Shown here: positions 1 through 64,000 of the stretch, piece by piece
How positions within the stretch are numbered: position 1 is the first letter of the stretch
Layout: each line of letters begins with the position of its first letter
Source of the DNA: an uncultured Candidatus Saccharibacteria bacterium
GTDB taxonomy: Bacteria; Patescibacteriota; Doudnabacteria; UBA920
Assembly (NCBI GenBank): GCA_964612745.1
Contig: CAZTCH010000001.1
Location: 77,387-141,386 of the forward strand
Reading direction: 5' to 3'
Length of the DNA stretch: 64,000 nt
Translations under genes and position numbers: made by a program
Notes under the pieces: generated by a model
What the model saw: the letters and a program-made list of their open reading frames with translations, nothing else
The model's database searches: none
What the model was told of the DNA's origin: nothing

Positions 1-22
1 CGAACAAGAGCTTGGTGTTATA

Positions 23-304
23 TTGTATCAAATTATTTTTTTTGTGTTACAAGGAGTCTATGTATTAATCACATTCTTTACTCCAGTAAAAAATAAAATA
101 AAAAAAATCTGGTATAGAGTATTACTTTTTGCAGCATTTCTTATGTATGCTTCATTTGTGGGTTGGTTTAATATAGCAACTGCTGGTTTTGGCATTTTAT
201 TGTTTATTCCATCTGTCTGTGTTTTTTCTGGTTTGTTATGGCTAGGGTATGTAATAGAACTGGTGCGACCTAATCAAAATGTTAGTATGTCTGAAGTTAA
301 ATAG
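23..304 (+). CDS. Small hydrophobic membrane protein of unknown function. TTG start at the window edge; may be 5-prime truncated.
   Basis: 93-aa ORF with two or three predicted TM helices. No recognisable family. Start is uncertain. Confidence 0.3.
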   Translation: MYQIIFFVLQGVYVLITFFTPVKNKIKKIWYRVLLFAAFLMYASFVGWFNIATAGFGILLFIPSVCVFSGLLWLGYVIELVRPNQNVSMSEVK

Positions 305-306
305 TT

Positions 307-1884
307 ATGTATGACCTTTTAATAAAAAAAGCGACAGTGGTTGACGGGAGTGGCCAAGCAAGTTTTGTGGCTGATGTTGCCGTGAGTGGTGACGAGATTG
401 TGCAGATCGCTCCAAATATTTCTGCTCGCGCGGTGCAGGTTATTGAAGCCGAAGGACTGGTGCTCACTCCTGGGTTTGTAGATGTACAAAATCATAGTGA
501 TAGCTTCTGGAATTTGTTCGACACCCCAGGGTTAGATAGTTTAGTGCTCCAAGGCTATACTAGTGCGCTGGTGGGGCAGTGTGGGACGAGTCTTGCGCCG
601 TTGCTCAGTCCTGCGGCACTCCGTTCGTCTCAAAAGTGGCATGCTTTGTCGGGGAGTAACTTTAACTGGGATAGCTTTGCAGATTTTGCTAAGCATTTTT
701 CCAAGTCTCATTTTGGGATTAACATTGGGAGTCTCGTGGGGTACAGCACGCTGCGCCGAGGGTTACTGTTGGATTCGCAGCGTACGTTGACTCCGCAGGA
801 AGGCGAAGTGCTCAATACAGCACTTCACCGAGCGTTAGACGAAGGCGCCTTCGGTGTTTCCAGTGGGTTGTCGTATACCCACGAAGCCAGTGTGAGTGAA
901 CTGGAACTTTTTGAACTTGCTCGTTCTGCACAGGCGCACGACGCATTATTTTCCATACATTTAAAAAGCGAAGGGTCGGGTGTTGTACGAGAAGTACGAG
1001 AAATGTTGGAAATAGCAGAGCGCTCTGGAGTGAGACTCAAGATTTCGCATTTAAAAATTCGGGGTAAACAAAATTGGCACCAGTTAGAAGAAGTGCTAAG
1101 CGAAATAGAGAACGCAGTGCACCGCGGGTTGGACATTACGTTTGATGTGTACCCGTACCCAACAACGTGGAAACCCCTTTATACCTACTTGCCATCGTGG
1201 GCTACTTTGGGTGGGCGCGAAGAGATGCTTCGGGCGTTGGCTGATCCTACGCAATACAGAAAAGTGTTGGCGCATTTACACGATACGCAACACCGGTACC
1301 AAGATATGATTGTGGCTTCGACGAGCTATCCTATGCGTGTTGTTTCGAAAACATTTGGTCAGATTGCAAAAGGGTTGGGTGTGTCGAGCGAAGAAGCAAT
1401 ATTGGAAGTGTTAAAAAATGGTGGATCAGAAATATTGGTACTCGACCATTGTCTGCACGAAGAGCATGTGGACAGCTTGCTTTCGCACCCATTGTCCATG
1501 GTAGCAACCGACGGTGGTGGGTTTGCAGAACGCGCTTCTGTCGGTAGACAAGAAAAACTCGTGCACCCTCGTTGCTACGGTACCAGCGCACAGTTTTTGG
1601 GCCGCATGAAAACTACAAAGCTACTCACACTGGAAGCTGCTATTGCAAAGTTGACTGGTATGCCAGCCCGCACGTGGGGTTTGGCGGATCGTGGGGTAAT
1701 TGCTATTGGTGCGAAAGCAGATTTAGTGCTTTTGAATCCATTGCACGTGTACGACAAAGCAACATTGGCCGATCCATTTCAGTCTCCTGCAGGTGTGGTG
1801 CATGTGTGGGTCAATGGAGCGCATGCGGTAAAAGATGGAGCTTTGACTGGAGTCCGGTCTGGTAATTTCTTACGGAAAGGGTAA
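307..1884 (+). CDS. N-acyl-D-amino-acid deacylase (D-aminoacylase) family amidohydrolase
   Basis: 525 aa. N-terminus (KKATVVDGSG...VLTPGFVDVQNHSD) and overall length match the Amidohydro_3 D-aminoacylase family. Stop overlaps the murD start (TAATG). Confidence 0.7.
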   Translation: MYDLLIKKATVVDGSGQASFVADVAVSGDEIVQIAPNISARAVQVIEAEGLVLTPGFVDVQNHSDSFWNLFDTPGLDSLVLQGYTSALVGQCGTSLAPLLSPAALRSSQKWHALSGSNFNWDSFADFAKHFSKSHFGINIGSLVGYSTLRRGLLLDSQRTLTPQEGEVLNTALHRALDEGAFGVSSGLSYTHEASVSELELFELARSAQAHDALFSIHLKSEGSGVVREVREMLEIAERSGVRLKISHLKIRGKQNWHQLEEVLSEIENAVHRGLDITFDVYPYPTTWKPLYTYLPSWATLGGREEMLRALADPTQYRKVLAHLHDTQHRYQDMIVASTSYPMRVVSKTFGQIAKGLGVSSEEAILEVLKNGGSEILVLDHCLHEEHVDSLLSHPLSMVATDGGGFAERASVGRQEKLVHPRCYGTSAQFLGRMKTTKLLTLEAAIAKLTGMPARTWGLADRGVIAIGAKADLVLLNPLHVYDKATLADPFQSPAGVVHVWVNGAHAVKDGALTGVRSGNFLRKG

Positions 1885-3323
1885 TGCATATGCAGTATAC
1901 AGATTCGCTGGTTGGAAAACATATTGGCATTGTTGGTTTTGGAAAAGAAGGTCAGGCAGTAGCACAATTTTTGCTGACTGCTGGTTTGACTGCGCACATT
2001 TTTGACGCAAAACAAGCAGCAGATTTTTCTGCTGAGCTGGTGGCGCGTTACCAAACTGCTGGGTTTACTTTTGTGTTCGGACATGACTTCTCAGACTTTG
2101 GTTCTTTGGATTGCATCTTTCGGAGCCCGGGGGTGCCGTTGGTAACAGCTGGGCTTGTACAGGCGCAAGCTCGTGGTTGTGAAATAACCAGTCAGACAAA
2201 GTTCTTTTTTAAGCACACTCCAGCAAAAATTATTGGGGTTACCGGTACAAAAGGTAAGGGGACAACTACTAGTCTTATTTATGCTTTACTCAGGCAAGCG
2301 GTAGAGTTGGGGCTACCACAAAACATTGTGGGACAGAGTGGTTCGGTTTTTCTGACTGGCAACATTGGCAAAGAAGACCCGCTGGCTTTATTGCCTACGC
2401 TTACAGAACGAGATGTTGTCGTGTTTGAAATGTCTAGTTTCCAGTTGGAAGATTTGGAGCAGAGTCCACACATTGGTGTGTGTTTAATGGTTACCAGTGA
2501 CCATTTGGACCACCATGCAAATCTTACTGAATACCACGCAGCAAAAGAAGCAATAGCAAAGTTCCAAACTCCTGCGGATACGTTACTATTTTGCGATGAC
2601 TACCCAGCGACCAAAGCGATTGGTGCTCTGGGCGCGGGGAAGAAATACGCTTTTTCCCGAACACACTCGTTACCTGAAGGCGCGTATGCACAAGGTCAAG
2701 AATTGTTTGTGCAGACTGCACAAGGTGCTCTGCATCTTGCAGTGGCCAAGCGACAATTGCGCGGTGATCACAACTTAGAAAATTTATTGGCTGCAGCGCT
2801 TGTCGGATCTGTGGTTGGGCTGCCTGAGTCACACATCAACTCGGTACTGACAGAGTTTAAAGGATTAGAGCATCGTTTGGAATATGTGGGAACATTTGCC
2901 GATGTCTCTTTTTATAACGACTCAATTGCCACTGTGCCCGAAAGTGCGATTGCTGCAGTGCGTTCGTTTCATGAGCCGATCGTGCTTATACTGGGCGGTT
3001 CGGATAAGGGCGCAGATTTTACGGGGTTAGCCACAGAAATTGCTGCGAAACCGAATGTAAAAGCAATCATAGTAGTTGGGCAAACCACCAATCAGATCGC
3101 TACTGCATTGGAAGCAGCTACTGTACCCACGGAACGTGTCTTTCGTGGAGCAGAAAACATGGGAGAGATATTTGCGCAGATAGCGAGTGTGGCATCTGCG
3201 GGCGATGTTGTGTTGCTCAGTCCCGCATGTGCATCGTTTGGTATGTTCCAAAGCTATGCAGATAGAGGACAGCAGTTCCGGTTGCACGCACAAAATTTTA
3301 AGCGACAAGACCATACAGCTTAG
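1884..3323 (+). CDS. murD: UDP-N-acetylmuramoyl-L-alanine--D-glutamate ligase
   Basis: Rossmann N-terminus GIVGFGKEG, Mur ligase P-loop GVTGTKGKGTT, length 479 aa. ftsW lies downstream, consistent with dcw-cluster context. Confidence 0.85.
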   Translation: MHMQYTDSLVGKHIGIVGFGKEGQAVAQFLLTAGLTAHIFDAKQAADFSAELVARYQTAGFTFVFGHDFSDFGSLDCIFRSPGVPLVTAGLVQAQARGCEITSQTKFFFKHTPAKIIGVTGTKGKGTTTSLIYALLRQAVELGLPQNIVGQSGSVFLTGNIGKEDPLALLPTLTERDVVVFEMSSFQLEDLEQSPHIGVCLMVTSDHLDHHANLTEYHAAKEAIAKFQTPADTLLFCDDYPATKAIGALGAGKKYAFSRTHSLPEGAYAQGQELFVQTAQGALHLAVAKRQLRGDHNLENLLAAALVGSVVGLPESHINSVLTEFKGLEHRLEYVGTFADVSFYNDSIATVPESAIAAVRSFHEPIVLILGGSDKGADFTGLATEIAAKPNVKAIIVVGQTTNQIATALEAATVPTERVFRGAENMGEIFAQIASVASAGDVVLLSPACASFGMFQSYADRGQQFRLHAQNFKRQDHTA

Positions 3324-3328
3324 TTCAC

Positions 3329-4465
3329 ATGGAAAAAAGAAAATTTTCAGATTTTTTTATAAACAAAAAGGGAAAGGTAGATGTAGCGTTAGCACTGGTA
3401 GTGGCGCTGTTGTTTGTGGTGGGCATGATCATGCTCTACTCCGCATCTACTGTTGAGTCGTTAGAGCGTTTTGGCAGTACGACACATTTTGTAAAGAACC
3501 AGTTATTGCAAGGAGGGCTTGTGGGGCTGGTGGCACTCTATATTTGCAGCAAAATGGATTATCGTATTTGGCAACGACTCGTCCCACTTGCGCTGGTGGG
3601 GAGTGTTATCCTGCTGCTATTGGTAAAAGTGCCAGGGGTTGGTTTTTCTGCGGGTGGTGCAAGTCGGTGGATTCATATTGGTCCATTATTTTTGCAGCCG
3701 GCAGAACTGGCAAAGCTTGCCATTGTAATTTATGGTGCTTCGTGGATGGCAAATAAGCGCCAGCAACTCCATCAGTTCATGGCTGGGGTGTTTCCAATGC
3801 TCGTGGTGGTTGGGTTGCTTTCGGTGCTTATTTTGTGGCAACCAGATTTTGGGACAATGTTGGTGTTGCTGGGCACAGCGTTTTTGATGCTGATTGCTGC
3901 AGGCACGCCATGGAAATGGCTTGGGGCAGTGGTGGGGGCTGGTACGCTGGTGTTGTTGCTCCTGATTTGGTTAGAACCGTACCGCGCTGCTCGGTTGTTT
4001 ACTTTTTTAAACCCACAACATGATCCTTCGGGGGCTGGGTACCAAGTGAACCAATCACTCCTTGCCGTTGGTTCTGGTGGTGTGTGGGGGTTGGGATATG
4101 GACAGTCTCGACAGAAGCATAATTTTTTACCAGAAGTCCTTGGTGACTCTATATTTCCGGTTATTGCAGAAGAGTTGGGGTATGTGCGTGTATTAGGTTT
4201 GCTGGGATTATTTGTTGCATTTTTATTGCGTGGCTTCCGAGTTGCTGCAGCAGCGCCAGACCAGTTTGGGAGATTACTTGCCGCAGGGCTTACTTCCATG
4301 ATACTGATTCAAGCGTTTATTAACATTGGGGCGAGCATTGGCTTGTTGCCGCTCACTGGAATCCCGCTTCCATTTTTTAGCTATGGGAGTAGTTCACTTA
4401 TTGTGACAATGGCTGCGTGCGGTATATTGCTGCAGATAAGTCGCCACGTAAGGGTAAGCTCGTAA
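3329..4465 (+). CDS. ftsW: SEDS-family peptidoglycan glycosyltransferase FtsW/RodA
   Basis: 378 aa, about 10 TM helices. Conserved SEDS loops (FQPAELAKL, GYGQSRQK). Immediately follows murD. Confidence 0.8.
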   Translation: MEKRKFSDFFINKKGKVDVALALVVALLFVVGMIMLYSASTVESLERFGSTTHFVKNQLLQGGLVGLVALYICSKMDYRIWQRLVPLALVGSVILLLLVKVPGVGFSAGGASRWIHIGPLFLQPAELAKLAIVIYGASWMANKRQQLHQFMAGVFPMLVVVGLLSVLILWQPDFGTMLVLLGTAFLMLIAAGTPWKWLGAVVGAGTLVLLLLIWLEPYRAARLFTFLNPQHDPSGAGYQVNQSLLAVGSGGVWGLGYGQSRQKHNFLPEVLGDSIFPVIAEELGYVRVLGLLGLFVAFLLRGFRVAAAAPDQFGRLLAAGLTSMILIQAFINIGASIGLLPLTGIPLPFFSYGSSSLIVTMAACGILLQISRHVRVSS

Positions 4466-4466
4466 T

Positions 4467-6623
4467 ATGAGATTATTTAAAAAACATACTGCAGAGGTGC
4501 GATTGCCTGGTGGACGGAGTATGGGGGCTGATACTCGCGGGTTTTGGCGCAATCTCTTCCGTATGTTTTTTTCTCTGTGCTATGCCGTGGGTGTGGCGGT
4601 AGTTTCTATTCCGAAGTTTTTTGGTTTCGCACTCGAACGAGTATGGCTTGGGTTTGTGTCTGATGTTGGACGCACAGTCGCAAGTGTGGGAAGTCGTGGG
4701 ACAAAGTTGCTTGCGCGCTCTACGGTGTTTAATATTGTTTTTCTGTTTTTGTTTGCGGTGGTCTGGGTGTTTGGATTGCAAGCAGTTTCACTCTTTGCCG
4801 AAGGGTTGGGTCTGCAGCGGGTGGTAGTAGGTCAAGCGGAAACTGCACTTGAGTCACTTGCACAAGGGACAGATAAGTTATCGCAAGAAGAATATGCAGC
4901 AGCAGGAGCTCGTTTCGCTACAGCGGTACAGAAGTTTGGGAGCGCGCAGCAGGTGCTCGCCGAATCGAATGCGTTGGTCAGGGCTCTGCTCGACGTAACA
5001 CCGCAAGGAAAAGATGCGCAGCGATTGTTGCGTGCTGGTGAGCAGGGGAGTCAGGCAGCAAAACAGTTTGGTGATTTTTTATCTACCTTAAAACAAATTT
5101 CTTTTGGGTCTACTGGTTTGGAATTGCGTAACCCTCAGGTTACCGTTGCATATGCTGGCGCACAGTTTCGTGTGCTCAGGGAGCAAGTTGACGCTGCACT
5201 TGCGCTTGTTAGGGAAGTAGACCCAGCGCATGTACCAGATAAATATGCGGACAGACTTGCAAGTGTGCAAAAACAAGTCTTGGGGCTCAAGACTTCGCTT
5301 GCGACTGTGGCGAATGCATTTTCGGTACTTGAGTATGCGGCAACGGGGAATAAAGAGCTGCTCGTATTGCTCCAAAATAGCAACGAGCTCCGCCCGAGCG
5401 GAGGCTTTATTGGGACGTATGGTGCTTTTACTGTGCAAGATGGGGTTATTCTGAATCAAACGGTGAGTAGTATTTATGACATAGACGGTCAACTGCGCAC
5501 AGTCTATGAACCACCACTTCCTATTCGAGCGGTGAATCCTCGTTGGTATATTCGTGACGCGAATTGGTTTGCTTCGTTTCCCGAGTCTGCGCGGGCGGTT
5601 TCGGAAATGTACACCGAGGTGACCCAACGTGCGCCCGATTTAGTTATGGCAATTACTCCAGCACTTGTTGTGCGTGCGCTTGAGCTGACGGGGCCAGTAG
5701 TTGTTCCGGGGTATACGACTCCACTGACTGCAGAAAATTTTGTAGAAGTCACACAAGTAGAGACTTCGGTTACGTATGACCGAACAGAAAATAAGCCAAA
5801 GAAAATGTTGTCAGAGTTCCTCCCTATTTTTTTGGAGCGACTGTCTGCAGTGGTGCAAGAAGAGCCGCTGGCAGTTTTGCAAGTGCTGGTCTCTTCGGTT
5901 GCTGCAAAAGATGTACAACTGTATTCACCAAATACGACAGTACAAGCACAGGTACGAGCGCTGGCATGGTCAGGTGAAATAGTAGAGACGGCACGAGACT
6001 ACTTCAGTATAGTTTCTGCAAATTTAGGTGGGACAAAAACAGATTTAGAGCTTGAACAAAGTGCGGTTTTGCACAGTGCCATAGATGCAAGTGGTGCTGT
6101 GGTCAATACGTTGACTCTTCGGCGGGCTAATCCATTGCCAGATAAAAAGGGGTTGGAGAACAAATCTTTTGTTCGGGTGTTGGTTCCATTGGGGAGCACG
6201 CTGCTTTCGAGTAAAGGTTTTAGCGAGGTTGTGTTAGATGAACCAAAGGAACGCGATGGCGTAGTGCACCCACAAGCACAGAGTTGGCAAAAAGCTGCGG
6301 TGCAACAGACTGCCGATGGTACCATAATTGGAGTTGAGGCAGGGAAGACTTATTTTGGCAATTGGATAGTTTTGTCCGGTGGGCAAACAGCGCGGGTGGA
6401 ATTGTCATGGCGGTTGCCGTACACGCTCTCTGCGCTTGATCGTCAAAGTTTGACTGTGCAAAAGCAGTCTGGTGCGGTAGGCTACTCTTTTCAATATAAG
6501 CTAGAGTTCCCACAGCGGCGGGTGTTGTGGTCGACACAAGATGGTATATCCACTTCCTTTGGATTAGAAAAAGAATGGCAAGTTACTACAGATAGTTTTT
6601 TTGGTGTAGTATTGAGTAAGTAA
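4467..6623 (+). CDS. Membrane-anchored extracytoplasmic protein of unknown function, possibly DUF4012-like
   Basis: 718 aa with N-terminal TM segments then a large soluble domain (motif RPSGGFIGTYGAF). Family assignment is from memory only. Confidence 0.45.
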   Translation: MRLFKKHTAEVRLPGGRSMGADTRGFWRNLFRMFFSLCYAVGVAVVSIPKFFGFALERVWLGFVSDVGRTVASVGSRGTKLLARSTVFNIVFLFLFAVVWVFGLQAVSLFAEGLGLQRVVVGQAETALESLAQGTDKLSQEEYAAAGARFATAVQKFGSAQQVLAESNALVRALLDVTPQGKDAQRLLRAGEQGSQAAKQFGDFLSTLKQISFGSTGLELRNPQVTVAYAGAQFRVLREQVDAALALVREVDPAHVPDKYADRLASVQKQVLGLKTSLATVANAFSVLEYAATGNKELLVLLQNSNELRPSGGFIGTYGAFTVQDGVILNQTVSSIYDIDGQLRTVYEPPLPIRAVNPRWYIRDANWFASFPESARAVSEMYTEVTQRAPDLVMAITPALVVRALELTGPVVVPGYTTPLTAENFVEVTQVETSVTYDRTENKPKKMLSEFLPIFLERLSAVVQEEPLAVLQVLVSSVAAKDVQLYSPNTTVQAQVRALAWSGEIVETARDYFSIVSANLGGTKTDLELEQSAVLHSAIDASGAVVNTLTLRRANPLPDKKGLENKSFVRVLVPLGSTLLSSKGFSEVVLDEPKERDGVVHPQAQSWQKAAVQQTADGTIIGVEAGKTYFGNWIVLSGGQTARVELSWRLPYTLSALDRQSLTVQKQSGAVGYSFQYKLEFPQRRVLWSTQDGISTSFGLEKEWQVTTDSFFGVVLSK

Positions 6624-6631
6624 GAGACGCT

Positions 6632-8248
6632 ATGCAAGAACAGAATACAAAAAAAGTTTCGCGGTGGGGTTCGTGGCTGCCTACAGTGTCTGGTGTGGGT
6701 GGTGCTGCTTTGGTGGTAGCACTTTTGACGTTACTTTCTCGAATCTCAGGGTTGATACGAGTGCGTATTTTTGCGAGCGAATTTGGTGCGGGTGAGGTGC
6801 TCGACATGTACTACGCGGGGTTTCGTATCCCAGATTTTTTGATGGGCGTGCTTATAGTGGGCACACTGTCTATTGCTGCTTTGCCTGTTATTTCACAAGC
6901 ACTCAAGAAGAGTGATGCAGAAGCGAGTAAACTCGTTTCGGTGTTACTCAATTATACTTTTTTGGGAATGGTTATTGTGTGCGCACTCGTTGCACTCGCT
7001 GCGCCATGGCTCGTGCGTTTAGTCGTGCCAGGGTTTACGGACGTGCAGTTAGTGCAGGTGGTGTTGCTGACTCGGATTATTTTAGTCGCACAAATCTTTT
7101 TGGCATTGGCAAATGTCATGTCAGCCACACTCAACTCGGTCAAGCGATTTTTTTGGGCTGGGTTTTCTCCGGTGTTGTATAACGCTGGGCTGATAGTGGG
7201 TGCGGTTTGGTTGTATCCTCGCTTTGGGATAGTTGGGTTAGGGTATGGAGTATTGCTGGGCGCAGTGGTGCACAGCACAGCGCAGTTAATAGATTTTTAT
7301 CGTGCGGGGTTTTCGGTTAATCCCAGCGCGTGGACATTGGGAACGTTGCGCGGGGTGGGGAAGTTGTACTTACCAAGGCTGTTTACGCTTGATTTGTCAC
7401 AAGTCATTTTAATTGTCGCGTCCGTAGTTGGTTCACACTTGGCAGCTGGTAGTATCTCTGTATTTACGTTAGGTTTTGATATCCAAGCGATGCCTGTGGG
7501 GGTGTTTGCGTTTGCGGTGGCGACGGCCTCGTTTCCGTATTTTGCCGAACATTACTCGAGCGCAGACGCGAGTGCGTTTATGCGTTTGTTGCGCGAAAGT
7601 ATAGTGCGCATATTGTTTTACATGACTCCTGTAGCAATTGCGCTCTTGTTGCTCCGTGCGCAAGCGGTGCGAATATTGTATGGTGCTGGTCAGTTTGGTT
7701 GGGACGACACCAGAGCAACATTCGAAGTGCTTGGTGTGCTGGCTTTTTCACTCATCGGACAGTCGCTCGTCCCGTTATTTTCCAGAGCATTGTTGGCGCG
7801 GCATAAGACGTGGACACCGGTCTTAGTTAATTTACTCTCTATGTGGATTGCTATTGTTGCTGGGTATGTCTTATCTGGGGCGCATGGCATAAATGGGGTT
7901 GCTGCAGCATATGTGATTGGTGTCTCTGTGAACGCTGCTGTGCTCTATGTCTTAGTGCGCAACTCGTTGCTCGAAGCAGCTGGCACGGAAGCAGCGGTAC
8001 ATGCAGAGGAGGGTAATACGTTGCAACTTATCGGAAAGGTGATTGTAGCTTCTGCAGGTTTTGCTGTTGCGCTCTATGGTGGGTTATATGCTGGATCCCT
8101 TGTGGTAAATACCCACACGTGGTTGGGGTTAGTGCTGCAAACAGCGATTGCTTCTTTCTGCGGTGGTTTGGTGTACCTGGTTATTGGCGCTACTTCTGGC
8201 CTGCCCGATGCAAAAGCACTCGTGGGAAAAGTTTTAAAAAGAGCATAA
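6632..8248 (+). CDS. murJ: Lipid II flippase MurJ (MviN)
   Basis: 538 aa polytopic membrane protein. N-terminal signature LSRISGLIRVRIFASEFGAGEVLDMYYAGFRIPDF is typical of MurJ. Confidence 0.85.
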   Translation: MQEQNTKKVSRWGSWLPTVSGVGGAALVVALLTLLSRISGLIRVRIFASEFGAGEVLDMYYAGFRIPDFLMGVLIVGTLSIAALPVISQALKKSDAEASKLVSVLLNYTFLGMVIVCALVALAAPWLVRLVVPGFTDVQLVQVVLLTRIILVAQIFLALANVMSATLNSVKRFFWAGFSPVLYNAGLIVGAVWLYPRFGIVGLGYGVLLGAVVHSTAQLIDFYRAGFSVNPSAWTLGTLRGVGKLYLPRLFTLDLSQVILIVASVVGSHLAAGSISVFTLGFDIQAMPVGVFAFAVATASFPYFAEHYSSADASAFMRLLRESIVRILFYMTPVAIALLLLRAQAVRILYGAGQFGWDDTRATFEVLGVLAFSLIGQSLVPLFSRALLARHKTWTPVLVNLLSMWIAIVAGYVLSGAHGINGVAAAYVIGVSVNAAVLYVLVRNSLLEAAGTEAAVHAEEGNTLQLIGKVIVASAGFAVALYGGLYAGSLVVNTHTWLGLVLQTAIASFCGGLVYLVIGATSGLPDAKALVGKVLKRA

Positions 8249-8351
8249 GTATATGAAGCAAGTTTGCATAACGTTTTCTTAATTTTCAACTCGTTTGGAA
8301 ATTGCGCACGATGCATCGCGGCAGTTCATGCAGTCATAGGTCTTCTTGGTA

Positions 8352-8386
8352 TAGTCCAAAAGTAGACGGTCGTCTACTTTTGGACT
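8352..8386 (+). terminator. Perfect 15-bp-stem hairpin downstream of murJ
   Basis: agtccaaaagtagacg/gtcgtctacttttggact inverted repeat followed by a T-rich stretch. Confidence 0.4.
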
Positions 8387-8485
8387 TTTGCGTTACTGGT
8401 GGCATGTGGGAATAGTGCTTAGAGATTTATATGTTTGCATGTTTTTATGCTTGTATGGTTGCATGTTTTGCCTCGCGGTGTGCCT

Positions 8486-8514
8486 TGTGGATAAGGGTTT
8501 TGGCGTGGTAGAAT
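8486..8514 (+). promoter_or_regulatory. Consensus DnaA box (TTATCCACA on the minus strand) next to an extended -10 (TGGTAGAAT) 6 nt upstream of the lepA ATG
   Basis: tgtggataa at 8486-8494; tggtagaat at 8506-8514; lepA ATG at 8521, implying a leaderless transcript. Confidence 0.35.
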
Positions 8515-8520
8515 ACTGCT

Positions 8521-10371
8521 ATGTCAGACCTCTCAAATATACGGAATTTTTGCATTATTGCTCATATTGACCACGGAAAGTCGACCCTTGCGGATCGGCT
8601 TTTAGAAATGACCAACACCGTGAGTAAACGGGAAATGAAGGATCAGTTGTTGGACAGTATGGACCTTGAGCGAGAGCGTGGAATTACCATCAAGCTGCAG
8701 CCAGCGAGAATGCAGTATCAATACGAAGGGTCAAGCGCTAAGGGCCAAGCGCTCAGTGAAGCAGAGCATATAACCTTTAGCCCTCGGAACTATATCCTCA
8801 ACTTAATCGATACTCCTGGGCATGTGGACTTTGCATATGAAGTATCACGAAGCCTTGCGTGTTGCGAAGGTGCAATTTTAGTTGTAGATAGTACGCAAGG
8901 TATTGAAGCGCAAACTTTGGCAAATGCCTACTTGGCGATGGAACACAATTTAAAGCTCATTCCAGTAGTCAACAAAATTGACCTTCCGAATAGTGATAGG
9001 GAGAAAACTGCGAGCGAACTAAAAGCTGCGTTTGGGTTTACCGATGACGAAATTTTGTACGCCTCAGGAAAGACTGGCGAAGGCGTGCTCTCTATTTTAG
9101 ATGCAGTTGTCGAACGTGTTCCAGCGCCAACGGGTAACACCGATGGTGATTTGCGCGCCCTGATTTTTGATTCTGCTTACGACATTCACCGCGGGGTGAT
9201 TTGTTTTGTTCGCGTGTTTGATGGTGTCTTGTTGCCACGGCAGAAAATTTACACGTTAGGAAGTAAAACAGAAGCAGAGAGTTTAGAGATTGGGTACTTT
9301 AAACCGAAAATGGAAAAGTCCGATGCTATTCGTTGCGGTGAAGTGGGGTATATCGTGACAGGGCTCCGAGATGTTTCCAAAGCACGTGTGGGTGACACAA
9401 TTACTTTGCATGGGCAAAGAACAACTACGCAACCACTCCCTGGGTACGAGCACGTAAAGCCAATGGTCTACGCAACCATTTTTCCTGTCTCTGGAGACGA
9501 CTATCCAAGTCTGCGGGATGCCATGGACAAGTTACGTTTGAGTGACGCGTCTTTAGAATTTGAACCAGAGCATATTCCAAGCATTGGGTTTGGGTTCCGT
9601 ACCGGCTTTTTGGGGTTGCTACACATGGATATTGTGCAGGAGCGCTTAACTCGTGAATACGATTTGGACCTTATTTTAACTGCGCCAAGCGTTGCGTACA
9701 AAGTGATTAAGACTTCTGGAGAAGAAGTAATGGTGCAATCGGCAGCGCAGTTTCCAGACCCATCTACCGTGCGGGAAGTACAAGAACCGTGGATGAAAGT
9801 AAATATCTTAACACCACAAGAGTACATCGGTCCGATATTAGAAATAGTTACGAAACGACGAGGGATTTCTGGCGACATTACCTACTTGGGACAAGACCGT
9901 GTAGATATGCACTTTGAAATGCCTTTGGGGAATATTATTATTGATTTTTACGATAAACTAAAAAGTGTTTCTAGCGGCTATGCTTCGCTGAACTACGACT
10001 TTTTGGAACTTCGCTATGGAGAATTGGTAAAAGTGGATGTATTAGTTGCAAACGAAAAAGTAGAAGCGCTTTCTACTATGATGCATCGCTCGGTTGCAGA
10101 AGTTGAAGGACGTGATTTGGTCATGAAATTAAAAGAGCTTATTCCAAGACAGCAGTTTGAAATAGCAATTCAGGCGGCTATTGGAGGCAAGGTGATTGCT
10201 CGCGAGACTATTAGCGCACTACGCAAAGATGTTACTGGCTATTTGTATGGTGGTGACGTAACCCGAAAAATGAAACTCCTGAACAAACAGAAAAAAGGAA
10301 AGAAACGGATGAAAAAGATTGGTAAGGTAGATATTCCACAAGAGGCGTTTTTGGCAATTTTGAAGAAGTAG
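8521..10371 (+). CDS. lepA: Elongation factor 4 (LepA)
   Basis: 616 aa. G1 motif AHIDHGKST, DTPGHVDF, and the unique LepA C-terminal domain (GKKRMKKIGKVDIPQEAF). Confidence 0.9.
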   Translation: MSDLSNIRNFCIIAHIDHGKSTLADRLLEMTNTVSKREMKDQLLDSMDLERERGITIKLQPARMQYQYEGSSAKGQALSEAEHITFSPRNYILNLIDTPGHVDFAYEVSRSLACCEGAILVVDSTQGIEAQTLANAYLAMEHNLKLIPVVNKIDLPNSDREKTASELKAAFGFTDDEILYASGKTGEGVLSILDAVVERVPAPTGNTDGDLRALIFDSAYDIHRGVICFVRVFDGVLLPRQKIYTLGSKTEAESLEIGYFKPKMEKSDAIRCGEVGYIVTGLRDVSKARVGDTITLHGQRTTTQPLPGYEHVKPMVYATIFPVSGDDYPSLRDAMDKLRLSDASLEFEPEHIPSIGFGFRTGFLGLLHMDIVQERLTREYDLDLILTAPSVAYKVIKTSGEEVMVQSAAQFPDPSTVREVQEPWMKVNILTPQEYIGPILEIVTKRRGISGDITYLGQDRVDMHFEMPLGNIIIDFYDKLKSVSSGYASLNYDFLELRYGELVKVDVLVANEKVEALSTMMHRSVAEVEGRDLVMKLKELIPRQQFEIAIQAAIGGKVIARETISALRKDVTGYLYGGDVTRKMKLLNKQKKGKKRMKKIGKVDIPQEAFLAILKK

Positions 10372-10533
10372 GAGGAGAGAAGAAATAGAAGAGTGAGAAG
10401 AAGTAGAAGAATTAGTAAGACGGAGAGTAGTAAAGAGTAAATGGTAAGTAGTAATTAGACAATACGTAATACGAAATTCGCAATTCGCAATTCATAATAC
10501 GCAATACGTAATTCTTAATTCCTAATTCCTCAA
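10372..10533. repeat. Intergenic low-complexity heptamer repeats (purine-rich gaagaag/tagtaag, then acgtaatacg/aattcgc family)
   Basis: Visible tandem 7-nt periodic units. Same motif family as other intergenic regions in this window. Confidence 0.6.
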
Positions 10534-11091
10534 GTGAAAGAGCAAGATTTATTGGTGCGGGTCGGCGTTGTGGCGGATGCTGCACAGCTGGCGGCAATAC
10601 AACAGCAGACGTGGGTTGCTACATATCCCAATGCGGAGTTGGGGGTGACCGCAGAAGGTATAGAGCAGTTAGGGTTTACTACCCCCGAAGCGGTGGCGCG
10701 TTGGGAGAAGATACTTGCACAGTTTACCGAAGAACGCTGTGTATTTGTCGTAGAGTGCGATGGTGTGGTTGTGGGGTATTGTTTTGTACGACGAGCTGAG
10801 ACCTTTGGTAAAATTCAAGCACTCTATGTGTTGCCAGAGCATCACGGAAAAGGGTTTGGGGGTGCTTTACTCCGTGCTGCATATGCCTATATCGGGGCGA
10901 ATATACCCATTGTGCTCTTGGTGGCTGACTACAACATCCGCAGTATCCAATTTTACGAACACCAAGGGTTCCATATGAGTGGAAAGACAAGTGTAACTCC
11001 ACCAGAACTTTCACCCAATGGAGTTCGTATTACGCAGTTGGAGATGTGCCGGCAACCTAAGAGTACAGAAGGATTACCTGCAGAATATTAG
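10534..11091 (+). CDS. GNAT family N-acetyltransferase
   Basis: 185 aa. Acetyl-CoA binding motif VLPEHHGKGFGGALL. Confidence 0.7.
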   Translation: MKEQDLLVRVGVVADAAQLAAIQQQTWVATYPNAELGVTAEGIEQLGFTTPEAVARWEKILAQFTEERCVFVVECDGVVVGYCFVRRAETFGKIQALYVLPEHHGKGFGGALLRAAYAYIGANIPIVLLVADYNIRSIQFYEHQGFHMSGKTSVTPPELSPNGVRITQLEMCRQPKSTEGLPAEY

Positions 11092-11116
11092 CTATTTATG
11101 GTATAATATACACACC

Positions 11117-11224
11117 ATGTTGCGAGATAGAAAAAAAGTACAACGATTATTCAGCATACTTGCTGCACTGATGGTGCTTGCTATGATTGCCATGGCAATT
11201 GGACCGTCCTTTTTAGGCTTTTAA
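11117..11224 (+). CDS. 35-aa small hydrophobic peptide, leaderless
   Basis: MLRDRKKVQRLFSILAALMVLAMIAMAIGPSFLGF. Preceded by the extended -10 tggtataat at 11099-11107, 9 nt before the ATG. No SD. Confidence 0.3.
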   Translation: MLRDRKKVQRLFSILAALMVLAMIAMAIGPSFLGF

Positions 11225-11258
11225 TTTTTTGTGTAGCTGGTTCTGCACATAAAACTGT

Positions 11259-11801
11259 ATGCGAAATGTAATCCTGAAGCCAAACGAAGAGATTGTAGTG
11301 GTGTTTCGCCAAAGCAGTGCAGTGCTGGTTCCTGCAGCAGTTCTTGCTTTGCTATTGCTCGTTGCCCCATTATGGTACGCTGCCCGTCATGCTGCTCTTG
11401 GGGGTTTGTTTGCGGTGTATCCAGTTTGGGCGCTGCTCGTTGTGGTGTGGTTCTTGCACAAGTTTTTTTTGTGGCACAGAGAAGTATATGTAATTTCGAC
11501 TGGCCGGTTTATAAAAATGTCTCACGAGAGCTTGTTTCGCAGAACAGTTTCTGAAACGGCGCTCGATCGAGTTTTAAATGTCAGCTTGCGCACGACTGGG
11601 CCATGGTCAATGCTCGCTGGCTTTGGGGATATAGATGTGCAAGTGGTCGGTAGGGTAGAACCGCTTGTAGTGCGCTCGGTGGCGAGACCAGCAGAGGTAA
11701 AAGAGTTCTTGTGGCGATTACACGAACAAGTATTGGAACGTTCGGGTAGGGTGCATGGTATGCAGGAGTTTTCCACGCCACAGCAAAAAATAGTAAATTA
11801 G
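11259..11801 (+). CDS. Membrane protein with bacterial PH (bPH_2, YdbS/T-like) domain
   Basis: 180 aa: two TM helices then a soluble domain. Pattern resembles bPH_2. Confidence 0.5.
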   Translation: MRNVILKPNEEIVVVFRQSSAVLVPAAVLALLLLVAPLWYAARHAALGGLFAVYPVWALLVVVWFLHKFFLWHREVYVISTGRFIKMSHESLFRRTVSETALDRVLNVSLRTTGPWSMLAGFGDIDVQVVGRVEPLVVRSVARPAEVKEFLWRLHEQVLERSGRVHGMQEFSTPQQKIVN

Positions 11802-11805
11802 TTTC

Positions 11806-12183
11806 ATGCTTCCACAAAAACCAAAAATATCTTTCATGTCGAGCCGGTTTGTGGTTGTGTTACTTTTAGGCAGTCTGGCGATTCTTTCTTTGTCCCAGTA
11901 TCAAAAGTGGGAAGCACAGAAAAAGATTCAAAAGCAAATAGACGCACTCAAAGCAGAGTCGCAAGAAATTGGTGAAAAAAATGCGCAGTTGGAAAGTTCG
12001 CTGCAGTACTTGGCAAGCGCAGCAGCTACCGAACGCTTAGCAAGGCAGCAGTTAAATATGAAAAAAGATGGAGAAGTTGCTGTGGTGTTTCTTGCGGGAA
12101 CCAAAGAGACAGCCGAGCAAGTAGCAGAATCCAAGCAAATTCCTGTTTGGAAGCAGTGGTGGGAGTATTTCTTTGTACATTAG
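11806..12183 (+). CDS. Septum formation initiator family protein (FtsB/DivIC-like)
   Basis: 125 aa: N-terminal TM, coiled coil, and conserved ERLARQQLNMKKDGE motif. Confidence 0.6.
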   Translation: MLPQKPKISFMSSRFVVVLLLGSLAILSLSQYQKWEAQKKIQKQIDALKAESQEIGEKNAQLESSLQYLASAAATERLARQQLNMKKDGEVAVVFLAGTKETAEQVAESKQIPVWKQWWEYFFVH

Positions 12184-12186
12184 TAT

Positions 12187-13029
12187 TTGCACTCTATGAA
12201 AATTGAACAGACGCATATTCGTAAGTTTCTCTTAGTGGCGGGCGGTGCGGTGTTGATTGCCTTGTTGTTTGTGTTGTGCGCGACTGCTTGGTTTTATATG
12301 GGCTCGCCCAGTGAAACCAAGGAGCGCTTTGCCGCAGCGGCTGGTATACCACTCGGTAAAGTGGGTGGAAGGTACATAGGCGCAGACGAAGTCATGGCTT
12401 GGTCTACAGCTGCTACAAAAACGACCCTCCCTGAAGGGTATTCACTTTCTGAGTCACTCTCACTCCGAGCTGTGGCAGATGGAAAAGTTGGCGTGTCTTC
12501 TGGTGATATAGTTTTGGCAACACAAGCATTGGGCCAAGACGCGGAATATGTAAAGTATTCTCAGGCTGTGGGTACAGATGTTGCTGCGCGAACGGTACTA
12601 ACTGATTTTGTTTTGGGTTATAAACTACGTCAGTGGTATGCCCAGCACTCTGAATTGGAACCGGCATTTCAAAAACAAGTAGAACAAGTGAAGACAGCTT
12701 TTACCAAAGGGCAAGACTTTAACACTGTCGCTACTGCTTATAGTGCTGATTTAGCAACCAAATATTTTTCTGGAGACTTGGGGTATATTGATGTGTCCGA
12801 AGCTGTGCCAGAGTACGCAGAGGCGGTAGAAAAATTAGAGAAAAATAAACTGACTGTTGTGTATACTCGGTATGGTGTGCACTTTGTAGAATTGCTCGAC
12901 ACTGTTTTAAACGGACAAAAGACCATGGTGAAGCTTCGTGAAGTAGTGGTAGAACCGCAGCAGTTTGATGTGTGGCTTGCCTCTGAGGTTTCCAAGCAAA
13001 AAACAACGTGGTACTATGGCCGTAAATAG
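12187..13029 (+). CDS. Membrane-anchored PpiC-type (parvulin) peptidyl-prolyl isomerase, PrsA/SurA-like
   Basis: 280 aa: N-terminal TM and a C-terminal parvulin domain (DLGYIDVSEAVPEYAEAV...YGVHFVEL). Confidence 0.7.
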   Translation: MHSMKIEQTHIRKFLLVAGGAVLIALLFVLCATAWFYMGSPSETKERFAAAAGIPLGKVGGRYIGADEVMAWSTAATKTTLPEGYSLSESLSLRAVADGKVGVSSGDIVLATQALGQDAEYVKYSQAVGTDVAARTVLTDFVLGYKLRQWYAQHSELEPAFQKQVEQVKTAFTKGQDFNTVATAYSADLATKYFSGDLGYIDVSEAVPEYAEAVEKLEKNKLTVVYTRYGVHFVELLDTVLNGQKTMVKLREVVVEPQQFDVWLASEVSKQKTTWYYGRK

Positions 13030-13092
13030 GCATTGTGCAAAGTAGTCAGAACTTGGTAAAATACGAACTGTGACCTTCAAGTGGTCACTCTT

Positions 13093-13166
13093 GCGGGATT
13101 AGTACAATGGTAGTATGAGACCTTCCCAAGGTTTAGACACGGGTTCGATTCCCGTATCCCGCTCCA
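13093..13166 (+). tRNA. tRNA-Gly (anticodon CCC)
   Basis: Hand-folded cloverleaf: acceptor GCGGGAT/ATCCCGC, D-stem GTAC, anticodon stem AGACC/GGTTT with loop TTCCCAA, T-arm ACGGG-TTCGATT-CCCGT. CCA is encoded. Confidence 0.85.
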
Positions 13167-13376
13167 ACACAAATACTCCCAAAGCGGAGTATTTGTGTTG
13201 GATAAGGCGGTAGGGAATCGAAAAGAGCGCTCCCGACGTTACGTCGGGGCTGCGCCGCGACCATTTGGAGCGGTGCAGAGCGGCGGGGTTGCGTTAGGCG
13301 TCGTACGAATCGACCATGAGCTTGTCGAATGGAAGATGAGTACAGCCGTGGGCGACCGATTCCCGTATCCCGCAAA
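13167..13376 (+). repeat. GC-rich structured spacer ending in a 17-nt direct copy of the tRNA-Gly 3-prime end (cgattcccgtatcccgc, 13360-13376)
   Basis: Exact 17-nt duplicate of the tRNA T-loop/acceptor 3-prime half about 195 bp downstream. Internal hairpins are present (acacaaatactcc/ggagtatttgtgt; cccgacgttacgtcggg). Confidence 0.5.
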
Positions 13377-13452
13377 AGCGTTTGAGTAAAGATTTGTGAC
13401 TGAACTATGCAAATCTTTCACTCCGAAGGTGTCGTCTAAAGACTACTATAGT

Positions 13453-13965
13453 ATGGAAATCACACTTTACATTGCAACTACCGCTGATGGTTTTATAGCT
13501 ACTTCTGATGGGAATTCAGACTGGGTGTCCAGTGCTGACGCTGCATCATTCGAGGCAGCTGCGAAAGAACAAGGTGCAATTATCTTAGGAAGAAAAACCT
13601 TTGAGCAATTCCAAGGTGAAATTTACCCTATCCAAGGTATTCGTAACTATGTATTAACCTCTTCTTTGCCTAGGGAGTCGTCTGAAGTATTGGTTAAGTT
13701 TGTAGGTGGGGAGCCACAAGATATAGTTAAGAGTATAGAGGTTGAGGGTGTCGTAAAAGCTTTGTTAGTAGGCGGGAGCCACGCAAATGGCGCTTTTTTC
13801 CGCGCTGGTTTGATAGATAAAGTGATCATTAGTGTGCACCCATTGTTTTTAGGGAGTGGTATGCCTGTATTTGCAGATTCTGAGATGGTGCAAAAATTAC
13901 GGTTTGATTCTTCAGAACGAATGGACGACGGCTTAATTAAACTATATTATACCGTTATCAAATAA
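13453..13965 (+). CDS. Dihydrofolate reductase family protein (RibD C-terminal domain-like)
   Basis: N-terminus MEITLYIATTADGFIATSDG...ILGRKTFEQ is typical of the DHFR-like family. The ORF could extend back to 13396. Confidence 0.65.
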   Translation: MEITLYIATTADGFIATSDGNSDWVSSADAASFEAAAKEQGAIILGRKTFEQFQGEIYPIQGIRNYVLTSSLPRESSEVLVKFVGGEPQDIVKSIEVEGVVKALLVGGSHANGAFFRAGLIDKVIISVHPLFLGSGMPVFADSEMVQKLRFDSSERMDDGLIKLYYTVIK

Positions 13966-13971
13966 CAACTT

Positions 13972-14047
13972 GCCGGCTTAGCTCATCTGGTAGAGCGAGG
14001 GTATCGTAAACCCTAGGTGATCGGTTCGAGTCCGATAGCCGGCTCCA
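13972..14047 (+). tRNA. tRNA-Thr (anticodon CGT)
   Basis: Hand-folded cloverleaf: acceptor GCCGGCT/AGCCGGC, D-arm GCTC..GAGC, anticodon stem AGGGT/ACCCT with loop ATCGTAA, T-arm ATCGG-TTCGAGT-CCGAT. CCA is encoded. Confidence 0.85.
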
Positions 14048-14051
14048 GCCT

Positions 14052-14220
14052 TCGCCAAGGCTATGGCTGGCTTACGCCACTGTAGATTTTGTGAGGATTG
14101 GCACTGCGGTTATAGTATTTACGAAAAAGAAGGCTGCGCGCCGAAGCTTCACGCGAAGGCGGGCATTTTATCGCCAAGGCTACGGCTGGCTTACGCCACT
14201 GTAGATTTTGTGAAGATTGA
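14052..14220 (+). repeat. Two 49-bp near-identical direct repeats (14052-14100 and 14172-14220) immediately 3-prime of tRNA-Thr
   Basis: cgccaaggctatggctggcttacgccactgtagattttgtgaggattg versus cgccaaggctacggctggcttacgccactgtagattttgtgaagattg. Each contains the hairpin agcctt-cgcc-aaggct. Confidence 0.7.
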
Positions 14221-14277
14221 AAACCTGTGATTATTTAGGATGTAAAGCATATTTTATAGTGTTTATTATTCCTTCTA

Positions 14278-15303
14278 ATGGATAAACAACTTTTAGCTAA
14301 GATTAATTCTCTGTATAGCCTCCCAACGCTGTCTTACAAAGGTAAAGCCAAGGGTGGTTTTTTAAGTGATAACTACGTTTTACAAACCAAGACAAGTACA
14401 TATTTTCTTAAAAAGTATCGTCAGTCTGTCGGTGATAGATTACCAGTTATAACCAAGACAGAGCAATTTTTTGCAAACGCAGATATTCCAATTATTTTAC
14501 CAATCCTCACTAAAAAGGGCAGCAGTTTTTTTAGTGTCGAAGGGTATCACTATAGTCTTTACCCATTTATTTCAGGGAAAACATTTGACCATAATAATAG
14601 AGTTCCGACCATGGCGATGGTTGCATCGATTGCAAGAAATCTTGCCAAGATGCACCAAATTAGTCGGAAGGGTTTTCCGTTGTTTTCAAAAGCACAACTG
14701 AGTGAATGGGATGTGAATAGAATAATGAGCGATGAGTCACGAGACGGCTTTTATTTGTATGCACACAAGATCCTAGACGTGCTAAAAGCAAAAAAGAGGA
14801 AAACTAAATTTGATTTGTTGGCGGCGAAAGTAGTAAAGCTGAAATTGGGAATAGTGCAGTCTGTGCCTACCTCTTTCAAAGGGTTTACTTTAGGGAAGCC
14901 GCACATTGTGCATGGAGACTATCATGCGCAAAATGTATTTCTGAACGGTAAGGGGGAAGTAACACATGTGTTTGATTTGGAAAAAACAGATGCAAGGCCA
15001 AGGAGTTTGGAGTTGGTAAGGTCCATGTTGTTAATTTGTTTTTCAGGTCAGTTTACTTCAGCGCGTTTTGCTTTAGCAAAAAAATATTTGGCTGCATATA
15101 ACGAAATATATCCAATACCTGCAATAGAAGTAGAGAGTAGCATTCGCTTGCTTTACTATAAACACACACTCAATTTGTGGATAGAAAAAGGGCACTATTT
15201 TAACGACTTTACTCGAGCAGATGTATTGCTCGATGGCGAGCTGAGGTATCTTCGGTATATGTCCAAGAATATGAACCATTTTATTAAGCGTGTTTTGTCA
15301 TAA
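14278..15303 (+). CDS. Protein-kinase-fold phosphotransferase (aminoglycoside phosphotransferase / homoserine kinase type II family)
   Basis: 341 aa. Catalytic motif HGDYHAQNVF plus VFDLEKT. By eye the gene and flanks are noticeably more AT-rich than the surroundings. Confidence 0.6.
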   Translation: MDKQLLAKINSLYSLPTLSYKGKAKGGFLSDNYVLQTKTSTYFLKKYRQSVGDRLPVITKTEQFFANADIPIILPILTKKGSSFFSVEGYHYSLYPFISGKTFDHNNRVPTMAMVASIARNLAKMHQISRKGFPLFSKAQLSEWDVNRIMSDESRDGFYLYAHKILDVLKAKKRKTKFDLLAAKVVKLKLGIVQSVPTSFKGFTLGKPHIVHGDYHAQNVFLNGKGEVTHVFDLEKTDARPRSLELVRSMLLICFSGQFTSARFALAKKYLAAYNEIYPIPAIEVESSIRLLYYKHTLNLWIEKGHYFNDFTRADVLLDGELRYLRYMSKNMNHFIKRVLS

Positions 15304-15345
15304 GGTATTGGCATGCAGCATCTTTTGGGTGTTTTTAGCTTCATC

Positions 15346-15370
15346 AACCGCGAAAGCGGTTTTAATTTTG
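15346..15370 (+). terminator. Rho-independent terminator with GAAA tetraloop
   Basis: aaccgc-gaaa-gcggtt followed by ttaattttgctcttt. Confidence 0.55.
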
Positions 15371-15384
15371 CTCTTTCTGGTACT

Positions 15385-15413
15385 TTGACCCCATAGGTGC
15401 AAAGTGCTATATT
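15385..15413 (+). promoter_or_regulatory. Sigma70-like promoter of the atp operon (TTGACC, 17 nt, TATATT), 9 nt upstream of the first ATG
   Basis: -35 at 15385-15390, -10 at 15408-15413, ATG at 15423. Leaderless-type architecture. Confidence 0.5.
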
Positions 15414-15422
15414 TAAGCTGAA

Positions 15423-15767
15423 ATGATAGAAAAAACGACCAAAATCAGCGATACGACCCAAAATCCAGTAGACATGGAGCAACTGGCGCAAGAAGAAGCT
15501 CGTCTGAAAGCTTTTACTGGAACAGACCACGCTTCTCCAGTGGCAACTGGTAAGATGTTTGTTGCGGTGTCGTTGTATGGAGCTGCGGTTGATTTTGGAC
15601 TCGCAATTTTAGTGCCATTACTTGCTGCTGTCTATGGGGGAAGGTGGCTTGCCGAACGAATTGGTCATCCCAGTATAGTGCCACTGGCAATAGTACTTGC
15701 CTTGGCAATATCGGCTGTAGCCATATATAAACAAATTCTCTCATTAAAGCGGAAGGCAGGGCTATGA
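15423..15767 (+). CDS. Small membrane protein preceding atpB (AtpI/AtpZ-like, putative)
   Basis: 114 aa with hydrophobic segments. Position at the head of the atp operon and overlap with atpB. Confidence 0.4.
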   Translation: MIEKTTKISDTTQNPVDMEQLAQEEARLKAFTGTDHASPVATGKMFVAVSLYGAAVDFGLAILVPLLAAVYGGRWLAERIGHPSIVPLAIVLALAISAVAIYKQILSLKRKAGL

Positions 15768-16630
15768 TTGTAGCGTTACCGCCACTCGCGGCAGAACAAT
15801 TATTTACTGTATCAGGATTGCCTGTTACCAACACCATGGTGAATGCATGGTTGGCTTTGGCAGTCTTTTTTGTGCTTGGAGTTTGTGTCCGGTTCTTTTG
15901 GATAAAAAATGTATCTGCACTGGGCGCTCCATTGGGCGCGCTTAATTTTATGGAACGCCTTGTCGAGCTCGTACTTGACTATATGGATAGAGTGACCAAT
16001 AACCGTGCTCGGTCGCTTCGGTTATTACCAATTGTTGGCAGCTTATTTTTGTTTATATTGACTGCGAACTGGATGGGTTTGCTCCCCGGTACGGGGTCTA
16101 TTGGACTTTGGGTGACGCATGAAGGTGCAAAAGAATTTTTACCACTCTTTAGACCAGCAAATACAGATTTAAATATGACATTGGCCATGGCGGTGTTAGC
16201 TGTGGTAGCTTCGCATGTGCTGGGTGCAGTAACGATTGGGTTTGCTTCCTATGCTGGTAGATTTCTAAAAATTGCGCCGCTCGTAAAAGCCTTCCGTGAT
16301 GTAAGTCCTGTGGGCATACTTGTCGCTGTGGTGGAATTCTTTGTGGGCATAATAGAAATTTTTTCAGAGGTTGCGAAGATGGTTTCTCTGTCGTTGCGTT
16401 TGTACGGCAACATTTTTGCAGGGGAGGTACTACTGACGGTTATCGCGTCTTTGGTGAGTTTTTTTGTGCCACTACCTTTTATGGTGTTGGAAATTATTGT
16501 CGGCTTAGTGCAAGCGACAGTATTTTCTATGTTAACGCTAGTCTATTTGAATATGGCAATGACAGAGCATGGAGGACATGTAGAAGCTCACGAAGGCCCT
16601 GTTGTGATAGAAACAGGGGTGCGTGGGTAA
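15764..16630 (+). CDS. atpB: F0F1 ATP synthase subunit a
   Basis: 288 aa. Conserved NWMGLLPG and LSLRLYGNIFAGE motifs. Confidence 0.85.
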   Translation: MIVALPPLAAEQLFTVSGLPVTNTMVNAWLALAVFFVLGVCVRFFWIKNVSALGAPLGALNFMERLVELVLDYMDRVTNNRARSLRLLPIVGSLFLFILTANWMGLLPGTGSIGLWVTHEGAKEFLPLFRPANTDLNMTLAMAVLAVVASHVLGAVTIGFASYAGRFLKIAPLVKAFRDVSPVGILVAVVEFFVGIIEIFSEVAKMVSLSLRLYGNIFAGEVLLTVIASLVSFFVPLPFMVLEIIVGLVQATVFSMLTLVYLNMAMTEHGGHVEAHEGPVVIETGVRG

Positions 16631-16762
16631 CCATTAGCGAGGTGGTCTTGGTTTAAAATATTTTAAACCAGAGCCTGCTTGTTAATTAATCAGTAAGGCA
16701 AGTCTTGACGTTAATAATACAATCATACCCGTCAGTTGGACTTTCTTACGCAAAGGAACGTT

Positions 16763-16981
16763 ATGGAGTCAGAAGCAATTATCGCAATCGCAAAAGCATT
16801 TACTATCGCCATTGGCGGTATGATTCCTGCACTCGCAATTGGTAAGACTGCATCGAAAGCGATGGAAGCAATTGGCCGAAACCCAGAAGCAGCAGACAAG
16901 GTGTTTGTACCGATGTTGCTATCTTTGGCTTTTGCTGAAGCTATTGCTATTTATGCGTTGGTCGTTACCTTTACTTTGTAA
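16763..16981 (+). CDS. atpE: F0F1 ATP synthase subunit c
   Basis: 72-aa two-helix proteolipid with GRNPE loop and the essential Glu in LAFAEAIAIYALV. RBS aagga. Upstream in-frame ATG at 16736 is less likely. Confidence 0.8.
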   Translation: MESEAIIAIAKAFTIAIGGMIPALAIGKTASKAMEAIGRNPEAADKVFVPMLLSLAFAEAIAIYALVVTFTL

Positions 16982-17058
16982 ATTTCTATCGGTGCATGAG
17001 TTGTGTACTAAGGGGTTGGCCCTTGGTGCATGCTCTCAGTAACTGATGATGTAATTTT

Positions 17059-17652
17059 ATGGACTTTTCTTTCATTGAACTTTTTATACACACTGCTCAT
17101 GCTGCAGAGGTCGCTCATGAAGCGACAGAGTCTGTTAGCGGTGTTGCTGCGCTCGGTGTAAATGGTACTTTGTTTGTCGCGCAGCTGGTTAACTTCACTA
17201 TTATATTCTTTGTGCTATGGCGTTGGGTGTTTAAGCCTATTGCGGGACATCTGGCTGAACGGACGCAAAAAATTGAGCAATCACTCAAAGACGCAGCCCT
17301 CATTAGGGAACAAAAAGAAGTATTCACCTCATGGCAAGCAGAACAGATGAAATTAGCTCGTGTTGAAGCAGCGGAGATTGTTGGAAATGCCAAGCAAGAA
17401 GCAGAACTGTTGAAGTCCGAGATACTAACCAAAGCAAAAGAAGAGCAGCAAGCGATTATAGCTTCTGGGCATGCACTGTTAGAGCGTGAACAAGAGCACA
17501 TGCTTGTAGAAGCAGAGCAAAAACTAGCTAGTCTGGTAGTACTTGCTACAGAAAAGGTCCTCCGCGAAAAACTGACAAATGAGTCAGACGCAAAACTCGT
17601 GGCACATGCAGTTCAAGCAGTTACCACAGCACAAACTAAATCAAACGTATGA
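17059..17652 (+). CDS. atpF: F0F1 ATP synthase subunit b
   Basis: 197 aa: N-terminal TM then a long charged coiled coil. Operon position. Confidence 0.7.
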   Translation: MDFSFIELFIHTAHAAEVAHEATESVSGVAALGVNGTLFVAQLVNFTIIFFVLWRWVFKPIAGHLAERTQKIEQSLKDAALIREQKEVFTSWQAEQMKLARVEAAEIVGNAKQEAELLKSEILTKAKEEQQAIIASGHALLEREQEHMLVEAEQKLASLVVLATEKVLREKLTNESDAKLVAHAVQAVTTAQTKSNV

Positions 17653-18041
17653 AGCCCACTGTAGAACACTATGCCCACGCGTTTGTTGCTGCATGTCATG
17701 ACTCTGGTGACGCAGCAGTAGATGCAATTATCGAAAACTTGTTACTGGTAGTACGCGCAGATGGCAATGAGTCGCTTATTCCTGAAATAGTACACGCAAT
17801 AGAAGCCTTGCTCGAAACAGAGCGTACTGCGCCAGAAGGTAGCGCGACATTTGCCCGAGTCACAACAGCAGATAAATCTACGTTCGATACACTGCACACT
17901 GCCGCGGGCGCTGTGCTCCGTGATCACAAAGGGGTTGATGATGCCTTGGTTGGCGGAGTGGTCATTCGAGTAGATGACACGTTGGTAGATGGTAGTATCA
18001 AGGGTGAACTTGCGCGTATGCAAGAGCAGTTGTCTGAATAA
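17649..18041 (+). CDS. atpH: F0F1 ATP synthase subunit delta (OSCP), unusually short
   Basis: 130 aa. Operon position between b and alpha, overlapping stop/start. Weak family resemblance. Confidence 0.55.
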   Translation: MKPTVEHYAHAFVAACHDSGDAAVDAIIENLLLVVRADGNESLIPEIVHAIEALLETERTAPEGSATFARVTTADKSTFDTLHTAAGAVLRDHKGVDDALVGGVVIRVDDTLVDGSIKGELARMQEQLSE

Positions 18042-18064
18042 TGTGAATTTTAAAGAGTAATACT

Positions 18065-19597
18065 ATGCAAAAAGCAGATGCAATTTTAAATACACTCAAA
18101 GCACGGCTACAAGATTATTCTGCAGCGCCGGAAGTGCAGCATGTGGGCACTGTATTGGAAGTGGGTGATGGTGTTGCGCGCGTATCTGGTCTGTTTAAAG
18201 TAGCGAGCATGGAAATGGTAGAGTTTTTGCCGAGCGAACACAGCAATGGTGACCCATCGAAAGTATATGGTGTTGCTCTGAACTTAGAAGAGCGTGTAGT
18301 TGGTGTTATTGTGCTAGGCGATTTTCATGCAATCAGACAAGGTGATACAGTACGCGCTACCGGAAGGATTTTGTCTGTGCCCGTAACCGAACTACTTATT
18401 GGACGAGTTGTATCCGCGCTTGGCGAAGCAAAAGACGGTAAGGGTGAGATTAAAAGTAAACTGACCTACCCAGTAGAAAAGTTGGCACCAGGGGTTATAG
18501 ACAGACAATCAGTCAAAATCCCTGTGCAAACAGGTGTGAAAGCAATCGACGCACTTATCCCAATTGGCCGAGGGCAACGTGAATTGATAATTGGCGACAG
18601 GCAGACAGGGAAGACCGCGTTGGCTATTGATACTATCTTAAACCAGCACAATCAAGACATGATTTGTGTCTATGTTGCGATTGGGCAAAAAGAAAGCAAA
18701 GTGGCAAAGATTGTTGCAGAATTGGAAGAGCGAGGGGCGATGCGGTATACCATTGTGGTTTCGGCATCTGCGTCTGAACCGGCGGCATTGCAGTATATTG
18801 CTCCCTACGCTGCTACATCTATGGCAGAGTATTTTATGGATCAGGGGAAAGATGTACTCATTGTGTACGACGATTTGTCTAAGCAGGCGGTGGCGTATCG
18901 CGAGATTAGTTTGCTTCTGCGTAGACCACCAGGGCGAGAAGCATACCCTGGCGATGTGTTTTACCTCCACTCCCGGTTGCTTGAACGTGCTGCAAAATTG
19001 AGTGATGCACGTGGCGGTGGGTCAATTACTGCATTGCCAATAATCGAAACGCAAGCGGGTGACGTTTCTGCGTACATTCCTACCAACGTTATTTCTATTA
19101 CTGACGGACAAATTTTCTTGGAAAGCGATTTGTTTTACAAAGGTGTGCGCCCAGCGTTGAATGTGGGTATTTCGGTGTCTCGTGTTGGATCAAGCGCACA
19201 AACCAAAGCAATGAAAAAAGTGGCTGGGAAGTTAAAGCTCGCGCTGGCGCAGTTCCGTGAGTTGGAAAGCTTTGCACAGTTCGGCTCAGATTTAGATGAA
19301 GCAACACGTAAATCGCTTGAGCTGGGAAGGCGAGTTACAGAAATTTTGAAGCAGCCACAATACTCACCAGTACCATTGGAAGAGCAGGTAGTTGTGTTGT
19401 ACGCCGTGAACAACGGTTATATGGATGCAGTCCCTGTGGAAGAGGTGCGAGCGTGGGAGAAGGGTTGTATAGAGTACATGCGTACGCAAGGCAGAGAAGT
19501 GTTAAAAGCGATTGCTACACGAAAAGAGCTTTCTGAAGACATAGAGCAACAACTTATTGCAGCATTGCAGAATTTTCAAACTACTCGAGAGGTTTAA
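18065..19597 (+). CDS. atpA: F0F1 ATP synthase subunit alpha
   Basis: 510 aa. P-loop GDRQTGKTA and a highly conserved alpha-subunit sequence throughout. Confidence 0.9.
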
Positions 19598-19615
19598 CGG
19601 AGAAGTCAAAGAGAC

Positions 19616-20518
19616 ATGCCAGGAACACAAGAACTTACACGACGAATAAAAAGCATAAAGAGTACGCGTAAAGTCACGCGCGCTATGCAAATGGTGTCTG
19701 CGAGTAAGATGCGGAAAAGCCAAGTGGCAGCGCTTGCAAGTCGCGCGTATGCGCTCCAAGCAGAAAAACTCTTGCGCGTATTGCACTACGAAGCTACTGA
19801 CGACGCTGCTACTCAAGATGACGCAGAAGAAGTTATCCCAGCCATCTCTGGGCTCTTACAGCAAAGCCCAAGTGCACGACGTGTGGCTGTGGTTGTGGTG
19901 TCTACCAATAGAGGGTTGGTCGGTAGTTTTAACGCAAACTTGTGGTATACGCTTCGTGAGCTTGAACGGCTGCATGGGGCAGATGCCATAGATTACTATA
20001 TAGTAGGTCAGAAAGCTATGGATGTGGCCGTTCGGTTAGGAAGATCTGTCGCAGCGCACTTTGTGAAAGCAGATGCGCCGCGTATGGATACAGATGTCTA
20101 TCCAATGGCGCTCTTACTTGAGAAAGGGTTTCGAGAAGGGGTATATAGTCAGGTGTGTGTGGTATATAACAAATTTATTTCTACCTTGGCGCAAAAAGTA
20201 GTAACGGAACAGCTCCTCCCATTGCAGCTGCAAGCGCATGAGACGGGGAGCGAGAATAATTCAGATTTTCTGTTTGAGCCAGACCCTGTAGGGGTTCTTA
20301 CACAGTTACTGCCGAAAGTATTTGAAAGCAGGTTGTATCAAGCGCTGCTCGAAAATGATGCGGCAGAACACAGTGCGCGGATGCTTATGATGAAGAACGC
20401 AACCGATAGTGCTGGAGATATTATTGCAGACTTAACCCTGACGTATAACCAGTTGCGACAGAATAAGATTACAACAGAGTTAAGTGAGATTACGGCGGGG
20501 AAGATAGCACTTGAGTGA
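19616..20518 (+). CDS. atpG: F0F1 ATP synthase subunit gamma
   Basis: 300 aa. N-terminus LTRRIKSIKSTRKVTRAMQMVSASKMRK and C-terminus NKITTELSEITAGKIALE are typical. Confidence 0.85.
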   Translation: MPGTQELTRRIKSIKSTRKVTRAMQMVSASKMRKSQVAALASRAYALQAEKLLRVLHYEATDDAATQDDAEEVIPAISGLLQQSPSARRVAVVVVSTNRGLVGSFNANLWYTLRELERLHGADAIDYYIVGQKAMDVAVRLGRSVAAHFVKADAPRMDTDVYPMALLLEKGFREGVYSQVCVVYNKFISTLAQKVVTEQLLPLQLQAHETGSENNSDFLFEPDPVGVLTQLLPKVFESRLYQALLENDAAEHSARMLMMKNATDSAGDIIADLTLTYNQLRQNKITTELSEITAGKIALE

Positions 20519-20552
20519 CGAGTCATCAAACATTGAAGCATTAAACATATAA

Positions 20553-22004
<1,452 letters not shown>

Positions 22005-22021
22005 ATTCAAACCATCTTTGT

Positions 22022-22477
22022 ATGAGTCAATTACAGTTAGTTTTGGTGAGTCCAGAGCGAACTATGTATAGTGGTTTTGCCGAGAGCGTGAGTTGCCAAA
22101 CAGAAGACGGCGAGATTACTATTTTACCGCACCATACGCCGTTGTTAACAACACTACGCGCTGGTGAGTTGCGCGTACTGGTAGATGGACAGGTGCAGCT
22201 ATTCCACGTTGGGGGCGGTTTTGCAGAAGTGCAAGCTGGATCTTTGGTTATTATTTTGGCAGACGCCAGTGAACGTGTCTCAGAAATTGATGCAGAACGC
22301 GCGGCAGATGCATTGCAAAGAGCGAAAGAACGGTTAGCGCAAGAATCGTTAACCGATAGGGAATATGCAGCTGTTGCATCGTTAATAGAACGAAATGCAG
22401 CTCGCTTGCAAATTACTCGAAAGCATTCACACAGAAGGCGCAGTCCGGTGACGAGTGAGGGAGTGTTGGAGGAATAG
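22022..22477 (+). CDS. atpC: F0F1 ATP synthase subunit epsilon
   Basis: 151 aa. Final gene of the operon, with a beta-sandwich plus helical C-terminal pattern. Confidence 0.75.
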   Translation: MSQLQLVLVSPERTMYSGFAESVSCQTEDGEITILPHHTPLLTTLRAGELRVLVDGQVQLFHVGGGFAEVQAGSLVIILADASERVSEIDAERAADALQRAKERLAQESLTDREYAAVASLIERNAARLQITRKHSHRRRSPVTSEGVLEE

Positions 22478-22965
22478 AGAATAGAGAATAGAGGGTAGAG
22501 GGTAGAGGGTAAAAAAACTTTTTGCATAGCAAAAAGTTTTTTTAGTACTATTTTCGAATTACGAATTACGAATTACGAATTACGCATTACGAATTACGCA
22601 TTACGAATTACGCATTACGTATTTTGATTTTCTACTTACTACTTTCTACTTACTGATTACTAATTCTTCTATTTCTTCTGTACTTATTACGCATTACGAA
22701 TTACGCATTACGTATTTTGATTTTCTACTTACTACTTTCTACTTACTGATTACTAATTCTTCTATTTCTTCTGTACTTATTACGCATTACGAATTACGCA
22801 TTACGTATTTGTAATTATCTGTTGTGGATATATTATTTTGTATTTGAATTTCTCTTTCAATTCTCTACTCTCTATTCTCTTTTTACTATTTTCTACTTAC
22901 TAATTACTCTTTACTATTCTCTACTCTCTATTCTCTACCCTCTATTTTAAAAAGTTATCAACAAT
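22478..22965. repeat. Composite intergenic repeat region: purine-rich heptamer arm, aattacg/cattacg heptamer tandem, a 91-bp tandem repeat (about 2.3 copies, 22599-22810), and a pyrimidine-rich arm that is the reverse complement of the first arm
   Basis: Direct reading. gagaata/gagggta units at 22478-22510. The 91-bp unit (ttacgcattacgaattacgcattacgtattttgattttctacttactactttctacttactgattactaattcttctatttcttctgtacttat) repeats at about 22599 and 22689. ctctaccctctatt arm at 22900-22960. Confidence 0.7.
22511..22543. terminator. Strong bidirectional rho-independent terminator after the atp operon
   Basis: aaaaactttttgc-ata-gcaaaaagttttt perfect stem, flanked by A and T runs. Confidence 0.6.
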
Positions 22966-22971
22966 TTTTTC

Positions 22972-23001
22972 TTGACATTGAATTTCGTTACTCGCTATAA
23001 T
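22972..23001 (+). promoter_or_regulatory. Consensus sigma70-like promoter (TTGACA, 18 nt, TATAAT)
   Basis: -35 at 22972-22977, -10 at 22996-23001, at the end of the repeat region. Confidence 0.5.
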
Positions 23002-23235
23002 TGATGTGTACAGTTTTTCTTTTACAAAAAAAGAAATAGAAAATATTCCTACACACGTAGGTTGATGAAAAATAAAAATCATCAAAGCGTATCACGCACT
23101 ACAAGAAACACAGAAAGAAATTTATTCTATCCTACTTGCGATCTGCTAAAAGGTTACAACCTCTCTGCAGAGCGGTAGAAAAATTAAGGAACACAATCTT
23201 TAAATTAAATTTGTGTTCCACGGAGACTCAAAAAA

Positions 23236-23319
23236 ATGGCAGCAAAGAAAAAAGCCAAAAAGGCTACAAAGAAGACCGTCAAGAAGGCAACCAAAAAGGC
23301 CTCCAAGAAGCGTCTTTAA
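23236..23319 (+). CDS. 27-aa Lys/Ala-rich basic peptide (MAAKKKAKKATKKTVKKATKKASKKRL), histone H1/Hc1-tail-like
   Basis: ATG with a GGAG SD 10 nt upstream, in-frame TAA, followed within 30 nt by a perfect terminator hairpin. Not in the supplied ORF track because it is under 60 aa. Confidence 0.45.
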   Translation: MAAKKKAKKATKKTVKKATKKASKKRL

Positions 23320-23348
23320 TTTGTTCTTCGCTTAGGCGAAAACAAATA

Positions 23349-23385
23349 TAAAACCACTAAGTTTTTACTTAGTGGTTTTATTTAT
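23349..23385 (+). terminator. Rho-independent terminator
   Basis: aaaccactaagt-tttt-acttagtggttt then tatttatg. Confidence 0.6.
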
Positions 23386-23484
23386 GCCTAAAATTGACTT
23401 GCAAAAAGTCTTAAATTGTTGTACAATATAGATTCTCTTGTGCAGAGTATTCTGCTACTAGGGAGCTCTATTATATTGAACTAT

Positions 23485-24234
23485 ATGTCTGAACCACATT
23501 TTGAGTTACCTAAAAATTTAACACCACGAGACCCTGCAGATAACGATAGGGAGATAGAAGAAATAGTAAGCCCTATCCAGCCAGAACCAAAGCACAAACA
23601 TTTTAAAAGTGGGCTTATCCCTTTGTTGTTAGTTCTTTTGTGCGCAGGTGTGGGTGCGGTTGTGCTCTACGATGCGTGGCCAAAGTTTGAGTACGGTGCA
23701 AAAGAAGCGAAAGCACCAGAAGTTGTTGCGCAAGCAGTCGTACCAACACCATCAGTCATAGAATCCGTACAAGTACCAACACCTACACCACTCGTCTCAA
23801 GCATTGCGACTGATGTACCCAGTGTAGTTGCTGTGGTGCCAGCACCAACTCCAGTAGTAAAGGTTGCAGGAACGAGTACGACTCGTACGAAAAAAGCTAC
23901 AACGTACACCGCAGTAGATGGCGTACGCATAGCGCTTGCTGCAGGGGAAACCGCTTCTACCGGCGAAGGTGTTACGGTGGTATATGCTGCTAGTGGTGCT
24001 GTATTGCTTCGTGTTGAACAGTCTGCATTCTTGCTGGACACACCAGCAGCGCTCGGGTATCAGCTTGCTTTAAGCCCAGATATCTCTCGCTTGCAGTCTA
24101 CATTCTTTGGTGATTATCCAGCGTTCTCTTATGTCCAAGCAGGGCACAAAGGCATGGCGATTATCCGTGGTCAGGTTGTGTACTATGTTACCGAACGTGC
24201 CCAAAATCAGCTTTCTAAATTTTCTGTACAATAA
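23485..24234 (+). CDS. Membrane-anchored protein with Pro/Thr/Val-rich linker and C-terminal globular domain, unknown function
   Basis: Start chosen at MSEPHFELPK, downstream of a TTGCAA, 17 nt, TACAAT promoter-like element at about 23399-23428. Single TM near residue 50. Confidence 0.45.
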   Translation: MSEPHFELPKNLTPRDPADNDREIEEIVSPIQPEPKHKHFKSGLIPLLLVLLCAGVGAVVLYDAWPKFEYGAKEAKAPEVVAQAVVPTPSVIESVQVPTPTPLVSSIATDVPSVVAVVPAPTPVVKVAGTSTTRTKKATTYTAVDGVRIALAAGETASTGEGVTVVYAASGAVLLRVEQSAFLLDTPAALGYQLALSPDISRLQSTFFGDYPAFSYVQAGHKGMAIIRGQVVYYVTERAQNQLSKFSVQ

Positions 24235-24240
24235 CAAACA

Positions 24241-24648
24241 ATGAAACATATTTTAGGAATATTTAATCCCGAATGGGAACTCGTAGCGGTTGTTGAGTTT
24301 GCAGGTAGCGATATGCATCTGCGAACACTCGGCGAGCATTCCTGTGAGCAGATTGTGGTAGACACACTCACTCGTCTCCGGGGAAACGCAGCCGAATCGA
24401 GGCAGCCAGAAAAAGATGAAACAGGTTGTGTTACAGGGTTTAAATCTTTTACTCCCGAAGAAGACGGCTATATCGGAGCAGTGGGCGATGAACTGAGAAA
24501 AGTTGGTGCTCGAGTATTTGAGTTCGACGCAGAGCTTGAAGCATTAGTCCGGCTTATCCCTGTTCCTGCTCGGCAACAATTGTTGCCCGAAGTGCTCTTT
24601 ATGGAAGCTTCGCTTGCTCGTGAAGTGCTATCGCATATTACTATGTAA
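24241..24648 (+). CDS. Hypothetical cytoplasmic protein
   Basis: 135-aa ORF with no recognisable motif. Tightly follows the previous gene. Confidence 0.45.
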   Translation: MKHILGIFNPEWELVAVVEFAGSDMHLRTLGEHSCEQIVVDTLTRLRGNAAESRQPEKDETGCVTGFKSFTPEEDGYIGAVGDELRKVGARVFEFDAELEALVRLIPVPARQQLLPEVLFMEASLAREVLSHITM

Positions 24649-24704
24649 TTATCCGTGCACATGCATGTTGGAATACAACGCACATGTGCGCATAAGGAAC
24701 TTCT

Positions 24705-25958
24705 ATGACAAAAATTTTACAAAATAAGAAAGTGTTCGCTGCCTTTTTAGGTATCGTGTTTGCACTTTCTGCGTTCCAGTTCGCTGGTGCGTCTCTGAAT
24801 TCGAATTATACTGCTATTAAAAATAGACAAGCGCGTTTTGCAGACACAACGACCGGTGGTGCGGTTATTACTGCTCCAGATCGTTTGCCAGTGGTTACAC
24901 CAACGCCTACACCAGCTGCTCCTTGTGCGATCATTCGCCCAGTTTCTGCAGTTGCTTCTGCTGTGCTTTCTGCTCCAACCGATGCAGTAAAAGCAATAGA
25001 CAACGACGTGAATACCATGTGGAATTCAGGTCAGTTTGCAACACAAGAAACACCAGTGTGGATCGAATTAAACTTAGGGGCAGTGTACGATGTGCAAGGT
25101 CTCCGAGTGCATGTTGCACAAAATCCAGATGCGAGCAGCCAACCAAAGCCTGCAGCACCTTTCCATGTCATTTTGACTGGTGAAAAGGCAAATCCAACCA
25201 CTGTTTCTACTACTTTGCACAAAGACTTGTACAACAAGACTTGGGAAGAAGTATCATTTAATACAGTCGCCACGCGAACACAATATGTACGTGTATTGAC
25301 TAAAAGCTCTCCTTCTTGGGTAGCTTGGTACGAGTTAGAAGTATGTGGAAACCCTTCTGGTCCAGTGGTAACGCTGTGCCCACAAGCACGAGTACAGATA
25401 ACGCAGCTGGCTTTGACTGTCGGTCAGACCACGACCGTTTCTGCTCCAGCGAATTGGTATGGTGGTTCCTTCCACACCACAAACCCTCAGGTAGTTACCG
25501 TAAATGGCACTACCATCACCGCAGTGGCTGCTGGTACTGCATCTATCTACGGAATGGGGTTCCGTGTTGGTCAGAACTGGCCATGTACAGCTGATGCTGT
25601 TATGGTTACCGTTACTGCGCCACAGATACAACCTTTTATTGGTGGATACGGTGTAGTCAGTACTTGTATGAGCCGCATGCATACCATTTCTGCAGTTTCT
25701 CCAGTACCAGCGGAGATTCGCTTTACTGAACTTCGCCTTGAAAAAACTCCTGCGAACCCAGGAAATTACACTGGGCCTCGGGTAGTTACTCTGACGAAGC
25801 AAGCAGATGGTGTATACCGTGGTAGTATTACGGTATCGACAAACCATTTCCCTGCAGGTACTGCTGCAATCTTTCGATTGTTTAGTACCTCTGGTGTGCA
25901 AATTCACCCAGGGTATGGTGCAGTCAGTCATGATTATGACGCACACTGCGGAAGCTAG
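24705..25958 (+). CDS. Secreted protein with F5/8 type C (discoidin) domain and a bacterial Ig-like (Big_2) domain
   Basis: Signal peptide. Discoidin motif AIDNDVNTMWNSG...WIELNLG. Big_2-like VTVNGTTITAVAAGTASI. Confidence 0.6.
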   Translation: MTKILQNKKVFAAFLGIVFALSAFQFAGASLNSNYTAIKNRQARFADTTTGGAVITAPDRLPVVTPTPTPAAPCAIIRPVSAVASAVLSAPTDAVKAIDNDVNTMWNSGQFATQETPVWIELNLGAVYDVQGLRVHVAQNPDASSQPKPAAPFHVILTGEKANPTTVSTTLHKDLYNKTWEEVSFNTVATRTQYVRVLTKSSPSWVAWYELEVCGNPSGPVVTLCPQARVQITQLALTVGQTTTVSAPANWYGGSFHTTNPQVVTVNGTTITAVAAGTASIYGMGFRVGQNWPCTADAVMVTVTAPQIQPFIGGYGVVSTCMSRMHTISAVSPVPAEIRFTELRLEKTPANPGNYTGPRVVTLTKQADGVYRGSITVSTNHFPAGTAAIFRLFSTSGVQIHPGYGAVSHDYDAHCGS

Positions 25959-26014
25959 TGTGATGAATAGCAAATATGAAACCCGTACGAATTTCGTACG
26001 GGTTTTTTGTTGGG

Positions 26015-27280
26015 CTATTCTTGGCTAACTGGTTGCCAGCGAATGGTGTAGAGGCTCGATTTTTCTGTTCTTTGATACAGTTTTGCTTTTGGGTTTTCCT
26101 CTTTGTAAGCTTGGTATGTTACGAAGTCTGCAAATGGGCGCAGCCCAGTTTGTTCGATTAAAAAGATGGTGGGATTATTTTTGAATTGCACCATGCTCCC
26201 AACTTTGATGCTTGTCGGCAATTTTGCAGGATTAGCCCTGCTGGGGAAGTTAAGGACGATGTCCATTTGGGGTTTCTGCTTGCCTTCTTCTGGCTCTATA
26301 GAAAGTGGGTAATCGCCCCACCACGGGCCGCTTGACCAGTATATGGCTCCAACGAGCTCGTCGTTGTTGTCGACTGTGTCGAGCATGTTTCGCATGATTG
26401 CGAGCGCTTGTGGGTCAGCGCTGGGGGCTCCGTATTCGGTAAGTATACCGCGTACTTTATGTGTTTTGAGCCATTGAAGGAAGGGGAGGATGCGCTCAGT
26501 GCCCAACGTGGCTGCGCTGGTGACTTTGCTTGCATATGTGCCGGTGAAATCTTTGTCAAAGTAGATGTGCGCTGCATAGAGTAGTTTTCCTGCAGGGTCA
26601 GCAATGAGCAAATCGCGGTTGTTGTCCTGCCAAAAATAGGCGCTTTGCCAGCTATATCCAGGGATAAGCAGAGTAGTTTTGGTGTCTACTTTTCGAATTT
26701 CGGTCACGGTGGTTTGCATGATGTTTTTCCATGCAGTACTACCACCCGGTAAGTCGTGTGGCTCGTTCATGAGTTCGGCTCCCCACAACGCTGGTTTTTG
26801 CTTTAACGCAGTGAGTAGCTTTACCCAAACGTCGGCAAGGGCAGCGTTATCTTCTTCTTGTAACGGTGTGTGGTAGTAGCGTCCGTAATTGTGCAGATCA
26901 AGAATTACTTTGGTGTTTGCTGTTGCAGCAGAGTCTAAAAATGCCGCAAGCGCGGTAACGCCGCTCTGGTTTAGTTCGCCAAATTTTTTTGCTTGGAGGC
27001 GTTCCCAGAGAAAGGGGAGTCGGACCACGGTTAAGCCTTTGCTGGAAAATGAGGTAAGAATTTCTGTATCGGTTGGGTATATATAGTCTTTGCCTTCTAC
27101 CCCTGGGAGCTTCTGGGGGCCGAATTCTGCTCCGCTGCGGTTAACGCCATATACTTTTTCTGGGCGGGGTGCGCTTGCTCCGTCTGCTCGGTTGCTACCG
27201 GACACAAATGGAAAAACCACCGTAAATAAGCAGAAAAGCAATAAAATTTTGTGTGATTTAGCCATTGACTTTTTTCTCAA
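26015..27280 (-). CDS. Secreted glycoside hydrolase family 5 (cellulase-like)
   Basis: Signal peptide. GH5 acid/base NEP motif (ELMNEPHD) and nucleophile TEYG motif (GILTEYGAP). Confidence 0.75.
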   Translation of the reverse strand: MRKKSMAKSHKILLLFCLFTVVFPFVSGSNRADGASAPRPEKVYGVNRSGAEFGPQKLPGVEGKDYIYPTDTEILTSFSSKGLTVVRLPFLWERLQAKKFGELNQSGVTALAAFLDSAATANTKVILDLHNYGRYYHTPLQEEDNAALADVWVKLLTALKQKPALWGAELMNEPHDLPGGSTAWKNIMQTTVTEIRKVDTKTTLLIPGYSWQSAYFWQDNNRDLLIADPAGKLLYAAHIYFDKDFTGTYASKVTSAATLGTERILPFLQWLKTHKVRGILTEYGAPSADPQALAIMRNMLDTVDNNDELVGAIYWSSGPWWGDYPLSIEPEEGKQKPQMDIVLNFPSRANPAKLPTSIKVGSMVQFKNNPTIFLIEQTGLRPFADFVTYQAYKEENPKAKLYQRTEKSSLYTIRWQPVSQE

Positions 27281-27359
27281 AATATGATTTAATTACATAA
27301 CTAAGCCAAGAATTGGCCAGTTAGTCAAGGACTCACAGTATAACCTATTTTGGCCCGCT

Positions 27360-29444
27360 ATGCACCATTCCGTAATTGTCATTCCTACATATAACGAAAA
27401 AGAGAACATTGGTACGATTGTGCCAATGATTTTTTCTGTTGCAAAAAAACTGGAACGAGAGGCGATAATTTCAATTCTGGTAGTAGACGATACTTCTCCA
27501 GACGGTACGGCAGATGTGGTTCGGGCAATGCAAGCGCAGTATCCAAACTTGCAACTAATTCTGGGGAAAAAAGAAGGCTTGGGGAAAGCCTACGTCCGAG
27601 GAATGCATCATGCGTTAACGGTCTTGGGTGCGGACTCAGTATTTGAAATGGACGCAGATTTGTCCCACGACCCAGAGGCAATCCCAAGCATGCTCAGAGA
27701 AATTTTGTCTGACAGTGCCGATTTTGTGATTGGTTCACGATACGTTTCTGGTGGGTCTATCCCACTCGAGTGGCCTTTCATGCGCAAGCTCAATTCATGG
27801 GCAGGAAACTTTGTTGCTCGCGTAGTTATTGGGCTCTATGGTATTCGTGATTGTACCGGTGGTTTTCGTGCCATTCGTGCTTCGGTGCTTCAAGCTGTGC
27901 ATTTAGAAGAAATTCCAGTTGCAGGCTACGCTTTTCAAGTTAGCTTATTGCAACGAGCTGTTTTGGTTGGAGCACGGATATTGGAAGTACCAATTACTTT
28001 TCGTGACCGCGAAATTGGTGTGTCAAAGTTGCGACTGAAAGATCAAATTGAATTTATTTATAAATCCTTTACGTTACGCATTCATAGCCTGACTGTGCGC
28101 TACGGATTATTTGCATTACTATTTTCTGTTGTTGTAGCATTTTTCGCTGCTGTATACATGTCTACTGAGCACGTTGCTGCGTTTGTGGTAGGTATTTCTG
28201 TTTTGCTGTTGGCACAAGGTGTGTGGAATTTGTGGCTCATGATCCAAGTGTGGGATAACCCACATAAGACAGGTGAATATGGTTCACCAAAGACATATGA
28301 AGCGCCACAGTATTCTTTTACCGCACTGTTGCCTGCGCTACACGAAGAAGTAGTGATTGGAGATACTATTCGCGCTGTGCATGCAGTGGATTACCCAAGC
28401 CACTTAAAGCAGATTTTAGTCATTTGCCGGTACGACGACACGGGGACAATTGCAGCAGCAGAACAAGCGATTGCAGGTCTGGGCGAAGGTGCCAATGCGA
28501 AAGTACTGGTATATAACCGTATCCCAAGCAACAAGCCGAAACAAATGAACTTTGCTTTGGCAGAAACCACTGGGGATGTCGTTGTACCATTTGACGCAGA
28601 AGATGGACCACACAAAGATTTGTACCACATTGTAAACACCACCATGATTCGCCAGAATGCAGATGTTGTGCAGTCTGGGGTACAGCTCATGAACTTTGAA
28701 AGCAACTGGTATTCGGTGTACAACGTGTTGGAGTATTTCTTCTGGTTTAAGTCTGTCCTTCCGTATTTTGCTGCGCGTGGTGCAGTGCCTTTGGGTGGAA
28801 ACACCGTATTCTTTAAACGAAAGTGGCTAGAACGAATTGGTGGCTGGGACGAAGAATGTTTAACAGAAGATGCAGAAATTGGGATGAAGTTGTCCCAAGC
28901 TGGTGCGCGTATTCGAGTTATTTACGAAGAACAGCACGCAACCCAAGAAGAAGCACCGCTTTCACTGGGCGTGTTTATTAAGCAACGTACCCGTTGGCAC
29001 CAAGGGTTCATGCAAGTTATTGGCAAGGGTCAATGGCGTAAGTTTTTGACCGTAAGGCAGCAAGCATTGTCTTTGTACGTACTGGCATGGCCAGAAATCC
29101 AAGCGGTGTTGTTCTTGTACGCTTTTGTCTCTGCGGTTGCTTTGTTCTTTATTAAGCTTCCTGCATGGGCGACGGTCGTTTCTATATTGCCGTTGTATTT
29201 ACTCGTTGTATTGTTTGTTGTGTGTGTTGTTGCACTCTACCAATTTTGCCAAAGTTACAACAAGAAGTTTCCGTGGTGGATGCCGTTTAAAATGTTAGTA
29301 GCATTTTATCCTTTTCAGATTTTACTTGGAGTATCTGCGCTGCGAGCTGTGTACCGACTATTGAAAGGTTCAACTGGTTGGGAAAAGACTGTGCACGTTG
29401 GGGCACACCGTGTGAGCGTACCGCTAGAAGTACCGTTAGAATAA
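27360..29444 (+). CDS. Polyprenol-phosphate mannose synthase (Dpm1/Ppm1-like GT2) fused to a membrane domain and a second GT2 domain
   Basis: N-terminus VIVIPTYNEKENI, DDTSPDGT, MDADLSHDP, DCTGGFR matches DPM synthase. TM region at residues about 240-300. Second GT2 with FDAEDGP DXD motif. C-terminal TM helices. Confidence 0.75.
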   Translation: MHHSVIVIPTYNEKENIGTIVPMIFSVAKKLEREAIISILVVDDTSPDGTADVVRAMQAQYPNLQLILGKKEGLGKAYVRGMHHALTVLGADSVFEMDADLSHDPEAIPSMLREILSDSADFVIGSRYVSGGSIPLEWPFMRKLNSWAGNFVARVVIGLYGIRDCTGGFRAIRASVLQAVHLEEIPVAGYAFQVSLLQRAVLVGARILEVPITFRDREIGVSKLRLKDQIEFIYKSFTLRIHSLTVRYGLFALLFSVVVAFFAAVYMSTEHVAAFVVGISVLLLAQGVWNLWLMIQVWDNPHKTGEYGSPKTYEAPQYSFTALLPALHEEVVIGDTIRAVHAVDYPSHLKQILVICRYDDTGTIAAAEQAIAGLGEGANAKVLVYNRIPSNKPKQMNFALAETTGDVVVPFDAEDGPHKDLYHIVNTTMIRQNADVVQSGVQLMNFESNWYSVYNVLEYFFWFKSVLPYFAARGAVPLGGNTVFFKRKWLERIGGWDEECLTEDAEIGMKLSQAGARIRVIYEEQHATQEEAPLSLGVFIKQRTRWHQGFMQVIGKGQWRKFLTVRQQALSLYVLAWPEIQAVLFLYAFVSAVALFFIKLPAWATVVSILPLYLLVVLFVVCVVALYQFCQSYNKKFPWWMPFKMLVAFYPFQILLGVSALRAVYRLLKGSTGWEKTVHVGAHRVSVPLEVPLE

Positions 29445-29445
29445 T

Positions 29446-32130
29446 ATGAACGAACAAGAGATTTCACAATTACGCGCGGTTGGGTTACTCCCACAGTCTG
29501 AACAGACTGTGGCTCCTTCGGCGCACCCAACAGCGGCACCGACACATGTGCAGCATGTGCTTGCCACAGCAGACGATGCACTGGTGACCGAGCGTGGGGT
29601 GGTGACAACTCCAAAGATTTCTAAAATGTGGGAAATTGCACTGGTGGCAATCTTGCTCATTATTACTGCAGTAGCACATGGTACCAACATGTTGCAGTAC
29701 CCATACTACGAAAACGACGAAGGGACTTATATGTCACAAGCGTGGTCCGTGGTTACCTCTGGAACTTTGAGCCCGTACACGTACTGGTATGACCATGCAC
29801 CTGCTGGGTGGTTCTTTATTGCTGCATTTACCAAATTGGTTGGCGGATTCTTTGCATTTGGCACGAGCATAGACACGGGCCGAGTATTTATGTGGCTACT
29901 GCACGTGGTATCTGTATTTTTCGTCTATAGTATTGCCAAGCAACTCACCAAGGGGCGAGTACTGGCTGGGCTTGTCGCTGGATTAGTGTTTGCGTTATCT
30001 CCTCTGGCTCTCTACTTTGGCAGACGGGTGTTGCTAGATAATATGATGGTGTTCTGGGTGTTGTTGTCCTTGTGGACGTTAGTACGGGCAAAGGTGACCT
30101 TGCGCGCAACAGTGTTTGCAGCAGCTGCGTTTGGGGTTGCGGTGCTTACCAAAGAAACTGCGGTGTTTTTCTTGCCAGCATTTCTCTATGTGGTTTGGGC
30201 TGGTGTGCATAAATCACACCGTGTGTTTGGTTTGTCGCTCTGGGTGACTATCTCTGGCTTAGTGATTTCGCTGTATCCGTTGTACGCACTTATAAAGTCA
30301 GAATTCTTTCCTGCAAGCTGGTTTGGTTCGGGAAAGCACGTGAGTCTTTTGGAAACACTCAAGTTTCAGGCAGGGCGTGGTTCAGGGTTGCCGTTTTGGA
30401 ATACCCAGAGTGAGTTTTACACCAACTTGGTAGAGTGGTTTCACCGCGATACCGCACTTATGGTTATAGGTGGGAGCGCCCTGCTCCTTGGGCTTGTGTT
30501 TGCATATGCACGCAAAGAGTTTCGCGCGCCGTTGCTATTTGCAGTGTGTATGCTGTGGTTTTTGATGCGTGGTGGTATTATTATCAACTTTTACATTTTG
30601 CCACTGATTCCATTTCTCGCTTTGCTGATTGGTCTTGTGGTGTCACTGCTTGCAGAATCATTTAGTAAATTTTTGGTGAGCATAGACTGGGCGAAAGGAA
30701 TTGCGTATACGTATGCCGGTGCTGCAGTGGTTGCATGTGCGTTGTTCGTGGTGCCAATGCTTGCACAGTCTGGGGCGATTTACACAACAGACGAAACCGC
30801 GCCAATGAAACAGGCGCTCGAGTGGACCAAGCAAAACTTAGATCCGACTGCAGTTATGGTAGTGGACAACGCTATTTTTGTGGATTTGCGTGAAAGCCGT
30901 TTTGCTGGGGACCCTGCATTCAGCAATGCCGAGTGGTTTTGGAAAGTAGAAAAAGACCCAACAGTGTTTGCAGAGCGTATTGGTGGTGACTGGTTACACG
31001 TTGACTACGTGTTGTTGTCTCACGAAATGGTTCGCCAAATTAGTGACTATCAAATAACGTTGACCAAAGACATTTTGCCGCACACAAGTCTGGTGACTGG
31101 GTGGACTGGTGGGGGAGCGTTCTTGGATTTAGATAAATATATAAGTACAAATGGTGACTGGATGCGGGTGTACAAAGTGCATAGCCAAGAAGAGTTTGTA
31201 GGGGAAACACTCTGGCGTGCAGATGTAGCGCAGTATGTGCACAGCTATGGCCAAGTTGTGCCAGAGTCTGGTGTGACTACTGCAAGCACCCAAGCAGATA
31301 TGCTGCTTCGTGCAGTGCTGGTAGATGACCAGAAGACTTTTGCTGGGTTGTGGGCATGGACCCGTGACCATATGCAACACCGACAAGGGGATAAGCTCGT
31401 TTCCGAAGGCTGGCAGAATGGTTCTGCTGCAGTAGATTACAACGCGTACCTTGCCCCAAATCAAGATATCGCTACTGCGCTTATTTTGGCAGGACGCAAG
31501 TGGAAACAAGCAGAGTACACAACAGCAGGAACAGAAATTGTTGCAGACATTTGGAACAAACTCGCTATTTCTGCAAATGGACAAACACTGCTTGCAAGTT
31601 CTACGAAGCAAGGTGTGCAAGAAAGCAGACTGGTTAACACCAGCTTGCTTGCTCCGGCGTCCTACCGACTCTTTGCGCAAGTGGATAAAAGCCGCCCATG
31701 GGCTACACTAGCAGACCAAAGCTATACGTTGTTGCCAAACACAACTGCAACACTTACGAAAGAACTTACTGTTTCTAAATCCGGGGTAATTACCAAAGTT
31801 ACTTCTGGTGCATATGCACCTGCTGTTGTAGAGAAGCATGTAGCACAAGATGCTGTGTGGTTCGAAACTGATACTGCTCAGGCTTGGTTTACTACAAGCA
31901 CTGGCGAAGTTGCAAGTCTGACTACGGCAACTGTGAAAGACAAGCAATTGGCACAAGAGCTGTACGCGGAAGCCATTGCAACACACTTTAACAGAACAGA
32001 AAAAGCATGGGCTACAGAACTCGGATTTACAGAAAAGAGTGCTCTGTGGCAAGCATTTAGTTTGTTTGCTCCAGACCAGCGACTTATATCGGTTCTGCGA
32101 AATATAACCCCAGTAGTAGCAACGAAATAG
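29446..32130 (+). CDS. GT-C fold glycosyltransferase family 39 (PMT/ArnT-like) with large C-terminal extracytoplasmic domain, possibly an (alpha/alpha)6 glycosidase-like fold
   Basis: DE motif just after the first TM (YYENDEGTYMSQAW), about 11 TM helices, then about 450 aa soluble domain with GH8-like hints (DIATALILAGRKW). Confidence 0.65.
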   Translation: MNEQEISQLRAVGLLPQSEQTVAPSAHPTAAPTHVQHVLATADDALVTERGVVTTPKISKMWEIALVAILLIITAVAHGTNMLQYPYYENDEGTYMSQAWSVVTSGTLSPYTYWYDHAPAGWFFIAAFTKLVGGFFAFGTSIDTGRVFMWLLHVVSVFFVYSIAKQLTKGRVLAGLVAGLVFALSPLALYFGRRVLLDNMMVFWVLLSLWTLVRAKVTLRATVFAAAAFGVAVLTKETAVFFLPAFLYVVWAGVHKSHRVFGLSLWVTISGLVISLYPLYALIKSEFFPASWFGSGKHVSLLETLKFQAGRGSGLPFWNTQSEFYTNLVEWFHRDTALMVIGGSALLLGLVFAYARKEFRAPLLFAVCMLWFLMRGGIIINFYILPLIPFLALLIGLVVSLLAESFSKFLVSIDWAKGIAYTYAGAAVVACALFVVPMLAQSGAIYTTDETAPMKQALEWTKQNLDPTAVMVVDNAIFVDLRESRFAGDPAFSNAEWFWKVEKDPTVFAERIGGDWLHVDYVLLSHEMVRQISDYQITLTKDILPHTSLVTGWTGGGAFLDLDKYISTNGDWMRVYKVHSQEEFVGETLWRADVAQYVHSYGQVVPESGVTTASTQADMLLRAVLVDDQKTFAGLWAWTRDHMQHRQGDKLVSEGWQNGSAAVDYNAYLAPNQDIATALILAGRKWKQAEYTTAGTEIVADIWNKLAISANGQTLLASSTKQGVQESRLVNTSLLAPASYRLFAQVDKSRPWATLADQSYTLLPNTTATLTKELTVSKSGVITKVTSGAYAPAVVEKHVAQDAVWFETDTAQAWFTTSTGEVASLTTATVKDKQLAQELYAEAIATHFNRTEKAWATELGFTEKSALWQAFSLFAPDQRLISVLRNITPVVATK

Positions 32131-32137
32131 TTACTAT

Positions 32138-32192
32138 GCATACTCGGGCAGTGCTGTGTGTGTAAAACTTGCACCCACGGCACTGCCCGAGT
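32138..32192 (+). terminator. Long hairpin (15-bp stem) after the GT-C gene
   Basis: atactcgggcagtgc ... gcactgcccgagtat inverted repeat. Confidence 0.5.
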
Positions 32193-32438
32193 ATGGGGCT
32201 TTGCAAATCTAGCATTTGTGCTAAAATATCCGCTGGTAAAAATGCCGTTTGAAACGTGCACGTAAGACTCTGGACGCCCAGAAATACTTGCGTTTGCGAA
32301 CAGATGGTAGCACTGATTCCGCTACAATTTGTTGGGTGCCATACAGGTAGCCCGCCTCCACTCATTGTTTCCCAGAAATATGGGCCGACAATGTTTCGGA
32401 TAGTGTCCACGAATCCATAAAAGCCGAAGGAGGCAATT

Positions 32439-33188
32439 ATGAAACGCAGTTTATTTCGGTTGCTGCTGGTATTATTGATGAGCACAACTGCTCTCGCACA
32501 ATATCAGATACCTGAAAGAGTAAGCGCAGCGCTCCCTGAGCGCATGTGCAACTCTTGCACAACACAGATTGCGCCACTGACCTGCTCGCCGATTATTGAA
32601 TTTGATTTCTTTAGCGGCAACTCGGGCGGCGATCAACCGCGCCAGCTTGGCCACTTCGTTTTTAACCAGTTTTCCGAAGATTGGAAAACGGAATACTTCA
32701 CGACAGATACATTCACTAACGCTTATGGCAAGACAGTAATCGGCCGTGACGAAGCGAAAAGTTGGGTGAAGTATAAAATCAGCATGAGTGGCTGGGTAGA
32801 GATTGAAGCCTGGCTCCAAGGGGCGAGTGTCCAAACAAGCGGAGAAAACCATTTTAGCGGGGGCGCTATCGAAATGCGCCTACGCGGGTATAAGAACACT
32901 CTTGGCGGCTTTACAGTTGTTGAGATGTGGTCTTCACCAGAGGGTTTTCGTCTCAGTTCATTTGGTTCGACATTGAATTATGGGAGCTTCGCTGGACTTC
33001 CCAGTATGCAATGTTGGAGCAATATGTCCATTAATGCGCCGGCGTACGGCGGATACAACCGGGTTGTTTTGAATCAAATCTTAAACGACTGGGACATGTT
33101 GTATTACCGGCCAGTCGAAGTTGGAAAGCCTGGGACGGACGTTTTGTTCAATTTTTTACCGGTTAAGATCACTTTTCCTGGCTGTTAA
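32439..33188 (+). CDS. Secreted protein of unknown function
   Basis: Signal peptide MKRSLFRLLLVLLMSTTALAQ. 249 aa, Cys-containing, no known motif. Confidence 0.5.
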   Translation: MKRSLFRLLLVLLMSTTALAQYQIPERVSAALPERMCNSCTTQIAPLTCSPIIEFDFFSGNSGGDQPRQLGHFVFNQFSEDWKTEYFTTDTFTNAYGKTVIGRDEAKSWVKYKISMSGWVEIEAWLQGASVQTSGENHFSGGAIEMRLRGYKNTLGGFTVVEMWSSPEGFRLSSFGSTLNYGSFAGLPSMQCWSNMSINAPAYGGYNRVVLNQILNDWDMLYYRPVEVGKPGTDVLFNFLPVKITFPGC

Positions 33189-33459
33189 AATCTGCGCGTT
33201 TCGCAGGGGGTGGTTTAGCTATTTGGTTTGTTAGTTAGTGTTAAAACTAATGTAACAACCAAAGATGCTAAGCCACCCACCTTTTCCATTTCTGGTTAGT
33301 AGAGGTTTGTGCGTAAAGTATTTGCGCATGTACCTGTATTCAAACCAGTATATAGTTTCAAAAAACAAATATACACGTTTGCATGCAAAACTTCGACGCC
33401 TATGAAGTTATAGGATTGTTGGAGTTGTCCTTTCTCAATTCTCAGGGGGAGAAAAAGAA

Positions 33460-34236
33460 ATGAAACAGTTCATTGTTTCAGTATTGCTTTGCGTGCTTCT
33501 ATCGTTTGCTGTATTTGCACAAAGCTCAATCTTAGAGCGTCGTGTAGTAAATGCAGCGAGCTTTGAAGACGCAGTAGCGCCTGGGTCAATCGCAGCGATT
33601 TTTACCAATCCTACGCTTCATACCTCGGCTTCACTCAAAAACACGAAAATTACAATCACGGATCGCAGAAAAATTGCGCATTCGATTGAGACGATTTTCT
33701 TTTCAGCGCCTACGCAGACAAATTTCTACATTCCGAAAAATGTGGCAACTGGCCCTGCGGAGGTTGAAGTAAAAACTGGTGCTTTTGAGATTTCAAAAAC
33801 TACGATAATCCTAACGCATATCGCACCTGGCCTGTTTTCCGCAAACTCCAACGGTGTTGGGGTTCCGGCGGCGGTTCTACTGCGTGTGTCACCTGGAGGA
33901 GTACAGACGTACATCCCTCTGTTTCGCTTTAGTGAAATAGAGCGGAAGTATGTACCTATTCCTATTGACCTTGCGACTGACAAAGTATTTTTGGTTCTGT
34001 TTGGAACTGGAATACGGAACAATCCTGCTTTAGAGGATGTAAAAGTCTTTTTGGGAAACGTGAGCGTGCCAGTGTATTACGCTGGCTCACAAGGACTACC
34101 AAGTACCGAACGGGAATTTTTGGGGTTGGATCAAGTTAATGTGTTGTTGCCGACAAACTTACCCTCTGGGCAGTATGTCGTGTCAATGAACACCGCCAAT
34201 CTGCCAACTAACAACCTTGTCATACAAGTTCGCTAA
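33460..34236 (+). CDS. Secreted protein with Ig-like domain resembling TIGR03437 (Soli_cterm) family
   Basis: Signal peptide. Motif RRVVNAASFEDAVAPGSIAAIFTN is typical of that Ig-like family. Confidence 0.5.
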   Translation: MKQFIVSVLLCVLLSFAVFAQSSILERRVVNAASFEDAVAPGSIAAIFTNPTLHTSASLKNTKITITDRRKIAHSIETIFFSAPTQTNFYIPKNVATGPAEVEVKTGAFEISKTTIILTHIAPGLFSANSNGVGVPAAVLLRVSPGGVQTYIPLFRFSEIERKYVPIPIDLATDKVFLVLFGTGIRNNPALEDVKVFLGNVSVPVYYAGSQGLPSTEREFLGLDQVNVLLPTNLPSGQYVVSMNTANLPTNNLVIQVR

Positions 34237-34248
34237 AGGAGCATCGTC

Positions 34249-34917
34249 ATGAACAGATTATTCGCAGCCGTACTTCTTAGTGCGGTATGTTTTTATTCAT
34301 CTTCAGAGCAAGTATCTGCGCAAACAGCTCCTACGATAAGAATCACAGTCGTCAATGATTCTGAAGGAGTAAATAGGACCGCTCAGGGGCCGGTGCTTAC
34401 AGTGCCTGCGTATGGTAAGGTGATCGCTATTTCAAACGCAGAAGCATACGGAAGATTGCCCAACGGTGGGTACGTGTGGAACGACGACCCTTCTAACCCA
34501 TCACCGGGGATGAACGAAGAGTTGGTGGCGTTTATTGCCTGGGTCACCCCAAATATTTTTGACGTATGGCTTTCGGTGGAAAAGTTTTATCTTCCAACGA
34601 AAGACATTTTTCCAAGAGGCTTTGGCCCAGAGGTTGCCCTGCGTGTGACAATAAGCCACAAAGATGGCAAGCCACAGCTTCTTGTTCAAAACAAGCAGAC
34701 TAAAATGGGGTTCCTGCAGTTTAACGTTCCAGGTGGTGATGCAACATTACCTCAAACGTTGAAAGACAGGCAACTCTCGGGGGTTGTGTGGACAACGCCT
34801 GACGGTACACAATTGATTTGTGGTCTTCAAACAAGTCCCGAAACATATACAGCCATGAGGATTAAAAAACCTGATGGTAAGTTTGTTGACTTTGTCACAC
34901 TCACTCTTGAGCCGTGA
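34249..34917 (+). CDS. Secreted protein of unknown function
   Basis: Signal peptide MNRLFAAVLLSAVCF. 222 aa. Confidence 0.5.
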   Translation: MNRLFAAVLLSAVCFYSSSEQVSAQTAPTIRITVVNDSEGVNRTAQGPVLTVPAYGKVIAISNAEAYGRLPNGGYVWNDDPSNPSPGMNEELVAFIAWVTPNIFDVWLSVEKFYLPTKDIFPRGFGPEVALRVTISHKDGKPQLLVQNKQTKMGFLQFNVPGGDATLPQTLKDRQLSGVVWTTPDGTQLICGLQTSPETYTAMRIKKPDGKFVDFVTLTLEP

Positions 34918-35123
34918 TTCGGTTGTTTCATTTCAAAACAAAAGCGATTGCTAGTTCTGGGGTGTTTATCCTAGAGTTAGTAATCGCTTTTTCCTTTTTT
35001 ACTCTAGCCAGAGGTGCGAACTTCTGGCATACTGAAGGCAAACAAACAGTGCTGGTAAGCGAAGTGCTTGCCCATGCACTGTTTATTTATTTTCAAAATA
35101 AAATCACATACTGAGGAGGGGTG

Positions 35124-35297
35124 ATGACTAAAAGAGAGATAGTATTTTGGTTTGTTGTTTTGTTCTTGCTAACGGCGCTGTTCTGCTTTGGGCCGTTAGT
35201 GGTTCAGATGATGATTGAATCTAAGAATACGAGCGCTGCTATGCCTTCGTATACGTTCTCAACACAAAAGGGTTACCCTTGCGCTTTGCATGGGTAA
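35124..35297 (+). CDS. 57-aa small membrane peptide
   Basis: Strong SD (gaggagg) 4-5 nt upstream of the ATG, one TM helix. Stop lies inside the terminator hairpin. Under 60 aa, so absent from the ORF track. Confidence 0.35.
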   Translation: MTKREIVFWFVVLFLLTALFCFGPLVVQMMIESKNTSAAMPSYTFSTQKGYPCALHG

Positions 35298-35306
35298 CCC
35301 TTTTTC
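35268..35306. terminator. Bidirectional terminator hairpin (aaagggttaccc...gggtaaccctttt)
   Basis: 12-bp stem with T-run on the + strand and A-run (T-run on the minus strand). Serves the convergent genes. The same gggttaccc motif recurs at 55664-55700. Confidence 0.6.
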
Positions 35307-35317
35307 TTTTTTATACT

Positions 35318-37423
35318 TTATTTTATTGTTGTGCCGGTGCGGTAGGTGACGAATTCTGCTTGGTTTACGGTGACTACTTTTGCGGGGTCAATGTTCAGTC
35401 TGGTTGCAGCTGCAGGTGTGATGTAGCGTTTAACGCTGCCTTCTATTTTGTAGACTCTGGCGTTGTTCGCTACTTTTATGTATTCCACATCGTCGTACGA
35501 GTCGAGGATTTCTTGGTTTACCATAACCACGTCTTCCCATTTCCCGCCGTAGCTCAAGAATATTTGTGCATTGAGTACGGGCATTTTTGCGCCCCACAAG
35601 GTTACCCAGTATACAGTTGGGTCACCATCTACTCGCACATATTTACCCATTGGGGAGTTTGGGGTGTTGCTACCAATCGTAAATGCCTGTTTTGCTGTTT
35701 CGCTTAAGGTAAGTGCGAATGAGTCTAAAGTTGCTTGGGTCAAGCGATAGGTGCCAGTTTGTCCAATGAGCACTGTTGGGTTTAGGGTGAAGCCAGTAGC
35801 TGTACTAAATGCATTCACGCCGTATTTTGTTTGCAAGTAGTTTGCAACGTCGGTGCGCACTTGTGTTGGTGCCCAAGATGTAGCAACCACTGCGCCGGTT
35901 ATCGTGTTCTGAAACGAAAAGACAATGACCGGAGTAAGGATGTTTGCGCTATTGTACGCCCAGCCAGACAATGTAGTCGCGCTGACGCTGTCTACATATC
36001 CTTCTGCTACTTTGGCGGTAGGAGTGGTTGCAGGCTTCACGACAAATGTAAATACTTTTTGAGCGGTTGCGCCAGTAGCATCAGTGACTTTTACGGGTAC
36101 TTGGTAAGTGCCGGCAAAGGGCATTATTTGTCCGGAGTTTATCGAAACAAATGTACCATTGCTATTTAGCTGCGTGTAGCAGCAAGGGTAGGCGTTGTAT
36201 TGCCCCGAAAGAGTGCTCCAAGTGTATGGAGCGGTGCCCCCAGAAGCAGCAAGGGAGATGCTGTACGCTGCACCAACCATGCCATCTTGGAGTTGGTCAG
36301 GAGTGGTAATGGCAAGTATTTGCGAGGTTGTACCGGTAATAGTGAATGTTGGGCCGTAGAATGGCGTTGCAGGTGTGCTGGTGACTGGTGTGCCATTGTT
36401 TTGTAGCGCGTCTAACCCAAGTCGCATAGTGCCAGCACTCGCTGCGCCAATAGATGCACTGACTTCGAGGCTCACGGTGGTGTTCGCCGGAATAGTCAGG
36501 GCAGGAGAAAAGGTAATGGTGGCATAGCGAGTAGCACCTTCTACCATGTTCAGTGTGATCGCTGTCGTGCCGACAAATGCAGTGCGATCTTTGTACAGTC
36601 TCATGTTGCTAAACTGGTCGCGGCTCGCAGAGTCAGAAACAACACGCAGAGAAGTGACAGTTGCAGGAGTGTTCCCAGCGCGTAGTCCGAAGTTGGCAAA
36701 AGTGTAGTTGCTGGTGCTGGCAGGGATAACGGTGGCAACACCAGACAATGACTCGCTCAGAGTAAGGGTACCGTTCGCGAGAGTGCCCGCAGCTGCGACT
36801 GGAATGCTTCTGCTACTGCTAGTGCCAGATTGGTTTGTAACGGCGAACGTAGCAGTACCTGTGCCATTACCCAGCAGTACATTGATTTGTGTTGCGCTTT
36901 GGAAGCTAATGGTACCAGTGATAGTCCCAGTAGAAACGAGCTGGTTACCGGTTGCTGCAAACGTGCCATAGAGCACGACGAATGCGCCGCTAGTTGCTTG
37001 CGAGTTGTTGTACTGTGGAGTGGCGTTTGGGTCAAAGCCTTGAATGCCGGTGAGTGTTGGGGCAGTGCTTGTGGTCCCACTGGCATTTACTTTCCAAGGG
37101 ATAATACTGTACACACCAAGACCACTTCCGTCAGTCACGTGGACACCAAGTTCAAACGTGCCTGCTTGGGTTGGGGTGCCACTAAACACGCCAGAGCTTG
37201 CAAGCGTCATGCTTGTTCCGGGGTGTGTCAGGTACCATTTTTCAAAAACAATAGTGCCACTTCCAGTTGCAGAAAGCTGGGAGGAGTACGCTTGACCGAC
37301 GGTGCCGTCTGGTAAACTTGTGGTGACTACCATGGGGGCAGCAAGGGCAGCGCGAGGTACGCCGGCGAGAGTCAAGGCGCACACCAGCGAAAATAGCCCA
37401 AAAACCTTTAGAAATCTGTGCAT
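35318..37423 (-). CDS. Large secreted cell-surface protein with He_PIG (putative Ig) domains, Thr/Ser/Gly-rich
   Basis: Signal peptide. Two motifs LPDGTVGQAYSSQLSATGSG and GMVGAAYSISLAASGGTAPYTW are typical of PF05345. 701 aa, beta-rich. Confidence 0.6.
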   Translation of the reverse strand: MHRFLKVFGLFSLVCALTLAGVPRAALAAPMVVTTSLPDGTVGQAYSSQLSATGSGTIVFEKWYLTHPGTSMTLASSGVFSGTPTQAGTFELGVHVTDGSGLGVYSIIPWKVNASGTTSTAPTLTGIQGFDPNATPQYNNSQATSGAFVVLYGTFAATGNQLVSTGTITGTISFQSATQINVLLGNGTGTATFAVTNQSGTSSSRSIPVAAAGTLANGTLTLSESLSGVATVIPASTSNYTFANFGLRAGNTPATVTSLRVVSDSASRDQFSNMRLYKDRTAFVGTTAITLNMVEGATRYATITFSPALTIPANTTVSLEVSASIGAASAGTMRLGLDALQNNGTPVTSTPATPFYGPTFTITGTTSQILAITTPDQLQDGMVGAAYSISLAASGGTAPYTWSTLSGQYNAYPCCYTQLNSNGTFVSINSGQIMPFAGTYQVPVKVTDATGATAQKVFTFVVKPATTPTAKVAEGYVDSVSATTLSGWAYNSANILTPVIVFSFQNTITGAVVATSWAPTQVRTDVANYLQTKYGVNAFSTATGFTLNPTVLIGQTGTYRLTQATLDSFALTLSETAKQAFTIGSNTPNSPMGKYVRVDGDPTVYWVTLWGAKMPVLNAQIFLSYGGKWEDVVMVNQEILDSYDDVEYIKVANNARVYKIEGSVKRYITPAAATRLNIDPAKVVTVNQAEFVTYRTGTTIK

Positions 37424-37451
37424 AAAATCAAATATTACGAATGAGTGTACC

Positions 37452-39092
37452 TTATTGTACCAGATATTTGGTCACAACAATCCATGTGCCAGAATATGGC
37501 CTGACATCGGCAAAACCGGCTTCGTCGGCCTGCTTCCAATTGCTGGGCACTGTTGGTTTGTTGCTCCCAAACGCGTTGGTCCATAACAGCCACACGGTGT
37601 CACCTGTTTTTACTGCATCGGCAAAGGAGGGGAGTAAATCTGCATCTGTGAGAATGGCGGTACCTACAAAGTGAGGCAGATTTTTTACAGATGTATTGCC
37701 GCCAGAGTAGAGCATGGGTCTGGGCCATTCTGCAGTCCGGTCCAAGGTTCGTATTTGTGCGGGCGGTGCGTCATCGCTTAAATCTTCGAGGCTGTATCGC
37801 GAAGACGACATGGTAGTGGTTTGGGTGACGATTGCTGCGGGTGGGGTAAGTTGCGATAAGTAGTATTTTAGGTTAAAGAATTCAAAGCTCGTCCCTACAT
37901 AGAGTTTGTCGGTTGGTGTCGCGTGACTCTGTAAGTAGGTCGCAGCTCCAGCCATACCAGTTTTTTTAGTAATGTCTAACTTCTGCCAGTTATTGGCAAA
38001 CACAAGTACACACACAATGGCGTATGCAGCTGTTGCGGTCCAAATAAGCCACGAACGTTTCCACGAGTCTATCCAGAGTGCGAGAGCTGCCAGAAGAAAA
38101 GCTGATGCGTACAAAAAGTATCGCACAAGGTAAACCGAAGAGCTTTGGCCTTTTACAAATGCAAGCAGTGCAAACAGGAGAGAGCCTGCAAAGGGTGCGG
38201 CAAACAGAAATGCCACGAGCCACACGTGAGTATTTTTTTGTTTTTTGAGAAGGAGGGCAAAAATACTGACGAGTACAATGGTGGTAACTGCCAAAGTGAT
38301 TTTGGTCGTTGTTTTTGCAATGTCCGACTCAAGGCCAAATGTGACCTGCCACAGTGTGGAAGGAATGCTCCACCAATTGAGTGGTGGAATCCAATACCCC
38401 GCACCAACTTGTTTAAACTGGAAGATAAACCAATTTGTCCACGGTAAAAACAAGAGGATTGTGGTCAGGTATCCAGTGGCGAGTGGTGCGTAGGCGCGTA
38501 TATCTTTTTTGAAATGCACTGCGGTGTAGAGTAAGGCGTACACGCATGCAGCTACCACAGAAAAAAGTAAGTAGTAGTGGGTGAGCGCAGCAATCCCTGC
38601 CAGAGCTCCAAACGCGACAAATAATTTGAATTTATTTTTTATTTCCGTGCTGTTCAGGGCTTTTGCCAGCACCCACGCCATGCTTACCGCGAGAAATGCG
38701 CCAAATGTGTACATACGTGCTTCGGTGGCGTATTGGATTTGAAATGGGTTGACGACTATAGCAAGTGCGGCGATTGTCGCAGCTCTGGGGCTTTTAAAGA
38801 TATCTCGCACAAATCCGTACGTAGTTGCTGCTGTTGCCAGCCCAAAGAATACCGAAAAGCCACGCAGGGCGAGCAGTGAGTCGCCAAGCAGCATGCTCCA
38901 TAACCGGAGCGCAACGTAATACGCTGGTGGGTGCACGTCCAGACCGATACGGTAGAACATCTCACCCCACGGGTAGTGAATGAGCAGTGCGGAAAATGCT
39001 TCGTCATGCCACAAAGAAATGCTCGTGTTGTGGTAGAGGCGAAGGAAAAGACCAAAGGCAAGGATAGAGACGAGAGCGAGGTATTTTTTCAT
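37452..39092 (-). CDS. GT-C fold glycosyltransferase family 39 (ArnT/PMT-like)
   Basis: N-terminal TM then a DE motif (LWHDEAFSALL). About 12 TM helices plus a C-terminal soluble domain. Confidence 0.7.
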   Translation of the reverse strand: MKKYLALVSILAFGLFLRLYHNTSISLWHDEAFSALLIHYPWGEMFYRIGLDVHPPAYYVALRLWSMLLGDSLLALRGFSVFFGLATAATTYGFVRDIFKSPRAATIAALAIVVNPFQIQYATEARMYTFGAFLAVSMAWVLAKALNSTEIKNKFKLFVAFGALAGIAALTHYYLLFSVVAACVYALLYTAVHFKKDIRAYAPLATGYLTTILLFLPWTNWFIFQFKQVGAGYWIPPLNWWSIPSTLWQVTFGLESDIAKTTTKITLAVTTIVLVSIFALLLKKQKNTHVWLVAFLFAAPFAGSLLFALLAFVKGQSSSVYLVRYFLYASAFLLAALALWIDSWKRSWLIWTATAAYAIVCVLVFANNWQKLDITKKTGMAGAATYLQSHATPTDKLYVGTSFEFFNLKYYLSQLTPPAAIVTQTTTMSSSRYSLEDLSDDAPPAQIRTLDRTAEWPRPMLYSGGNTSVKNLPHFVGTAILTDADLLPSFADAVKTGDTVWLLWTNAFGSNKPTVPSNWKQADEAGFADVRPYSGTWIVVTKYLVQ

Positions 39093-39378
39093 GGTAACTA
39101 AGTTACAAATACGTAATTCGTAATGCGCAATGTGAAATCAGAATTCAGAACTCCGAAACAAACTCCAATCCACAATCCGCCAAACGGCGGAGGCGGACGA
39201 AATCTAAGTTTTAAACATTGGGATTTATTCTTGATGGGCTCTGTGTATAGTTTACAGTTTTGAGTTGAAGTTTTGCGTTTTGACTTTTGAATTTTGAGTT
39301 ACATTTGTATTTATTTGGGCTTTGTCCGCCAGCTGGCGGATTGGAATTTATTTGAATTTGTTGTTTGTTATTTGGTAT
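39093..39378. repeat. Dispersed intergenic element containing a 52-bp conserved motif (39250-39301) flanked by an internal inverted repeat (ccaatccgcc...ggcggattgg)
   Basis: gtttacagttttgagttgaagttttgcgttttgacttttgaattttgagtta is identical to 44719-44770. Heptamer ttttgNN periodicity. Confidence 0.55.
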
Positions 39379-41190
39379 TTACTGTATTTCATACACTGCC
39401 AACACTGCTTGACCGAATTTGTTGCGCATTTCTGTTTGCAACTTGGCGTTGGGGTAAAATGCTTTAAACTTTTTTACATCGAACATGCTGGATTGGGTGA
39501 AGACCACTTGCATACCAGGGAGTAAGCCGTGAGGGTAGGTTGATTTGCCGCGGATAATGTCGGAAGGGGCAAGCCACGCATCTTCTGGGTCCACTTGCAT
39601 GTACGGCATGTTTTTTGGATTATCGACGCAGTTTGGTACACGGAATGCTTCGGTGCGGTCACAGGCACGTGCGCCATCTACTGTGGTGAGGTAGTCAACG
39701 GTTTGCACAGAAAACTTGTCGAGTACTAAATATGTAGTGTTTCTATCTCCATGCTTTTTCAAGTAGTCACTCACGACTGTTAAGTCACTGCGAAAAGCAA
39801 AATAATTTTCTGGGCTATGTGCTGCACCAATAAAATAGTGGGCGTACGTTTGGATAGGTACCCCAATAAAGAAACACACTGCAAGTATTTGCAAAGAAAT
39901 TTGCACTGCTCGTTCCATGCGCGGGCTGCCATGGGGGTGTTTGGTTACTACGTGCCAGACAAACGACCCAACGGTGTGCAAGCCATATGCGGTGATTATG
40001 AACACTGCAGGAATAGTCCCAATAGCTCTGAGGCCGTGGGGGATTCCTTCTGCAGTCGTAATGACCGGTAAAAGGAAAGAAACGAACCAGCCTGCCAAAA
40101 CAAAGCTTGGGTAATGTCGTTTCTGTTGGATAGGGGAGAACATGTAGCGCAGTGCATTCCAAATCACCAGTAACAACCCAAACGCAAAGAATGGGGAAAC
40201 GAGAGGGGAGAGGAAGGCAAGCCCAGAAATATTGTGTCGCCAGTTTAGGTCGCCTTCGGTAAAGTAGCCAAGAAAACTAACTCGCGTTACTTCCAGTACC
40301 GTGCCAATCAAATCACCCTTGTTCAGTTCTGGGTTAAATACGCTTACTTGGCCGCTTCTACCAATAAAGGCATCTGGGTGTGTGTAAAAATAGTGCGCTA
40401 AAGGAGTTATACAAATCGCAAAAGCAATAATTGCCAGAGCGGTCGCTTTCCAGTATGGCGAAAGAGTGGCAACGAGTCCTCGTTCTTTTAAGTGCGCAAG
40501 GAGTGGCCAAATAATGTACAAAGCAAGCAGTGGGGCGAGTACCCGATAGGCAATGTATGTGTAAAACCCAAGTGCAAAGCTTGCACCGAGCGCAATAGCA
40601 TATGCATATTGTGTTTTGCGAGGTTGGTCGCTTTGGTATGTTTTGAGGAGGAAGAGTACAGTGGCGGTAACAAAGAGCGGAATCATGTTTGCACGAAACG
40701 CAGTGCGAGAAAGTACTACATGCCATGTAGAAGTTGCCATGATAAACGTGGCGAGCAGGGCTACTATATTTGCAGATCCAACAGTTTGCTGCACTTGCTC
40801 TACCAATGTTTGTCTGCCAATTTGTACGGTGCGTTCTGCGTGTGTGTCTTCTTCTCTTCCGACTAGTTTTCTAAACAGAGCCTTTGTGACATAAAAACAA
40901 AGTACTGTGGCGCCAATGCCAACGAGGGCGGAGACGACGTGGTGCGCAAATGGGCTTCTGCCGAATAGCTTTACAGAAGCGTACAAGAAGTAAAAGAATA
41001 AAGCTTCACGACCATTGCCTCGTTCGTAAAACGGCTGGAAGAAGCCTTGGTCCATCGAGTTTATGTCTAGTCCATTTGCTGCTTCGTCAGGGAATAAACC
41101 GCCCGGAAGACTGCCAATATGGTACAGTCGAAAGAATAGAGCAAGGGCAAACGTGAGGATTGTTATGGCGAGAAATATCTTTTTATTCAT
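39379..41190 (-). CDS. GT-C fold glycosyltransferase family 39 (ArnT/PMT-like)
   Basis: N-terminal TM then a DE motif (GLFPDEAANGLD). Polytopic, 603 aa. Confidence 0.7.
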   Translation of the reverse strand: MNKKIFLAITILTFALALFFRLYHIGSLPGGLFPDEAANGLDINSMDQGFFQPFYERGNGREALFFYFLYASVKLFGRSPFAHHVVSALVGIGATVLCFYVTKALFRKLVGREEDTHAERTVQIGRQTLVEQVQQTVGSANIVALLATFIMATSTWHVVLSRTAFRANMIPLFVTATVLFLLKTYQSDQPRKTQYAYAIALGASFALGFYTYIAYRVLAPLLALYIIWPLLAHLKERGLVATLSPYWKATALAIIAFAICITPLAHYFYTHPDAFIGRSGQVSVFNPELNKGDLIGTVLEVTRVSFLGYFTEGDLNWRHNISGLAFLSPLVSPFFAFGLLLVIWNALRYMFSPIQQKRHYPSFVLAGWFVSFLLPVITTAEGIPHGLRAIGTIPAVFIITAYGLHTVGSFVWHVVTKHPHGSPRMERAVQISLQILAVCFFIGVPIQTYAHYFIGAAHSPENYFAFRSDLTVVSDYLKKHGDRNTTYLVLDKFSVQTVDYLTTVDGARACDRTEAFRVPNCVDNPKNMPYMQVDPEDAWLAPSDIIRGKSTYPHGLLPGMQVVFTQSSMFDVKKFKAFYPNAKLQTEMRNKFGQAVLAVYEIQ

Positions 41191-41228
41191 TTGCTTTTTA
41201 GTTCAATTTTTTGTATAATTATTTTTAA

Positions 41229-41570
41229 GTGACACTCATGACTCAGCATAAATACTATTTCATTTTGTTGTTTCTACTTGCCGTTGTTATACATATCATA
41301 ACATGGCTCTTAATTGTGAGTTATGCACCAACCAGTGGGCAACTCGTTCCAATCCACTACAACGTTATTAGCGGGTACGACGAACTGGGTAGCAGAGCAG
41401 ATTTATTGCAAGTACCAGTGTTTGGGATGCTCGTTGTGGTGGTGAATGCGGTCATTGCGTGGCTGTTTCGTTCAACTGGCCGGTTTGTGGGATCGCTTGC
41501 AGTAGGAGTGGCTTTAGCAGTGTCTCTGGTGTTGTTGCTCAGTACCTTGTTGCTTGTGGTACAAGCTTAA
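41229..41570 (+). CDS. Small membrane protein, unknown function
   Basis: 113 aa, 3 TM helices. tgtataatt -10 at about 41200. Confidence 0.4.
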   Translation: MTLMTQHKYYFILLFLLAVVIHIITWLLIVSYAPTSGQLVPIHYNVISGYDELGSRADLLQVPVFGMLVVVVNAVIAWLFRSTGRFVGSLAVGVALAVSLVLLLSTLLLVVQA

Positions 41571-41591
41571 TTTTGAATATATCTATATTGT

Positions 41592-43259
41592 ATGTTTCGT
41601 AAACGCACGCTCACAGAACGTTTTTGGGAAGTACTCCCTGGTTTGCAGTTTTGGTCTGCTTTTTTAGGTGCCATTGCACTTGCAAAGTACCAACCTGTTT
41701 GGGCAGCGTTATTTATTATTTGTTTTGATTTATATTGGGTGCTCAAAGCCTGCAATGTTGGCTTGCACCTGCTTTCCAGTTACCGCAAGTTTCGTGTGCA
41801 TGTAACCATCGATTGGCTTTCGGAAGTACGTGCGATAACGACAGATGTAACGTCGTACATTGCGAAGCTAACACAACAAGCAGAGACGGATACTCGCGTG
41901 GTAGCGAGGCACTACTTTGCGCATGAAGTAGAAAGACTCCAAAAGCTTCTTGCTTCGGGTAAGACGATACGGTCGTACGAAGACATCGTGCATTTGGTGT
42001 TGTTTCCTTTTGTAGACGAGTCGGTAGAAGTGTTGTCTTCGACGTTGGACGCCATGCTCGCAGTGAACTACCCGAAAGAGAAGATCTTTATTATATTGGC
42101 GAGCGAAGGACGCATGGGCGAGCCTGCGCAAGAAACAGCCCGGATACTGAGAGAAAAATACGCCAAGCACTTTGGCAATTTCTTTGTCACCGTGCACCCC
42201 GATGGTTTGGAAGGGGAAATAAAAGGGAAAAGTGCCAATGCGAGCTGGGCTGTGCAAGCAGTTATGCCAGAGTTGGAGCGTTTAGGCATAGCTGTGCCTG
42301 ACTGTATGGTGTCGAACTTCGACAGTGACACGGTGGTGCACCCACAATATTTTGCGCGCGTGACCTACGAGTTTTTGACCGCAGAAAAGCCATATCGTTC
42401 CAGCTACCAACCAATCGCTATCTACAACAACAACATTTGGGACGCACCAGCATTTATTCGGGTGATTAGCGTATCCAACTCTTTTTGGCAGTTTACTGAA
42501 AGCAGCAGGCCAGACCGATTACGTACGTTTAGCTCTCATTCCATGACGCTGCAAGCACTGGTAGAGGTTGGTTTTTGGAAAAAAGATTTGGTGAACGAAG
42601 ACGGGTTTATTTTCTGGCAATGCTACTTGCACTACGAAGGGGATTACTCCGTCGTGCCTTTGTTTATCCCTATTAGCTTGGACACCTGTTTAGCAGAGAC
42701 AACGTGGCAAACGTTTAAGAACCAGTACTTACAAAAGCGTCGTTGGGCGTACAACGTAGAGTATTACCCACACTTAATTTGGCCACTCATACGTTCGAAA
42801 GCGCCATTTTGGGATAAGTTTTTGAAGCTCTACCAGTATGTGGAAGGGAACTTTAACTGGGCAACTGCTAGTGTTTTGATTTCTACGCTCGGACTTTTAC
42901 CACTGTTCTTGGGTGGTCCAGAGTTTTTGGATAGTGTTGTGGCGTACAACTTGCCACACGTGACCCAAACGTTATTGCGCGTGTCGTTGGTGTTTATTTC
43001 TGCGAGTGTGTACGTGAACTTGGTGTTATTACCTCCACGTCCAGCAAAATATGGCCGTTTCCGCAGCGTCATGATGTACTTGCAGTGGTTGCTAGTTCCT
43101 TTTGTGTCACTTATTTTTGGAAGTATTCCTGCGATTGAAGCGCATACACGGTTAATGCTGGGTAAGTATTTAGAGTTCTGGGTGACCCCGAAAGTTCGCA
43201 AAGGGGAGAGTACAGGGTTGACCATGAAAGAAATGCAAAAAGTTGGGGAGAATAAGTAG
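41592..43259 (+). CDS. Membrane-embedded processive family 2 glycosyltransferase (cellulose/chitin synthase-like)
   Basis: Ordered motifs D, DSD (NFDSDTV), ED (NEDGF), and QKRRW (QxxRW), with flanking TM helices. Confidence 0.65.
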   Translation: MFRKRTLTERFWEVLPGLQFWSAFLGAIALAKYQPVWAALFIICFDLYWVLKACNVGLHLLSSYRKFRVHVTIDWLSEVRAITTDVTSYIAKLTQQAETDTRVVARHYFAHEVERLQKLLASGKTIRSYEDIVHLVLFPFVDESVEVLSSTLDAMLAVNYPKEKIFIILASEGRMGEPAQETARILREKYAKHFGNFFVTVHPDGLEGEIKGKSANASWAVQAVMPELERLGIAVPDCMVSNFDSDTVVHPQYFARVTYEFLTAEKPYRSSYQPIAIYNNNIWDAPAFIRVISVSNSFWQFTESSRPDRLRTFSSHSMTLQALVEVGFWKKDLVNEDGFIFWQCYLHYEGDYSVVPLFIPISLDTCLAETTWQTFKNQYLQKRRWAYNVEYYPHLIWPLIRSKAPFWDKFLKLYQYVEGNFNWATASVLISTLGLLPLFLGGPEFLDSVVAYNLPHVTQTLLRVSLVFISASVYVNLVLLPPRPAKYGRFRSVMMYLQWLLVPFVSLIFGSIPAIEAHTRLMLGKYLEFWVTPKVRKGESTGLTMKEMQKVGENK

Positions 43260-43576
43260 GGGGTAAGAGAGAATAGAGAGTAGAGGTTAGAGAATAGTAA
43301 GACAGGAATGAGGAGTTAGGAATTAGGTTGTCGTTCGACCCTGAGCTCACGGCCTAAGGGTAGGGAGTAGTAAAATAAATTCCAAATCTCAAGCACCAAA
43401 TAACAATAAATTCCAAAATCCAAAGTAAAAACTAGTAAGTCAAAACTGTAAACTTTCAATACATTTCAGTTTTGAGTTTACAGTTGCAGTTTTGCGTTTT
43501 GACCTTTCAGTTCTCAGTTTTATGCTTTTATTTAGCATTTAGCATTTAGCACTTAGCACTTAGTACTCGTTCAACT
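43260..43576. repeat. Intergenic heptamer-repeat element (purine arm, 52-bp motif variant at 43467-43522, ttagcat/ttagcac tandem)
   Basis: Direct reading. Same architecture as 39093-39378 and 44633-44930. Confidence 0.55.
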
Positions 43577-44632
43577 ATGAACTACTTACTCTATTGCGGT
43601 ATTGCATGTGTGTTGGCACTGGTGATTACGCCTTTGGTGCGTAAGCTGGCTTTTCGCCTTGGGTGCGTCGATAGACCGCAGGGCGGCAGGCATATTCACA
43701 CGAAAGAAACTGCTTTACTGGGCGGTTTAGCTGTTATCTTCTCTATGGTGTTAGCGGGTGGACTCTATGTGCTTTCTGGTAGTTTTGATTTTTCTGTGGT
43801 TCCTACCAAATTTGTGGTTGGCATTGTCACCGGCGTGTTCCTGCTAGTGTTGGGTGGATTTTTTGATGATAAATATACGCTACCCGCTCGCTACTCGTTT
43901 GTGTTTCCAGCGCTTGCTGCGGCGGCGGTAGTAGCTTCGGGGGTAGGTGTGGGGATCACTATATTGACCAACCCATTTGGTGGCGTAGTCCACTTGGGTA
44001 CTCTGTGGTTGGGTGTGCCAATCTCCGCGGTCTTCGTGTGGTTGTGGATTGTAGGTATGACGTACACCACCAAGCTACTGGACGGCTTAGATGGTTTAGC
44101 TGCAGGAGTGTCGCTCATTGGTGGTTTGGTTATGTTTGCTCTGTCACTCACAGATAAAGTTAACCAACCAGTCACGGCAACCCTGGCAATAATTTTTGTG
44201 GGGGCACTTGCTGGCTACTTGTTTTACGCGTTTAATCCTGCCTCTATCTTTTTAGGTGAAATTGGCAGCACATTTCTTGGCTTCTTTCTCGCGGTGCTCG
44301 CGGTGTTAACGGGAGCAAAAATTGCTACTGCGGTACTTGTGATGGGGATTCCGATTTTTGATGTAGCTTGGGCAATTGTCCGCAGACTCTGGCGACGACA
44401 AAATCCATTTGTGGGGGATAGAGAGCATTTGCATTTTCTGCTACTCGATGCAGGGCTTTCACAGCGACAAGCGGTGTTGGTGTTTTACGCACTTGCAGGC
44501 TTGTTTGGCTTTGTAGCAGTGTTCCTACAAAGCATGGGTAAGCTGGTGGCGCTATTTTTACTTTTGGCAGTCATGGTGGGGATTGTAGGGGCTCTGGCGA
44601 GAGTGTATAGGAAGAAGACTAGTAACGAGTAA
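43577..44632 (+). CDS. Glycosyltransferase family 4 polyprenyl-phosphate sugar-1-phosphate transferase (WecA/MraY family)
   Basis: 351 aa, 10-11 TM helices. The N-terminal pattern and conserved cytoplasmic loops match the MraY/WecA superfamily. Confidence 0.7.
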   Translation: MNYLLYCGIACVLALVITPLVRKLAFRLGCVDRPQGGRHIHTKETALLGGLAVIFSMVLAGGLYVLSGSFDFSVVPTKFVVGIVTGVFLLVLGGFFDDKYTLPARYSFVFPALAAAAVVASGVGVGITILTNPFGGVVHLGTLWLGVPISAVFVWLWIVGMTYTTKLLDGLDGLAAGVSLIGGLVMFALSLTDKVNQPVTATLAIIFVGALAGYLFYAFNPASIFLGEIGSTFLGFFLAVLAVLTGAKIATAVLVMGIPIFDVAWAIVRRLWRRQNPFVGDREHLHFLLLDAGLSQRQAVLVFYALAGLFGFVAVFLQSMGKLVALFLLLAVMVGIVGALARVYRKKTSNE

Positions 44633-44930
44633 CTAGTTGCGAGTTGCGAGAAAGATTAAGGAAAAGAGAGTAGAGAGTAGAGAATAGAGAGTAGAACTCA
44701 AAACTGTATTGCATTGAAGTTTACAGTTTTGAGTTGAAGTTTTGCGTTTTGACTTTTGAATTTTGAGTTAAGCTTGTGTTTATTTGTGCTTTTGATATTG
44801 TAATTTATTTGATATTTCGTGCTTGTTATTTGGTGCTTCTTGCAACCTACCCTCTATTTCTTCTAACTCTTCTAACTCTTCTCCTTCTAAAACTCTCCTA
44901 AAACTGGGCATTTTGGCTTACCACCCCTAA
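44633..44930. repeat. Intergenic heptamer-repeat element with the 52-bp motif (44719-44770)
   Basis: Purine arm gagagtagagaatagag, the exact 52-bp motif, a T-rich middle, and a pyrimidine arm ctctatttcttctaactcttc. Confidence 0.55.
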
Positions 44931-44931
44931 T

Positions 44932-44960
44932 TTGACATAATTTATACCAAAAGGTATAAT
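44932..44960 (+). promoter_or_regulatory. Consensus sigma70-like promoter for rplU (TTGACA, 17 nt, TATAAT)
   Basis: -35 at 44932-44937, -10 at 44955-44960. Confidence 0.55.
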
Positions 44961-45028
44961 ATTTGGGCAATTTGTTGAGGTTTTTCTCATTTTTGTTTTA
45001 CGATAAATATTTTTAAATTCCTGCATTT

Positions 45029-45334
45029 ATGATCGCTGTATTCGAAACTGGTGGAAAGCAATACTTGGTTTCCAAAGGAACAAAAGTCCAGGTGGAAAAG
45101 CTCCCGGGCGTAAAAGGTGACAAACTTGTTTTTGACAAAGTATTGTTTACTGCTGAAGGTACTGATTACTCCGTTGGCAAGCCATACATTTCTGGCGCAA
45201 GCGTAGAAGCAGAGATCTCCAAGCAGGGCCGTGGCAAAAAGATCGAAGTGCTCAAGTACAAGGCAAAGTCCAAGTACCGCCGCAAGATTGGTCATCGCCA
45301 AGCATATACTGAAGTAGAAATCACCAAGATATAA
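45029..45334 (+). CDS. rplU: 50S ribosomal protein L21
   Basis: 101 aa. MIAVFETGGKQYLVSKGTKV is a conserved L21 N-terminus. No rpmA follows. Confidence 0.9.
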   Translation: MIAVFETGGKQYLVSKGTKVQVEKLPGVKGDKLVFDKVLFTAEGTDYSVGKPYISGASVEAEISKQGRGKKIEVLKYKAKSKYRRKIGHRQAYTEVEITKI

Positions 45335-45336
45335 AA

Positions 45337-45367
45337 AAACGACTCCCTCGAGGAGTCTTTTTTTATA
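45337..45367. terminator. Bidirectional rho-independent terminator
   Basis: aaaaaacgactcc-tcgagg-agtcttttttt. Confidence 0.6.
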
Positions 45368-45529
45368 GCTTCTTAGCTTTCAGCTTCTTAGCTTACAGCT
45401 TCTCAGGCGAGCTCCTAACTCCTATCTTACTATTCTCTAACCTCTACTCTCTACTCTCTCATTCGTCATTACCCCCATCGTTACCTGTATTCCTAAAAGC
45501 TAAGAAGCTAAAAAGCTAGCAGCTAGCTT

Positions 45530-46153
45530 TTAGTATTCTCTCCGTCCTTCCATCGCGCGGGAGAGCGTAATTTCGTCTGCGTATTCTAAATCTCCACCCA
45601 TAGGAAGTCCGCGAGCGATGCGGGTAATGCTCAGGTCAGGGAATTGCGTGCGCAGCTGTTTGGAAAGGTGGAGCGCAGTTGTTTCGCCTTCGAGTGTTGG
45701 ATTTGTAGCAATGATTATTTCTGTAATAGGGGTACCGCTTTCTGCTCTGCTCGTTTCTATGCGGTGGAGTAGAGAGCGGATGTTTAGCTTGTCTGGGCCA
45801 ATTCCTTCCATAGGGTTCAGAACACCACCCAAGACGTGGAATGCCCCTTTAAAGCTCCCTGGTTTGTCTATAGCAATGGCATCCATGGATTCTTCTACAA
45901 CACACACCAGTTGCTGGTCGCGACTGGTGTTGGCGCATGTAGCGCATGTAGTGCTATCTGCCATAATGTGGCACGTGGCACAGTACTGCACCCCATCTTT
46001 CAGTCTACGGACACTTTCGGAAAACATGTCTAGTTCAACAGCGTCACGCTTTAACAGGTAAAAGACGAGGCGTTGTGCAGACTTGGGGCCAACACCGGGG
46101 AGTTTTGCAAATTCATTTATTGCTCGTTCGAGCGATTGTGGTAGGGAAGTCAT
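45530..46153 (-). CDS. recR: Recombination protein RecR
   Basis: 207 aa. HhH LPGVGPKSAQRL, C4 zinc finger CATCHIMADSTTCATC, and a Toprim domain. Confidence 0.85.
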   Translation of the reverse strand: MTSLPQSLERAINEFAKLPGVGPKSAQRLVFYLLKRDAVELDMFSESVRRLKDGVQYCATCHIMADSTTCATCANTSRDQQLVCVVEESMDAIAIDKPGSFKGAFHVLGGVLNPMEGIGPDKLNIRSLLHRIETSRAESGTPITEIIIATNPTLEGETTALHLSKQLRTQFPDLSITRIARGLPMGGDLEYADEITLSRAMEGRREY

Positions 46154-46199
46154 AATAAGAGGGCTAAGTAAAAAATGCTGAGTGCGAAGTGCTTAGTGC

Positions 46200-46562
46200 T
46201 TAGTGAATGCCGGAGATTAGCTTGTTGAGCATTTTCTGGATTTCTATGGTTAGTGGTAGTGCCTTATCGTTTGGAACTGTTGGATACATCATTTGTATAA
46301 TAAGAAGCTGAGTTTCCACTTCCGCAGCAGAAGCATCTGCAATTTTTAGGAATTGCTTAAACTCAGCTCTGCCATTTCTTTTGAAACCCTCTGCAATGTT
46401 TGAGGGTATAGAGATTGCTGCCCTTGTGATTTGAGCACTGAGAATGTATGTTTCTGTGCGAGGGAGCATATTTGTGATCTTGTAGATTTCTCTTACAAGG
46501 ACCATACCTTTTTGCCAGACAACTAAGTCTTTAAAATTGGTAATAGGCATATTTGTAATCAC
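46200..46562 (-). CDS. Four-helix-bundle protein (TIGR02436 family, as often found in rRNA intervening sequences)
   Basis: 120 aa. Motif ISIPSNIAEGFKRNGRAEFKQFLKIADASAAEVETQLLI. Confidence 0.6.
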   Translation of the reverse strand: MITNMPITNFKDLVVWQKGMVLVREIYKITNMLPRTETYILSAQITRAAISIPSNIAEGFKRNGRAEFKQFLKIADASAAEVETQLLIIQMMYPTVPNDKALPLTIEIQKMLNKLISGIH

Positions 46563-46575
46563 TAAGCACTAAGAA

Positions 46576-47985
46576 CTAAGCACTTTCTTCTGTTGGGGGC
46601 GCAGACACGCTATTCATCACCGCTTGTGGGCTGGTGTCGAACGTGCGGTCGAGGTTTTTGAAGCTCGCTTTTTCTGCGTCAAAGAACAAGTCGACTTGGC
46701 CGACTGGTCCGTTTCTATGCTTGCGAACATGGATTTCTGCTACGTTTGGTCGTCTGGAGTCGCGACCCTTGTACATGTCTTCACGGTAAATAAACATAAC
46801 GACGTCCGCATCTTGTTCAATAGATCCAGATTCACGAAGGTCAGATAGCTGTGGCACTTTGTCTGGTCTGTTTTCTACGTTACGAGACAGCTGGGAGAGT
46901 GCGAGTACTGGTACGTTTAACTCACGAGCCAGAATTTTTAAGTTACGAGAAATTTCGCTTACTTCTTGTACGCGGTTGTCGCCACCTGCGTTCTTACCTT
47001 GCATAAGCTGCAAGTAGTCAATTACCAGCAAGCTAATACCGTGCTCGCTTTGCAAACGTCTGGCTTTGGTGCGGACTTCCATAACGTTGGCACCAGCAGC
47101 ATCATCAATATAAATAGGAGCTTCGGACAGCGCACCCATAGCTTCGCCCAGAAGGCTAAAGTCGTCGTCGGTCAGGTGTCCTGTTCGAATTTTAAATAAG
47201 TTTACGCCACTCTGGGACGAGAGGAGACGGTCTACCAATTCGTCCTTACCCATTTCTAGAGAAAATATAGCTACTGGCTTTTTGCTGTGCACACCGACAT
47301 GGCGAATAATGTCCAACGCGAGGGACGTTTTACCCATGGAAGGACGAGCAGCCAAAATAACAAGGTTGGATTTTTGCAGCCCACTCAGGAGTTTGTCCAA
47401 GTCCAAAAAGCCGGTTGGGACACCACGGAGTGCGCCTGCGTCACGGTGGAGCTCGTCAATTCGCTCAAACGTTTCGTGCAAAATAGTATTAATTGCAACA
47501 AAGTTTTGCTTTAAGTGTTTTTGCGAAACGCCATACAACCGTTGTTCTGCTGTGTCTAAAATGTCTTCTACTTCACCTTCTTCGCGGTAGGCGAGTCGGG
47601 TAATTTCTGTGGCGCTATCTATCAGTCTTCTGAGTGTTCCTTTTTTTCTGACAATGCCAGCGTAGTGCACCACGTGAGCAGAGGTTGGCACGGCATTTAC
47701 CAGACTGGTGATGTAGCCAGCGCCACCAGCACGTTCCAAAAGTCCTTGCTCTTCCAGCAAGTTAGACACGGTCAAGATGTCTATGGAAATGCTTTTTTCG
47801 AACAAATCTAAAATGGCACCGTACACCGTTCTGTGCCGTACATCGTAAAAATCTTCTTGAATAACTAAATCCGCCACTTTAATAATGGCGTCTTTGTCGA
47901 GCATTAAACAACCCAAAACAGATTGCTCTGCTTCGAGGTTTTGTGGGGGGAGTTTGTCCAGTGCGGAAATGGTGACTTGGTTCAT
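46576..47985 (-). CDS. dnaB: Replicative DNA helicase DnaB
   Basis: 469 aa. Walker A ARPSMGKTS and conserved DnaB N-terminal and C-terminal domains. Confidence 0.9.
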   Translation of the reverse strand: MNQVTISALDKLPPQNLEAEQSVLGCLMLDKDAIIKVADLVIQEDFYDVRHRTVYGAILDLFEKSISIDILTVSNLLEEQGLLERAGGAGYITSLVNAVPTSAHVVHYAGIVRKKGTLRRLIDSATEITRLAYREEGEVEDILDTAEQRLYGVSQKHLKQNFVAINTILHETFERIDELHRDAGALRGVPTGFLDLDKLLSGLQKSNLVILAARPSMGKTSLALDIIRHVGVHSKKPVAIFSLEMGKDELVDRLLSSQSGVNLFKIRTGHLTDDDFSLLGEAMGALSEAPIYIDDAAGANVMEVRTKARRLQSEHGISLLVIDYLQLMQGKNAGGDNRVQEVSEISRNLKILARELNVPVLALSQLSRNVENRPDKVPQLSDLRESGSIEQDADVVMFIYREDMYKGRDSRRPNVAEIHVRKHRNGPVGQVDLFFDAEKASFKNLDRTFDTSPQAVMNSVSAPPTEESA

Positions 47986-48193
47986 ACGGAAGTAGTGCTA
48001 AGTGCTCAGTGCTCAGTGTCTAGTCAGGAAGAAGACGAAGGAACACTCCAGTTGTCTGTATGGATTGTAGCAATTTACCGGTAGAATAGCTATTGACTTT
48101 TGTGCACATTTTCTGCATAATACAAGAAAATGCAATGGTTTTTTTGCAAGCGCAAATAAAGCTGTTGTCCCCAAAAATCTGTGGAGGAGAATT

Positions 48194-48493
48194 ATGAGAC
48201 AAATGACAACTCGTGAGCACATCCTTTTTACTATTGTTCTTACGCTAGCTACTTACTTAATCTGCCTAGGGGTAGTCGATCTCGCTAAGCGGTATAACCT
48301 CAATATGTACGCGACTACACAAGGATGCCAGATCCAGTCACTAGTACCATTAGTATGCGCCGAGCATCCTGATGCTGCCTCTCACGGTTGCGCAAAAAAT
48401 GACGTCATTATATACCATATTTTGTGCAAAAATGGTCGAAAGGCTGTGTACAAAACTGCGAAAGATGGCTCCACTTGGAGCTGGAAAAAATAG
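48194..48493 (+). CDS. Small membrane-anchored or secreted Cys-containing protein, unknown function
   Basis: 99 aa: N-terminal TM then an extracytoplasmic domain with 6 Cys. Confidence 0.4.
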   Translation: MRQMTTREHILFTIVLTLATYLICLGVVDLAKRYNLNMYATTQGCQIQSLVPLVCAEHPDAASHGCAKNDVIIYHILCKNGRKAVYKTAKDGSTWSWKK

Positions 48494-48567
48494 CGCGGTA
48501 TTTGAACTGTGCTAACTAAAATCTCAACTCGCAAGCGTTTGCTTGCTTTTCCTTTGGAGGTCGGTTT

Positions 48568-48897
48568 ATGTCCACTGAGAGAGCTTTTATTGCATTCCTG
48601 GTCTGTTTTACGGTGGTTGCGTGTGGTTGCGTGATGGCGCTTTTATTTGTAACCCCGAGGACTGATCCTTCACCCGTGCCGGCTTACCGCTCAGAGCTGG
48701 AGCTAAAAATGAAGCCTAAAGGCTATGCTCCGGTTACTATTGTTATTCACCAATGCCCTGCTAGTCAGGACTGTGAGCCGGGTGACAGGTTGTGGATTGA
48801 AGGACGCACAGCTGGCGCAGACTGTTATTCTATTCACGCCTCAATCAAGACTGGACTGGAAGGCAGGGAGGTCAAAATTTTTCCTTGCAAAAAATGA
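48568..48897 (+). CDS. Small membrane-anchored or secreted Cys-rich protein, unknown function
   Basis: 109 aa: N-terminal TM, 7 Cys. RBS tggaggtcgg. Confidence 0.4.
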   Translation: MSTERAFIAFLVCFTVVACGCVMALLFVTPRTDPSPVPAYRSELELKMKPKGYAPVTIVIHQCPASQDCEPGDRLWIEGRTAGADCYSIHASIKTGLEGREVKIFPCKK

Positions 48898-48908
48898 TTG
48901 CAGCTCTC

Positions 48909-48955
48909 GAAAGCTTGTGTTTGTACATTGTACGGACACAAGCTTTCTTTTTAAT
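48909..48955 (+). terminator. Rho-independent terminator (11-bp stem with internal tgtacattgtaca palindrome, then T-run)
   Basis: gaaagcttgtg ... cacaagctttc then tttttaatt. Confidence 0.45.
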
Positions 48956-49146
48956 TACCAGCAAACCACGGACGCGTGCCCCTATAGAAACCCCGCAGTC
49001 AACCGTTGCATCAGCACGAGTCCGTGGATGAATGGAACCGCTCTTTTCAAAACCATCCCCGTTTTGAAAAGCACGTTACGTATTCCTGAATGCGCCATTA
49101 AAAGGATACCCCGGGTAAAGGCTTTGCGGTACCCGGGGAGGAGGTC

Positions 49147-49181
49147 ATTTTTGTAAAACAAAAGACGAGGGGTATCCTCGT
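49147..49181 (-). terminator. Rho-independent terminator of cysS
   Basis: gacgagg-ggtat-cctcgtc hairpin with a T-run on the minus strand. Confidence 0.5.
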
Positions 49182-49187
49182 CAGTTG

Positions 49188-50600
49188 TTATTGTGGTTTG
49201 ATAGTTTGGCCGTCTTTGGTGTCTAGTACACTGAAGCCGGCTTTTTCTATTTCTACTCGGAGTCTATCTGATTCCGCAAAGTCTTTGGTCGCTCGAGCGG
49301 TTTCGCGCTGCGAGGCGAGCTCGAGGATTCCTGCGGGGAGTGTTGCGAGTTCTCTTTTGTCTGCAAGTCCTAGTCCGAGTACTTCGTCGAACGAAAGGAG
49401 GAGTGCGCGTTTGCCTGCGGGTGGTAGCGTGTGGTCGCCAACGGCTTCCCAGAGTACAGCGAGTGCTTTGGAAGTATTTAAGTCTGCTTCGAGCGCTTCT
49501 CGGAATGCTGTTTCGTATGCGGTGAGATTACCTCCGTTGGTGTCTGCAGGTGCGTCACCAAGGTTATCTATGTGTGCGTACAACCGTTCGAGAGTTGTTT
49601 TGGCTGCGTGTAGGCTCTCTTCGGTAAAGTTAAACGCTTTGCGGAAATCTGTTTGCAAGCACAAGTATCGAAATGCCAGAGGGTAGAGCGGACCTTTATC
49701 TACGAGATCTTTCAGAGTTATGTAGTTGCCGTCCCGCTTCGCCATTTTTTTGCCATTGACCTGTAGATGTTCGCAGTGTGCCCAGAACTTGGCAAATGGT
49801 TTGCCGAACGGTTGGCTTTGTGCGATTTCGTTGGTGTGGTGGGGGAAGATTAAATCTACACCGCCGGTGTGGATATCTGTGGGCTTGCCGCCAAACGCCA
49901 CTTGGTTAATAACCGAGCATTCAATGTGCCACCCAGGGCGACCTTTGCCCAGTGTGGGGTGGTCCCAAAAAATTTGCCCGTCGTCCTCGGTGTGTGCTTT
50001 CCAGAGCGCAAAGTCGCTTAGGTTTTCTTTTTCGTAGTCGTCTACTTTTACGCGCGCTCCGACTTGCTTGCCTTCTAAAAACTTTGTGCCCACGAGTTCG
50101 CCGTAATCACCAAAATCGGCTTGGTATCTTTCTATACTAAAGAACACGCCGTCTTCTGTCGTGTAGGCGTATCCTTTTTCTATAAGCGCGAGGATAAACT
50201 CCTGAATCTGGGGGATAACATCGGCAACACGAATTATGGAAATTGCACTGTGGTCAATGTGAAGTGTAGACAGTTCCTTTAGGAAAATATCTAGGTAGGT
50301 GTTCGTGTAGGTGCGCAAATCATCCACGCTGCTGGCAGGTCCGAACTGTTTGATGCTGTCCCGAATAGTTTTGTCGTCTACATCGGTAATGTTCATAGCC
50401 CATGTCGTCGGGATGCCGACATACCGCAAACTGCGAACAAGAATATCGGTAAAGAGATAGGAACGAAAGTTGCCAATGTGAGCGTAGTTATACACGGTAG
50501 GACCACAGGAGTACAACCGAAGAGAATCTTTGGTCCCGTGGAGATGGTAATAGTCGTCCAGTGAGTCTGCGTGCTTGGTGAGCGTGTTATATAACTTCAT
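49188..50600 (-). CDS. cysS: Cysteine--tRNA ligase
   Basis: 470 aa. HIGH motif (YAHIGNFR), KMSKS-region equivalent, and conserved CysRS N-terminus. Confidence 0.9.
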   Translation of the reverse strand: MKLYNTLTKHADSLDDYYHLHGTKDSLRLYSCGPTVYNYAHIGNFRSYLFTDILVRSLRYVGIPTTWAMNITDVDDKTIRDSIKQFGPASSVDDLRTYTNTYLDIFLKELSTLHIDHSAISIIRVADVIPQIQEFILALIEKGYAYTTEDGVFFSIERYQADFGDYGELVGTKFLEGKQVGARVKVDDYEKENLSDFALWKAHTEDDGQIFWDHPTLGKGRPGWHIECSVINQVAFGGKPTDIHTGGVDLIFPHHTNEIAQSQPFGKPFAKFWAHCEHLQVNGKKMAKRDGNYITLKDLVDKGPLYPLAFRYLCLQTDFRKAFNFTEESLHAAKTTLERLYAHIDNLGDAPADTNGGNLTAYETAFREALEADLNTSKALAVLWEAVGDHTLPPAGKRALLLSFDEVLGLGLADKRELATLPAGILELASQRETARATKDFAESDRLRVEIEKAGFSVLDTKDGQTIKPQ

Positions 50601-50773
50601 ATTCAGATAGTACCATACCAGCCCACACCCGCCAACTCATTTATTGGATTGTATATGTCTATCAAATTCGAAAACTGTGCATGTTAGTAGTACATTGCAT
50701 TTGAAGAGTGGTTAGTTTTATGTGCCAATGTATTTTTGTCTTGTGTGATAGTCTTTCACCTTATTCGTTCTGT

Positions 50774-50807
50774 GGACCTAATTGTGACGGCCGTCACAAT
50801 TAGGTCC
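50774..50807. promoter_or_regulatory. 34-bp perfect palindrome (GGACCTAATTGTGACGGCCGTCACAATTAGGTCC), copy 1, overlapping the 3-prime end of the regulator gene
   Basis: Exact palindrome. Identical copy at 51377-51410. Confidence 0.6.
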
Positions 50808-51360
50808 TAACACGAAACAGCTTACGAAGGTCTGTGTCGTCTTCAAAGTTTGCGCGAGCAATACGGATATATCGTAACAGTCCTGATTTTTTAAGTAGCG
50901 CTAGCGCTTCTGGGCTAATTGGATGTGGGCTTACATAGATACTTGCTTGCAGGCACAAAAACCCTAAATCGCGTAATGAGTGGCGTAGCTGTGCTCGTAT
51001 GCTGCGCGCTTGTTCGGGTATATCGAACATAATCAGTCGCCAACTACCATCCCAAATTACCGGTTTAGGGTGCATGTGTACAGCAGCGATGAGTGCTTCT
51101 ATTTCTCCTTTGTTTGTGAGACGAAAGATTTTTCGCGCTTCTTTGTATTCAGTTTTAATCCAGCCTTGGTTATGCAGTCTGCGAAGTGTTCGGTCTAGTT
51201 TCTTTTCTCGAAAGTAGCGAGCAACCTCAGGAGCGGCTGCACTGCTCAGTGACTTGCGTCCTAGTGTATCTCCAAAAGCTGATTGGGCAGCTAAAAGGTA
51301 TAAAAGAACGTGAGTGGTCTTGGTTAACTGTTTGCTGTCTCGTACATAAAGTGTCTGCAT
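50800..51360 (-). CDS. PaaX-like winged-helix transcriptional regulator (Cas2-fold C-terminal domain)
   Basis: 186 aa. C-terminal motif WDGSWRLIMFDIPEQARSIRAQLRHSLRDLGFLCLQASIYVSP matches the PaaX_C pattern. N-terminal wHTH. Confidence 0.55.
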   Translation of the reverse strand: MQTLYVRDSKQLTKTTHVLLYLLAAQSAFGDTLGRKSLSSAAAPEVARYFREKKLDRTLRRLHNQGWIKTEYKEARKIFRLTNKGEIEALIAAVHMHPKPVIWDGSWRLIMFDIPEQARSIRAQLRHSLRDLGFLCLQASIYVSPHPISPEALALLKKSGLLRYIRIARANFEDDTDLRKLFRVRT

Positions 51361-51376
51361 ATAGTATTTTTCTTTT

Positions 51377-51410
51377 GGACCTAATTGTGACGGCCGTCAC
51401 AATTAGGTCC
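51377..51410. promoter_or_regulatory. 34-bp perfect palindrome, copy 2, 17 nt upstream of the regulator start codon
   Basis: Identical to 50774-50807. Candidate operator. Confidence 0.6.
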
Positions 51411-51571
51411 TGAGTTAATTGATAGGGCGCTGCAGAGTTTGGTGTGTGGTGAATTTGTTTTGCATCAAGACTGAAGTATCTAACGTATGCTCAGTTTGTA
51501 TCGGCCAATGTTTCTGAGCTTGTGCTGGTATGTAGTTCTTTTAGCTGCTGTTAAACATAAAAGCACTGGCC

Positions 51572-53266
51572 TTAGAGGGCGAGTGCTTTTAAGTGTTGTG
51601 TTTTTAGGTGAGAGAGTTGTTGGTGGGGGTGGGGGTGTTTCAGAATTTTGCTTAAGTGTAGTCCGTTAATGTAGTGAGGTAACAGCACATAGTCCACTTC
51701 GTATTGGTAGAGTGCCCGTGCGTCTGCCTCGTTTTGTGCAGTTACGATGAGCTTAGCGTGGAGGTGCTGGTTTTTGACTGACTCCGCTATTGCCCGGTTA
51801 TCGGATGCACCAGGGAGGGTAGACACAATCATACGCGCGGAACGCAGGTTGGCAAGCTCTTGGATGTACGGGTCAGATGCATCACCACAAATAGCAGGTA
51901 CGCCAAGGCGTGAGTAGTGTTCGGCAACTTCTGGGTTAAAGTCTATTATTACAAATTTCTGTCCATGCCGGAGGAATGACTCTGCTAACTCTTTTCCGGT
52001 ACGGTGCGCGCCAAGGAGGACGATGTGATTTTTGAGTGCTGTAATTTTCAGGTGGCGTTCTGCGCTGCCATCTTTAAAGTCAAACCAATCGAGCATACCA
52101 GCAAGTCGGTCGTAGATGGATTCACCACGCATAATAAAGAATGAGGAAATGGCAATGGTGACAATTGCAACCAGCGTCATGAGACTGCCAATGGTACTGT
52201 CGACGTGGCCAATCTTAATAGCAAGGGCGAGCAAGATTAAGCTAAACTCGGAGACTTGCCCCACAGTAAGCCCAGTCATGAACCCTGTGCGTGGTTTGTA
52301 CCCAAGGGTGGACATGATTACCAGCACGATGAGTGGCTTGCCAATCAGTACAAACAAAGACAGTAGTATTGCTGGAATAATTAAATTGCCCATGCCGGCA
52401 AACTGCAGCTGACTACCGAGTACCACAAAGAAAATCATAATAAAGAAGTCGCGCAAGCTGCGAATGCGCGCAGATACTTCGTGGTGTAAACTGCTGCGGG
52501 AGAGTGCGAGCCCAGCCAAGAATCCGCCAATCTCCAAAGAGAAACCCATGAAAGGGAGTTTTACAAACGACGCAAAACCAATTGCCCATGCAAGGGAGAA
52601 TATTAGGAGGAGTTCGTCTGACTTGCCAATAAATTTGAGCAGCCGAGGGAAGACGAATTTGCTTACCAGAGCGATAATAGCTACAAGTACCGTTGCTTTG
52701 CCTGCAGTAAACAGCAACGTGCCCCATAAAGGGAGTGCGTTTCCTGCCGTGTCGCTCCCACCTGCGCTCGACAGTGTCATGAGCATGACCAGTGCGACCA
52801 AATCTTGCACGAGAAATATTCCCAGTGCGAGTCTACCGTACAGACTTTGCAGTTCACGTTTTTCCGAAAGGAGCTTTACGACAATAATGGTAGAAGAGAA
52901 GCTCAAGCCTACTGCTACATAAATTGCAGCAATAGGCGGCAGTCCAAACCCGAGTGCGAGTACTAAACCCAGTGCGCCCGTTATAGTGACTTGTGCAGCT
53001 CCGGCAATAAGTGCTTTCCTGCCGATTTTTTTCAGTTCAGAAATATCTAACTCAAGTCCTACCATGAACAAAAGTAGTGTAATACCGATTTCCGAAAGAG
53101 AGTGTAAGATTTCGCCTTGGTTTATTTTCCACAATCCGAGTGGGCCAAGTAAAAGACCAGCGAAGATGTAGGCGAGTACCGTTGGCTGCTTAAACAAATT
53201 AACGAGCAACGCACAGCCGCCAGCAACAAGGAGGACAAGTGTGAGTTCTGCAAATAAATTTTCCAT
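51572..53266 (-). CDS. Monovalent cation:proton antiporter-2 (CPA2, KefB/KefC-like) with C-terminal RCK/TrkA-N domain
   Basis: 564 aa, 12-13 TM helices. Rossmann motif VLLGAHRTGKEL...VIIDFNPE. Confidence 0.8.
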   Translation of the reverse strand: MENLFAELTLVLLVAGGCALLVNLFKQPTVLAYIFAGLLLGPLGLWKINQGEILHSLSEIGITLLLFMVGLELDISELKKIGRKALIAGAAQVTITGALGLVLALGFGLPPIAAIYVAVGLSFSSTIIVVKLLSEKRELQSLYGRLALGIFLVQDLVALVMLMTLSSAGGSDTAGNALPLWGTLLFTAGKATVLVAIIALVSKFVFPRLLKFIGKSDELLLIFSLAWAIGFASFVKLPFMGFSLEIGGFLAGLALSRSSLHHEVSARIRSLRDFFIMIFFVVLGSQLQFAGMGNLIIPAILLSLFVLIGKPLIVLVIMSTLGYKPRTGFMTGLTVGQVSEFSLILLALAIKIGHVDSTIGSLMTLVAIVTIAISSFFIMRGESIYDRLAGMLDWFDFKDGSAERHLKITALKNHIVLLGAHRTGKELAESFLRHGQKFVIIDFNPEVAEHYSRLGVPAICGDASDPYIQELANLRSARMIVSTLPGASDNRAIAESVKNQHLHAKLIVTAQNEADARALYQYEVDYVLLPHYINGLHLSKILKHPHPHQQLSHLKTQHLKALAL

Positions 53267-53530
53267 TTTTTATTTCTGTAGTGAACTAGATATGTAAGTA
53301 TTGTATCAAGAAAGTTTACTTGGGGGAATGGAGAAGGCGATAGAGAATAGAGAGTAGAGAGTAGAGAATAGTAAGATAGAAATAAGGAGTTAGGAATTAG
53401 AAATTAGTAACGAGTAACCAGTAGCTAGTAACGAGACAGAAAAAATTGAAAATTAAAAATTAAAAATTATATTCTCTCTAACTCTTCTATTTCTTCTAGC
53501 TTCCTAATACCTAGAAAGCTGAAAAGCTAA
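53267..53530. repeat. Intergenic heptamer-repeat region (purine arm gagaatagagagtag, then aaattaaaaatt, then pyrimidine arm)
   Basis: Direct reading. Confidence 0.5.
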
Positions 53531-53545
53531 CAAGCTAGTAAAATT

Positions 53546-53574
53546 TGCTCAAAAGCCCTCCAAACTGGTATAAT
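53546..53574 (+). promoter_or_regulatory. Promoter with extended -10 (TTGCTC, 17 nt, TGGTATAAT) 6 nt upstream of the ATG, implying a leaderless transcript
   Basis: tggtataat at 53566-53574. ATG of MNTPDAIFFIG at 53581. Confidence 0.45.
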
Positions 53575-53580
53575 TTACAC

Positions 53581-54156
53581 ATGAATACACCTGATGCAAT
53601 ATTTTTTATAGGACGGTCTGGTGCTGGAAAAGGAACTCAAGCACGTGAACTTTCCGAGCGACTTGGGTTTTTTTATTGGGAGATGGGCGCAATTTTGCGT
53701 GCCGAAATTTCTCGTGGTACGCCTATTGGCAAGGAAATCCAAGCACTTGTGAACCAAGGGTTGTTTTTGGGTGACCACCACATGTTCAAAGTTATTGCGA
53801 GTCATATCGACGAAATCCCCGAAGGCAAAGGCATTATTTTCGACGGACTACCACGGCGCATGAGCCAAGCACCATATGTTATCGGCTTACTCCATGGTTT
53901 GGGTCGCAAAGATTTGGCAACGTTGTTTTTAGATGTTCCCCGAGAAGACTCAGTTGAACGTTTGCTCAAGCGAGCAACTGTCGAACACCGACCAGACGAC
54001 ACAGAAGAAGTAATCAACCGTAGACTCGACCAGTTCGAACAAGAAACGTTACCTGTGCTGGACTTCTTGCAAGAGATGACACGTTTTTATCGGATAGATG
54101 GCAGGCCAGCAATTCCAGAAGTGACTACCGCCATTAACACACTGCTCGAAATCTAA
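53581..54156 (+). CDS. Adenylate kinase family nucleoside monophosphate kinase (short LID type)
   Basis: P-loop GRSGAGKGTQA, NMP-binding and FDGLPRRMSQA motifs. Start chosen at the leaderless ATG rather than 53545. Confidence 0.7.
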   Translation: MNTPDAIFFIGRSGAGKGTQARELSERLGFFYWEMGAILRAEISRGTPIGKEIQALVNQGLFLGDHHMFKVIASHIDEIPEGKGIIFDGLPRRMSQAPYVIGLLHGLGRKDLATLFLDVPREDSVERLLKRATVEHRPDDTEEVINRRLDQFEQETLPVLDFLQEMTRFYRIDGRPAIPEVTTAINTLLEI

Positions 54157-54806
54157 TGCCAACAGCGCGTACCAAAGTAGCGAAGAAGACACCAGCGAAG
54201 GCGGAGCAGCCGCTCAATATTTTTGTGCTCGGTGACTTAGGTGCGGGTAAAGGGACGCAGTCGGTGCTACTGCAAAATCTGTTTCCGTTGTACGAAATAG
54301 ACATGGGGATAGAGCAAGAGCTGCAGCGACGTAAAGATCCAAAGCTCGATGCGCTGCTTAAGCGAACTGTGGATCAAGGTAAGCTGAATAACACTACCGT
54401 GTACCGACGCTTAGTGAAAAACGCAGTGTTGCGGGCACCGAAGAGTAAAGGTATTTTGTTTGCTGGGCATCCGAAAATGCCAGACGAAGTGCGCTATGTA
54501 AATCGCTTTTTGCGCACTCTGGGTAGGACTCGGGCGATCGCTGTGTACATTACGATTCCATGGAAAGAAACAGTGCGCAGAAATTCGCAACGCAAAGGTT
54601 ACTTCGGAAACAAGAAGCGGCCAGACGATTCGCTTGCTGCAATCGCAGTTCGCAGGAAAAATGCCCAAGCTAGTTTGCGCCAGTCGCGCAGTGTGTACAA
54701 AGAGTTGTACCCGTACTTGCAGATTAGTGGCATGGGGACTGTGCGCGGTGTGCACGGCAGAGTCATGCAGGCAATACAAAAGCTGACTAAAAAGCTGGAC
54801 TCGTAA
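54156..54806 (+). CDS. Second, divergent adenylate kinase-like NMP kinase paralog
   Basis: P-loop LGDLGAGKGTQS. Divergent NMP-binding region (FAGHPKMPDEV). Start overlaps the stop of the previous gene. Confidence 0.55.
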   Translation: MPTARTKVAKKTPAKAEQPLNIFVLGDLGAGKGTQSVLLQNLFPLYEIDMGIEQELQRRKDPKLDALLKRTVDQGKLNNTTVYRRLVKNAVLRAPKSKGILFAGHPKMPDEVRYVNRFLRTLGRTRAIAVYITIPWKETVRRNSQRKGYFGNKKRPDDSLAAIAVRRKNAQASLRQSRSVYKELYPYLQISGMGTVRGVHGRVMQAIQKLTKKLDS

Positions 54807-54820
54807 TTGGAATATATTTT

Positions 54821-55582
54821 ATGAAACATGGTCAGATTAAAACCGCATCAGAGATAGAAATCATTGCCGAAGGAGGCGCGCTCCTGCGGGATATTTTGCA
54901 TAAGACAGCAGCACGAGTCGCTCCGGGGGTTTCTACTTTGGAGTTGAGCGATTTTGCAGATGCAGCTATTCGAGCGATTGGTGGTAGGCCAAGCTTTGTT
55001 GGGTATGGTGAAAAGAATAATCCATTTCCAGCTGCATTGTGTACGTCACCAAATGACGTAGTCGTGCATGGCATTCCCAGTGCGAAAGTAATTTTGCAAG
55101 CAGGGGATATTATTGGGCTCGACATTGGCATGGAGTACAAAGGTTTGTTTACCGACACCGCAATTACCGTGCCGGTTGGCACGATTACCCCTGCAGTGCA
55201 GAAGTTGGTGGAAGCAACCAAGCGCAGTATGGAGCTGGGCATTGCGCAAGCGGTGGCTGGTAACCGCATAGGCGATATTGGTTTTGCGGTACAACAATAT
55301 GCTGAGAAAAATGGTTTTTCTGTGGTGCGCGATTTAGTTGGGCATGGGGTTGGTTACGATGTGCACGAAGATCCCCAAGTACCAAACTATGGAAAAAAAG
55401 GAAGTGGTGCCAAGTTGGTAGAAGGCATGGTCATAGCTATAGAACCAATGTTGTGCACTGGTGGGTACCATGTGTATTTTGAAGATGACGACTGGACTAT
55501 TCGTACCGAAGACGGTGGGCTTTCTGCTCATTTTGAGCACACTGTGGCGGTAACGAAAAAGGGACCGAGGATTTTAACCTAA
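54821..55582 (+). CDS. map: Methionine aminopeptidase type I
   Basis: 253 aa. Metal-binding residues in VVVHGIPS, DIGMEYKG, and HGVGYDVHEDP. Confidence 0.85.
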   Translation: MKHGQIKTASEIEIIAEGGALLRDILHKTAARVAPGVSTLELSDFADAAIRAIGGRPSFVGYGEKNNPFPAALCTSPNDVVVHGIPSAKVILQAGDIIGLDIGMEYKGLFTDTAITVPVGTITPAVQKLVEATKRSMELGIAQAVAGNRIGDIGFAVQQYAEKNGFSVVRDLVGHGVGYDVHEDPQVPNYGKKGSGAKLVEGMVIAIEPMLCTGGYHVYFEDDDWTIRTEDGGLSAHFEHTVAVTKKGPRILT

Positions 55583-55663
55583 GCACAAAATTCGAAAATA
55601 GATAATTTAAAACTCAAAAGTCAAAACTTCAGGTCAAAACTTTAAACTCTTGAAAAGGGTTAC

Positions 55664-55700
55664 CCTTGTGCAGCACAAAGGTAACCCTTTTGCGTTCTCT
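55664..55700 (+). terminator. Rho-independent terminator after map (gggttaccc hairpin family)
   Basis: aaaagggttacccttgtgcagcacaaaggtaaccctttt. Confidence 0.55.
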
Positions 55701-55901
55701 ACGTTCCATCTGTCAGTGCATGTTAGATGGTGCCCTCAAGTCCTAACTGAAAGTTTCTAACTTTTGAGTTGCAGTTTTGCGTTTTGACTTTTGATTTTTG
55801 GGTTAAAGGTTTAAGTCTTTATCTATCTTTTCAAGCCCATATTTCTTTGTTTTTCCGCTATAATTGGACATATTTTCCATATTGCCGTGTTCCTGAATGT
55901 G

Positions 55902-55910
55902 TGGTATAAT
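55902..55910 (+). promoter_or_regulatory. Extended -10 element TGGTATAAT, with about 190-nt structured 5-prime UTR before the RRM protein gene
   Basis: gtggtataatttaca. The same 14-mer type is seen at 11099 and 53566. Confidence 0.4.
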
Positions 55911-56102
55911 TTACATATCATCTTAAGTCTAGTTTCTTTACATTTGTTCGGGCTACTTTTTGGTTAGTGATTTTGAGACTGCGTTGCAGTCCAGCTCATC
56001 GTACGGTCTGTGAGCCAGTGGGCAATAGATAGTGAGAACGAAACTTGTTTTATATATATAGTTAGAGTGGAAGATGAGCTCTAACCAAAGGAAGCCAAAC
56101 AA

Positions 56103-56501
56103 ATGGCAGTAAAATTATACGTCGGTAACCTCTCTTACGGTGCTACCGATCAGGCTCTTGAAGAAGCTTTTGGTAAAGCTGGTAAAGTAGAGTCTGCACA
56201 AGTTGTCATCGACAAAATGACCGGTCGCTCTCGCGGTTTCGGTTTTGTAGAGATGGACACCAAAGAAGCAGCAGATGCAGCTATCGAACTTTGGAATGGC
56301 AAAGAACTCGATGGTCGCACCTTGACTGTAAACGAAGCTCGTCCTCGTGAAGAACGCCCAGCAGGCGGTCGCGGTGGATTCGGCGGCGGTAACCGTGGCG
56401 GTTTCGGCGGCGGTCGCGGTGGTGACCGTGGTGGCCGTGGTGGTTTTGGTGGTGGTCAAAACGACAACAACCAAGACGGCGGACGCACTTGGCAGTTCTA
56501 G
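56103..56501 (+). CDS. RRM-type glycine-rich RNA-binding protein
   Basis: RNP2 LYVGNL and RNP1 RGFGFVEM motifs. C-terminal GGRGGFGGG repeats. Confidence 0.8.
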   Translation: MAVKLYVGNLSYGATDQALEEAFGKAGKVESAQVVIDKMTGRSRGFGFVEMDTKEAADAAIELWNGKELDGRTLTVNEARPREERPAGGRGGFGGGNRGGFGGGRGGDRGGRGGFGGGQNDNNQDGGRTWQF

Positions 56502-56610
56502 TTCTTTTCAGAACTTTAGAAGAGTCTCGCAGCAATGCGAGGCTCTTTTTTATATGTAAACTGTTTTCAATTTGCTATACTAGTTTGGTAACTAATCAAA
56601 CATAATTTCC

Positions 56611-56982
56611 ATGGCAGACATTCAATCTGTATTTAACCGGATAAAAGAAACAAAGCGTAAAGCAAAAGAAATAAAGCGCATGTACAAAGATGCGCTGGAA
56701 TCCAGTTTTGAATATCGCGAAGTGTTAGAAAAGCTCGAAAATATTAAAGCACGCAAAAAGCAGTTGGAAACGCAGATCAAAGAAGAATCCGCAGGGGAGT
56801 TTGCCAAACTCGATGCGTACAAGATGCACATTAAAACAGATAACGAACTGTTGTCCGACCTTGCAATGAACACGCTCATGGCAGGGGAGACAGTCACCGT
56901 AAAAGACGAAAACGAAGAAGCCTACGAACCAATATTCTCCGTACGTTTTAAGAAAGCCGGCTTGGTCCAGAAAGAACAATAA
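56611..56982 (+). CDS. Charged coiled-coil protein, unknown function
   Basis: 123 aa, K/E-rich, no recognisable motif. Confidence 0.4.
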   Translation: MADIQSVFNRIKETKRKAKEIKRMYKDALESSFEYREVLEKLENIKARKKQLETQIKEESAGEFAKLDAYKMHIKTDNELLSDLAMNTLMAGETVTVKDENEEAYEPIFSVRFKKAGLVQKEQ

Positions 56983-57150
56983 AAGCTTCTTAGCTTGCTA
57001 GAAGCAGAAGAAATAGAAGAAATAGAAGAGTTAGAAAAAGGCGCTTAGAGATTGGTTTTTCTACTCTCCCCGCACTTTGCGGGGTCTCGATACTGCATCG
57101 GGGCTAATCTCTACTCTCTACTCTCTATTCTCTCGTTATTTACTCCTAAT
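56983..57150. repeat. Intergenic heptamer repeats (purine arm agaagaaatagaag, pyrimidine arm tctactctctattctc)
   Basis: Direct reading. Confidence 0.5.
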
Positions 57151-57152
57151 TT

Positions 57153-57488
57153 ATGTCTTTACTCCTCAATTGGTTTTTGTCCGCTCTTGCGGTGTTGGTT
57201 ACGTCCTACGTGCTCCCAGGGGTGCATGTCTCTGGGTTATTTGCCGCGCTTGTTGTGGTGATTGTGCTTGGGCTCATTAACCTCGTGGTCAAGCCGCTGC
57301 TCCTGCTTTTGACTTTGCCAGTAAATATTTTGACCCTGGGGTTGTTTACTTTTGTTATAAACGCGGCACTTATTTTGCTCGCAAGTAAAATAGTAGAAGG
57401 GTTTGCAGTAGACGGCTTTGGTTGGGCGCTGCTGTTTAGCGTGGTGCTCTCCTTGGTCAACGCAGTCCTCCGCCAGTTCCAGAAATAG
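57153..57488 (+). CDS. DUF360 / phage holin 4_2 family membrane protein (YvlD-like)
   Basis: 111 aa, 4 TM. Motif LPGVHVSGLFAALVVVIVLGLINLVVKPLLLLLTLPVNILTLGLF closely resembles that family. Confidence 0.6.
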   Translation: MSLLLNWFLSALAVLVTSYVLPGVHVSGLFAALVVVIVLGLINLVVKPLLLLLTLPVNILTLGLFTFVINAALILLASKIVEGFAVDGFGWALLFSVVLSLVNAVLRQFQK

Positions 57489-57532
57489 CCAAAGTCCCAA
57501 CAAATACTGTGTAAAAAGCCAATACGAAAGTA

Positions 57533-57561
57533 TTGACTTTTTTTGTTCTTTTCAGTATAAT
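57533..57561 (+). promoter_or_regulatory. Consensus sigma70-like promoter (TTGACT, 17 nt, TATAAT) overlapping a short terminator hairpin
   Basis: -35 at 57533-57538, -10 at 57556-57561. caatac-gaaa-gtattg hairpin just upstream. Confidence 0.5.
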
Positions 57562-57757
57562 GCCAATCGGTACATTTACAAATTGGCGCAACACTGAAGA
57601 TTTGGCTTGTTAATATGCAAAAAGCATCTATTTACCAGCCAAACCTTCAGTGTATATGAGGTAGTATTTCTGGAATCCGAAACCGCTCGGACTTTCTGAA
57701 AAAAACTACAGTCATAGCCACATATGGAGGAAACATGTCGATAAGGAGACATTTTAT

Positions 57758-58678
57758 ATGAGTAAGCCTACTGACAACAACCTGTTTACGCAAAACCCCT
57801 TTGCTCGGCTATTCGGTAGTGAGGGTGAAGGTGAAGGCGGCGTCCCTGCTGGATTTCGGATTCTATTTAGCGTTGCTAGTGATGGTGGCGCTGAGGATGC
57901 GTTTGAGCCGAAAAGTGAAGAGCCCCCCAATGGTCGTTGGTATGATGCTGCGACTCGCTTGGAAGCCGATGGCATCACCAAAGGTTACAATATCAAACAA
58001 GCGATTGATATGGCTTTTGGCCAAGAAATATTTAACGCTATTCGTGCGCAGTGGAAAAATGCTTCAGATGGAACTGATTGGATTGAATTAATTCAGCAAC
58101 GCTTGGGAGCTTTGGCATCTTCCAACGCGCACTTAGAAGCAGAAAATAAAGATCTTCGCAAAAACGTAGGTGAATTGCTTCAATACCTGTCGGAAGCAAA
58201 AGCCGACAAAGACGCAATGATTGAGCGGGTGGATGAGCTAGTTGAAATGCTCGACGAACGTGGGAAACACTACAGACGCAAGTTGGTAGTCCAACTCTTA
58301 CGGTTTGCGACAGGTCAAGAGGCAATGCCTGAACTACCTACCAAGGCACTGAAAGTAGAGAAAGAAGCGGCTCGTTTTGCTGAGGTCGCCGAGTTCTTGT
58401 CGGATAAAAATAGCGTCCCTGCTGATTTTGTTATGTCAGCCTATCTTTCGGAAACGCCTTTAGCAGACCTCTGGGTCGCTTATCAGAACATCCAAGAACC
58501 TGCTCAGGTGGTCGTTGACGAAGAGCAAGCCGTTCCCGAAGCTGGGCTGGAAACCGATGGCGCAGTCGCGGCAGAAGCAGTGCCGCAAATTGCTGAAGAA
58601 ATGCCTGTGGTTTCGGAAGAAGCACCAGCACCACCCTCGGCAAGCGAGCCGGCGGACGAAAAAGGCGACTATATTTAA
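57758..58678 (+). CDS. Acidic coiled-coil protein of unknown function
   Basis: 306 aa. Very acidic C-terminus. SD aggag. Preceded by about 195-nt leader. Confidence 0.5.
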   Translation: MSKPTDNNLFTQNPFARLFGSEGEGEGGVPAGFRILFSVASDGGAEDAFEPKSEEPPNGRWYDAATRLEADGITKGYNIKQAIDMAFGQEIFNAIRAQWKNASDGTDWIELIQQRLGALASSNAHLEAENKDLRKNVGELLQYLSEAKADKDAMIERVDELVEMLDERGKHYRRKLVVQLLRFATGQEAMPELPTKALKVEKEAARFAEVAEFLSDKNSVPADFVMSAYLSETPLADLWVAYQNIQEPAQVVVDEEQAVPEAGLETDGAVAAEAVPQIAEEMPVVSEEAPAPPSASEPADEKGDYI

Positions 58679-58893
58679 AGTCGCAAATATCAACCTTATC
58701 AAACCCAAGAGGCGTTCGTACATTTTGTGCGAACGTCTTTTGCTTTTTCTGGAATCGATTTTTGTAAAGTATTGTTTATCTGTAACTTATCCACCGTACT
58801 CGTGCGAAATACTGCTGCGCATGCGATATACTACTAGCAGTAGAAGTTAACGTGTAAAAGTTACCTTCATTAATTGAGGGGAGGTGAATACGT

Positions 58894-59103
58894 TTGAAAT
58901 TTTTACATAAGCTTGCGTTTACCTTGTTGGTAGTAGGTGGGTTGAACTGGTTACTCCTTGGTGTCTTCTGGTGGGACATTGGTCACTTGTTTGCAGGAGA
59001 CATGATGAGCATTCCAGCTCGCGTTATTTACACAGTAGTAGGTATTGCTACTATCTATGTAGTTGCTACTCACAAATCTGACTGTAAGGCATGCGCAATG
59101 TAG
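58894..59103 (+). CDS. DUF378 family small membrane protein (TTG start)
   Basis: 69 aa. Motif VVGGLNWLLLGVFWWDI...RVIYTVVGIATIYVV is typical of DUF378. SD gaggggagg. Confidence 0.5.
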   Translation: MKFLHKLAFTLLVVGGLNWLLLGVFWWDIGHLFAGDMMSIPARVIYTVVGIATIYVVATHKSDCKACAM

Positions 59104-59149
59104 TCGATGCAATTTCGACAGCGCCCCTGGACAAAAACAGAACTGCGAT

Positions 59150-59187
59150 AACAAAACACTTGTAGCAATAGCCGCAAGTGTTTTGTT
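59150..59187 (+). terminator. Rho-independent terminator (13-bp stem)
   Basis: aacaaaacacttg ... caagtgttttgtt then ttcttt. Confidence 0.5.
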
Positions 59188-59201
59188 TTCTTTACCACTC
59201 C

Positions 59202-59248
59202 GTTACAATGGTCACCTTCGTAACGGTTACGAAGGTGACCATTGTAAC
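59202..59248. promoter_or_regulatory. 47-bp perfect palindrome (23-bp arms) about 90 bp upstream of the ABC-F gene
   Basis: gttacaatggtcaccttcgtaac g gttacgaaggtgaccattgtaac. Exact reverse-complement arms. Confidence 0.6.
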
Positions 59249-59339
59249 CAGTTGCAAAAAGAGCAGAAAGTTCGTATACTATGTGGAGTAAAAGAGCCCG
59301 TTTTGGGGCTTTTGTGTATTCTGAATTTAGAATCTATCT

Positions 59340-60803
59340 ATGGCAAACGAAGTTGTATTACGTTTCTCCGAAGTCACTTTTGAATACTCACACCAGCGTC
59401 ACCTGCTAGAAGAGGCGTCTTTTTCTGTGCGTTCAGGAAGCCGTATGGCACTGATGGGTCAGAATGGGGCAGGGAAGTCCACGTTGTTCAAAATGATTAC
59501 CGGTGAACTGCAACCAAACGAAGGACAGGTTATTTTAACCCCGCGCGACACCACTGTAGCGATTGCAAGGCAAGTCATGCCTGCAGAGCACATGGATTTG
59601 TCTGTACGCGATTACTTTGCGACTGCGTTTACCGAGAAGAAATACAACCTAGACAAGCTTATTGTCAACGTGTTTGCTGTGGTGAACTTGGACGTTCCTC
59701 TGGAAAAAACTATCCGAGAGTTTTCCGGTGGGCAACAGGCACGATTGCTTTTGGCGTACGCTATTATCCAAGAGCCGGACATTCTGCTGCTCGACGAGCC
59801 TACCAACAACCTAGACCAAGCAGGTATAGAACACCTGACAGGGTTTTTGATGATGTACGAAAAGACCTGTATTGTTATTTCCCACGATGCGGATTTCTTG
59901 AACGCATTTACCGATGGTGTGTTGTACTTGGATTCATTTACTAAAAAAGTAGAACAGTACACAGGGAACTACTACGACGTGGTAGAAGAAATTGGCAAAC
60001 GGATTGAGCGAGAAAACATGCAGAATGCTCGAGCAGAAGGGGAAGTTAAACGCCTCAAAGCACAAGCAGAACAATTCGCCCACAAAGGGGGAAAACTGCG
60101 TGCAGTAGCAAAGCGTATGCGTGAGTCTGCCGAAGAAGCAGAAGACACCATGGTAGATGTGCGCAAAGAAGATAAGACAATTCGCGAGTTTACTATTCCT
60201 ACACAAGAGTATCCGAACTTCTTTAATGGACAAGTAGTGCAAGTTACTTCTGTCTTTGCAGTAAAGCACGGCAAAGTGCAAGAAAAAGAAAAAGAGATTA
60301 CTGTCCGCCGTGGGAGCCATATCCTTATTTCTGGACCAAACGGTATTGGCAAGAGCACATTTTTGGACGCACTCGCACATGGTAAAGCAGCTGGCGCAAA
60401 GATTGCCGATGGCATTGTGACTGGCTACTACAAACAAGATTTCTCCATGCTCAATTTTGCGGAGACTGGCTTGGACTCGCTCCTTGGGGTTATGCAGGAA
60501 AAGGATGAGCAGTTTGCTCGCTCTGTGGCAGCAGGATTTTTGCTTGATGGAAAAGTGTTGGCAACAGATATCGGTGCTATGTCCGAAGGGCAAAAAGGTT
60601 TGCTTGCGTTCTGCCGACTGGTGTTAATGAAACCAGGGTTGCTAATATTGGACGAGCCGACCAACCATATTAACTTCCGCCACTTACCGGTAATCGCCAA
60701 AGCGCTGGATGAATTCGAAGGCGCGCTGATAATGGTGTCCCATATTCCTGATTTCGTGTCGCAGATTCGCATAGACGAAGTAGTAGATTTGAGTACCATA
60801 TAA
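59340..60803 (+). CDS. ABC-F family ATPase (tandem ABC domains, no TMD; EttA/Uup/YbiT-like)
   Basis: Two Walker A motifs (GQNGAGKST; GPNGIGKST), two signature motifs (SGGQQ; SEGQK), and a charged inter-domain linker of about 80 aa. Confidence 0.8.
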   Translation: MANEVVLRFSEVTFEYSHQRHLLEEASFSVRSGSRMALMGQNGAGKSTLFKMITGELQPNEGQVILTPRDTTVAIARQVMPAEHMDLSVRDYFATAFTEKKYNLDKLIVNVFAVVNLDVPLEKTIREFSGGQQARLLLAYAIIQEPDILLLDEPTNNLDQAGIEHLTGFLMMYEKTCIVISHDADFLNAFTDGVLYLDSFTKKVEQYTGNYYDVVEEIGKRIERENMQNARAEGEVKRLKAQAEQFAHKGGKLRAVAKRMRESAEEAEDTMVDVRKEDKTIREFTIPTQEYPNFFNGQVVQVTSVFAVKHGKVQEKEKEITVRRGSHILISGPNGIGKSTFLDALAHGKAAGAKIADGIVTGYYKQDFSMLNFAETGLDSLLGVMQEKDEQFARSVAAGFLLDGKVLATDIGAMSEGQKGLLAFCRLVLMKPGLLILDEPTNHINFRHLPVIAKALDEFEGALIMVSHIPDFVSQIRIDEVVDLSTI

Positions 60804-60964
60804 GAGAGAGTAGAGAATAGAGAATAGGGTATACAAAAAGACCGCTTAAGCGGTCTTTTTGTTTTACTACAACCTAGCTCCTAATTCCTAGCTCCTTTTT
60901 TCTTGTGTATACTGAACGTACTTGTAGGATCAAAAATAAGGCACACTCAAAGAAAGGAGGAGTT

Positions 60965-61117
60965 ATGTCTGAACTAGTAATCATTCGACCAATCGACATG
61001 GAGCGAGCCGGTAGAGAGTTACTGGCAGGGCTTGAAGCTTTGGAGTTGTCTCTGGCTGAGCAGGAAGTAACAAAATTGGTTAGCACAAAGCTGACTTTGT
61101 ATCGCTTTACTGTGTAG
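60965..61117 (+). CDS. 50-aa small protein of unknown function
   Basis: Strong SD aaggagg 4-9 nt upstream. Extended -10 tgtgtatact at about 60905. Confidence 0.4.
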   Translation: MSELVIIRPIDMERAGRELLAGLEALELSLAEQEVTKLVSTKLTLYRFTV

Positions 61118-61275
61118 TAAGGCACTCTCTGTTTTGGGGAAGAGATTCCCCATTTTTTTATGTTATACTAAGGTAGACGAGAGTACACCCTAAACACATA
61201 TAAACATAGAGCATGTAAGCATTTAAGCAAGGAAAAGAAACTTATGTTTAGATGTTTATATGATTCAATGTTAAA

Positions 61276-62493
61276 ATGACTCCTATGCAGCCTCTTGCAG
61301 CACGGCTCCGGCCAAACAATTTAGATGAGTATGTAGGCCAAGAACACTTGGTCGCTTTGGGTAAGCCGTTGCGCATGGCAATAGAGCAGAAGCATTTGTT
61401 TAGTTTTATTCTTTGGGGGCCACCAGGGGTGGGTAAGACTACCTTGGCGCGCATATATGCACAGGCGCTCGGTGCAGAATTCTACGAGCTCTCTGCAGTC
61501 TCTGCCGGCAAAGAAGATATAAGAAAAATTGTAGAGCCATCCAAATCTACGAATGAGACGAATCTACAGATACCTACAAATAAATCCCAAATACTTTTTT
61601 TAGATGAAATCCACCGCTTTAACAAAGCACAGCAAGATTTTTTGCTGCCATATGTAGAAAGTGGAAAGCTGACTTTAATTGGTGCGACTACAGAAAATCC
61701 GAGCTTCGAAGTTATCCCTGCACTCCTGTCCCGTTGCAGAGTATTTACCTTAAAGGAGCTTACGGAAAGCCAGATGCGCGAAGTTATTACTCGTGCGCTT
61801 GCATCACTGCAAACTGATCCCTCAGGTTCCTCCCCTAAAATAGGGGAGGGTAGGTGGGGTATGGACGAAGAAGCAATCACGTGGCTGGTATCCATGGCAA
61901 ATGGCGATGCGCGCCAAGCTTTGACCATGTTGGACAACACCGCACAGCTGTACTCAGAAATTACCATAGAGACACTGAAAGAAACATTGCAGTCGAAAAC
62001 GCTGCGCTACGACAAAGCAGGGGAAGAGCACTACAATACCATTAGCGCGTTTATTAAAAGCATGCGCGCTTCGCAGCCAGATGCAGCGCTCTACTACTTG
62101 GCGCGCATGGTGGAAGCAGGGGAAGACCCTCTGTTTATTGCCAGACGTATGGTGATTTTTGCTTCGGAGGACATTGGGCTTGCGCAACCAACTGCACTTG
62201 TTGTTGCCAACGCTGTGTTTGCAGCGTGCCAGAGTATTGGGTATCCTGAATGCGCTATTAATCTTGCGCATGGGGTGGCGTATCTTGCCCAGTGCAAAAA
62301 AGACCGCAGCGCGTACGACGGCCTGCGAGCGGCGCAAGCTGACGTAAAGAACATGGGTAACTTGCCCATTCCACTTAAGGTACGCAACGCACCCACCAAG
62401 CTTATGAAGGCAGAGGGGTATGGCAAAGGGTACGAAATGTATTCAGACGAAAGCTTTTTGCCAGAAGAATTGAACAAGCGCAAGTATTTGTAA
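61276..62493 (+). CDS. rarA: Replication-associated recombination protein A (AAA+ ATPase RarA/MgsA)
   Basis: 405 aa. RLRPNNLDEYVGQEHL, Walker A GPPGVGKTT, and conserved C-terminal MgsA domains. Confidence 0.85.
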   Translation: MTPMQPLAARLRPNNLDEYVGQEHLVALGKPLRMAIEQKHLFSFILWGPPGVGKTTLARIYAQALGAEFYELSAVSAGKEDIRKIVEPSKSTNETNLQIPTNKSQILFLDEIHRFNKAQQDFLLPYVESGKLTLIGATTENPSFEVIPALLSRCRVFTLKELTESQMREVITRALASLQTDPSGSSPKIGEGRWGMDEEAITWLVSMANGDARQALTMLDNTAQLYSEITIETLKETLQSKTLRYDKAGEEHYNTISAFIKSMRASQPDAALYYLARMVEAGEDPLFIARRMVIFASEDIGLAQPTALVVANAVFAACQSIGYPECAINLAHGVAYLAQCKKDRSAYDGLRAAQADVKNMGNLPIPLKVRNAPTKLMKAEGYGKGYEMYSDESFLPEELNKRKYL

Positions 62494-62498
62494 TATAT

Positions 62499-63032
62499 AT
62501 GAAAATAATTGACCTCACACAAACTATTGAAAGCGGGATGCAGGTGTACACAGGAGATCCGAAAGTCGAAATAGAGACAGTACAGTCGGGGGGCGCGGAA
62601 GGGTGGCGATTGCAGAAACTAACTCTTGGCTCGCACACTGGTTCGCATGTAGATGCGCCGTACCATATGGCGGAAGCTGGTGCGACACTCGACACGTTAC
62701 CACTCGAACGCTTTTTTGGTGATGCCGTTATTGCAAGTACGGACACAGAATTTCCCAAACATGTGGGACTCGTGTTTCGAGACGAGCAGTTGGGCGAAGA
62801 CTTGTTGCCACGATTTATTTTGGCTGGTACGCCTTTTGTGGTAGTAGGGGACAAAGCGCATATGGAGCTAGCGCTCGAACGGCAACTGCTGAGCCGAGAT
62901 ATTTTAACGTTTACTGATTTGATTAATTTGTCCGAACTGCCTTCCGAAAAGCACTTTGCGTTTTACGGTATTCCACTAAAGATAAAGAATAGTGATGGCT
63001 CACCTATACGCGCGTTTGCGATTGTGGACTAA
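62499..63032 (+). CDS. Cyclase family protein (kynurenine formamidase-like)
   Basis: 177 aa. Metal-binding motif HTGSHVDAPYH. Confidence 0.65.
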   Translation: MKIIDLTQTIESGMQVYTGDPKVEIETVQSGGAEGWRLQKLTLGSHTGSHVDAPYHMAEAGATLDTLPLERFFGDAVIASTDTEFPKHVGLVFRDEQLGEDLLPRFILAGTPFVVVGDKAHMELALERQLLSRDILTFTDLINLSELPSEKHFAFYGIPLKIKNSDGSPIRAFAIVD

Positions 63033-63121
63033 GTAGGCAGAAGTAGCGAGTAACTAGTAGCTAGTAACGAGAAAGAAAAGAGTCGTTACACCATAAAGAA
63101 TAATAAATAAGATACAAATCC

Positions 63122-63152
63122 TATTAAAAAAGCCGGCATGTGTCTCGCCGGC
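63122..63152 (-). terminator. Rho-independent terminator for the minus-strand gene
   Basis: gccggc-atgtgtctc-gccggc hairpin with a T-run on the minus strand. Confidence 0.5.
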
Positions 63153-63177
63153 ATTAGCTTTTCTAGAATTTTACCCA

Positions 63178-63438
63178 CTACTGAATTGATTTTACTGCTT
63201 CGCTGGCACTTACTATTAACATGTGCCATTTCTTTCCAAAAGCTTTTGTGAGAACTGGTACGATTTGTTCTTCTGTCTCAATAATATGGTCAGCAGTTGT
63301 GGCTTTGGTGGCATTCTTTGCCACCACAAGCGCAGTTGCTGTTCGGTTTTCATCAAGGCTGCATTGCACAAAGGCTTGCATATTTTTATGAGCTAAGAAG
63401 ATTGTAAAATGGTATGGTGGTAATTCCTCGTTCATCAT
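63178..63438 (-). CDS. Hypothetical protein
   Basis: 86-aa ORF with its own terminator. No recognisable motif. Confidence 0.4.
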   Translation of the reverse strand: MMNEELPPYHFTIFLAHKNMQAFVQCSLDENRTATALVVAKNATKATTADHIIETEEQIVPVLTKAFGKKWHMLIVSASEAVKSIQ

Positions 63439-63696
63439 CGCTCCTTTTGCGCCAAAGAATAGATTTGGTTCATTCCAAACGTATAAATTGACAAATTATT
63501 GTATATCTTTTACCTTAGTCTGTAAATATTTGTTTTTAGATGGTGCCCTTCTAAATATTTTGTTGTTGAATAGTATTTTGTATAGTCGTGCAGCGCTGGA
63601 CATAAATCTGGTGAGGGTGTATACCGTTTGTAAGGACAACACTAGACGAGCGTCTAGTACTATATTACTCTGTTTGCTTTAGCCAAGGAGGCTGAT

Positions 63697-63813
63697 ATGA
63701 GCTTGAAATTCACAATTGAGAGAAAACCAAGCAAGGTCTTTCCGATTGCTGTTGGTGTTGCGCTAATCGGGACTGCCCTAGTTGCGCTAGGGCATGCATT
63801 TCACTTGTTCTGA
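63697..63813 (+). CDS. 38-aa small membrane peptide
   Basis: Strong SD aaggagg 6 nt upstream. Single TM helix (VFPIAVGVALIGTALVALG). Confidence 0.35.
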   Translation: MSLKFTIERKPSKVFPIAVGVALIGTALVALGHAFHLF

Positions 63814-64000
63814 TTTTCTTCATTTCGAAAGGCTTGGTTGCAGTGGTGTCCATTGCAGTCAAGCCTTTTCATTTGGGTGCTTGTCTGCATTAGGAAAGCT
63901 TAACTCCCCTAACCCCTCTTTGGAAAAGAGGGGGACAAGAGAATCACATAGCAGGTGAGGGGTTTTGACAGGTTGGGCAAAAGAGAGGAAAATATGAAGG

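Follow-up and report, generated by a model that had tools for sequence, protein, structure and literature searches.

The stretch of DNA described here (the window, 64,000 nucleotides in length) comes from a member of Candidatus Doudnabacteria (CPR) and carries, in many of the gaps between its genes, tandem arrays of degenerate heptanucleotide units, together with one four-helix-bundle gene that sits between dnaB and recR inside a pair of inverted heptamer arms (cassette 46167-46591). The features are as follows, with the strand given where one was assigned.

10372-10458, plus strand: purine-rich arrays (GAAGAAGTA-type 9/18-mers, then AGTAAAG heptamers) directly after the lepA stop codon
10460-10533, plus strand: CAATACG/TAATTCC heptamer array up to the GNAT gene start, with no inverted partner of at least 14 nt in the spacer
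22469-22515, plus strand: purine arm (AGAGAAT)3(AGAGGGT)3, the atpC stop TAG lying inside its first unit
22510-22544, plus strand: terminator-like hairpin right after the purine arm, within the arm pair
22548-22810: interior MATTACG and CTACTTA arrays, among them a higher-order repeat of 93 nt at 22593-22810
22857-22946, plus strand: pyrimidine arm (AYTCTCT and others), complement of 22473-22505
39107-39381: arrays (CGTAATT-type, AGTTTTG-type, ATTTGTT) plus a dispersed ~125-nt module (39249-39376)
43264-43327, plus strand: composite purine arm (AGAGART, AGTAAGA, AGGARTT), 4 nt past a glycosyltransferase stop; composite copy 1
43464-43569, plus strand: arrays of AGTTTTG-type and TTAGCAC units that stop 7 nt ahead of the next start codon
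44617-44696, plus strand: AGTAACG/AGTTGCG and (AGAGAGT)n purine arm, across and past a stop codon
44695-44838, plus strand: CAAAACT/AGTTTTG hairpin, perfect over 14 nt, together with the second copy of the ~125-nt module
44846-44905, plus strand: pyrimidine-rich block (TCTTCTAAC 9-mers) upstream of the rplU promoter
45362-45529: AGCTTCT(T) arm (45362-45403) paired with a complementary arm (45493-45529) around a reverse-complement composite copy (45412-45463)
46167-46209: (AGTGCTT)n arm, 3' side of the four-helix-bundle gene
46200-46550, minus strand: four-helix-bundle gene (PF05635/TIGR02436; S23p/Avd-like), 116 aa, between inverted arms
46555-46591: (ACTAAGC)n arm, 5' side of the four-helix-bundle gene, extending into the end of dnaB
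47992-48024: (AGTGCTN)4 array upstream of dnaB
53338-53500, plus strand: composite purine arrays (AGAGART, AGGAATT, AGTAACG, AAAAATT; copy 3), then a short pyrimidine block; this is a divergent promoter region
55604-55804: CAAAACT-type arm (55604-55642) and AGTTTTG-type arm (55759-55804), with a terminator-like palindrome between
57006-57136, plus strand: AGAAGAAAT purine block and (CTCTACT)n pyrimidine array, loosely complementary, ending 16 nt before the next start
60802-60897, plus strand: (AGAGART)n arm at a stop codon, 15+15-nt terminator palindrome, then a pyrimidine-rich block
63042-63074, plus strand: AGTAGCG/AGTAACT array 9 nt past a stop codon, lacking a partner arm

In pooled intergenic DNA (8.3 kb) the lag-7 self-identity is 0.352, compared with 0.270 in dinucleotide shuffles (z=16.4), and harmonics follow at lags 14 (z=10.4), 21 (z=8.0) and 28 (z=5.2); period 3 alone is seen in coding DNA. 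There are 34 period-7 tracts, 32 of them intergenic, and periods 8 to 12 give 0-5 tracts each. An initial annotation of this DNA had proposed an intergenic heptamer periodicity, and the enrichment over shuffled sequence bears this out; each of the 12 spacers that it listed has its best lag (2 to 12) at 7, with z between 2.8 and 16.1, and the unit families that it named are all found in spacers (AGAGART/AGAGGGT, MATTACG, AGTTTTG-type, TTAGCAC, AGCTTCT(T) and TAATTCC). Its statement that almost every spacer above 100 bp is built in this manner was too generous, however, since a lag-7 z of at least 3, our threshold for a period-7 carrier, is reached in 10 of the 28 spacers of at least 100 bp, about one third of the gaps. 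Low-complexity repeats are prone to misassembly, and a Logan contig from run SRR12762304 does break at 44802, just past the duplicated module, but this independent assembly is 100% identical to the window over 44802-46698 (1897 bp), reproducing four arrays exactly. Given also that the arrays respect gene boundaries and that the same architecture is present in complete cyanobacterial plasmids and many unrelated assemblies, an assembly or sequencing artefact is hardly conceivable.

Polarity was measured as the purine content of the first 40% of a spacer minus that of the last 40%, with a threshold of >0.1. By this measure 10 of the 12 listed spacers are purine-first (mean difference 0.23), as opposed to 1 of the 18 unlisted spacers that reach 100 bp (mean difference 0.00), in agreement with the purine-then-pyrimidine order described initially. 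The accompanying claim that the two blocks are reverse complements holds in about 4 to 6 spacers; several others have no partner arm, and half of the listed spacers are without a clearly complementary one. Clear inverted pairs are formed by 22473-22505 and 22914-22946 (33 nt, 85%), by 45362-45394 and 45493-45525 (22-29 nt, 79-91%), by 46181-46206 and 46559-46584 (26 nt, 88%), whose arms flank the gene rather than lying within one spacer, and by 55604-55642 and 55759-55797 (39 nt, 77%), in a spacer missing from the initial list, with weak arm complementarity at 44695-44735 and 53355-53480. Neither 10372-10533 nor 56983-57150 nor 63033-63120 yielded an ungapped inverted pair of 14 nt or longer; 60804-60900 has none but its terminator palindrome, and 43260-43576 just one weak pair, which lies outside its arrays. 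Hairpin folding, likewise suggested from the outset, has mixed backing from MFE z-scores, which lie between -5.9 and -3.5 in five spacers and between -2 and 0 in the others, and spacers outside the list are often equally structured by this score.

Separate terminator-like hairpins lie between or beside the arms at 22510-22544, 45341-45357, 55653-55691 and 60833-60862, the last being a perfect palindrome of 15+15 nt, and 12/12 consensus promoters follow the pyrimidine arms at 22972-23001 and, for rplU, at 44932-44960. In the largest spacers the terminator is placed between the two arms, so that both would be co-transcribed only in read-through RNA. Purine arms begin at stop codons or within about 27 nt of them, and several arrays end 0-16 nt ahead of start codons (10534, 43577, 57153). 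The early view that these are not CRISPR or REP is correct; Rfam families and tRNAs were not found in the array spacers.

A terminator or insulator role had been suggested for the arrays. Arm pairs would then stop transcription, or three-frame TAG arrays stray translation, between operons. The proximity of purine arms to stop codons is what such a role would predict, as is the manner in which arms bracket terminators and precede promoters; in addition, an array of any TAG-containing unit puts a stop into every reading frame over 21 nt, because 7 mod 3 = 1, and TAG is enriched on the inward-reading strand. Against this, the arrays lack G+C-rich stems with T tracts and are not themselves terminators, the canonical hairpins sitting apart from them; TAG is favoured but neither TAA nor TGA is, partner arms are missing from several spacers, and relatives with the same gene order do without arrays. 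We consider this role improbable as an explanation of the arrays, although they could possibly insulate genes from read-through transcripts. A different function, also unlikely in our view, is that of cis-regulatory RNA sites, heptamers in 3' or 5' untranslated regions being bound by a protein for single-stranded RNA, be it S1, a cold-shock protein or one of RRM type, that would thereby control translation or mRNA stability. Arrays that stop just short of start codons, the sense-strand bias of the purine strand, an RRM-type RNA-binding protein encoded at 56103-56501 and the scarcity of Shine-Dalgarno motifs (7/53 genes) are all consistent with such sites, which have been proposed also for the TAACTGA repeats of Beggiatoaceae (MacGregor 2015, PMC4679880). 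They are difficult to reconcile, however, with the many units per genome, with orthologous genes that carry other units in relatives or, in syntenic ones, manage without arrays, with dispersed modules in both orientations relative to transcription, and with arms between a terminator and the next promoter, where they would rarely be transcribed.

Composite blocks recur across the window. The segment 43268-43326 recurs at 53342-53400 (59 nt, 92%) and, as its reverse complement, at 45412-45460 (49 nt, 92%), and the ~125-nt module is present in two spacers (39249-39376 and 44718-44838); such dispersed copies cannot be explained by local slippage alone. The initial annotation had raised the possibility of a footprint of heptamer slipping, of which a slippage component is plausible in view of the 93-nt unit (2.3 copies, 98-100% identity, 22593-22810), a recent duplication, of indels inside arms between close relatives, and of the strain-dependent copy numbers in Coxiella noted below. 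Target-site duplications and defined element ends were not found. The nearest available relatives have only ~70% nucleotide identity, so that empty and filled sites are not alignable.

Syntenic relatives have short spacers (72, 152, 86 and 155 bp, versus 317, 396, 286 and 278 bp in the window) with few or different heptamers, which makes the arrays lineage-specific, as initially put forward. One relative, L001, has 1 tract in 17 kb. In another, L005, the 11 tracts are built from a different unit, CTAATTY, which serves both tight hairpins and the flanks of the four-helix-bundle gene of L005; the polarity there is opposite, with the pyrimidine-like arm first. Only the array at 47992-48024 is also present in relatives (L001 and L412), and in L412 the orthologous four-helix-bundle gene, at a nucleotide identity of only ~72%, is flanked by the same (AGTGCTT) unit family as in the window.

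A survey took in 80 unselected metagenomic loci of PF05635 genes, 69 of which had enough flank on both sides. Period-7 tracts occur on both sides of the family gene in 34/69 (49%) and of other genes from the same loci in 2/69 (2.9%; odds ratio 32.5, p=1.4e-10), with median flank inverted-repeat scores of 16 and 8, respectively. Of 38 loci with two arms, 25 have arms whose consensus units are complementary, although the units themselves change from locus to locus, which is covariation. Among 102 inward-reading arm units TAG is contained in 57% and AGT in 41%, against roughly 10% by our estimate for any one trinucleotide per heptamer (7/64), and C makes up 11% of the bases. The purine content of the 5' arm is >0.6 in 30 of 52 loci and <0.4 in 2, and wherever (AGAGART)n, taken across phyla, has a complementary arm, this is downstream of it (15 cases, against 0 upstream). 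Just past stop codons the purine strand is by preference the sense strand. The same cassette was found in Nostoc, Aulosira and Anabaena plasmids, a Xanthomonadales MAG, Prevotella and Chloroflexota (between pheS and pheT); the gene with its heptamer arms recurs in Nostocales, Chloroflexota, Bacteroidota and Xanthomonadales.

Might the arrays simply be long simple sequence repeats (SSRs), grown by independent slippage in each spacer, neutral, tolerated outside genes and without identity as elements? The 7-nt length has been proposed to match the polymerase footprint, and four-helix-bundle genes would tend to land or persist in permissive DNA. Heptamers have been reported, as cited in later work, to be the most frequent type of long SSR in many genomes, with slippage proposed as their origin (Mrazek 2007, via PMC4679880, PMC4692102). 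The confinement of all but two tracts to non-coding DNA, the differences among relatives and the indels within arrays speak for this account, as does the finding that, in viral contigs, (AGAGART)3 is no commoner than composition-matched controls. Against it stand the same ordered series of variant units in different spacers (92-93% over 49-125 nt, both orientations), a fixed polarity in the window and across the survey, covarying arms around a gene, enrichment of TAG and AGT, and (AGTGCTT) arms kept around the gene at such low nucleotide identity. We regard plain SSRs as a possible but doubtful account.

The reading that we prefer, to which we give about an even chance, is that the spacers record a lineage-specific bloom of heptanucleotide-repeat palindromic elements that resemble rRNA intervening sequences (IVS), grow by slippage and are selfish or neutral. 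An element would consist of a C-poor purine or G+T-rich arm, usually with TAG or AGT, and a complementary pyrimidine arm further on; between them would lie a gene, further arrays or a terminator hairpin. This architecture is seen also around four-helix-bundle genes in many phyla, the window's included, and in the RNase III-cleaved stem of the Coxiella 23S IVS. Arrays would lengthen and shorten through slipped-strand mispairing, composite blocks would be copied from spacer to spacer by some transposition or recombination step, and the complementarity of the two arms would be maintained. By analogy, co-transcribed arms may pair into a long double-stranded RNA stem open to RNase III, cleavage of the window arms being extrapolated from rRNA intervening sequences, and such a cleavable stem would make insertions tolerable between housekeeping genes. 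The elements are probably for the most part selfish or neutral. The gene occupies 1 of ~13 array spacers and no decayed copy was detectable in the others, and for this reason the ORF-less arrays may be an independent phenomenon into which four-helix-bundle genes merely insert. Counting against the preferred reading, too, are the listed spacers with no clear partner arm, the terminators placed between arms in the largest spacers, the missing target-site duplications and element ends, the reversed polarity of L005 and the ordinary frequency of the AGAGART unit in viral contigs relative to its controls.

A close parallel to the cassette at 46167-46591 is the Coxiella burnetii 23S IVS, located inside 23S rRNA helix 45. 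Its terminal inverted repeats make a stem of 28 bp, the loop carries the S23p ORF, and the heptamer GACAGAT is repeated in tandem 2-3 times depending on the strain; RNase III cuts at the first repeat, and excision by this enzyme is proven (Warrier et al. 2016, PMC4990558). Both have terminal inverted repeats, predicted to pair into a stem in the window as they do in Coxiella, with purine-rich heptamers in the 5' arm immediately upstream of a PF05635-family ORF, whereas the window cassette lies between dnaB and recR, and most window arrays are ORF-less. MITE, REP/BIME and Correia-type elements share with the arrays an intergenic location, inverted arms, dispersed copies, occasional nesting and terminator hairpins between or beside the arms, but the window arms are variable-number tandem heptamers and not fixed sequence, and no cognate transposase was found for them.

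Cyanobacterial STRR (Calothrix/Nostoc) were reportedly described by Mazel et al. in 1990. Heptanucleotide long SSRs and STRR have in common with the window tandem 7-nt units, almost exclusively intergenic, at many loci per genome, in several unit families and with a patchy, strain- or lineage-specific distribution; the window differs in its CPR host, in its A+T/purine-rich and very degenerate units and in composite blocks dispersed as copies. In Gramella and Aequorivita close relatives have shorter, repeat-free spacers (MacGregor 2015, PMC4679880), and the window's relatives, too, have shorter ones. The TAACTGA repeats of Beggiatoaceae, cyanobacteria and Bacteroidetes are likewise intergenic and patchy, with often mixed heptamers, stop codons and poor Shine-Dalgarno usage in their neighbourhood, but in the Beggiatoaceae genome they are mostly short direct sets (2-6 copies) 1 nt upstream of start codons, with one inverted case (PMC4679880), whereas window arrays mostly follow stop codons immediately and often come as paired arms. 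Xanthomonas genomes hold 70-75 'convergent' inverted pairs of GGGAATC arrays each (Rehm et al. 2015, PMC4692102), whose lengths vary among related species while the single or paired type is preserved. There, as in the window, an intergenic purine/G-rich heptamer array has its complement close behind it on the opposite strand; the Xanthomonas units, however, have G-quadruplex-forming G3 tracts, while in the window G3 runs occur in (AGAGGGT)3 only and most units are not quadruplex-capable, and the window arms can be 100-400 nt apart, enclosing terminators, other arrays or a gene. The arrays had initially been taken as an unknown kind of element, but heptanucleotide arrays between genes, some of them inverted purine-rich/pyrimidine-rich pairs, are already described from cyanobacteria, Xanthomonas, Beggiatoaceae and Bacteroidetes (PMC4692102, PMC4679880). 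We found no literature report of them in Candidatus Doudnabacteria, and the window arrays are a known class, that of heptanucleotide long SSRs, STRR and the Xanthomonas inverted pairs, in a new phylum.

The intergenic DNA of the window carries a pronounced heptamer periodicity, as the initial annotation had proposed. In 8.3 kb of pooled intergenic sequence the self-identity at lag 7 is 0.352, as against 0.270 ± 0.005 in dinucleotide-preserving shuffles (z=16.4), and the harmonic lags 14, 21 and 28 stand out as well; in coding DNA the same analysis gives period 3 alone. Of the 34 period-7 tracts that a simple tract caller returned, 32 are intergenic; periods 8-12 gave 0-5 tracts each, and Tandem Repeats Finder recovers the same arrays. 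The tracts occupy ∼13 spacers over 53 kb, and lag 7 is the strongest lag in all 12 spacers that had been named as heptamer-built (z from 2.8 to 16). The extension of this pattern to almost every spacer larger than about 100 bp does not hold, the signal being found in just 10 of the 28 spacers that measure 100 bp or more, and the original list is incomplete, with the arm-bearing spacer 55583-56102 omitted. The observation as such is real and its extent was overstated. An assembly artefact, the outcome that could have undone it, is contradicted by a Logan assembly contig (run SRR12762304) that is 100% identical to 44802-46698, a segment with four arrays; because this contig is independent, the repeats are not the product of one assembler.

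The arrays are polar. Between the first and the last 40% of a spacer, purine content drops by more than 0.1 in 10 of the 12 listed spacers (mean difference 0.23) versus 1 of the 18 others (mean 0.00). One half of the architecture that had been described, a purine-rich block followed by its pyrimidine-rich complement, is borne out by these values, but strict complementarity of the two blocks fails in many spacers: the window contains four clear arm pairs and two that are weak or short, and five spacers have no heptamer-arm pair. The clear pairs are as follows.

Clear heptamer-arm pairs in the window
22473-22505 and 22914-22946: 33 nt, 85% complementary
45362-45394 and 45493-45525: 22-29 nt, 79-91% complementary
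46181-46206 and 46559-46584: 26 nt, 88% complementary
55604-55642 and 55759-55797: 39 nt, 77% complementary

Fold z-scores relative to shuffles lie between -3.5 and -5.9 in five spacers and between ∼0 and -2 in the rest, and by this score unlisted spacers are frequently as structured as listed ones. Purine arms start at stop codons or shortly 3' of them; the atpC stop, TAG, falls within the first AGAGAAT unit, and further arrays begin 4, 27, -2 and 9 nt from their respective stop codons. As the only cause of the polarity, selection for stops in all three frames was rejected, since TAG is enriched and TAA and TGA are not, and the non-stop triplet AGT is enriched too.

The arrays are not themselves terminators, a role that had also been raised: they lack the short G+C-rich stem and trailing T tract of an intrinsic terminator, and distinct terminator-like hairpins exist separately, some of them enclosed by arm pairs. 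These hairpins, together with promoters adjoining the arrays, include the following.

Terminator-like hairpins and promoters near heptamer arms
22510-22544: terminator-like hairpin between or beside arms
45341-45357: terminator-like hairpin between or beside arms
55653-55691: terminator-like hairpin between or beside arms
60833-60862: terminator-like hairpin between or beside arms
22972-23001: 12/12 sigma-70-type promoter 3' of a pyrimidine arm
44932-44960: 12/12 sigma-70-type promoter 3' of a pyrimidine arm

The terminator-like palindrome at 55653-55696 is related to a second one at 35266-35309 (AAAAGGGTTACCC...GGGTAACCCTTTT; 80% identical, 20 kb apart), and the two form a second small dispersed hairpin family with no relation to the heptamers; the sole Rfam match at the 35266-35309 copy is to ftsZ-DE, sub-threshold, with E=0.0085. 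Searches of Rfam, at the gathering threshold for the whole window and at an E-value threshold for two structured regions, produced no match in the repeat spacers, the output for the window comprising two tRNAs and sub-threshold noise. A GGAG, GAGG or AGGA motif precedes the start codon in 7 of the 53 window genes, and translation initiation in this lineage appears to proceed largely without Shine-Dalgarno pairing; because the genome barely employs such motifs, we discarded the idea that the purine arms act as Shine-Dalgarno sites.

Several other features of the window were noted in passing. Between the consensus promoter at 22972-23001 and a strong terminator-like hairpin at 23348-23381 lies a 27-codon lysine-rich ORF (23237-23320, MAAKKKAKKATKKTVKKATKKASKKRL) with a likeness to histone H1 or Hc1, for which NCBIfam gave no match. 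A perfect 34-nt palindrome (GGACCTAATTGTGACGGCCGTCACAATTAGGTCC) occurs twice, at 50774-50810 and 51374-51410, on either side of a gene for a 186-aa protein (50800-51360) whose syntenic counterpart in relatives matches PaaX_M, so that the palindromes may serve as operators or, as a pair, for bidirectional termination. Just 3' of tRNA-Thr (13972-14047) a 49-nt direct repeat, 96% identical, is found at 14052-14100 and 14171-14219, 119 nt apart, and may represent an integration scar or an att-like duplication. Finally, the product of 56103-56501 is an RNA-binding protein of the RRM type whose tail is rich in glycine and arginine (NCBIfam NF058537, 'RNA-binding regulator'); such proteins are best known from cyanobacteria, another heptamer-rich group.

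One array-bearing spacer encloses a gene, the window's sole member of the four-helix-bundle family, which sits exactly between inverted (AGTGCTT)n arms.

46200-46550, minus strand: four-helix-bundle gene, PF05635 and TIGR02436, with a weak match to the Avd protein of DGRs

On the sense strand (AGTGCTT)n reaches the start codon, as it does in the Doudnabacteria locus L412 (run SRR14234032), where the arms around the orthologue, which lies between dnaB and recR, belong to the (AGTGCTT) unit family as well. The four-helix-bundle gene of L005, another Doudnabacteria locus, is located elsewhere and has inverted CTAATTY arms on both sides. Besides its first such gene, between dnaB and recR, L412 holds a second at 3195-3611, directly after recR, and therefore shows that these genes are gained and lost at neighbouring spacers within the clade.

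In order to gauge the generality of this arrangement we took 80 unselected metagenomic loci of the family and scored the 69 with enough flank on both sides, counting a tract if it was of period 7 and within ∼130 nt of the gene. Tracts flank the gene on both sides in 34 of the 69 loci (49%), compared with 2 of 69 (2.9%) for other complete genes of these loci, an odds ratio of 32.5 (p=1.4e-10); at least one side has a tract in 81% and 23%, respectively. The median inverted-repeat score of the flanks is 16 versus 8 for random windows. In 25 of 38 two-armed loci the consensus units of the arms are mutually complementary with at most one mismatch, and since the units vary between loci this complementarity amounts to covariation. 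The arms lie ∼13 nt 5' of the start codon on one side and adjoin the stop codon on the other. Read on the inward strand, 102 arm units contain TAG in 57% and AGT in 41% of cases, where we estimate ∼10% (7/64) for any trinucleotide in a 7-nt unit, and C makes up 11% of the bases; among 52 loci the 5' arm is purine-rich (>0.6) in 30 and pyrimidine-rich in 2.

A genome scan for one such unit, (AGAGART)3, gave at least 120 stretches in many phyla. Among the matches listed, a complementary arm follows the array in 15 cases and in none does it precede it, and the purine strand is sense with respect to the upstream gene by 64:18, or 51:32 once arrays had been flipped in silico; because arrays end ORFs, this orientation bias is partly an artefact of the ORF caller, the real bias being about 2:1. 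Nothing here marks AGAGART as a privileged unit, as three-unit arrays of it number 29 in viral contigs, versus 20 for AAGGART, 29 for AGGAART and at least 120 for GAAGART, all matched in composition, and its wide occurrence is therefore no evidence of function. The count for (GAAGART)3, at least 120 stretches, is itself at least four times those of the three other heptamers (20-29 each), with some viral contigs holding many copies (scan loci L258-L337 and beyond).

Seven (AGAGART)3 loci contain a four-helix-bundle gene, which in six lies between inverted arrays, and the six include two Chloroflexota and a Prevotella, again among the matches listed. One of the two Chloroflexota is a Chloroflexus MAG and the other an Anaerolineaceae MAG; in both, the (AGAGART)-armed gene (L058 4354-4950, L069 2606-3230) occupies the interval between pheS and pheT, so that the insertion is either old and conserved or at a favoured site. 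In a Xanthomonadales MAG, (YAGTGRT)8 stands 5' of such a gene and a short complementary arm 3' of it. Homologues occur in 29 records among 72,556 plasmids, mostly from Nostocales, which are classical heptamer-rich taxa, and complementary arms are present in four of the six plasmid loci inspected. A Nostoc edaphicum plasmid carries (GGGAGTA)8-gene-(TCCCTAC)5 between nrdB and nrdA, and plasmids of N. punctiforme and Aulosira carry (CAGGAGT)n-gene-(ACTCCTG)n. On the Anabaena sp. 90 plasmid pANA02 (L407) a (CAGGTGA)/(TCACCTG)-armed gene is found between cas6 and cas4, in a CRISPR-Cas locus.

The window itself, ∼45% G+C with a strongly positive GC skew, includes lepA, a single atp operon, rplU, recR, dnaB, glycosyltransferases and DUF4012 and PMT_2 proteins. 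The best DnaB matches, at up to 94% amino-acid identity, are named Candidatus Doudnabacteria, which places the window in a genome of the CPR (Patescibacteria); syntenic loci of this group are ∼70% identical in nucleotides and 85-94% in DnaB protein. Gene order is kept in these relatives and the spacers are short, at 72 vs 317, 152 vs 396, 86 vs 286 and 155 vs 278 bp (relative vs window). Three Doudnabacteria loci (L001, L003 and L412) are sparse in heptamer tracts, L001 having one, an (AGTGCTN) array 5' of dnaB that it has in common with the window; L005 is as tract-dense as the window (0.53 tracts per kb), with a different unit, CTAATTY, in tight inverted pairs. By assembly accession, the relatives GCA_018060695.1 and GCA_964648985.1 are sparse and GCA_964490395.1 is dense. 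With relatives' spacers sparse or differently built, the heptamer bloom is therefore lineage-specific, in agreement with the initial annotation. A 37-nt indel within an arm separates two loci related to each other, L137 and L139.

The main alternative to an element of some kind is that the arrays are plain slippage microsatellites. An ordered series of variant units recurs between spacers, 43268-43326 matching 53342-53400 (59 nt, 92%) and also the reverse complement of 45412-45460 (49 nt, 92%); a ∼125-nt module is common to 39249-39376 and 44718-44838, with a GC-rich palindrome inserted in one copy; and a 93-nt higher-order unit is present in 2.3 copies at 98-100% identity. This is more than local slippage. 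An element reading has weak points: the gene is present in 1 of ∼13 array-bearing spacers, and no four-helix-bundle pseudogene is detectable in the others, a six-frame HMM search of all window spacers for decayed copies giving no match better than E=0.7. Further weak points are that a good partner arm is missing in half of the spacers, that some arm pairs enclose a terminator, that the polarity in L005 is opposite to that in the window and that AGAGART in viral contigs is no more frequent than controls of matched composition. Compared with MITEs, there are inverted arms and 2-4 partial copies of 65-93% identity; no target-site duplication or fixed element ends are definable by aligning relatives' spacers, because empty sites do not align at ∼70% nucleotide identity.

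On balance we see an even chance that the spacers carry IVS-like (intervening-sequence-like) palindromic heptamer-repeat elements, of the same structural class as those that bracket four-helix-bundle genes. Such elements would lengthen through slippage and be copied from spacer to spacer, in transcripts their arms might pair into stems that RNase III could cut, by analogy with the rRNA IVS, and they would be mostly selfish or neutral. The interpretation originally offered was partly right. A bolder proposal, which we think improbable, is that bacterial heptamer arrays are the arms and orphaned arms of one mobile class built around an Avd-like gene rather than ordinary microsatellites; it may take in cyanobacterial STRR, Xanthomonas and Beggiatoaceae heptamers and CPR spacers, and the armed genes may be non-ribosomal counterparts of the 23S rRNA IVS. 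The four-helix-bundle protein, possibly with a trans-acting reverse transcriptase or RNase III, would then copy, spread or maintain the arms, and the 7-nt register and TAG/AGT core would reflect that machinery and not polymerase slippage alone.

With these results heptamer repeats extend to the Candidate Phyla Radiation; the genome is a reduced one, and every 300 bp added to its spacers stands out. Heptamer repeats are patchily distributed, and the association with four-helix-bundle genes is unexpected and testable and could explain the class. The handle is a gene bracketed, in about half of an unselected sample, by inverted heptamer arrays of shared polarity and TAG/AGT core, and this PF05635/TIGR02436 gene shares homology with Avd, an accessory protein of DGRs, and with the S23p ORF in the 23S IVS. 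If causal, the link would join STRR-type repeats, the rRNA IVS and an orphan four-helix-bundle family and would suggest RNase III processing as the reason that insertions are tolerated within essential operons; if not, what remains is a lineage-specific bloom of the ordinary kind within a class of repeats already known.

Cyanobacterial intergenic heptamer repeats have been known since about 1990, and Mrazek (2007) reportedly described heptamer abundance and proposed slippage. Three tandem heptanucleotides are on record for Calothrix, according to a citing paper. In the literature covered, from which subscription journals are mostly absent so that an earlier description is possible, we found neither heptanucleotide repeats in Patescibacteria nor four-helix-bundle genes outside rRNA linked to heptamer arms. 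The arrays are not CRISPR, as had been recognized, since the 7-nt units are contiguous and there is no family of identical 24-48-nt repeats with unique spacers of similar length. They agree with heptanucleotide LSSR/STRR repeats in being head-to-tail, longer than chance and, within the window, confined to non-coding DNA at many loci, and in lineage-specific presence and length variation among relatives from outside the species of the window. Among long simple-sequence repeats heptamers form the commonest class in many bacteria, and slippage of the polymerase has been proposed to cause this, according to summaries of Mrazek (2007) in two later papers (PMC4679880, PMC4692102). Xanthomonas genomes have ∼185 GGGAATC arrays each, of which 70-75 form convergent inverted pairs, and array length varies by species (PMC4692102); the window, too, has a purine-rich array followed by a nearby complement (polarity in 10 of 12 spacers), but G3 runs, which make the Xanthomonas units G-quadruplex-forming, occur only in (AGAGGGT)3 at 22489-22511. 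TAACTGA arrays of Beggiatoaceae, cyanobacteria and Bacteroidetes resemble those of the window in that close relatives have shorter, repeat-free spacers (PMC4679880). The Coxiella 23S rRNA IVS has a 28-bp inverted-repeat stem, an S23p ORF and 2-3 tandem GACAGAT heptamers, strain-variable in number, at the first of which RNase III cuts (PMC4990558), and this layout of inverted arms, tandem heptamers and S23p-type ORF is that of 46200-46550 and its arms, with the difference that the latter lie between dnaB and recR, in a window free of rRNA, and not at helix 25 or 45 of 23S rRNA. The heptamers of the window are a new-phylum instance of a known, poorly understood repeat class.

Follow-up and report, generated by a model that had tools for sequence, protein, structure and literature searches.

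The window analyzed here, the whole 64-kb stretch of DNA, carries a short transcription unit downstream of the ATP synthase genes atpD and atpC. The original prediction described an unannotated 27-amino-acid (aa) open reading frame (ORF) with a GGAG Shine-Dalgarno (SD) sequence at -10, a consensus promoter about 235 nucleotides (nt) upstream, and an ideal terminator 30 nt past its end. The ORF and its SD were both found where they had been placed, the promoter proved to match the consensus at 12 of 12 positions at a distance of 234 nt from the ATG, and a 15-bp hairpin with a T-run was located at 23348 to 23381. The ORF had been skipped by gene calling not only here but also in L186, in which this organism was assembled independently. 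The parts of the locus are as follows.

20607 to 22004: atpD, upstream of the microprotein unit
22022 to 22477: atpC (NCBIfam TIGR01216), upstream of the microprotein unit
22954 to 22963, + strand: GTTATCAACA motif, ~10 nt 5' of the -35 element
22972 to 23001, + strand: sigma-70-type promoter, TTGACA-18-TATAAT, 12/12 match
23008 to 23235, + strand: 5' untranslated leader of ~228 nt, with a conserved core from near 23105
23105 to 23125, + strand: purine-rich conserved segment GAAACACAGAAAGAAATTTAT, 5' of P1, common to the related loci L004, L005, and L034
23131 to 23178, + strand: leader hairpin P1, base CCUAC...GGUAG, distal stem variable
23179 to 23187, + strand: single-stranded linker AAAAAUUAA (family consensus, AAAAUUAAG)
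23188 to 23219, + strand: leader hairpin P2 (GGAACACAA...UUGUGUUCC), ending 2 nt 5' of the SD
23222 to 23225, + strand: SD GGAG, 10 nt 5' of the ATG (family consensus, GGGAGACUAGC)
23236 to 23319, + strand: microprotein coding sequence, product MAAKKKAKKATKKTVKKATKKASKKRL, 27 aa, TAA at 23317 to 23319
23136 to 23351, + strand: competing 71-aa ORF with a TTG start, in another frame than the microprotein (mechanical ORF list)
23319 to 23347, + strand: 3' untranslated region hairpin P3, a short hairpin after the stop codon
23348 to 23386, + strand: intrinsic terminator P4 (AAAACCACUAAGU/ACUUAGUGGUUUU) and U-run, the hairpin (23348 to 23381) beginning 30 nt after the stop
45029 to 45334: rplU (ribosomal protein bL21), which has the other 12/12 promoter in the window

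The 27 residues of the microprotein include 13 lysines and 1 arginine. Transcription of the unit is predicted to start near 23008, and the predicted transcript (23008 to 23390) folds at -105 kcal/mol, compared with -63 ± 4.6 kcal/mol for shuffled sequences (z = -9.2). Two additional hairpins lie in the 5' part of the leader that is specific to the window, and terminator P4 is bidirectional, being readable on the minus strand as well. Since T is rare in the purine-rich coding tract, all three frames are open across it; the mechanical ORF list also gives a 40-aa GTG ORF in the third frame.

When both strands of the window were searched, only two promoters matched the consensus at 12/12 positions, namely, that of the microprotein and that of rplU. 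This suggests that the microprotein gene is expressed at a very high level.

Homologous K-rich micro-ORFs, which the original prediction had proposed to look for in relatives, were recovered by two routes. When 80 genome loci anchored on atpD were screened for short ORFs that begin with ATG and encode at least 38% K+R, the four closest relatives, and only these, carried a K-rich micro-ORF at the corresponding place, 1.1 to 1.5 kb 3' of atpD and on its strand. Their peptides are MAKKATKKAAKKKVAKKATKKASKKRL (L005), MAKKKKAKKKSGGKKKKRR (L004), MAKKKAKKKTTKKKSASKKRR (L006), and MPVKKRKAAKRPAAKKAAKRPAKRKAAKKRRR (L034), and the regions upstream of all four micro-ORFs share a leader with the window. 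The second route used a DNA pattern drawn from the leader only, GTAGAAAATTAA-N15-45-GGGAGACTAG, for which a rough chance expectation is a few matches. It returned 39 metagenome contigs, 37 of which had an ATG 6 to 8 nt past the pattern that opened a K/R-rich ORF. The ORF was complete in 36 contigs (17 to 68 aa) and ran off the contig end in 1. The leader and a K-rich frame were also present in L160, from which the ATG has been lost; the match in L167 was due to chance. A looser leader pattern applied to viral contigs gave 63 matches, which were essentially conserved phage coding sequence and chance hits without a K-rich ORF, and these were set aside.

With the window included, the search thus gave 41 complete loci, with 38 different coding sequences that specify 34 different peptides, so that the unit recurs at 40 loci besides the window. 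Over a 625-nt stretch that takes in the entire unit, L186 and the window were 100% identical, which indicates that the window sequence is not an assembly artifact. No second K/R-rich copy was found in the 64-kb window. The product of the window's atpD shared 79 to 87% identity with proteins encoded in metagenome-assembled genomes of Patescibacteria (CPR); its three best full-length matches were labeled Candidatus Saccharibacteria, and its best partial match was labeled "Patescibacteria group." Sequences identical to atpC and the downstream gene occurred in aquatic and other metagenome assemblies, and exact look-ups of the neighboring proteins returned only short contigs or the identical strain, with no close nonidentical relative of the window variant. 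The gene belongs to a lineage within the Patescibacteria (CPR), in which it has a fixed place downstream of the ATP synthase genes.

The order atpD-atpC-(PolyA_pol-like gene)-micro-ORF was conserved in 21 to 31 of the 41 loci, and a ~240-aa protein with a PolyA_pol head domain (PF01743; a short tRNA nucleotidyltransferase-like enzyme) was encoded in 31 of them. Genes for tRNA-Met, tRNA-Met, and tRNA-Asp often followed 3' of the micro-ORF, in either orientation, and RmuC, a PD-(D/E)XK nuclease, and an NYN-domain protein were encoded farther out in relatives. In the window, the co-oriented downstream gene encodes a hypothetical membrane protein and has its own promoter-like site. The PolyA_pol-like gene was absent throughout the window, and arrays of heptamer tandem repeats stand where it would be. 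At the other family loci, the microprotein promoter normally overlaps the end of this gene. The GTTATCAACA motif was present in the window, L004, L005, L152, L150, L156, L163, L166, L174, L185, and others, and in most loci it encodes the C-terminal end (V-I-N/D) of the upstream gene's product. The window copy may be either an element conserved upstream of the promoter or the final codons of a PolyA_pol-like gene that has been lost. That the window keeps both its promoter and GTTATCAACA despite the loss of this gene argues that the expression signals of the micro-gene were preserved through the rearrangement.

These signals were shared across the family. Nearly all members had a TTGACA-N16-18-TATAAT promoter with 10 to 12 of 12 positions matching, 128 to 299 nt 5' of the ATG (one member had a 9/12 match). 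A short covarying hairpin of variable sequence lay past the stop codon in essentially every member, and in every member a terminator hairpin and U-run followed this 3' hairpin.

Given that the original prediction had set the 27-aa frame against the 71-aa ORF in an overlapping frame, the family allowed the two to be compared directly, and conservation tracked the 27-aa frame. Among 1,015 internal codons of the family, 477 were AAA or AAG, while none were AAC or AAT; overall codon usage was 47% Lys and 23% Ala. In most members, the frame of the window's 71-aa ORF was stopped 3 to 4 codons past the position of the ATG, because the opening ATG-GCT-AAG holds a TAA when read there; a start codon was mostly missing from the third frame. 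In contrast, the ATG, the SD spacing, and the in-frame stop of the micro-ORF were conserved in the 41 loci.

The substitution pattern also pointed to a protein-coding sequence. Although only one of the nine single-nucleotide changes to a Lys codon is silent, comparison of the nearest equal-length pairs (a minimum-spanning set) placed 22 of 36 nucleotide differences in third codon positions, with 18 synonymous versus 9 nonsynonymous codon differences. Arg codons (CGC, CGT, CGA, and AGA) interchanged, and the Gly, Ser, Ala, and Val spacers varied synonymously. Four loci (L153, L154, L161, and L168) encoded an identical peptide, MAKKKKVAKKKKGGSKKKRR, from different codons, and their P2 stems had diverged with compensatory changes. 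The window and L005 peptides were identical at 19 of 27 residues, and their last 12 codons differed by five synonymous substitutions and no replacements. The longest A-run was shorter than that obtained with random placement of AAA and AAG (6.0 observed versus 6.9 expected) and fell below expectation in 29 of 38 coding sequences (P of about 8e-5, for sequences that are not independent); this shortening fits selection against slippery poly(A) tracts. Taken together, these codon patterns make it very likely that the 27-codon ORF is a real translated gene, and they indicate that purifying selection acts on the protein level, including on the non-Lys residues and both termini.

The leader, which like the wider gene family did not figure in the original prediction, was conserved as an ordered set of elements. 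In the family, a purine-rich segment, P1, the linker AAAAUUAAG, and P2 are followed by GGGAGACUAGC(N3-4)AUG. The base of P1 is CUACU/AGUAG and its distal stem is variable, P2 ends 0 to 2 nt 5' of the SD, and segments of the GAAAC(A/G)..AAACAGAAA type occur in most metagenome members. That GTAGAAAATTAA and GGGAGACTAG are invariant among the 39 metagenome loci follows by construction from the search pattern, and the independent test of these motifs is confined to the five synteny-derived loci, in which AAAATTAA and GGAGACT were invariant. The window departs from the pattern motifs, with AAAAATTAAGG and CGGAGACTCAA in their places. A covariance model, R1, gave 42 strong matches (55 to 102 bits), under which the window leader scored as a divergent copy (21.4 bits, E = 0.37); its match in L036 was merely the terminator after a coding gene. 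The window nonetheless has every family element in order, from P1, linker, P2, and SD through an MA-K-rich ORF to the 3' hairpin and terminator, all downstream of atpDC.

Covariation within the leader was extensive. Paired cells made up 85.6% of the R1 alignment, compared with 71.9 ± 1.1% in shuffled alignments, and double-sided changes were found in 123 cells versus 43 ± 7 in shuffles (0 of 500 shuffles reached 123), although the leader sequences are phylogenetically related and the shuffle statistics overstate their independence. In slid controls of the leader alignment, pairing dropped to 31 to 49%. The base helix of P1 was 97% paired, and compensatory changes were observed in all five distal-helix pairs. 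The 38 distinct P2 sequences all folded, into hairpins of 6 to 11 bp (mostly 8 to 11 bp), with a mean z of -5.8. Two further pairings were considered and rejected: a pseudoknot of the P2 loop, UUAGU, with ACUAG past the SD, since UCAGU variants and the loop-less L149, L179, and L180 keep ACUAG, and pairing of GAAACACAG with the terminator tail to join the 5' and 3' ends, which on inspection was inconsistent across members.

When the window was scanned with Rfam at the gathering thresholds of release 15, only two tRNAs matched. An E-value scan of 22500 to 23500 (E ≤ 1 to 10) gave terminator-hairpin noise only, and no match fell on the leader in seven typical family loci. The leader is therefore a candidate for a new structured RNA or cis-regulatory motif with clear covariation. 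Across 38 leaders, the SD was predicted to be mostly unpaired (mean probability of being unpaired, 0.75), so that the leader by itself resembles an "on" state, with its exposed SD flanked by a hairpin and by conserved single-stranded stretches.

The peptides of the family range from 17 to 68 aa, most having 17 to 27 codons, and about half of their residues are Lys or Arg. Only their composition, an MA(A)KK start, and a KKR(R/A/L) end are conserved; length varies 4-fold through expansion of low-complexity repeats (KKKK-xx, KKxx, and AAKRPAKK units). The commonest style is KKKK-xx-KKKK-xxx-KKKRR, KKxx repeats are found in the window and L005, and AAKRPAKK repeats characterize the long forms. At E ≤ 1, the window peptide had no match in Pfam or NCBIfam, and family peptides had none among the NCBIfam ribosomal protein models. 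A phmmer search of all PDB chains with two peptides gave nothing at E ≤ 10, a result in which the HMMER composition correction may suppress low-complexity matches. A 44-aa member had no match at E ≤ 0.01 in a database of 5.8 billion protein clusters, and of ten family peptides compared with a collection of 15 billion proteins, only a 32-aa form was on record, as a "hypothetical protein." The open-access literature that we searched did not describe peptides of this kind from CPR bacteria or Saccharibacteria.

Gene calling had passed over every family ORF in the assemblies examined. Common gene finders have a minimum length of roughly 30 codons, and the family has probably been missed by gene calling since its members fall below this minimum. 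Trypsin-based proteomics would destroy Lys-rich peptides.

We propose that the locus holds a real, promoted, and conserved gene with a folded leader and that its product is most likely a nucleic acid-coating polycation resembling protamines and H1 tails; we would give this statement as a whole about an even chance of being right. By analogy with proteins of like composition, function as a nucleic acid polycation is in itself probable. The gene is self-contained, monocistronic, and very strongly promoted, and the microprotein would be an abundant, disordered polycation that neutralizes and condenses nucleic acid in ultrasmall cells, as the C-terminal tails of H1, chlamydial Hc2, AlgP, and protamines do. 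In H1 tails, Hc2, AlgP, and protamines, composition is kept while length is variable. Since only composition and termini are conserved in the microprotein family, over a 4-fold range of lengths, bulk electrostatic binding of nucleic acid is favored over the filling of a fixed pocket, as by bTHX, bS22, and bL37. DNA in the nucleoid is a plausible main target that we hold at somewhat under an even chance, whereas RNA or the ribosome seems rather less probable; the nucleoid is thus somewhat the likelier of the two. The role of the leader would be to determine how stable the mRNA is or how much product it yields, possibly with feedback in which the peptide or another RNA-binding factor recognizes the invariant single strands beside the SD.

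A bolder version of this proposal is that the 17- to 68-aa peptides are a polylysine "bacterial protamine," made at ribosomal protein levels to condense DNA or RNA and act as its bulk counter-ion, and that the P1-AAAAUUAAG-P2 leader sets their dosage by sensing free polycation or the charge state of the nucleic acid. We regard it as speculative and on balance unlikely.

The promoter, which is of the grade found for ribosomal proteins, and the leader keep a ribosomal reading alive, in which the product would be a lineage-specific ribosomal or ribosome-associated microprotein, a functional analogue of bTHX, bS22, bL37, or eL41 that is buried in rRNA and autoregulates through its leader, as is common among ribosomal protein genes. 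The size and charge of the peptides resemble those of tiny ribosomal proteins, the gene is monocistronic with a promoter equaled in the window by that of rplU only, a conserved structured leader lies beside an exposed SD, and the neighborhood is tRNA rich, with a tRNA nucleotidyltransferase-like gene. The 4-fold length range generated by repeat expansion, with no core beyond the termini, and the lack of matches to PDB chains and NCBIfam ribosomal protein models weigh against it, and we consider it doubtful, at perhaps a quarter of the weight. An RNA function, whether noncoding or dual, is also conceivable for the transcript: its A-rich (A-R-N)n tract would be a site for an RNA-binding protein and the ORF incidental. 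The transcript is highly structured, with four conserved hairpins, a CAAAAUUA loop/linker motif recurs, and AAG/AAA repeats formally match ARN triplets. But the third position of AAN was A or G without exception, start, SD spacing, and stop were kept throughout the complete loci, Arg codons and spacer residues changed synonymously, and Rfam families were not matched, which leaves this reading with hardly any probability.

The arrangement of a promoter, a short ORF of ~48% Lys, two hairpins with a U-run, and, in the window, a co-oriented gene is also that of a regulatory leader peptide (an upstream ORF) whose run of Lys codons senses Lys-tRNA or translation capacity and thereby controls read-through of the terminator. 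A classical attenuator is argued against because the downstream genes (a hypothetical membrane protein, tRNA-Met/Met/Asp, a PD-(D/E)XK nuclease, and RmuC) differ from locus to locus and have no connection with lysine and because purifying selection extends to both termini and to residues other than Lys. The window's downstream gene also has its own promoter-like site, ORF length extends from 17 to 68 aa, P3 and P4 fold independently in all members with no conserved antiterminator seen on inspection of the folds, and the SD and promoter suit maximal output rather than sensing. We therefore rate the attenuator as very improbable. A variant in which a Lys attenuator serves the downstream tRNA genes was rejected, as these tRNAs are Met/Met/Asp and lie in either orientation. 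CPR bacteria are commonly episymbionts, and the composition of the peptides is like that of polylysine, Tat-like cell-penetrating, and nuclear localization signal (NLS)-like sequences, as expected if an episymbiotic cell exported a cationic peptide, antimicrobial or cell penetrating, to act on its host or on competitors. The peptides, however, have no signal peptide and no hydrophobic face (the spacers are GG, S, or T, without an amphipathic pattern), no transporter, immunity, or processing genes are adjacent, and the housekeeping synteny and ribosomal protein-like promoter favor a bulk role inside the cell. Export is improbable, if slightly less so than attenuation.

What has been recovered is a conserved microprotein gene that lies within a housekeeping block and whose promoter equals the one driving a ribosomal protein gene. 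If the product is as abundant as this implies, it would be a major unrecognized component of the cell in a large radiation of uncultured bacteria, and it would bear directly on the packing and charge neutralization of genomes and ribosomes in cells that are close to the minimum size for life. The leader motif would offer a handle for finding further hidden genes. Should both the polycation and the sensing leader prove true, they would represent a novel type of nucleoid or ribonucleoprotein constituent and a new regulatory RNA motif, and the peptide would in effect stand in, as a gene product, for polyamines or histone tails.

Among known systems, attenuator leader peptides such as hisL, thrL, and pheL are likewise short ORFs enriched in one amino acid and followed by hairpins and a U-run. 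Unlike them, the microprotein gene has no conserved downstream operon or lysine genes, shows purifying selection, and has a long structured 5' untranslated region. The leader resembles the ribosomal protein and other cis-regulatory leaders of Rfam in being a conserved two-hairpin structure that abuts the SD, with no match to any family. The tiny basic ribosomal proteins bTHX, bS22, bL37, and eL41 are comparable in size and charge, and the likeness may extend to their being encoded by stand-alone genes with high expression and, possibly, to autoregulation through a leader. These proteins are fixed in length and sequence, whereas the microproteins are variable, of low complexity, and without sequence similarity to them.

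Fish protamines and the adenovirus mu peptide are very short DNA-condensing polycations. The microprotein appears protamine-like in having 20 to 30 residues, with clusters of three to five basic residues set apart by two or three small neutral ones (KKKK-VA-KKKK-GGS-KKKRR) and no fold; it differs in being bacterial and in being Lys based rather than Arg based, and there is no homology. The comparison that the original prediction drew, with the tails of histone H1, Hc1, and AlgP, stood as regards composition and the subthreshold HC2/H1-like matches of the long members but not as regards family membership, for which scores fell below the HMM cutoffs. The long microproteins (42 to 68 aa) matched HC2/H1-like models weakly, the best relative (68 aa) scoring 20.4 bits against a 40-bit cutoff for PF07382 (HC2) and 18.8 bits against a cutoff of 80 for NF038053. 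The microprotein stands outside every curated family and would be H1-tail- or protamine-like by its mode of action. It has in common with bacterial H1-like proteins (Hc1/Hc2, PF07382; the Burkholderia/Bordetella proteins of NF038053 and NF038052; and Pseudomonas AlgP) a Lys/Ala/(Pro/Thr)-rich low complexity, a repeat number that varies between relatives, and a presumed electrostatic coating of nucleic acid. Unlike these proteins, which at about 100 to 350 aa are 5 to 10 times larger than microproteins of 17 to 68 aa, the family has conserved MAKK and KKRR termini, a dedicated structured leader RNA, and a home in the Patescibacteria.

The position between atpC and the micro-gene, the 27-codon lysine-rich ORF, is occupied in most family loci by a gene encoding a PolyA_pol head-domain protein (PF01743, 1.9e-34), which is unusually short (~240 aa) and whose RNA-binding domain is reduced to a trace. 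The stop codon of this PolyA_pol-like gene overlaps the -35 box of the micro-gene, and a tRNA-Met/tRNA-Met/tRNA-Asp cluster lies 3' of the micro-gene in many loci. The features of this region in the window and in L004, a family locus that retains the PolyA_pol-like gene, are as follows.

L004 11910-12632: PolyA_pol-like gene, also found in 30 other loci
Window 22472-22946: spacer repeat arrays, comprising CGAATTA x10, a 93-nt unit x2.3, and CTACTTA, ATTACGC, and TCTCTAC arrays
Window 22954-22963 and L004 ~12606-12615: GTTATCAACA (ATTGACAA in other members), ~10 nt upstream of the -35 box of the micro-gene
Window 23485-24234: first gene 3' of the micro-gene, 249 aa, with one predicted membrane-anchor-like hydrophobic stretch
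Window 24241-24648: second gene 3' of the micro-gene, 135 aa
Window 24705-25958: third gene 3' of the micro-gene, with an F5/8 type C (discoidin) domain

The segment just upstream of the -35 box provides the codons for the C-terminal V-I-N/D of the PolyA_pol-like gene in most loci, yet it is kept in the window, L005, L152, and L183 despite the absence of that gene. The segment is either a promoter-upstream element or a remnant of the gene. Further downstream, searches of Pfam and NCBIfam returned no match for either the 249-aa or the 135-aa protein.

In the window, the place held in relatives by the 240-aa PolyA_pol-like gene is taken by a 490-nt spacer (22472-22946) between atpC and the micro-gene promoter, and short tandem repeats make up nearly all of the spacer sequence. 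The GAATAGAG/TAGAGGG repeats at one end of this spacer are the reverse complement of the CTCTATTC/CCCTCTA repeats at the opposite end. Since similar TAGAGAG/CTCTCTA-type repeats also flank rplU (window ~44660-44900 and 45370-45470), the spacer repeats look like a genome-wide intergenic class. The rplU unit (44932-45370) also carries the only other 12/12 consensus promoter within the window, TTGACA-17-TATAAT at 44932, which drives the following gene.

Window 45029-45334: rplU (bL21), monocistronic, with a hairpin terminator at its end

Three further contigs were set apart by individual features. In the family member on L160 (200-480, minus strand), the leader is canonical, scoring 70.8 bits, and the K-rich tract, of the AAKRPAKK type, is in frame and ends in KKRR-TAA. 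A substitution together with the loss of 1 nt has put AA(G) in place of the ATG, and the locus is a pseudogene or else reflects an error in assembly. On L174, a 1.6-kb soil contig, a group I intron match (RF00028, 1298-1484) scores 64.3 bits, exceeding the gathering score, ~700 nt 3' of the micro-gene. In L094 (565-640), the viral contig IMGVR_UViG_3300035145_000077, GTAGAAAATTAAAG...AAGGAGACTAGCAACAATG is similar to the leader linker and SD context. The ORF that follows is non-basic and contains Cys (MTDDRELSDFKLDRKECPKCG...), and the likeness is probably due to chance.

Within the micro-gene transcript, a (C)AAAAUUA motif occurs at three unpaired sites in family loci such as L153, L148, and L168: the linker between leader hairpins P1 and P2 (window 23179-23187) and the loops of P2 (CAAAAUUA/CAAAAUCA) and of the terminator (CCAAAAUUAAGG). 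The P2 and terminator loops of the window itself lack it. This recurrent motif may represent a repeated binding site for an RNA-binding factor.

Follow-up and report, generated by a model that had tools for sequence, protein, structure and literature searches.

Genes of the locus and module A

The window (the whole 64,000-nucleotide stretch of DNA that was analysed, from a small-genome CPR/Patescibacteria bacterium) holds a block of genes arranged as two modules with a variable slot of secreted-protein genes between them. Module A (26015-32130) consists of a GH5 gene, a GT2-GT2 fusion and a GT-C transferase carrying a GH8-fold domain, and module B (37452-44632) of two further GT-C transferases together with a WecA-like primer, a small membrane protein and a GT2 of high conservation. 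What is shown here by computation is which domains the proteins have, how they are predicted to fold, in what state their catalytic motifs are, and in what order the genes stand and how far that order is conserved. All eleven ORFs of the initial annotation were found, with coordinates and strands unchanged, and the Pfam/NCBIfam search bore out nearly all of its domain calls. Genes relevant to the locus also lie outside the region it covered (23416-24234, 24241-24648 and 24705-25958), and one inside had not been listed (41229-41570). The block had been called an island, which is wrong because the GC content is flat across it and the modules, like the flanks on either side, belong to the core chromosome and are syntenic in relatives. 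It is a genuine, functionally coherent core-chromosome locus for cell-envelope glycans, and its two modules are conserved independently of each other.

Two conserved accessory ORFs precede the GH5 gene. The first, u272 (23416..24234, plus strand), has a single TM segment and no match in Pfam or NCBIfam; its homologs (30-35% identity) occupy the same place, between the ATP synthase operon and GH5, in the related loci L001 and L003-L005. The second, u135 (24241..24648, plus strand), is small and soluble, without a family match, and its homologs (26-31% identity) adjoin GH5 in L001, L003, L087 and L088, with another homolog in L089. They are followed by a gene for a secreted F5/8 type C (discoidin/CBM-like) protein with a signal-like N-terminus (24705..25958, plus strand; Pfam F5_F8_type_C 2.4e-09), which has no homolog in any of the related loci and is a lineage-specific insertion.

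The GH5 protein (26015..27280, minus strand) is secreted, with a signal peptide, and Cel5A-like (Pfam Cellulase 3.7e-37). Its top PDB match was the endo-1,4-beta-glucanase 4lx4 (4.8e-72), followed by more cellulase and endoglucanase entries. The catalytic motifs NEP and TEYG are intact and there is a C-terminal extension of ~70 aa; the protein, which we take to belong to GH5_5, is apparently an active endo-beta-1,4-glucanase. A terminator-like hairpin directly after the stop codon closes the gene (25979..26005, minus strand; 12-bp stem, 6 GC pairs). Syntenic copies (48-58% identity) are present in L001, L003-5 and L087/88, and all clade members examined have the gene together with the GT2/GT-C pair.

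On the opposite strand, 27360..29444 (plus) encodes a bifunctional GT2-GT2 protein of 694 aa, characterised by Pfam, PDB sequence matches, AF2 and Foldseek. Residues 1-240 are laid out as a DPMS/GtrB/ArnC-like polyprenyl-phosphate sugar synthase (Pfam Glycos_transf_2 at residues 6-178), followed by two TM helices, and residues 300-690 as a BcsA/HAS/PgaC-type processive synthase (Glyco_tranf_2_3 at residues 320-548, 9.6e-39) with three C-terminal TM helices. By sequence the N-domain matched P. furiosus DPMS (5mlz, 1.2e-32), which upholds the earlier call of a Ppm1-like GT2, and also ArnC, and the C-domain matched BcsA (~1e-7). Foldseek searches with the AF2 model (pLDDT 88.6, pTM 0.84) returned DPMS 5mlz (1.3e-17), ArnC and GtrB for the N-domain and BcsA 4p00 (4e-14), HAS 8smn and CesA for the C-domain. 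The motifs DAD, KPxxxN, FDAED (DAED), GGN, TED and QRxRW are invariant in 42 homologs; the second GT2 carries TED, and its QxxRW motif reads QRTRW. By its modelled fold it is a BcsA/hyaluronan-synthase-type processive synthase. Since it carries these motifs, the block has two processive-type GT2s, where only the one at 41592-43259 had been noticed before. Because the NCBIfam PgaC/IcaA model outscored the CelA model on the synthase domain (96.8 against 45.7 bits, both far below cut-offs), a GlcNAc-containing or other polymer is possible as the product. Weak Pfam matches to Glyco_transf_21 (glycolipid synthase) were also seen on this domain, and in some homologs of the fusion a GtrA flippase domain is inserted between the two GT2 domains.

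The start codon of the following gene (29446..32130, plus strand) lies 1 nt past the stop of the fusion, to which it is translationally coupled. Its product of 894 aa comprises a GT-C transferase, a linker domain and a C-terminal GH8-fold domain, as found by Pfam (PMT_2 2.6e-13; Glyco_hydro_8 1e-17), AF2 (pLDDT 87.4, pTM 0.80) and Foldseek. The GT-C part covers residues ~55-450, with ENDEG at 89-93 after TM1 and D91-E92 invariant, and the (alpha/alpha)6 domain residues ~575-890. A large C-terminal periplasmic domain had been proposed for this protein; the domain is present, and structure prediction identifies it as a GH8 fold. Foldseek matches were CMCax (1wzz, 4.6e-11), BcsZ, AglB/STT3 and ArnT, with AftD among the fold matches, and the predicted GH8 fold is nearest to the cellulose-synthase endoglucanases CMCax and BcsZ. 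The family profile matched CelA (1cem) across the whole domain at 2.2e-43, and the family consensus retains SEGQ, DADED and YGYDAFR; the same sites in the window read TTASTQ, APNQD and GAYAPAV. The domain is a complete BcsZ/CelA-like fold in which all three catalytic residues are lost and, judged from these residues, it is catalytically dead. A GH5 gene was found within 10 kb in 8 of the 29 loci with a non-canonical GH8 triad as compared to none of the 39 with an intact triad, an association that comes from about three lineages, with counts that ignore kinship; 21 of the 29 degenerate loci have no GH5 nearby.

A synthase-type GT2 (40-59% identity) lies directly upstream of the GT-C on the same strand, ending <700 bp before it, in 68 of 72 related loci, which span Patescibacteria, Chloroflexota, Dormibacterota and Actinomycetota. 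In the cultured Frigoribacterium (L069) the same four modules are separate genes of one row, namely the synthase GT2, the GT-C, a GH8 of its own (3.3e-33) and a DPMS-like GT2, along with a gene for a DUF4397 protein; this can be read as Rosetta-stone evidence for module A. L002 has extra dual-GT2 and GT-C pairs without GH8. The initial annotation had held that GT-C genes scattered without conserved linkage would speak against it; the GT-Cs are conservedly linked to the Ppm1-like, DPMS-like gene in relatives, and they are therefore not of that kind.

The secreted-protein slot and module B

Three secreted proteins follow module A on the plus strand, all with the signal-peptide-like N-termini noted earlier. 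The first, s249 (32439..33188), has five Cys and no family match above cut-off, and its homologs (27-34% identity) stand at the same place, after the GT-C with the GH8 fold, in the close relatives L003-L005. The other two fill the variable slot and have no homologs in related loci: s258 (33460..34236) matched TIGR03437 Soli_cterm in NCBIfam (3.9e-24; 85.6 bits against a cut-off of 29), and s222 (34249..34917) matched no family. A strong terminator-like hairpin (34942..34989, plus strand), a 20-bp stem followed by a T-run 25 nt past the s222 stop, ends the plus-strand unit.

On the minus strand, 35318..37423 encodes a He_PIG/Ig-like secreted surface protein (Pfam He_PIG 8.5e-06; 26.6 bits against a cut-off of 24). 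Its description as Thr/Ser-rich holds as far as composition goes, with 24% S+T and short T/S/P linkers such as NASGTTSTAPT, but no Ser/Thr-rich disordered run in it exceeds 11 residues. A C-terminal domain of ~115 aa is conserved and, scanned alone, matched DUF4340 (27 bits). Only 28 nt separate the gene from that of the 546-aa GT-C, which precedes it on this strand, and the proposed linkage was recovered in L003 and L089, where a He_PIG-like gene is again directly downstream of that GT-C (49% identity in the N-terminal and 64-67% in the C-terminal part). For module B, this position beside a GT-C suits a protein acceptor no less well.

The 546-aa GT-C (37452..39092, minus strand; PMT_2 1.3e-12) has 54-58% identity to its homologs in L001, L088 and L089 and 41-44% in L090 and L091. 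The 603-aa GT-C (39379..41190, minus strand) gave a weak PMT match (1.8e-06, 28.1 bits) and no PDB sequence match, and is found at the same place in L088-L091 at 43-63% identity. L088-L091 have the two homologs side by side, and the L001 contig stops next to its 546-aa homolog. WHDEAF (~28-33) and FPDEAA (~32-37) hold their DE pairs past TM1. The motif on which all three GT-Cs had been called GT39-type is there, but the GT39 label claims too much for each of them, as the family matches are to generic PMT_2 and PMT models, and PMT_4TMC was not reported.

A small protein, u113 (41229..41570, plus strand), with 3-4 predicted TM segments and no family match, ends 21 nt upstream of the conserved GT2 and has homologs at the same place in L088-L091 (32-40% identity); by analogy with IcaD/PgaD it may be a synthase partner subunit. 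The GT2 itself, GT2_555 (41592..43259, plus strand; Glyco_trans_2_3 1.6e-08), is a membrane protein of the processive type and carries the motifs DSD, NEDG and QKRRW. No other gene of the block is as well conserved: it has at least 1793 homologs, all of ~555 aa and still 66-67% identical at rank 120; it is syntenic in L088-L091, with 66-76% identity in L089-L091. The last gene (43577..44632, plus strand; Glycos_transf_4 1e-26) encodes a WecA/TagO-like polyprenyl-phosphate HexNAc-1-phosphate transferase. It had been left between WecA and MraY; the NCBIfam wecA model was the best and outscored mraY (90.8 against 44.8 bits, both below cut-offs), and the MraY identity was rejected. This gene is 50-68% identical in L089-L091 and followed by L21, as in the window, and the whole order of module B, then L21, RecR and DnaB, is repeated there. 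L088, L090 and L091 have no He_PIG gene, and there too the GT-C pair is found together with the GT2 and WecA genes.

Comparison with known systems and other readings

The cluster is best read as polysaccharide modules in preference to a protein O-mannosylation system. To the reading that module A makes a synthase-dependent, cellulose-like beta-1,4-glucan, which the GT-C handles outside the membrane with a lipid-linked sugar, and that module B is a second pathway, we give an even chance. Like the Bcs system (BcsA and the GH8 BcsZ) and the clostridial Ccs system (CcsA and the GH5 CcsZ; PMC7710045), the locus has a membrane processive GT2 with TED, QxxRW and a BcsA-like predicted fold, and beside it an endo-beta-1,4-glucanase gene of GH8 or GH5 type, the GH8 fold being nearest to CMCax and BcsZ. 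Unlike these systems, it lacks a PilZ/c-di-GMP module as well as any BcsB, BcsC or CcsB partner; neither a PilZ domain nor a BcsB-like partner turned up in the domain search of the window, and no GtrA flippase was recognised there. The synthase is also much smaller, with ~5 TM helices, forms one protein with a polyprenyl-phosphate sugar synthase and has a GT-C partner, and the GH8 domain is fused to that GT-C and seemingly inactive in this lineage.

The mycobacterial Emb/AftD arabinosyltransferases are GT-C enzymes with C-terminal carbohydrate-binding modules, in which the extracytoplasmic domain binds the polysaccharide acceptor and the donor is a polyprenyl-P-sugar. The protein in the window shares the plan of a GT-C with an extracytoplasmic C-terminal glycan-binding domain and, presumably, the type of donor. 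It differs in that the domain is a degenerate glycoside-hydrolase (alpha/alpha)6 barrel and not a CBM beta-sandwich, and in that the backbone would come from a synthase-type GT2.

The locus could also serve Gtr-type decoration only, which we find unlikely. All GT-Cs would then put a polyprenyl-P-sugar on a teichoic-acid-like or lipoglycan polymer, the GT2 "synthases" would make lipid-linked primers or glycolipid anchors, and GH8 and GH5 would remodel wall polymer. As in GtrA/GtrB/GtrC and, for LTA, in CsbB/GtcA/YfhO, a DPMS/GtrB-like GT2 that makes a polyprenyl-P-monosaccharide is encoded next to a GT-C that uses it outside; Gram-positive bacteria usually glycosylate LTA and WTA by way of such GtrB-like and GT-C pairs (PMC5836110, PMC7389260). 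The GtrA domains fused in some homologs, as in a three-component system, the GH8-less pairs of L002, the Glyco_transf_21 matches and the requirement of an L. johnsonii glucan EPS for a GtrA/GtrB pair (PMC7117936) also agree with this. However, the GtrB-like unit of the window is fused to a processive synthase; this synthase has the full TED and QxxRW set and, with its interface and TM helices, a BcsA/HAS-like fold, which points to an enzyme that polymerises and translocates. The GT-C carries a glycan-cleft GH8, no GtrA-like gene was found in the window, and the GH8 and GH5 proteins are specifically cellulase-like.

The initial annotation proposed dedicated O-glycosylation of surface or S-layer proteins, in which the DPMS-like domain makes polyprenyl-P-mannose or -glucose and at least one of the three GT-Cs transfers it to Ser/Thr of the He_PIG protein and its secreted neighbours. 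The actinobacterial Ppm1/Pmt (GT39) and streptococcal GtrB/PgtC2 systems, the latter a proven route of protein O-glucosylation (PMC11092751), likewise combine a DPMS-like donor synthase, a DE motif in the first outer loop, here in all three GT-Cs, and a Ser/Thr-rich secreted protein beside one GT-C, a place that the He_PIG gene keeps in two relatives. This reading is unlikely, and O-glycosylation of the He_PIG protein ranks below the glycan reading. Protein O-mannosylation from a Ppm1 and Pmt pair is not supported, because a polysaccharide-binding GH8 fold is part of the GT-C whose gene is coupled to that of the DPMS-like fusion, and this GT-C has a BcsA-like partner in nearly all related loci. 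None of the GT-Cs has a reported PMT_4TMC, and two of the three match generic PMT_2 only. The other GT-C pair is kept with GT2 and WecA genes where He_PIG is absent. The candidate substrate lacks the long Ser/Thr-rich disorder of the known streptococcal ones, and s258, s222 and the F5/8 type C protein have no counterparts in relatives.

It is highly improbable that GH5, the GH8 domain and the F5/8 type C protein scavenge environmental or host cellulose beside coincidental glycosyltransferases, as a secreted endoglucanase adjoining a carbohydrate-binding-type protein might suggest, since the GH8 domain forms one protein with a GT-C and is probably dead, GH5 accompanies the GT2/GT-C pair throughout the clade and is absent near intact-GH8 loci, and the block contains no sugar transporter or downstream catabolic gene.

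A proposed pathway

We found no published account of a synthase and a membrane transferase with a dead cellulase-fold domain. We also know of no GT-C partner in any synthase-dependent system, and the coupling step is without experimental precedent. For the two polysaccharide modules we infer the polymer chemistry, donor sugar, acceptor and division of labour as follows. The C-terminal BcsA/HAS-type domain of the fusion would polymerise a sugar nucleotide and thread the polymer, most likely a cellulose-like beta-1,4-glucan, through the membrane, and the N-terminal DPMS/GtrB-like domain would put a monosaccharide (mannose or glucose) on polyprenyl phosphate. Once flipped, this lipid-linked sugar would be the donor for the coupled GT-C, with the GH8-fold domain holding the emerging chain as acceptor, and the GT-C would decorate, branch or anchor the chain outside the membrane. 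Module B would be a second, more strongly conserved pathway, most likely for a wall-linked secondary polymer that the WecA-like enzyme primes on undecaprenyl phosphate, the membrane GT2 extends and the two GT-Cs finish outside.

In most members of the family the GH8 domain would also be an active endoglucanase, trimming the chain like BcsZ. In the lineage of the window the acid, the base and the substrate-distorting Asp are gone, and the domain would have been kept for binding. The divergently transcribed, secreted GH5 would have taken over the hydrolase role from the dead GH8, much like the GH5 CcsZ, which stands in for GH8 in the clostridial cellulose synthase operon (PMC7710045).

The gene block and its chromosomal setting

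All of the open reading frames named in the initial annotation are present at the coordinates given there, and HMM searches with Pfam and NCBIfam bore out almost all of its motif-based domain calls. Module A consists of a secreted GH5 (26015-27280, minus strand), a 694-aa protein with two GT2 domains (27360-29444, plus) and an 894-aa GT-C protein (29446-32130, plus). Module B holds two further GT-C proteins, of 546 aa (37452-39092, minus) and 603 aa (39379-41190, minus), the small TM protein u113, a 555-aa GT2 with a QxxRW motif (41592-43259, plus) and a Glycos_transf_4 protein closer to WecA than to MraY (43577-44632, plus). All three GT-Cs have a DE pair after TM1. Between the modules lie three small ORFs with signal-like predicted N-termini, s249, s258 and s222 (32439-34917), and a He_PIG protein with 24% Ser+Thr (35318-37423, minus). 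Family scans at E<=1 returned only noise for u113, s249, s222 and the accessory ORFs u272 and u135.

The block had been described as an island. A mobile island is ruled out, because the GC content is flat across the block, about 0.46, and on both sides lie housekeeping genes with conserved synteny in relatives: MurD, FtsW, MurJ, LepA and the ATP synthase operon upstream, and L21, RecR, DnaB and CysS downstream. Hairpin terminators at 25979-26005, after GH5, and at 34942-34989, after s222, bound the transcription units. Three features of the flanks can be mentioned on their own. A 718-aa DUF4012 protein (4467-6623, plus), located between FtsW and MurJ in the row of cell-wall genes, is a further uncharacterised envelope gene with conserved context. 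A 23S rRNA intervening-sequence protein (PF05635, 4.8e-32) is encoded between RecR and DnaB (46200-46562, minus); the same spot has no gene in the related loci L090 and L091, and a different gene (275 aa) in L089. A perfect 12/12 sigma-70 consensus promoter (TTGACA-17-TATAAT; 44932-44960, plus) precedes the L21 gene (45029-45334) by about 70 nt.

The dual GT2 protein and its GT-C::GH8 partner

The 694-aa protein was correctly read as one GT2 fused to another, but the two are of different kinds. In sequence searches residues 6-239 match the Pyrococcus dolichyl-phosphate mannose synthase (DPMS) 5mlz (1.2e-32) and ArnC, and residues 392-620 match BcsA. The AF2 model (pLDDT 88.6, pTM 0.84) gave the same division with Foldseek, where one half of the predicted structure matches DPMS, ArnC and GtrB and the other BcsA (9b8v, 2.7e-15; 4p00, 4e-14), HAS (8smn, 3e-13) and CesA6. 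The model has a BcsA/HAS-like membrane architecture, with the predicted GT domain, interface helices and TM bundle. The protein also carries the processive-GT2 motif set of synthase-dependent systems (D, DxD, TED, QxxRW), with DAD, FDAED, TED (502-504) and QRTRW (542-546) invariant across 42 homologs. The synthase domain scores higher with the NCBIfam models of PgaC/IcaA than with those of CelA, so that the product may instead be another beta-glycan than cellulose. PilZ and BcsB, families of the canonical Bcs system, gave no match in any ORF of the block.

The DPMS-like N-terminal domain is a candidate polyprenyl-phosphate sugar synthase, for Man, Glc or another sugar. The genes of the dual GT2 protein and the 894-aa GT-C are 1 nt apart, and a GtrB-like polyprenyl-P-sugar synthase with an adjoining GT-C, a feature of Gtr-type systems, is thereby present. 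In some homologs a GtrA flippase domain sits between both GT2 domains. No ORF of the window matches the GtrA segment of the homologous proteins P0236, P0237 or P0239 at E<=0.01, and PF04138 (GtrA) was not found among the scanned ORFs.

The 894-aa GT-C had been noted for a large C-terminal periplasmic domain. The large domain is there, and the HMM searches supplied the identity that had been missed, GH8 (Pfam GH8 1e-17; NCBIfam BcsZ 6e-17). The AlphaFold model (pLDDT 87.4, pTM 0.80) shows a full (alpha/alpha)6 barrel. Among solved structures, Foldseek places two endoglucanases of cellulose synthase systems, CMCax and BcsZ, closest to it (E 5e-11 to 1e-9), with target TM-scores of 0.62-0.66 for CMCax, BcsZ and CelA against the predicted barrel. 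The membrane part of the model matches AglB/STT3, ArnT, ALG9/12 and Pmt4, and 42 homologs all keep D91 and E92.

The GH8 family profile aligns with Clostridium thermocellum CelA across the entire domain (2.2e-43) and keeps the acid (SEGQ, E95), D152 (DADED) and the base (YGYDAFR, D278; CelA numbering). The family consensus keeps this E/D/D triad in 141 of about 190 domains. At the corresponding sites the window protein reads TTASTQ, APNQD and GAYAPAV, so that Ser (S614) stands in for the acid and Ala (A671) for D152. The base motif is replaced; it is unaligned in hmmalign, and MAFFT pairs the base Asp with Ala in GAYAPAV. As these alignments read, the GH8 domain of the window is without all three catalytic residues of an active GH8 hydrolase. 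The same triple loss is seen in the clade of the window (proteins P0002-P0011; loci L001, L003-5, L008 and L087/88), and the triad, read across loci by hmmalign, is degenerate in many other lineages too, which suggests that glycan binding and not hydrolysis may be the indispensable role of the domain.

The secreted, divergently transcribed GH5 is carried by exactly the clade with the triple loss. It matches endo-1,4-beta-glucanases (4lx4, 4.8e-72) and keeps the catalytic motifs NEP and TEYG. A cognate endo-beta-1,4-glucanase is thus found alongside the synthase, as an intact adjoining GH5, with a GH8 fold on the partner protein. A GH5 gene was found within 10 kb in 8 of the 29 loci with a non-canonical GH8 triad, as compared to none of the 39 with an intact one (Fisher p = 6e-4, n = 68, a value without phylogenetic correction to which about three lineages contribute). 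The GH5 beside a dead GH8 in the window clade mirrors the substitution of GH8 by GH5 between the Bcs and the clostridial Ccs cellulose synthase loci (PMC7710045). The GH5 extends about 70 aa past its catalytic domain (26015-26245), and this extension has a superficially similar look to the C-terminus of the He_PIG protein. From this visual impression the two could share a cell-surface anchoring module; phmmer gave no significant cross-match between the two C-termini.

The GT-C::GH8 architecture has hundreds of homologs, and the named ones are almost all from Patescibacteria. With each species represented by a single genome, a scan gave at least 594 relatives, also in Chloroflexota, Dormibacterota and Actinomycetota, and cultured carriers among them are Frigoribacterium, Curtobacterium, Plantibacter, Arthrobacter and Mycobacterium spp. 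The neighbours by which the window is placed are a 97%-identical MAG contig with the label Saccharibacteria and, among relatives with a name, Doudnabacteria. Of the 72 loci for which upstream sequence was available, 68 have a synthase-type GT2 homolog (40-59% identity) that ends no more than 700 bp upstream of the GT-C and on its strand; 22 of 80 loci have a DPMS-like unit, either fused or encoded close by. In Frigoribacterium (L069, 8364-15780) the four modules are separate neighbours (synthase GT2, GT-C, DUF4397, GH8, DPMS-like GT2). These fusions and fissions among homologs argue that the synthase, the lipid-sugar synthase, the GT-C and the GH8 act in one pathway.

Some related loci have features of their own. 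The DUF4397 protein of Frigoribacterium (4.9e-31; locus L069, 11869-12822) is encoded between the GT-C and the separate GH8 gene. A Saccharimonadales MAG (L002, 705-12640) has three consecutive GT2 + GT-C cassettes, a dual GT2 of 744 aa with a PMT_2 protein of 519 aa, a dual GT2 of 736 aa with a 532-aa protein, and a GT2 of 475 aa with a GT-C::GH8, preceded by a 1367-aa multi-GT protein. Some CPR genomes have consequently undergone paralogous amplification of the cassette. For thirteen MAG records with the GT2/GT-C pair, which is typically patescibacterial, the titles read 'uncultured Gammaproteobacteria', 'Pseudomonadales' or 'Bdellovibrionales' (L013, L015, L017, L019, L024, L027-L028, L032, L034, L036, L042, L044 and L063). 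They are probably mislabelled bins, and organism labels for the GT2/GT-C pair need care.

Module B, the variable slot and the proposed protein O-mannosylation

No gene of the block is as conserved as the 555-aa GT2. Its identity is 66-87% across at least 120 protein clusters, all of 551-580 aa, and is still 66-67% at rank 120 of at least 1793 homologs; its neighbours are far less conserved. A protein of about 113 aa with 3-4 TM segments always precedes it, in the window and in L088-L091, which suggests that the two are the subunits of an essential, IcaA/IcaD-like synthase found specifically in this part of Patescibacteria. At E<=1 the 555-aa GT2 and the 546-aa and 603-aa GT-Cs had no sequence match in the PDB. 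The WecA-like protein scores 94 bits with PF00953, 90.8 bits with wecA (cut-off 326) and 44.8 bits with mraY (cut-off 192). By these scores it is WecA-like, below both equivalog thresholds, and the lower mraY score speaks against MraY. L089, L090 and L091 have the gene order of the window (GT-C, GT-C, small TM, GT2, WecA-like, L21, RecR, DnaB, CysS); in L090 two extra genes separate the GT2 from the WecA-like gene. In the same locus a PemK-family toxin gene (7085-7471) is inserted between both GT-C genes.

The genes between the modules vary. In the window they are s249, s258, s222 and He_PIG; in L001 and L003 they are DUF218 proteins and a GSDH-PKD-PA14 protein about 1200 aa long. The only ones to turn up again are s249, at 27-34% identity, and the He_PIG-like protein. 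The last 115 aa or so of He_PIG (35318-35660) are 64-67% identical in the homologs of L003 and L089 and the middle of the protein varies; scanned alone, this C-terminus gave DUF4340 at 27 bits.

The block had initially been interpreted as a dedicated system for surface-protein glycosylation or an S-layer glycan, by analogy with the Ppm1/Pmt pair of protein O-mannosylation and with He_PIG among the candidate substrates. The DE pair does lie in the first extracytoplasmic loop of all three GT-Cs (ENDEG, WHDEAF and FPDEAA after TM1). Such a pair is common to many GT-C families and not diagnostic for GT39. Only the 603-aa GT-C passes the gathering threshold of Pfam PMT (PF02366; 28.1 vs 22.7 bits), with a match that covers no more than positions 108-233 of the 245 in the profile; for the 546-aa and 894-aa proteins the only match is PMT_2, and PMT_4TMC (PF16192) gave no match at E<=0.01 in any of the three. 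With mostly generic PMT_2 matches and no PMT_4TMC, O-mannosylation is not supported as the organising principle, and the GT-C that is coupled to the DPMS-like gene carries a polysaccharide-cleft domain and has a synthase as partner, which speaks against a Ppm1/Pmt pairing. It is also rather improbable that module B glycosylates the He_PIG protein. The He_PIG-like gene of L089 is immediately downstream of the 546-aa GT-C; that of L003 occupies the corresponding end of its locus, on a contig that breaks off before reaching a GT-C. L088 has module B directly next to module A, without intervening surface-protein genes, and the other GT-Cs persist in relatives without He_PIG. Known protein substrates of GtrB/GT-C systems typically have long Ser/Thr-rich disordered regions (PMC11092751), unlike He_PIG, where no run of only S/T/P/A/G/N/Q exceeds 11 residues; this counts against He_PIG as an O-mannosylation substrate.

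A possible route of envelope glycan assembly

In module A a synthase-dependent route would most likely lead to a cellulose-like beta-1,4-glucan. A polyprenyl-P-monosaccharide would come from the fused DPMS/GtrB-like domain, and the GT-C may decorate, branch or anchor the chain outside the membrane while the GH8-fold domain holds it; the GH5 would trim the product. Module B may make another polymer, probably attached to the wall, with priming by the WecA-like enzyme. In this scheme we infer the identity of the polymer, the donor sugar and the acceptor. The components are all of known kinds; what is new is their combination and the pseudo-GH8 domain.

More tentatively, and with more doubt than confidence, we propose that the pair of a synthase GT2 and a GT-C(::GH8), often with a DPMS/GtrB-like unit, is an undescribed, fifth-style route of polysaccharide assembly in monoderm phyla (Patescibacteria, Chloroflexota, Actinomycetota). 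A BcsA-like synthase would extrude a beta-glucan backbone, which the GT-C would branch or ligate to the wall outside the membrane, with the glycoside-hydrolase fold holding the acceptor. In CPR, such a beta-glucan, along with what the ultra-conserved module B makes, could serve as the principal secondary wall polymer displaying surface proteins like He_PIG. Literature searches on GT-C and GH8, on CPR with PMT, GH8 or cellulose synthase, and on DUF4397 with glycosyltransferase found no description of the module, and the searchable literature gave none of a synthase-GT2/GT-C(::GH8) pathway or of envelope glycosylation in CPR.

In CPR genomes most GH8 calls ('endoglucanase Y', 'glycosyl hydrolase family 8') refer to these biosynthetic fusions, of which some are catalytically dead, and such calls should not be counted as cellulose-degrading capacity. 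Because cultured Actinomycetota have the pathway, it can be put to the test; in Frigoribacterium and Curtobacterium, both cultured, the four modules are not fused. Patescibacteria live attached to host cells, and to our knowledge next to nothing is known of their envelope chemistry; polysaccharide, S-layer and glycosylation all go unmentioned in a perspective on the phylum from 2024. The locus supplies two concrete conserved gene sets for envelope glycans. If the proposal is true, a processive synthase coupled to a GT-C would be a new logic, and so would, in glyco-enzymology, a cellulase fold reused as the acceptor-binding domain of a GT-C.
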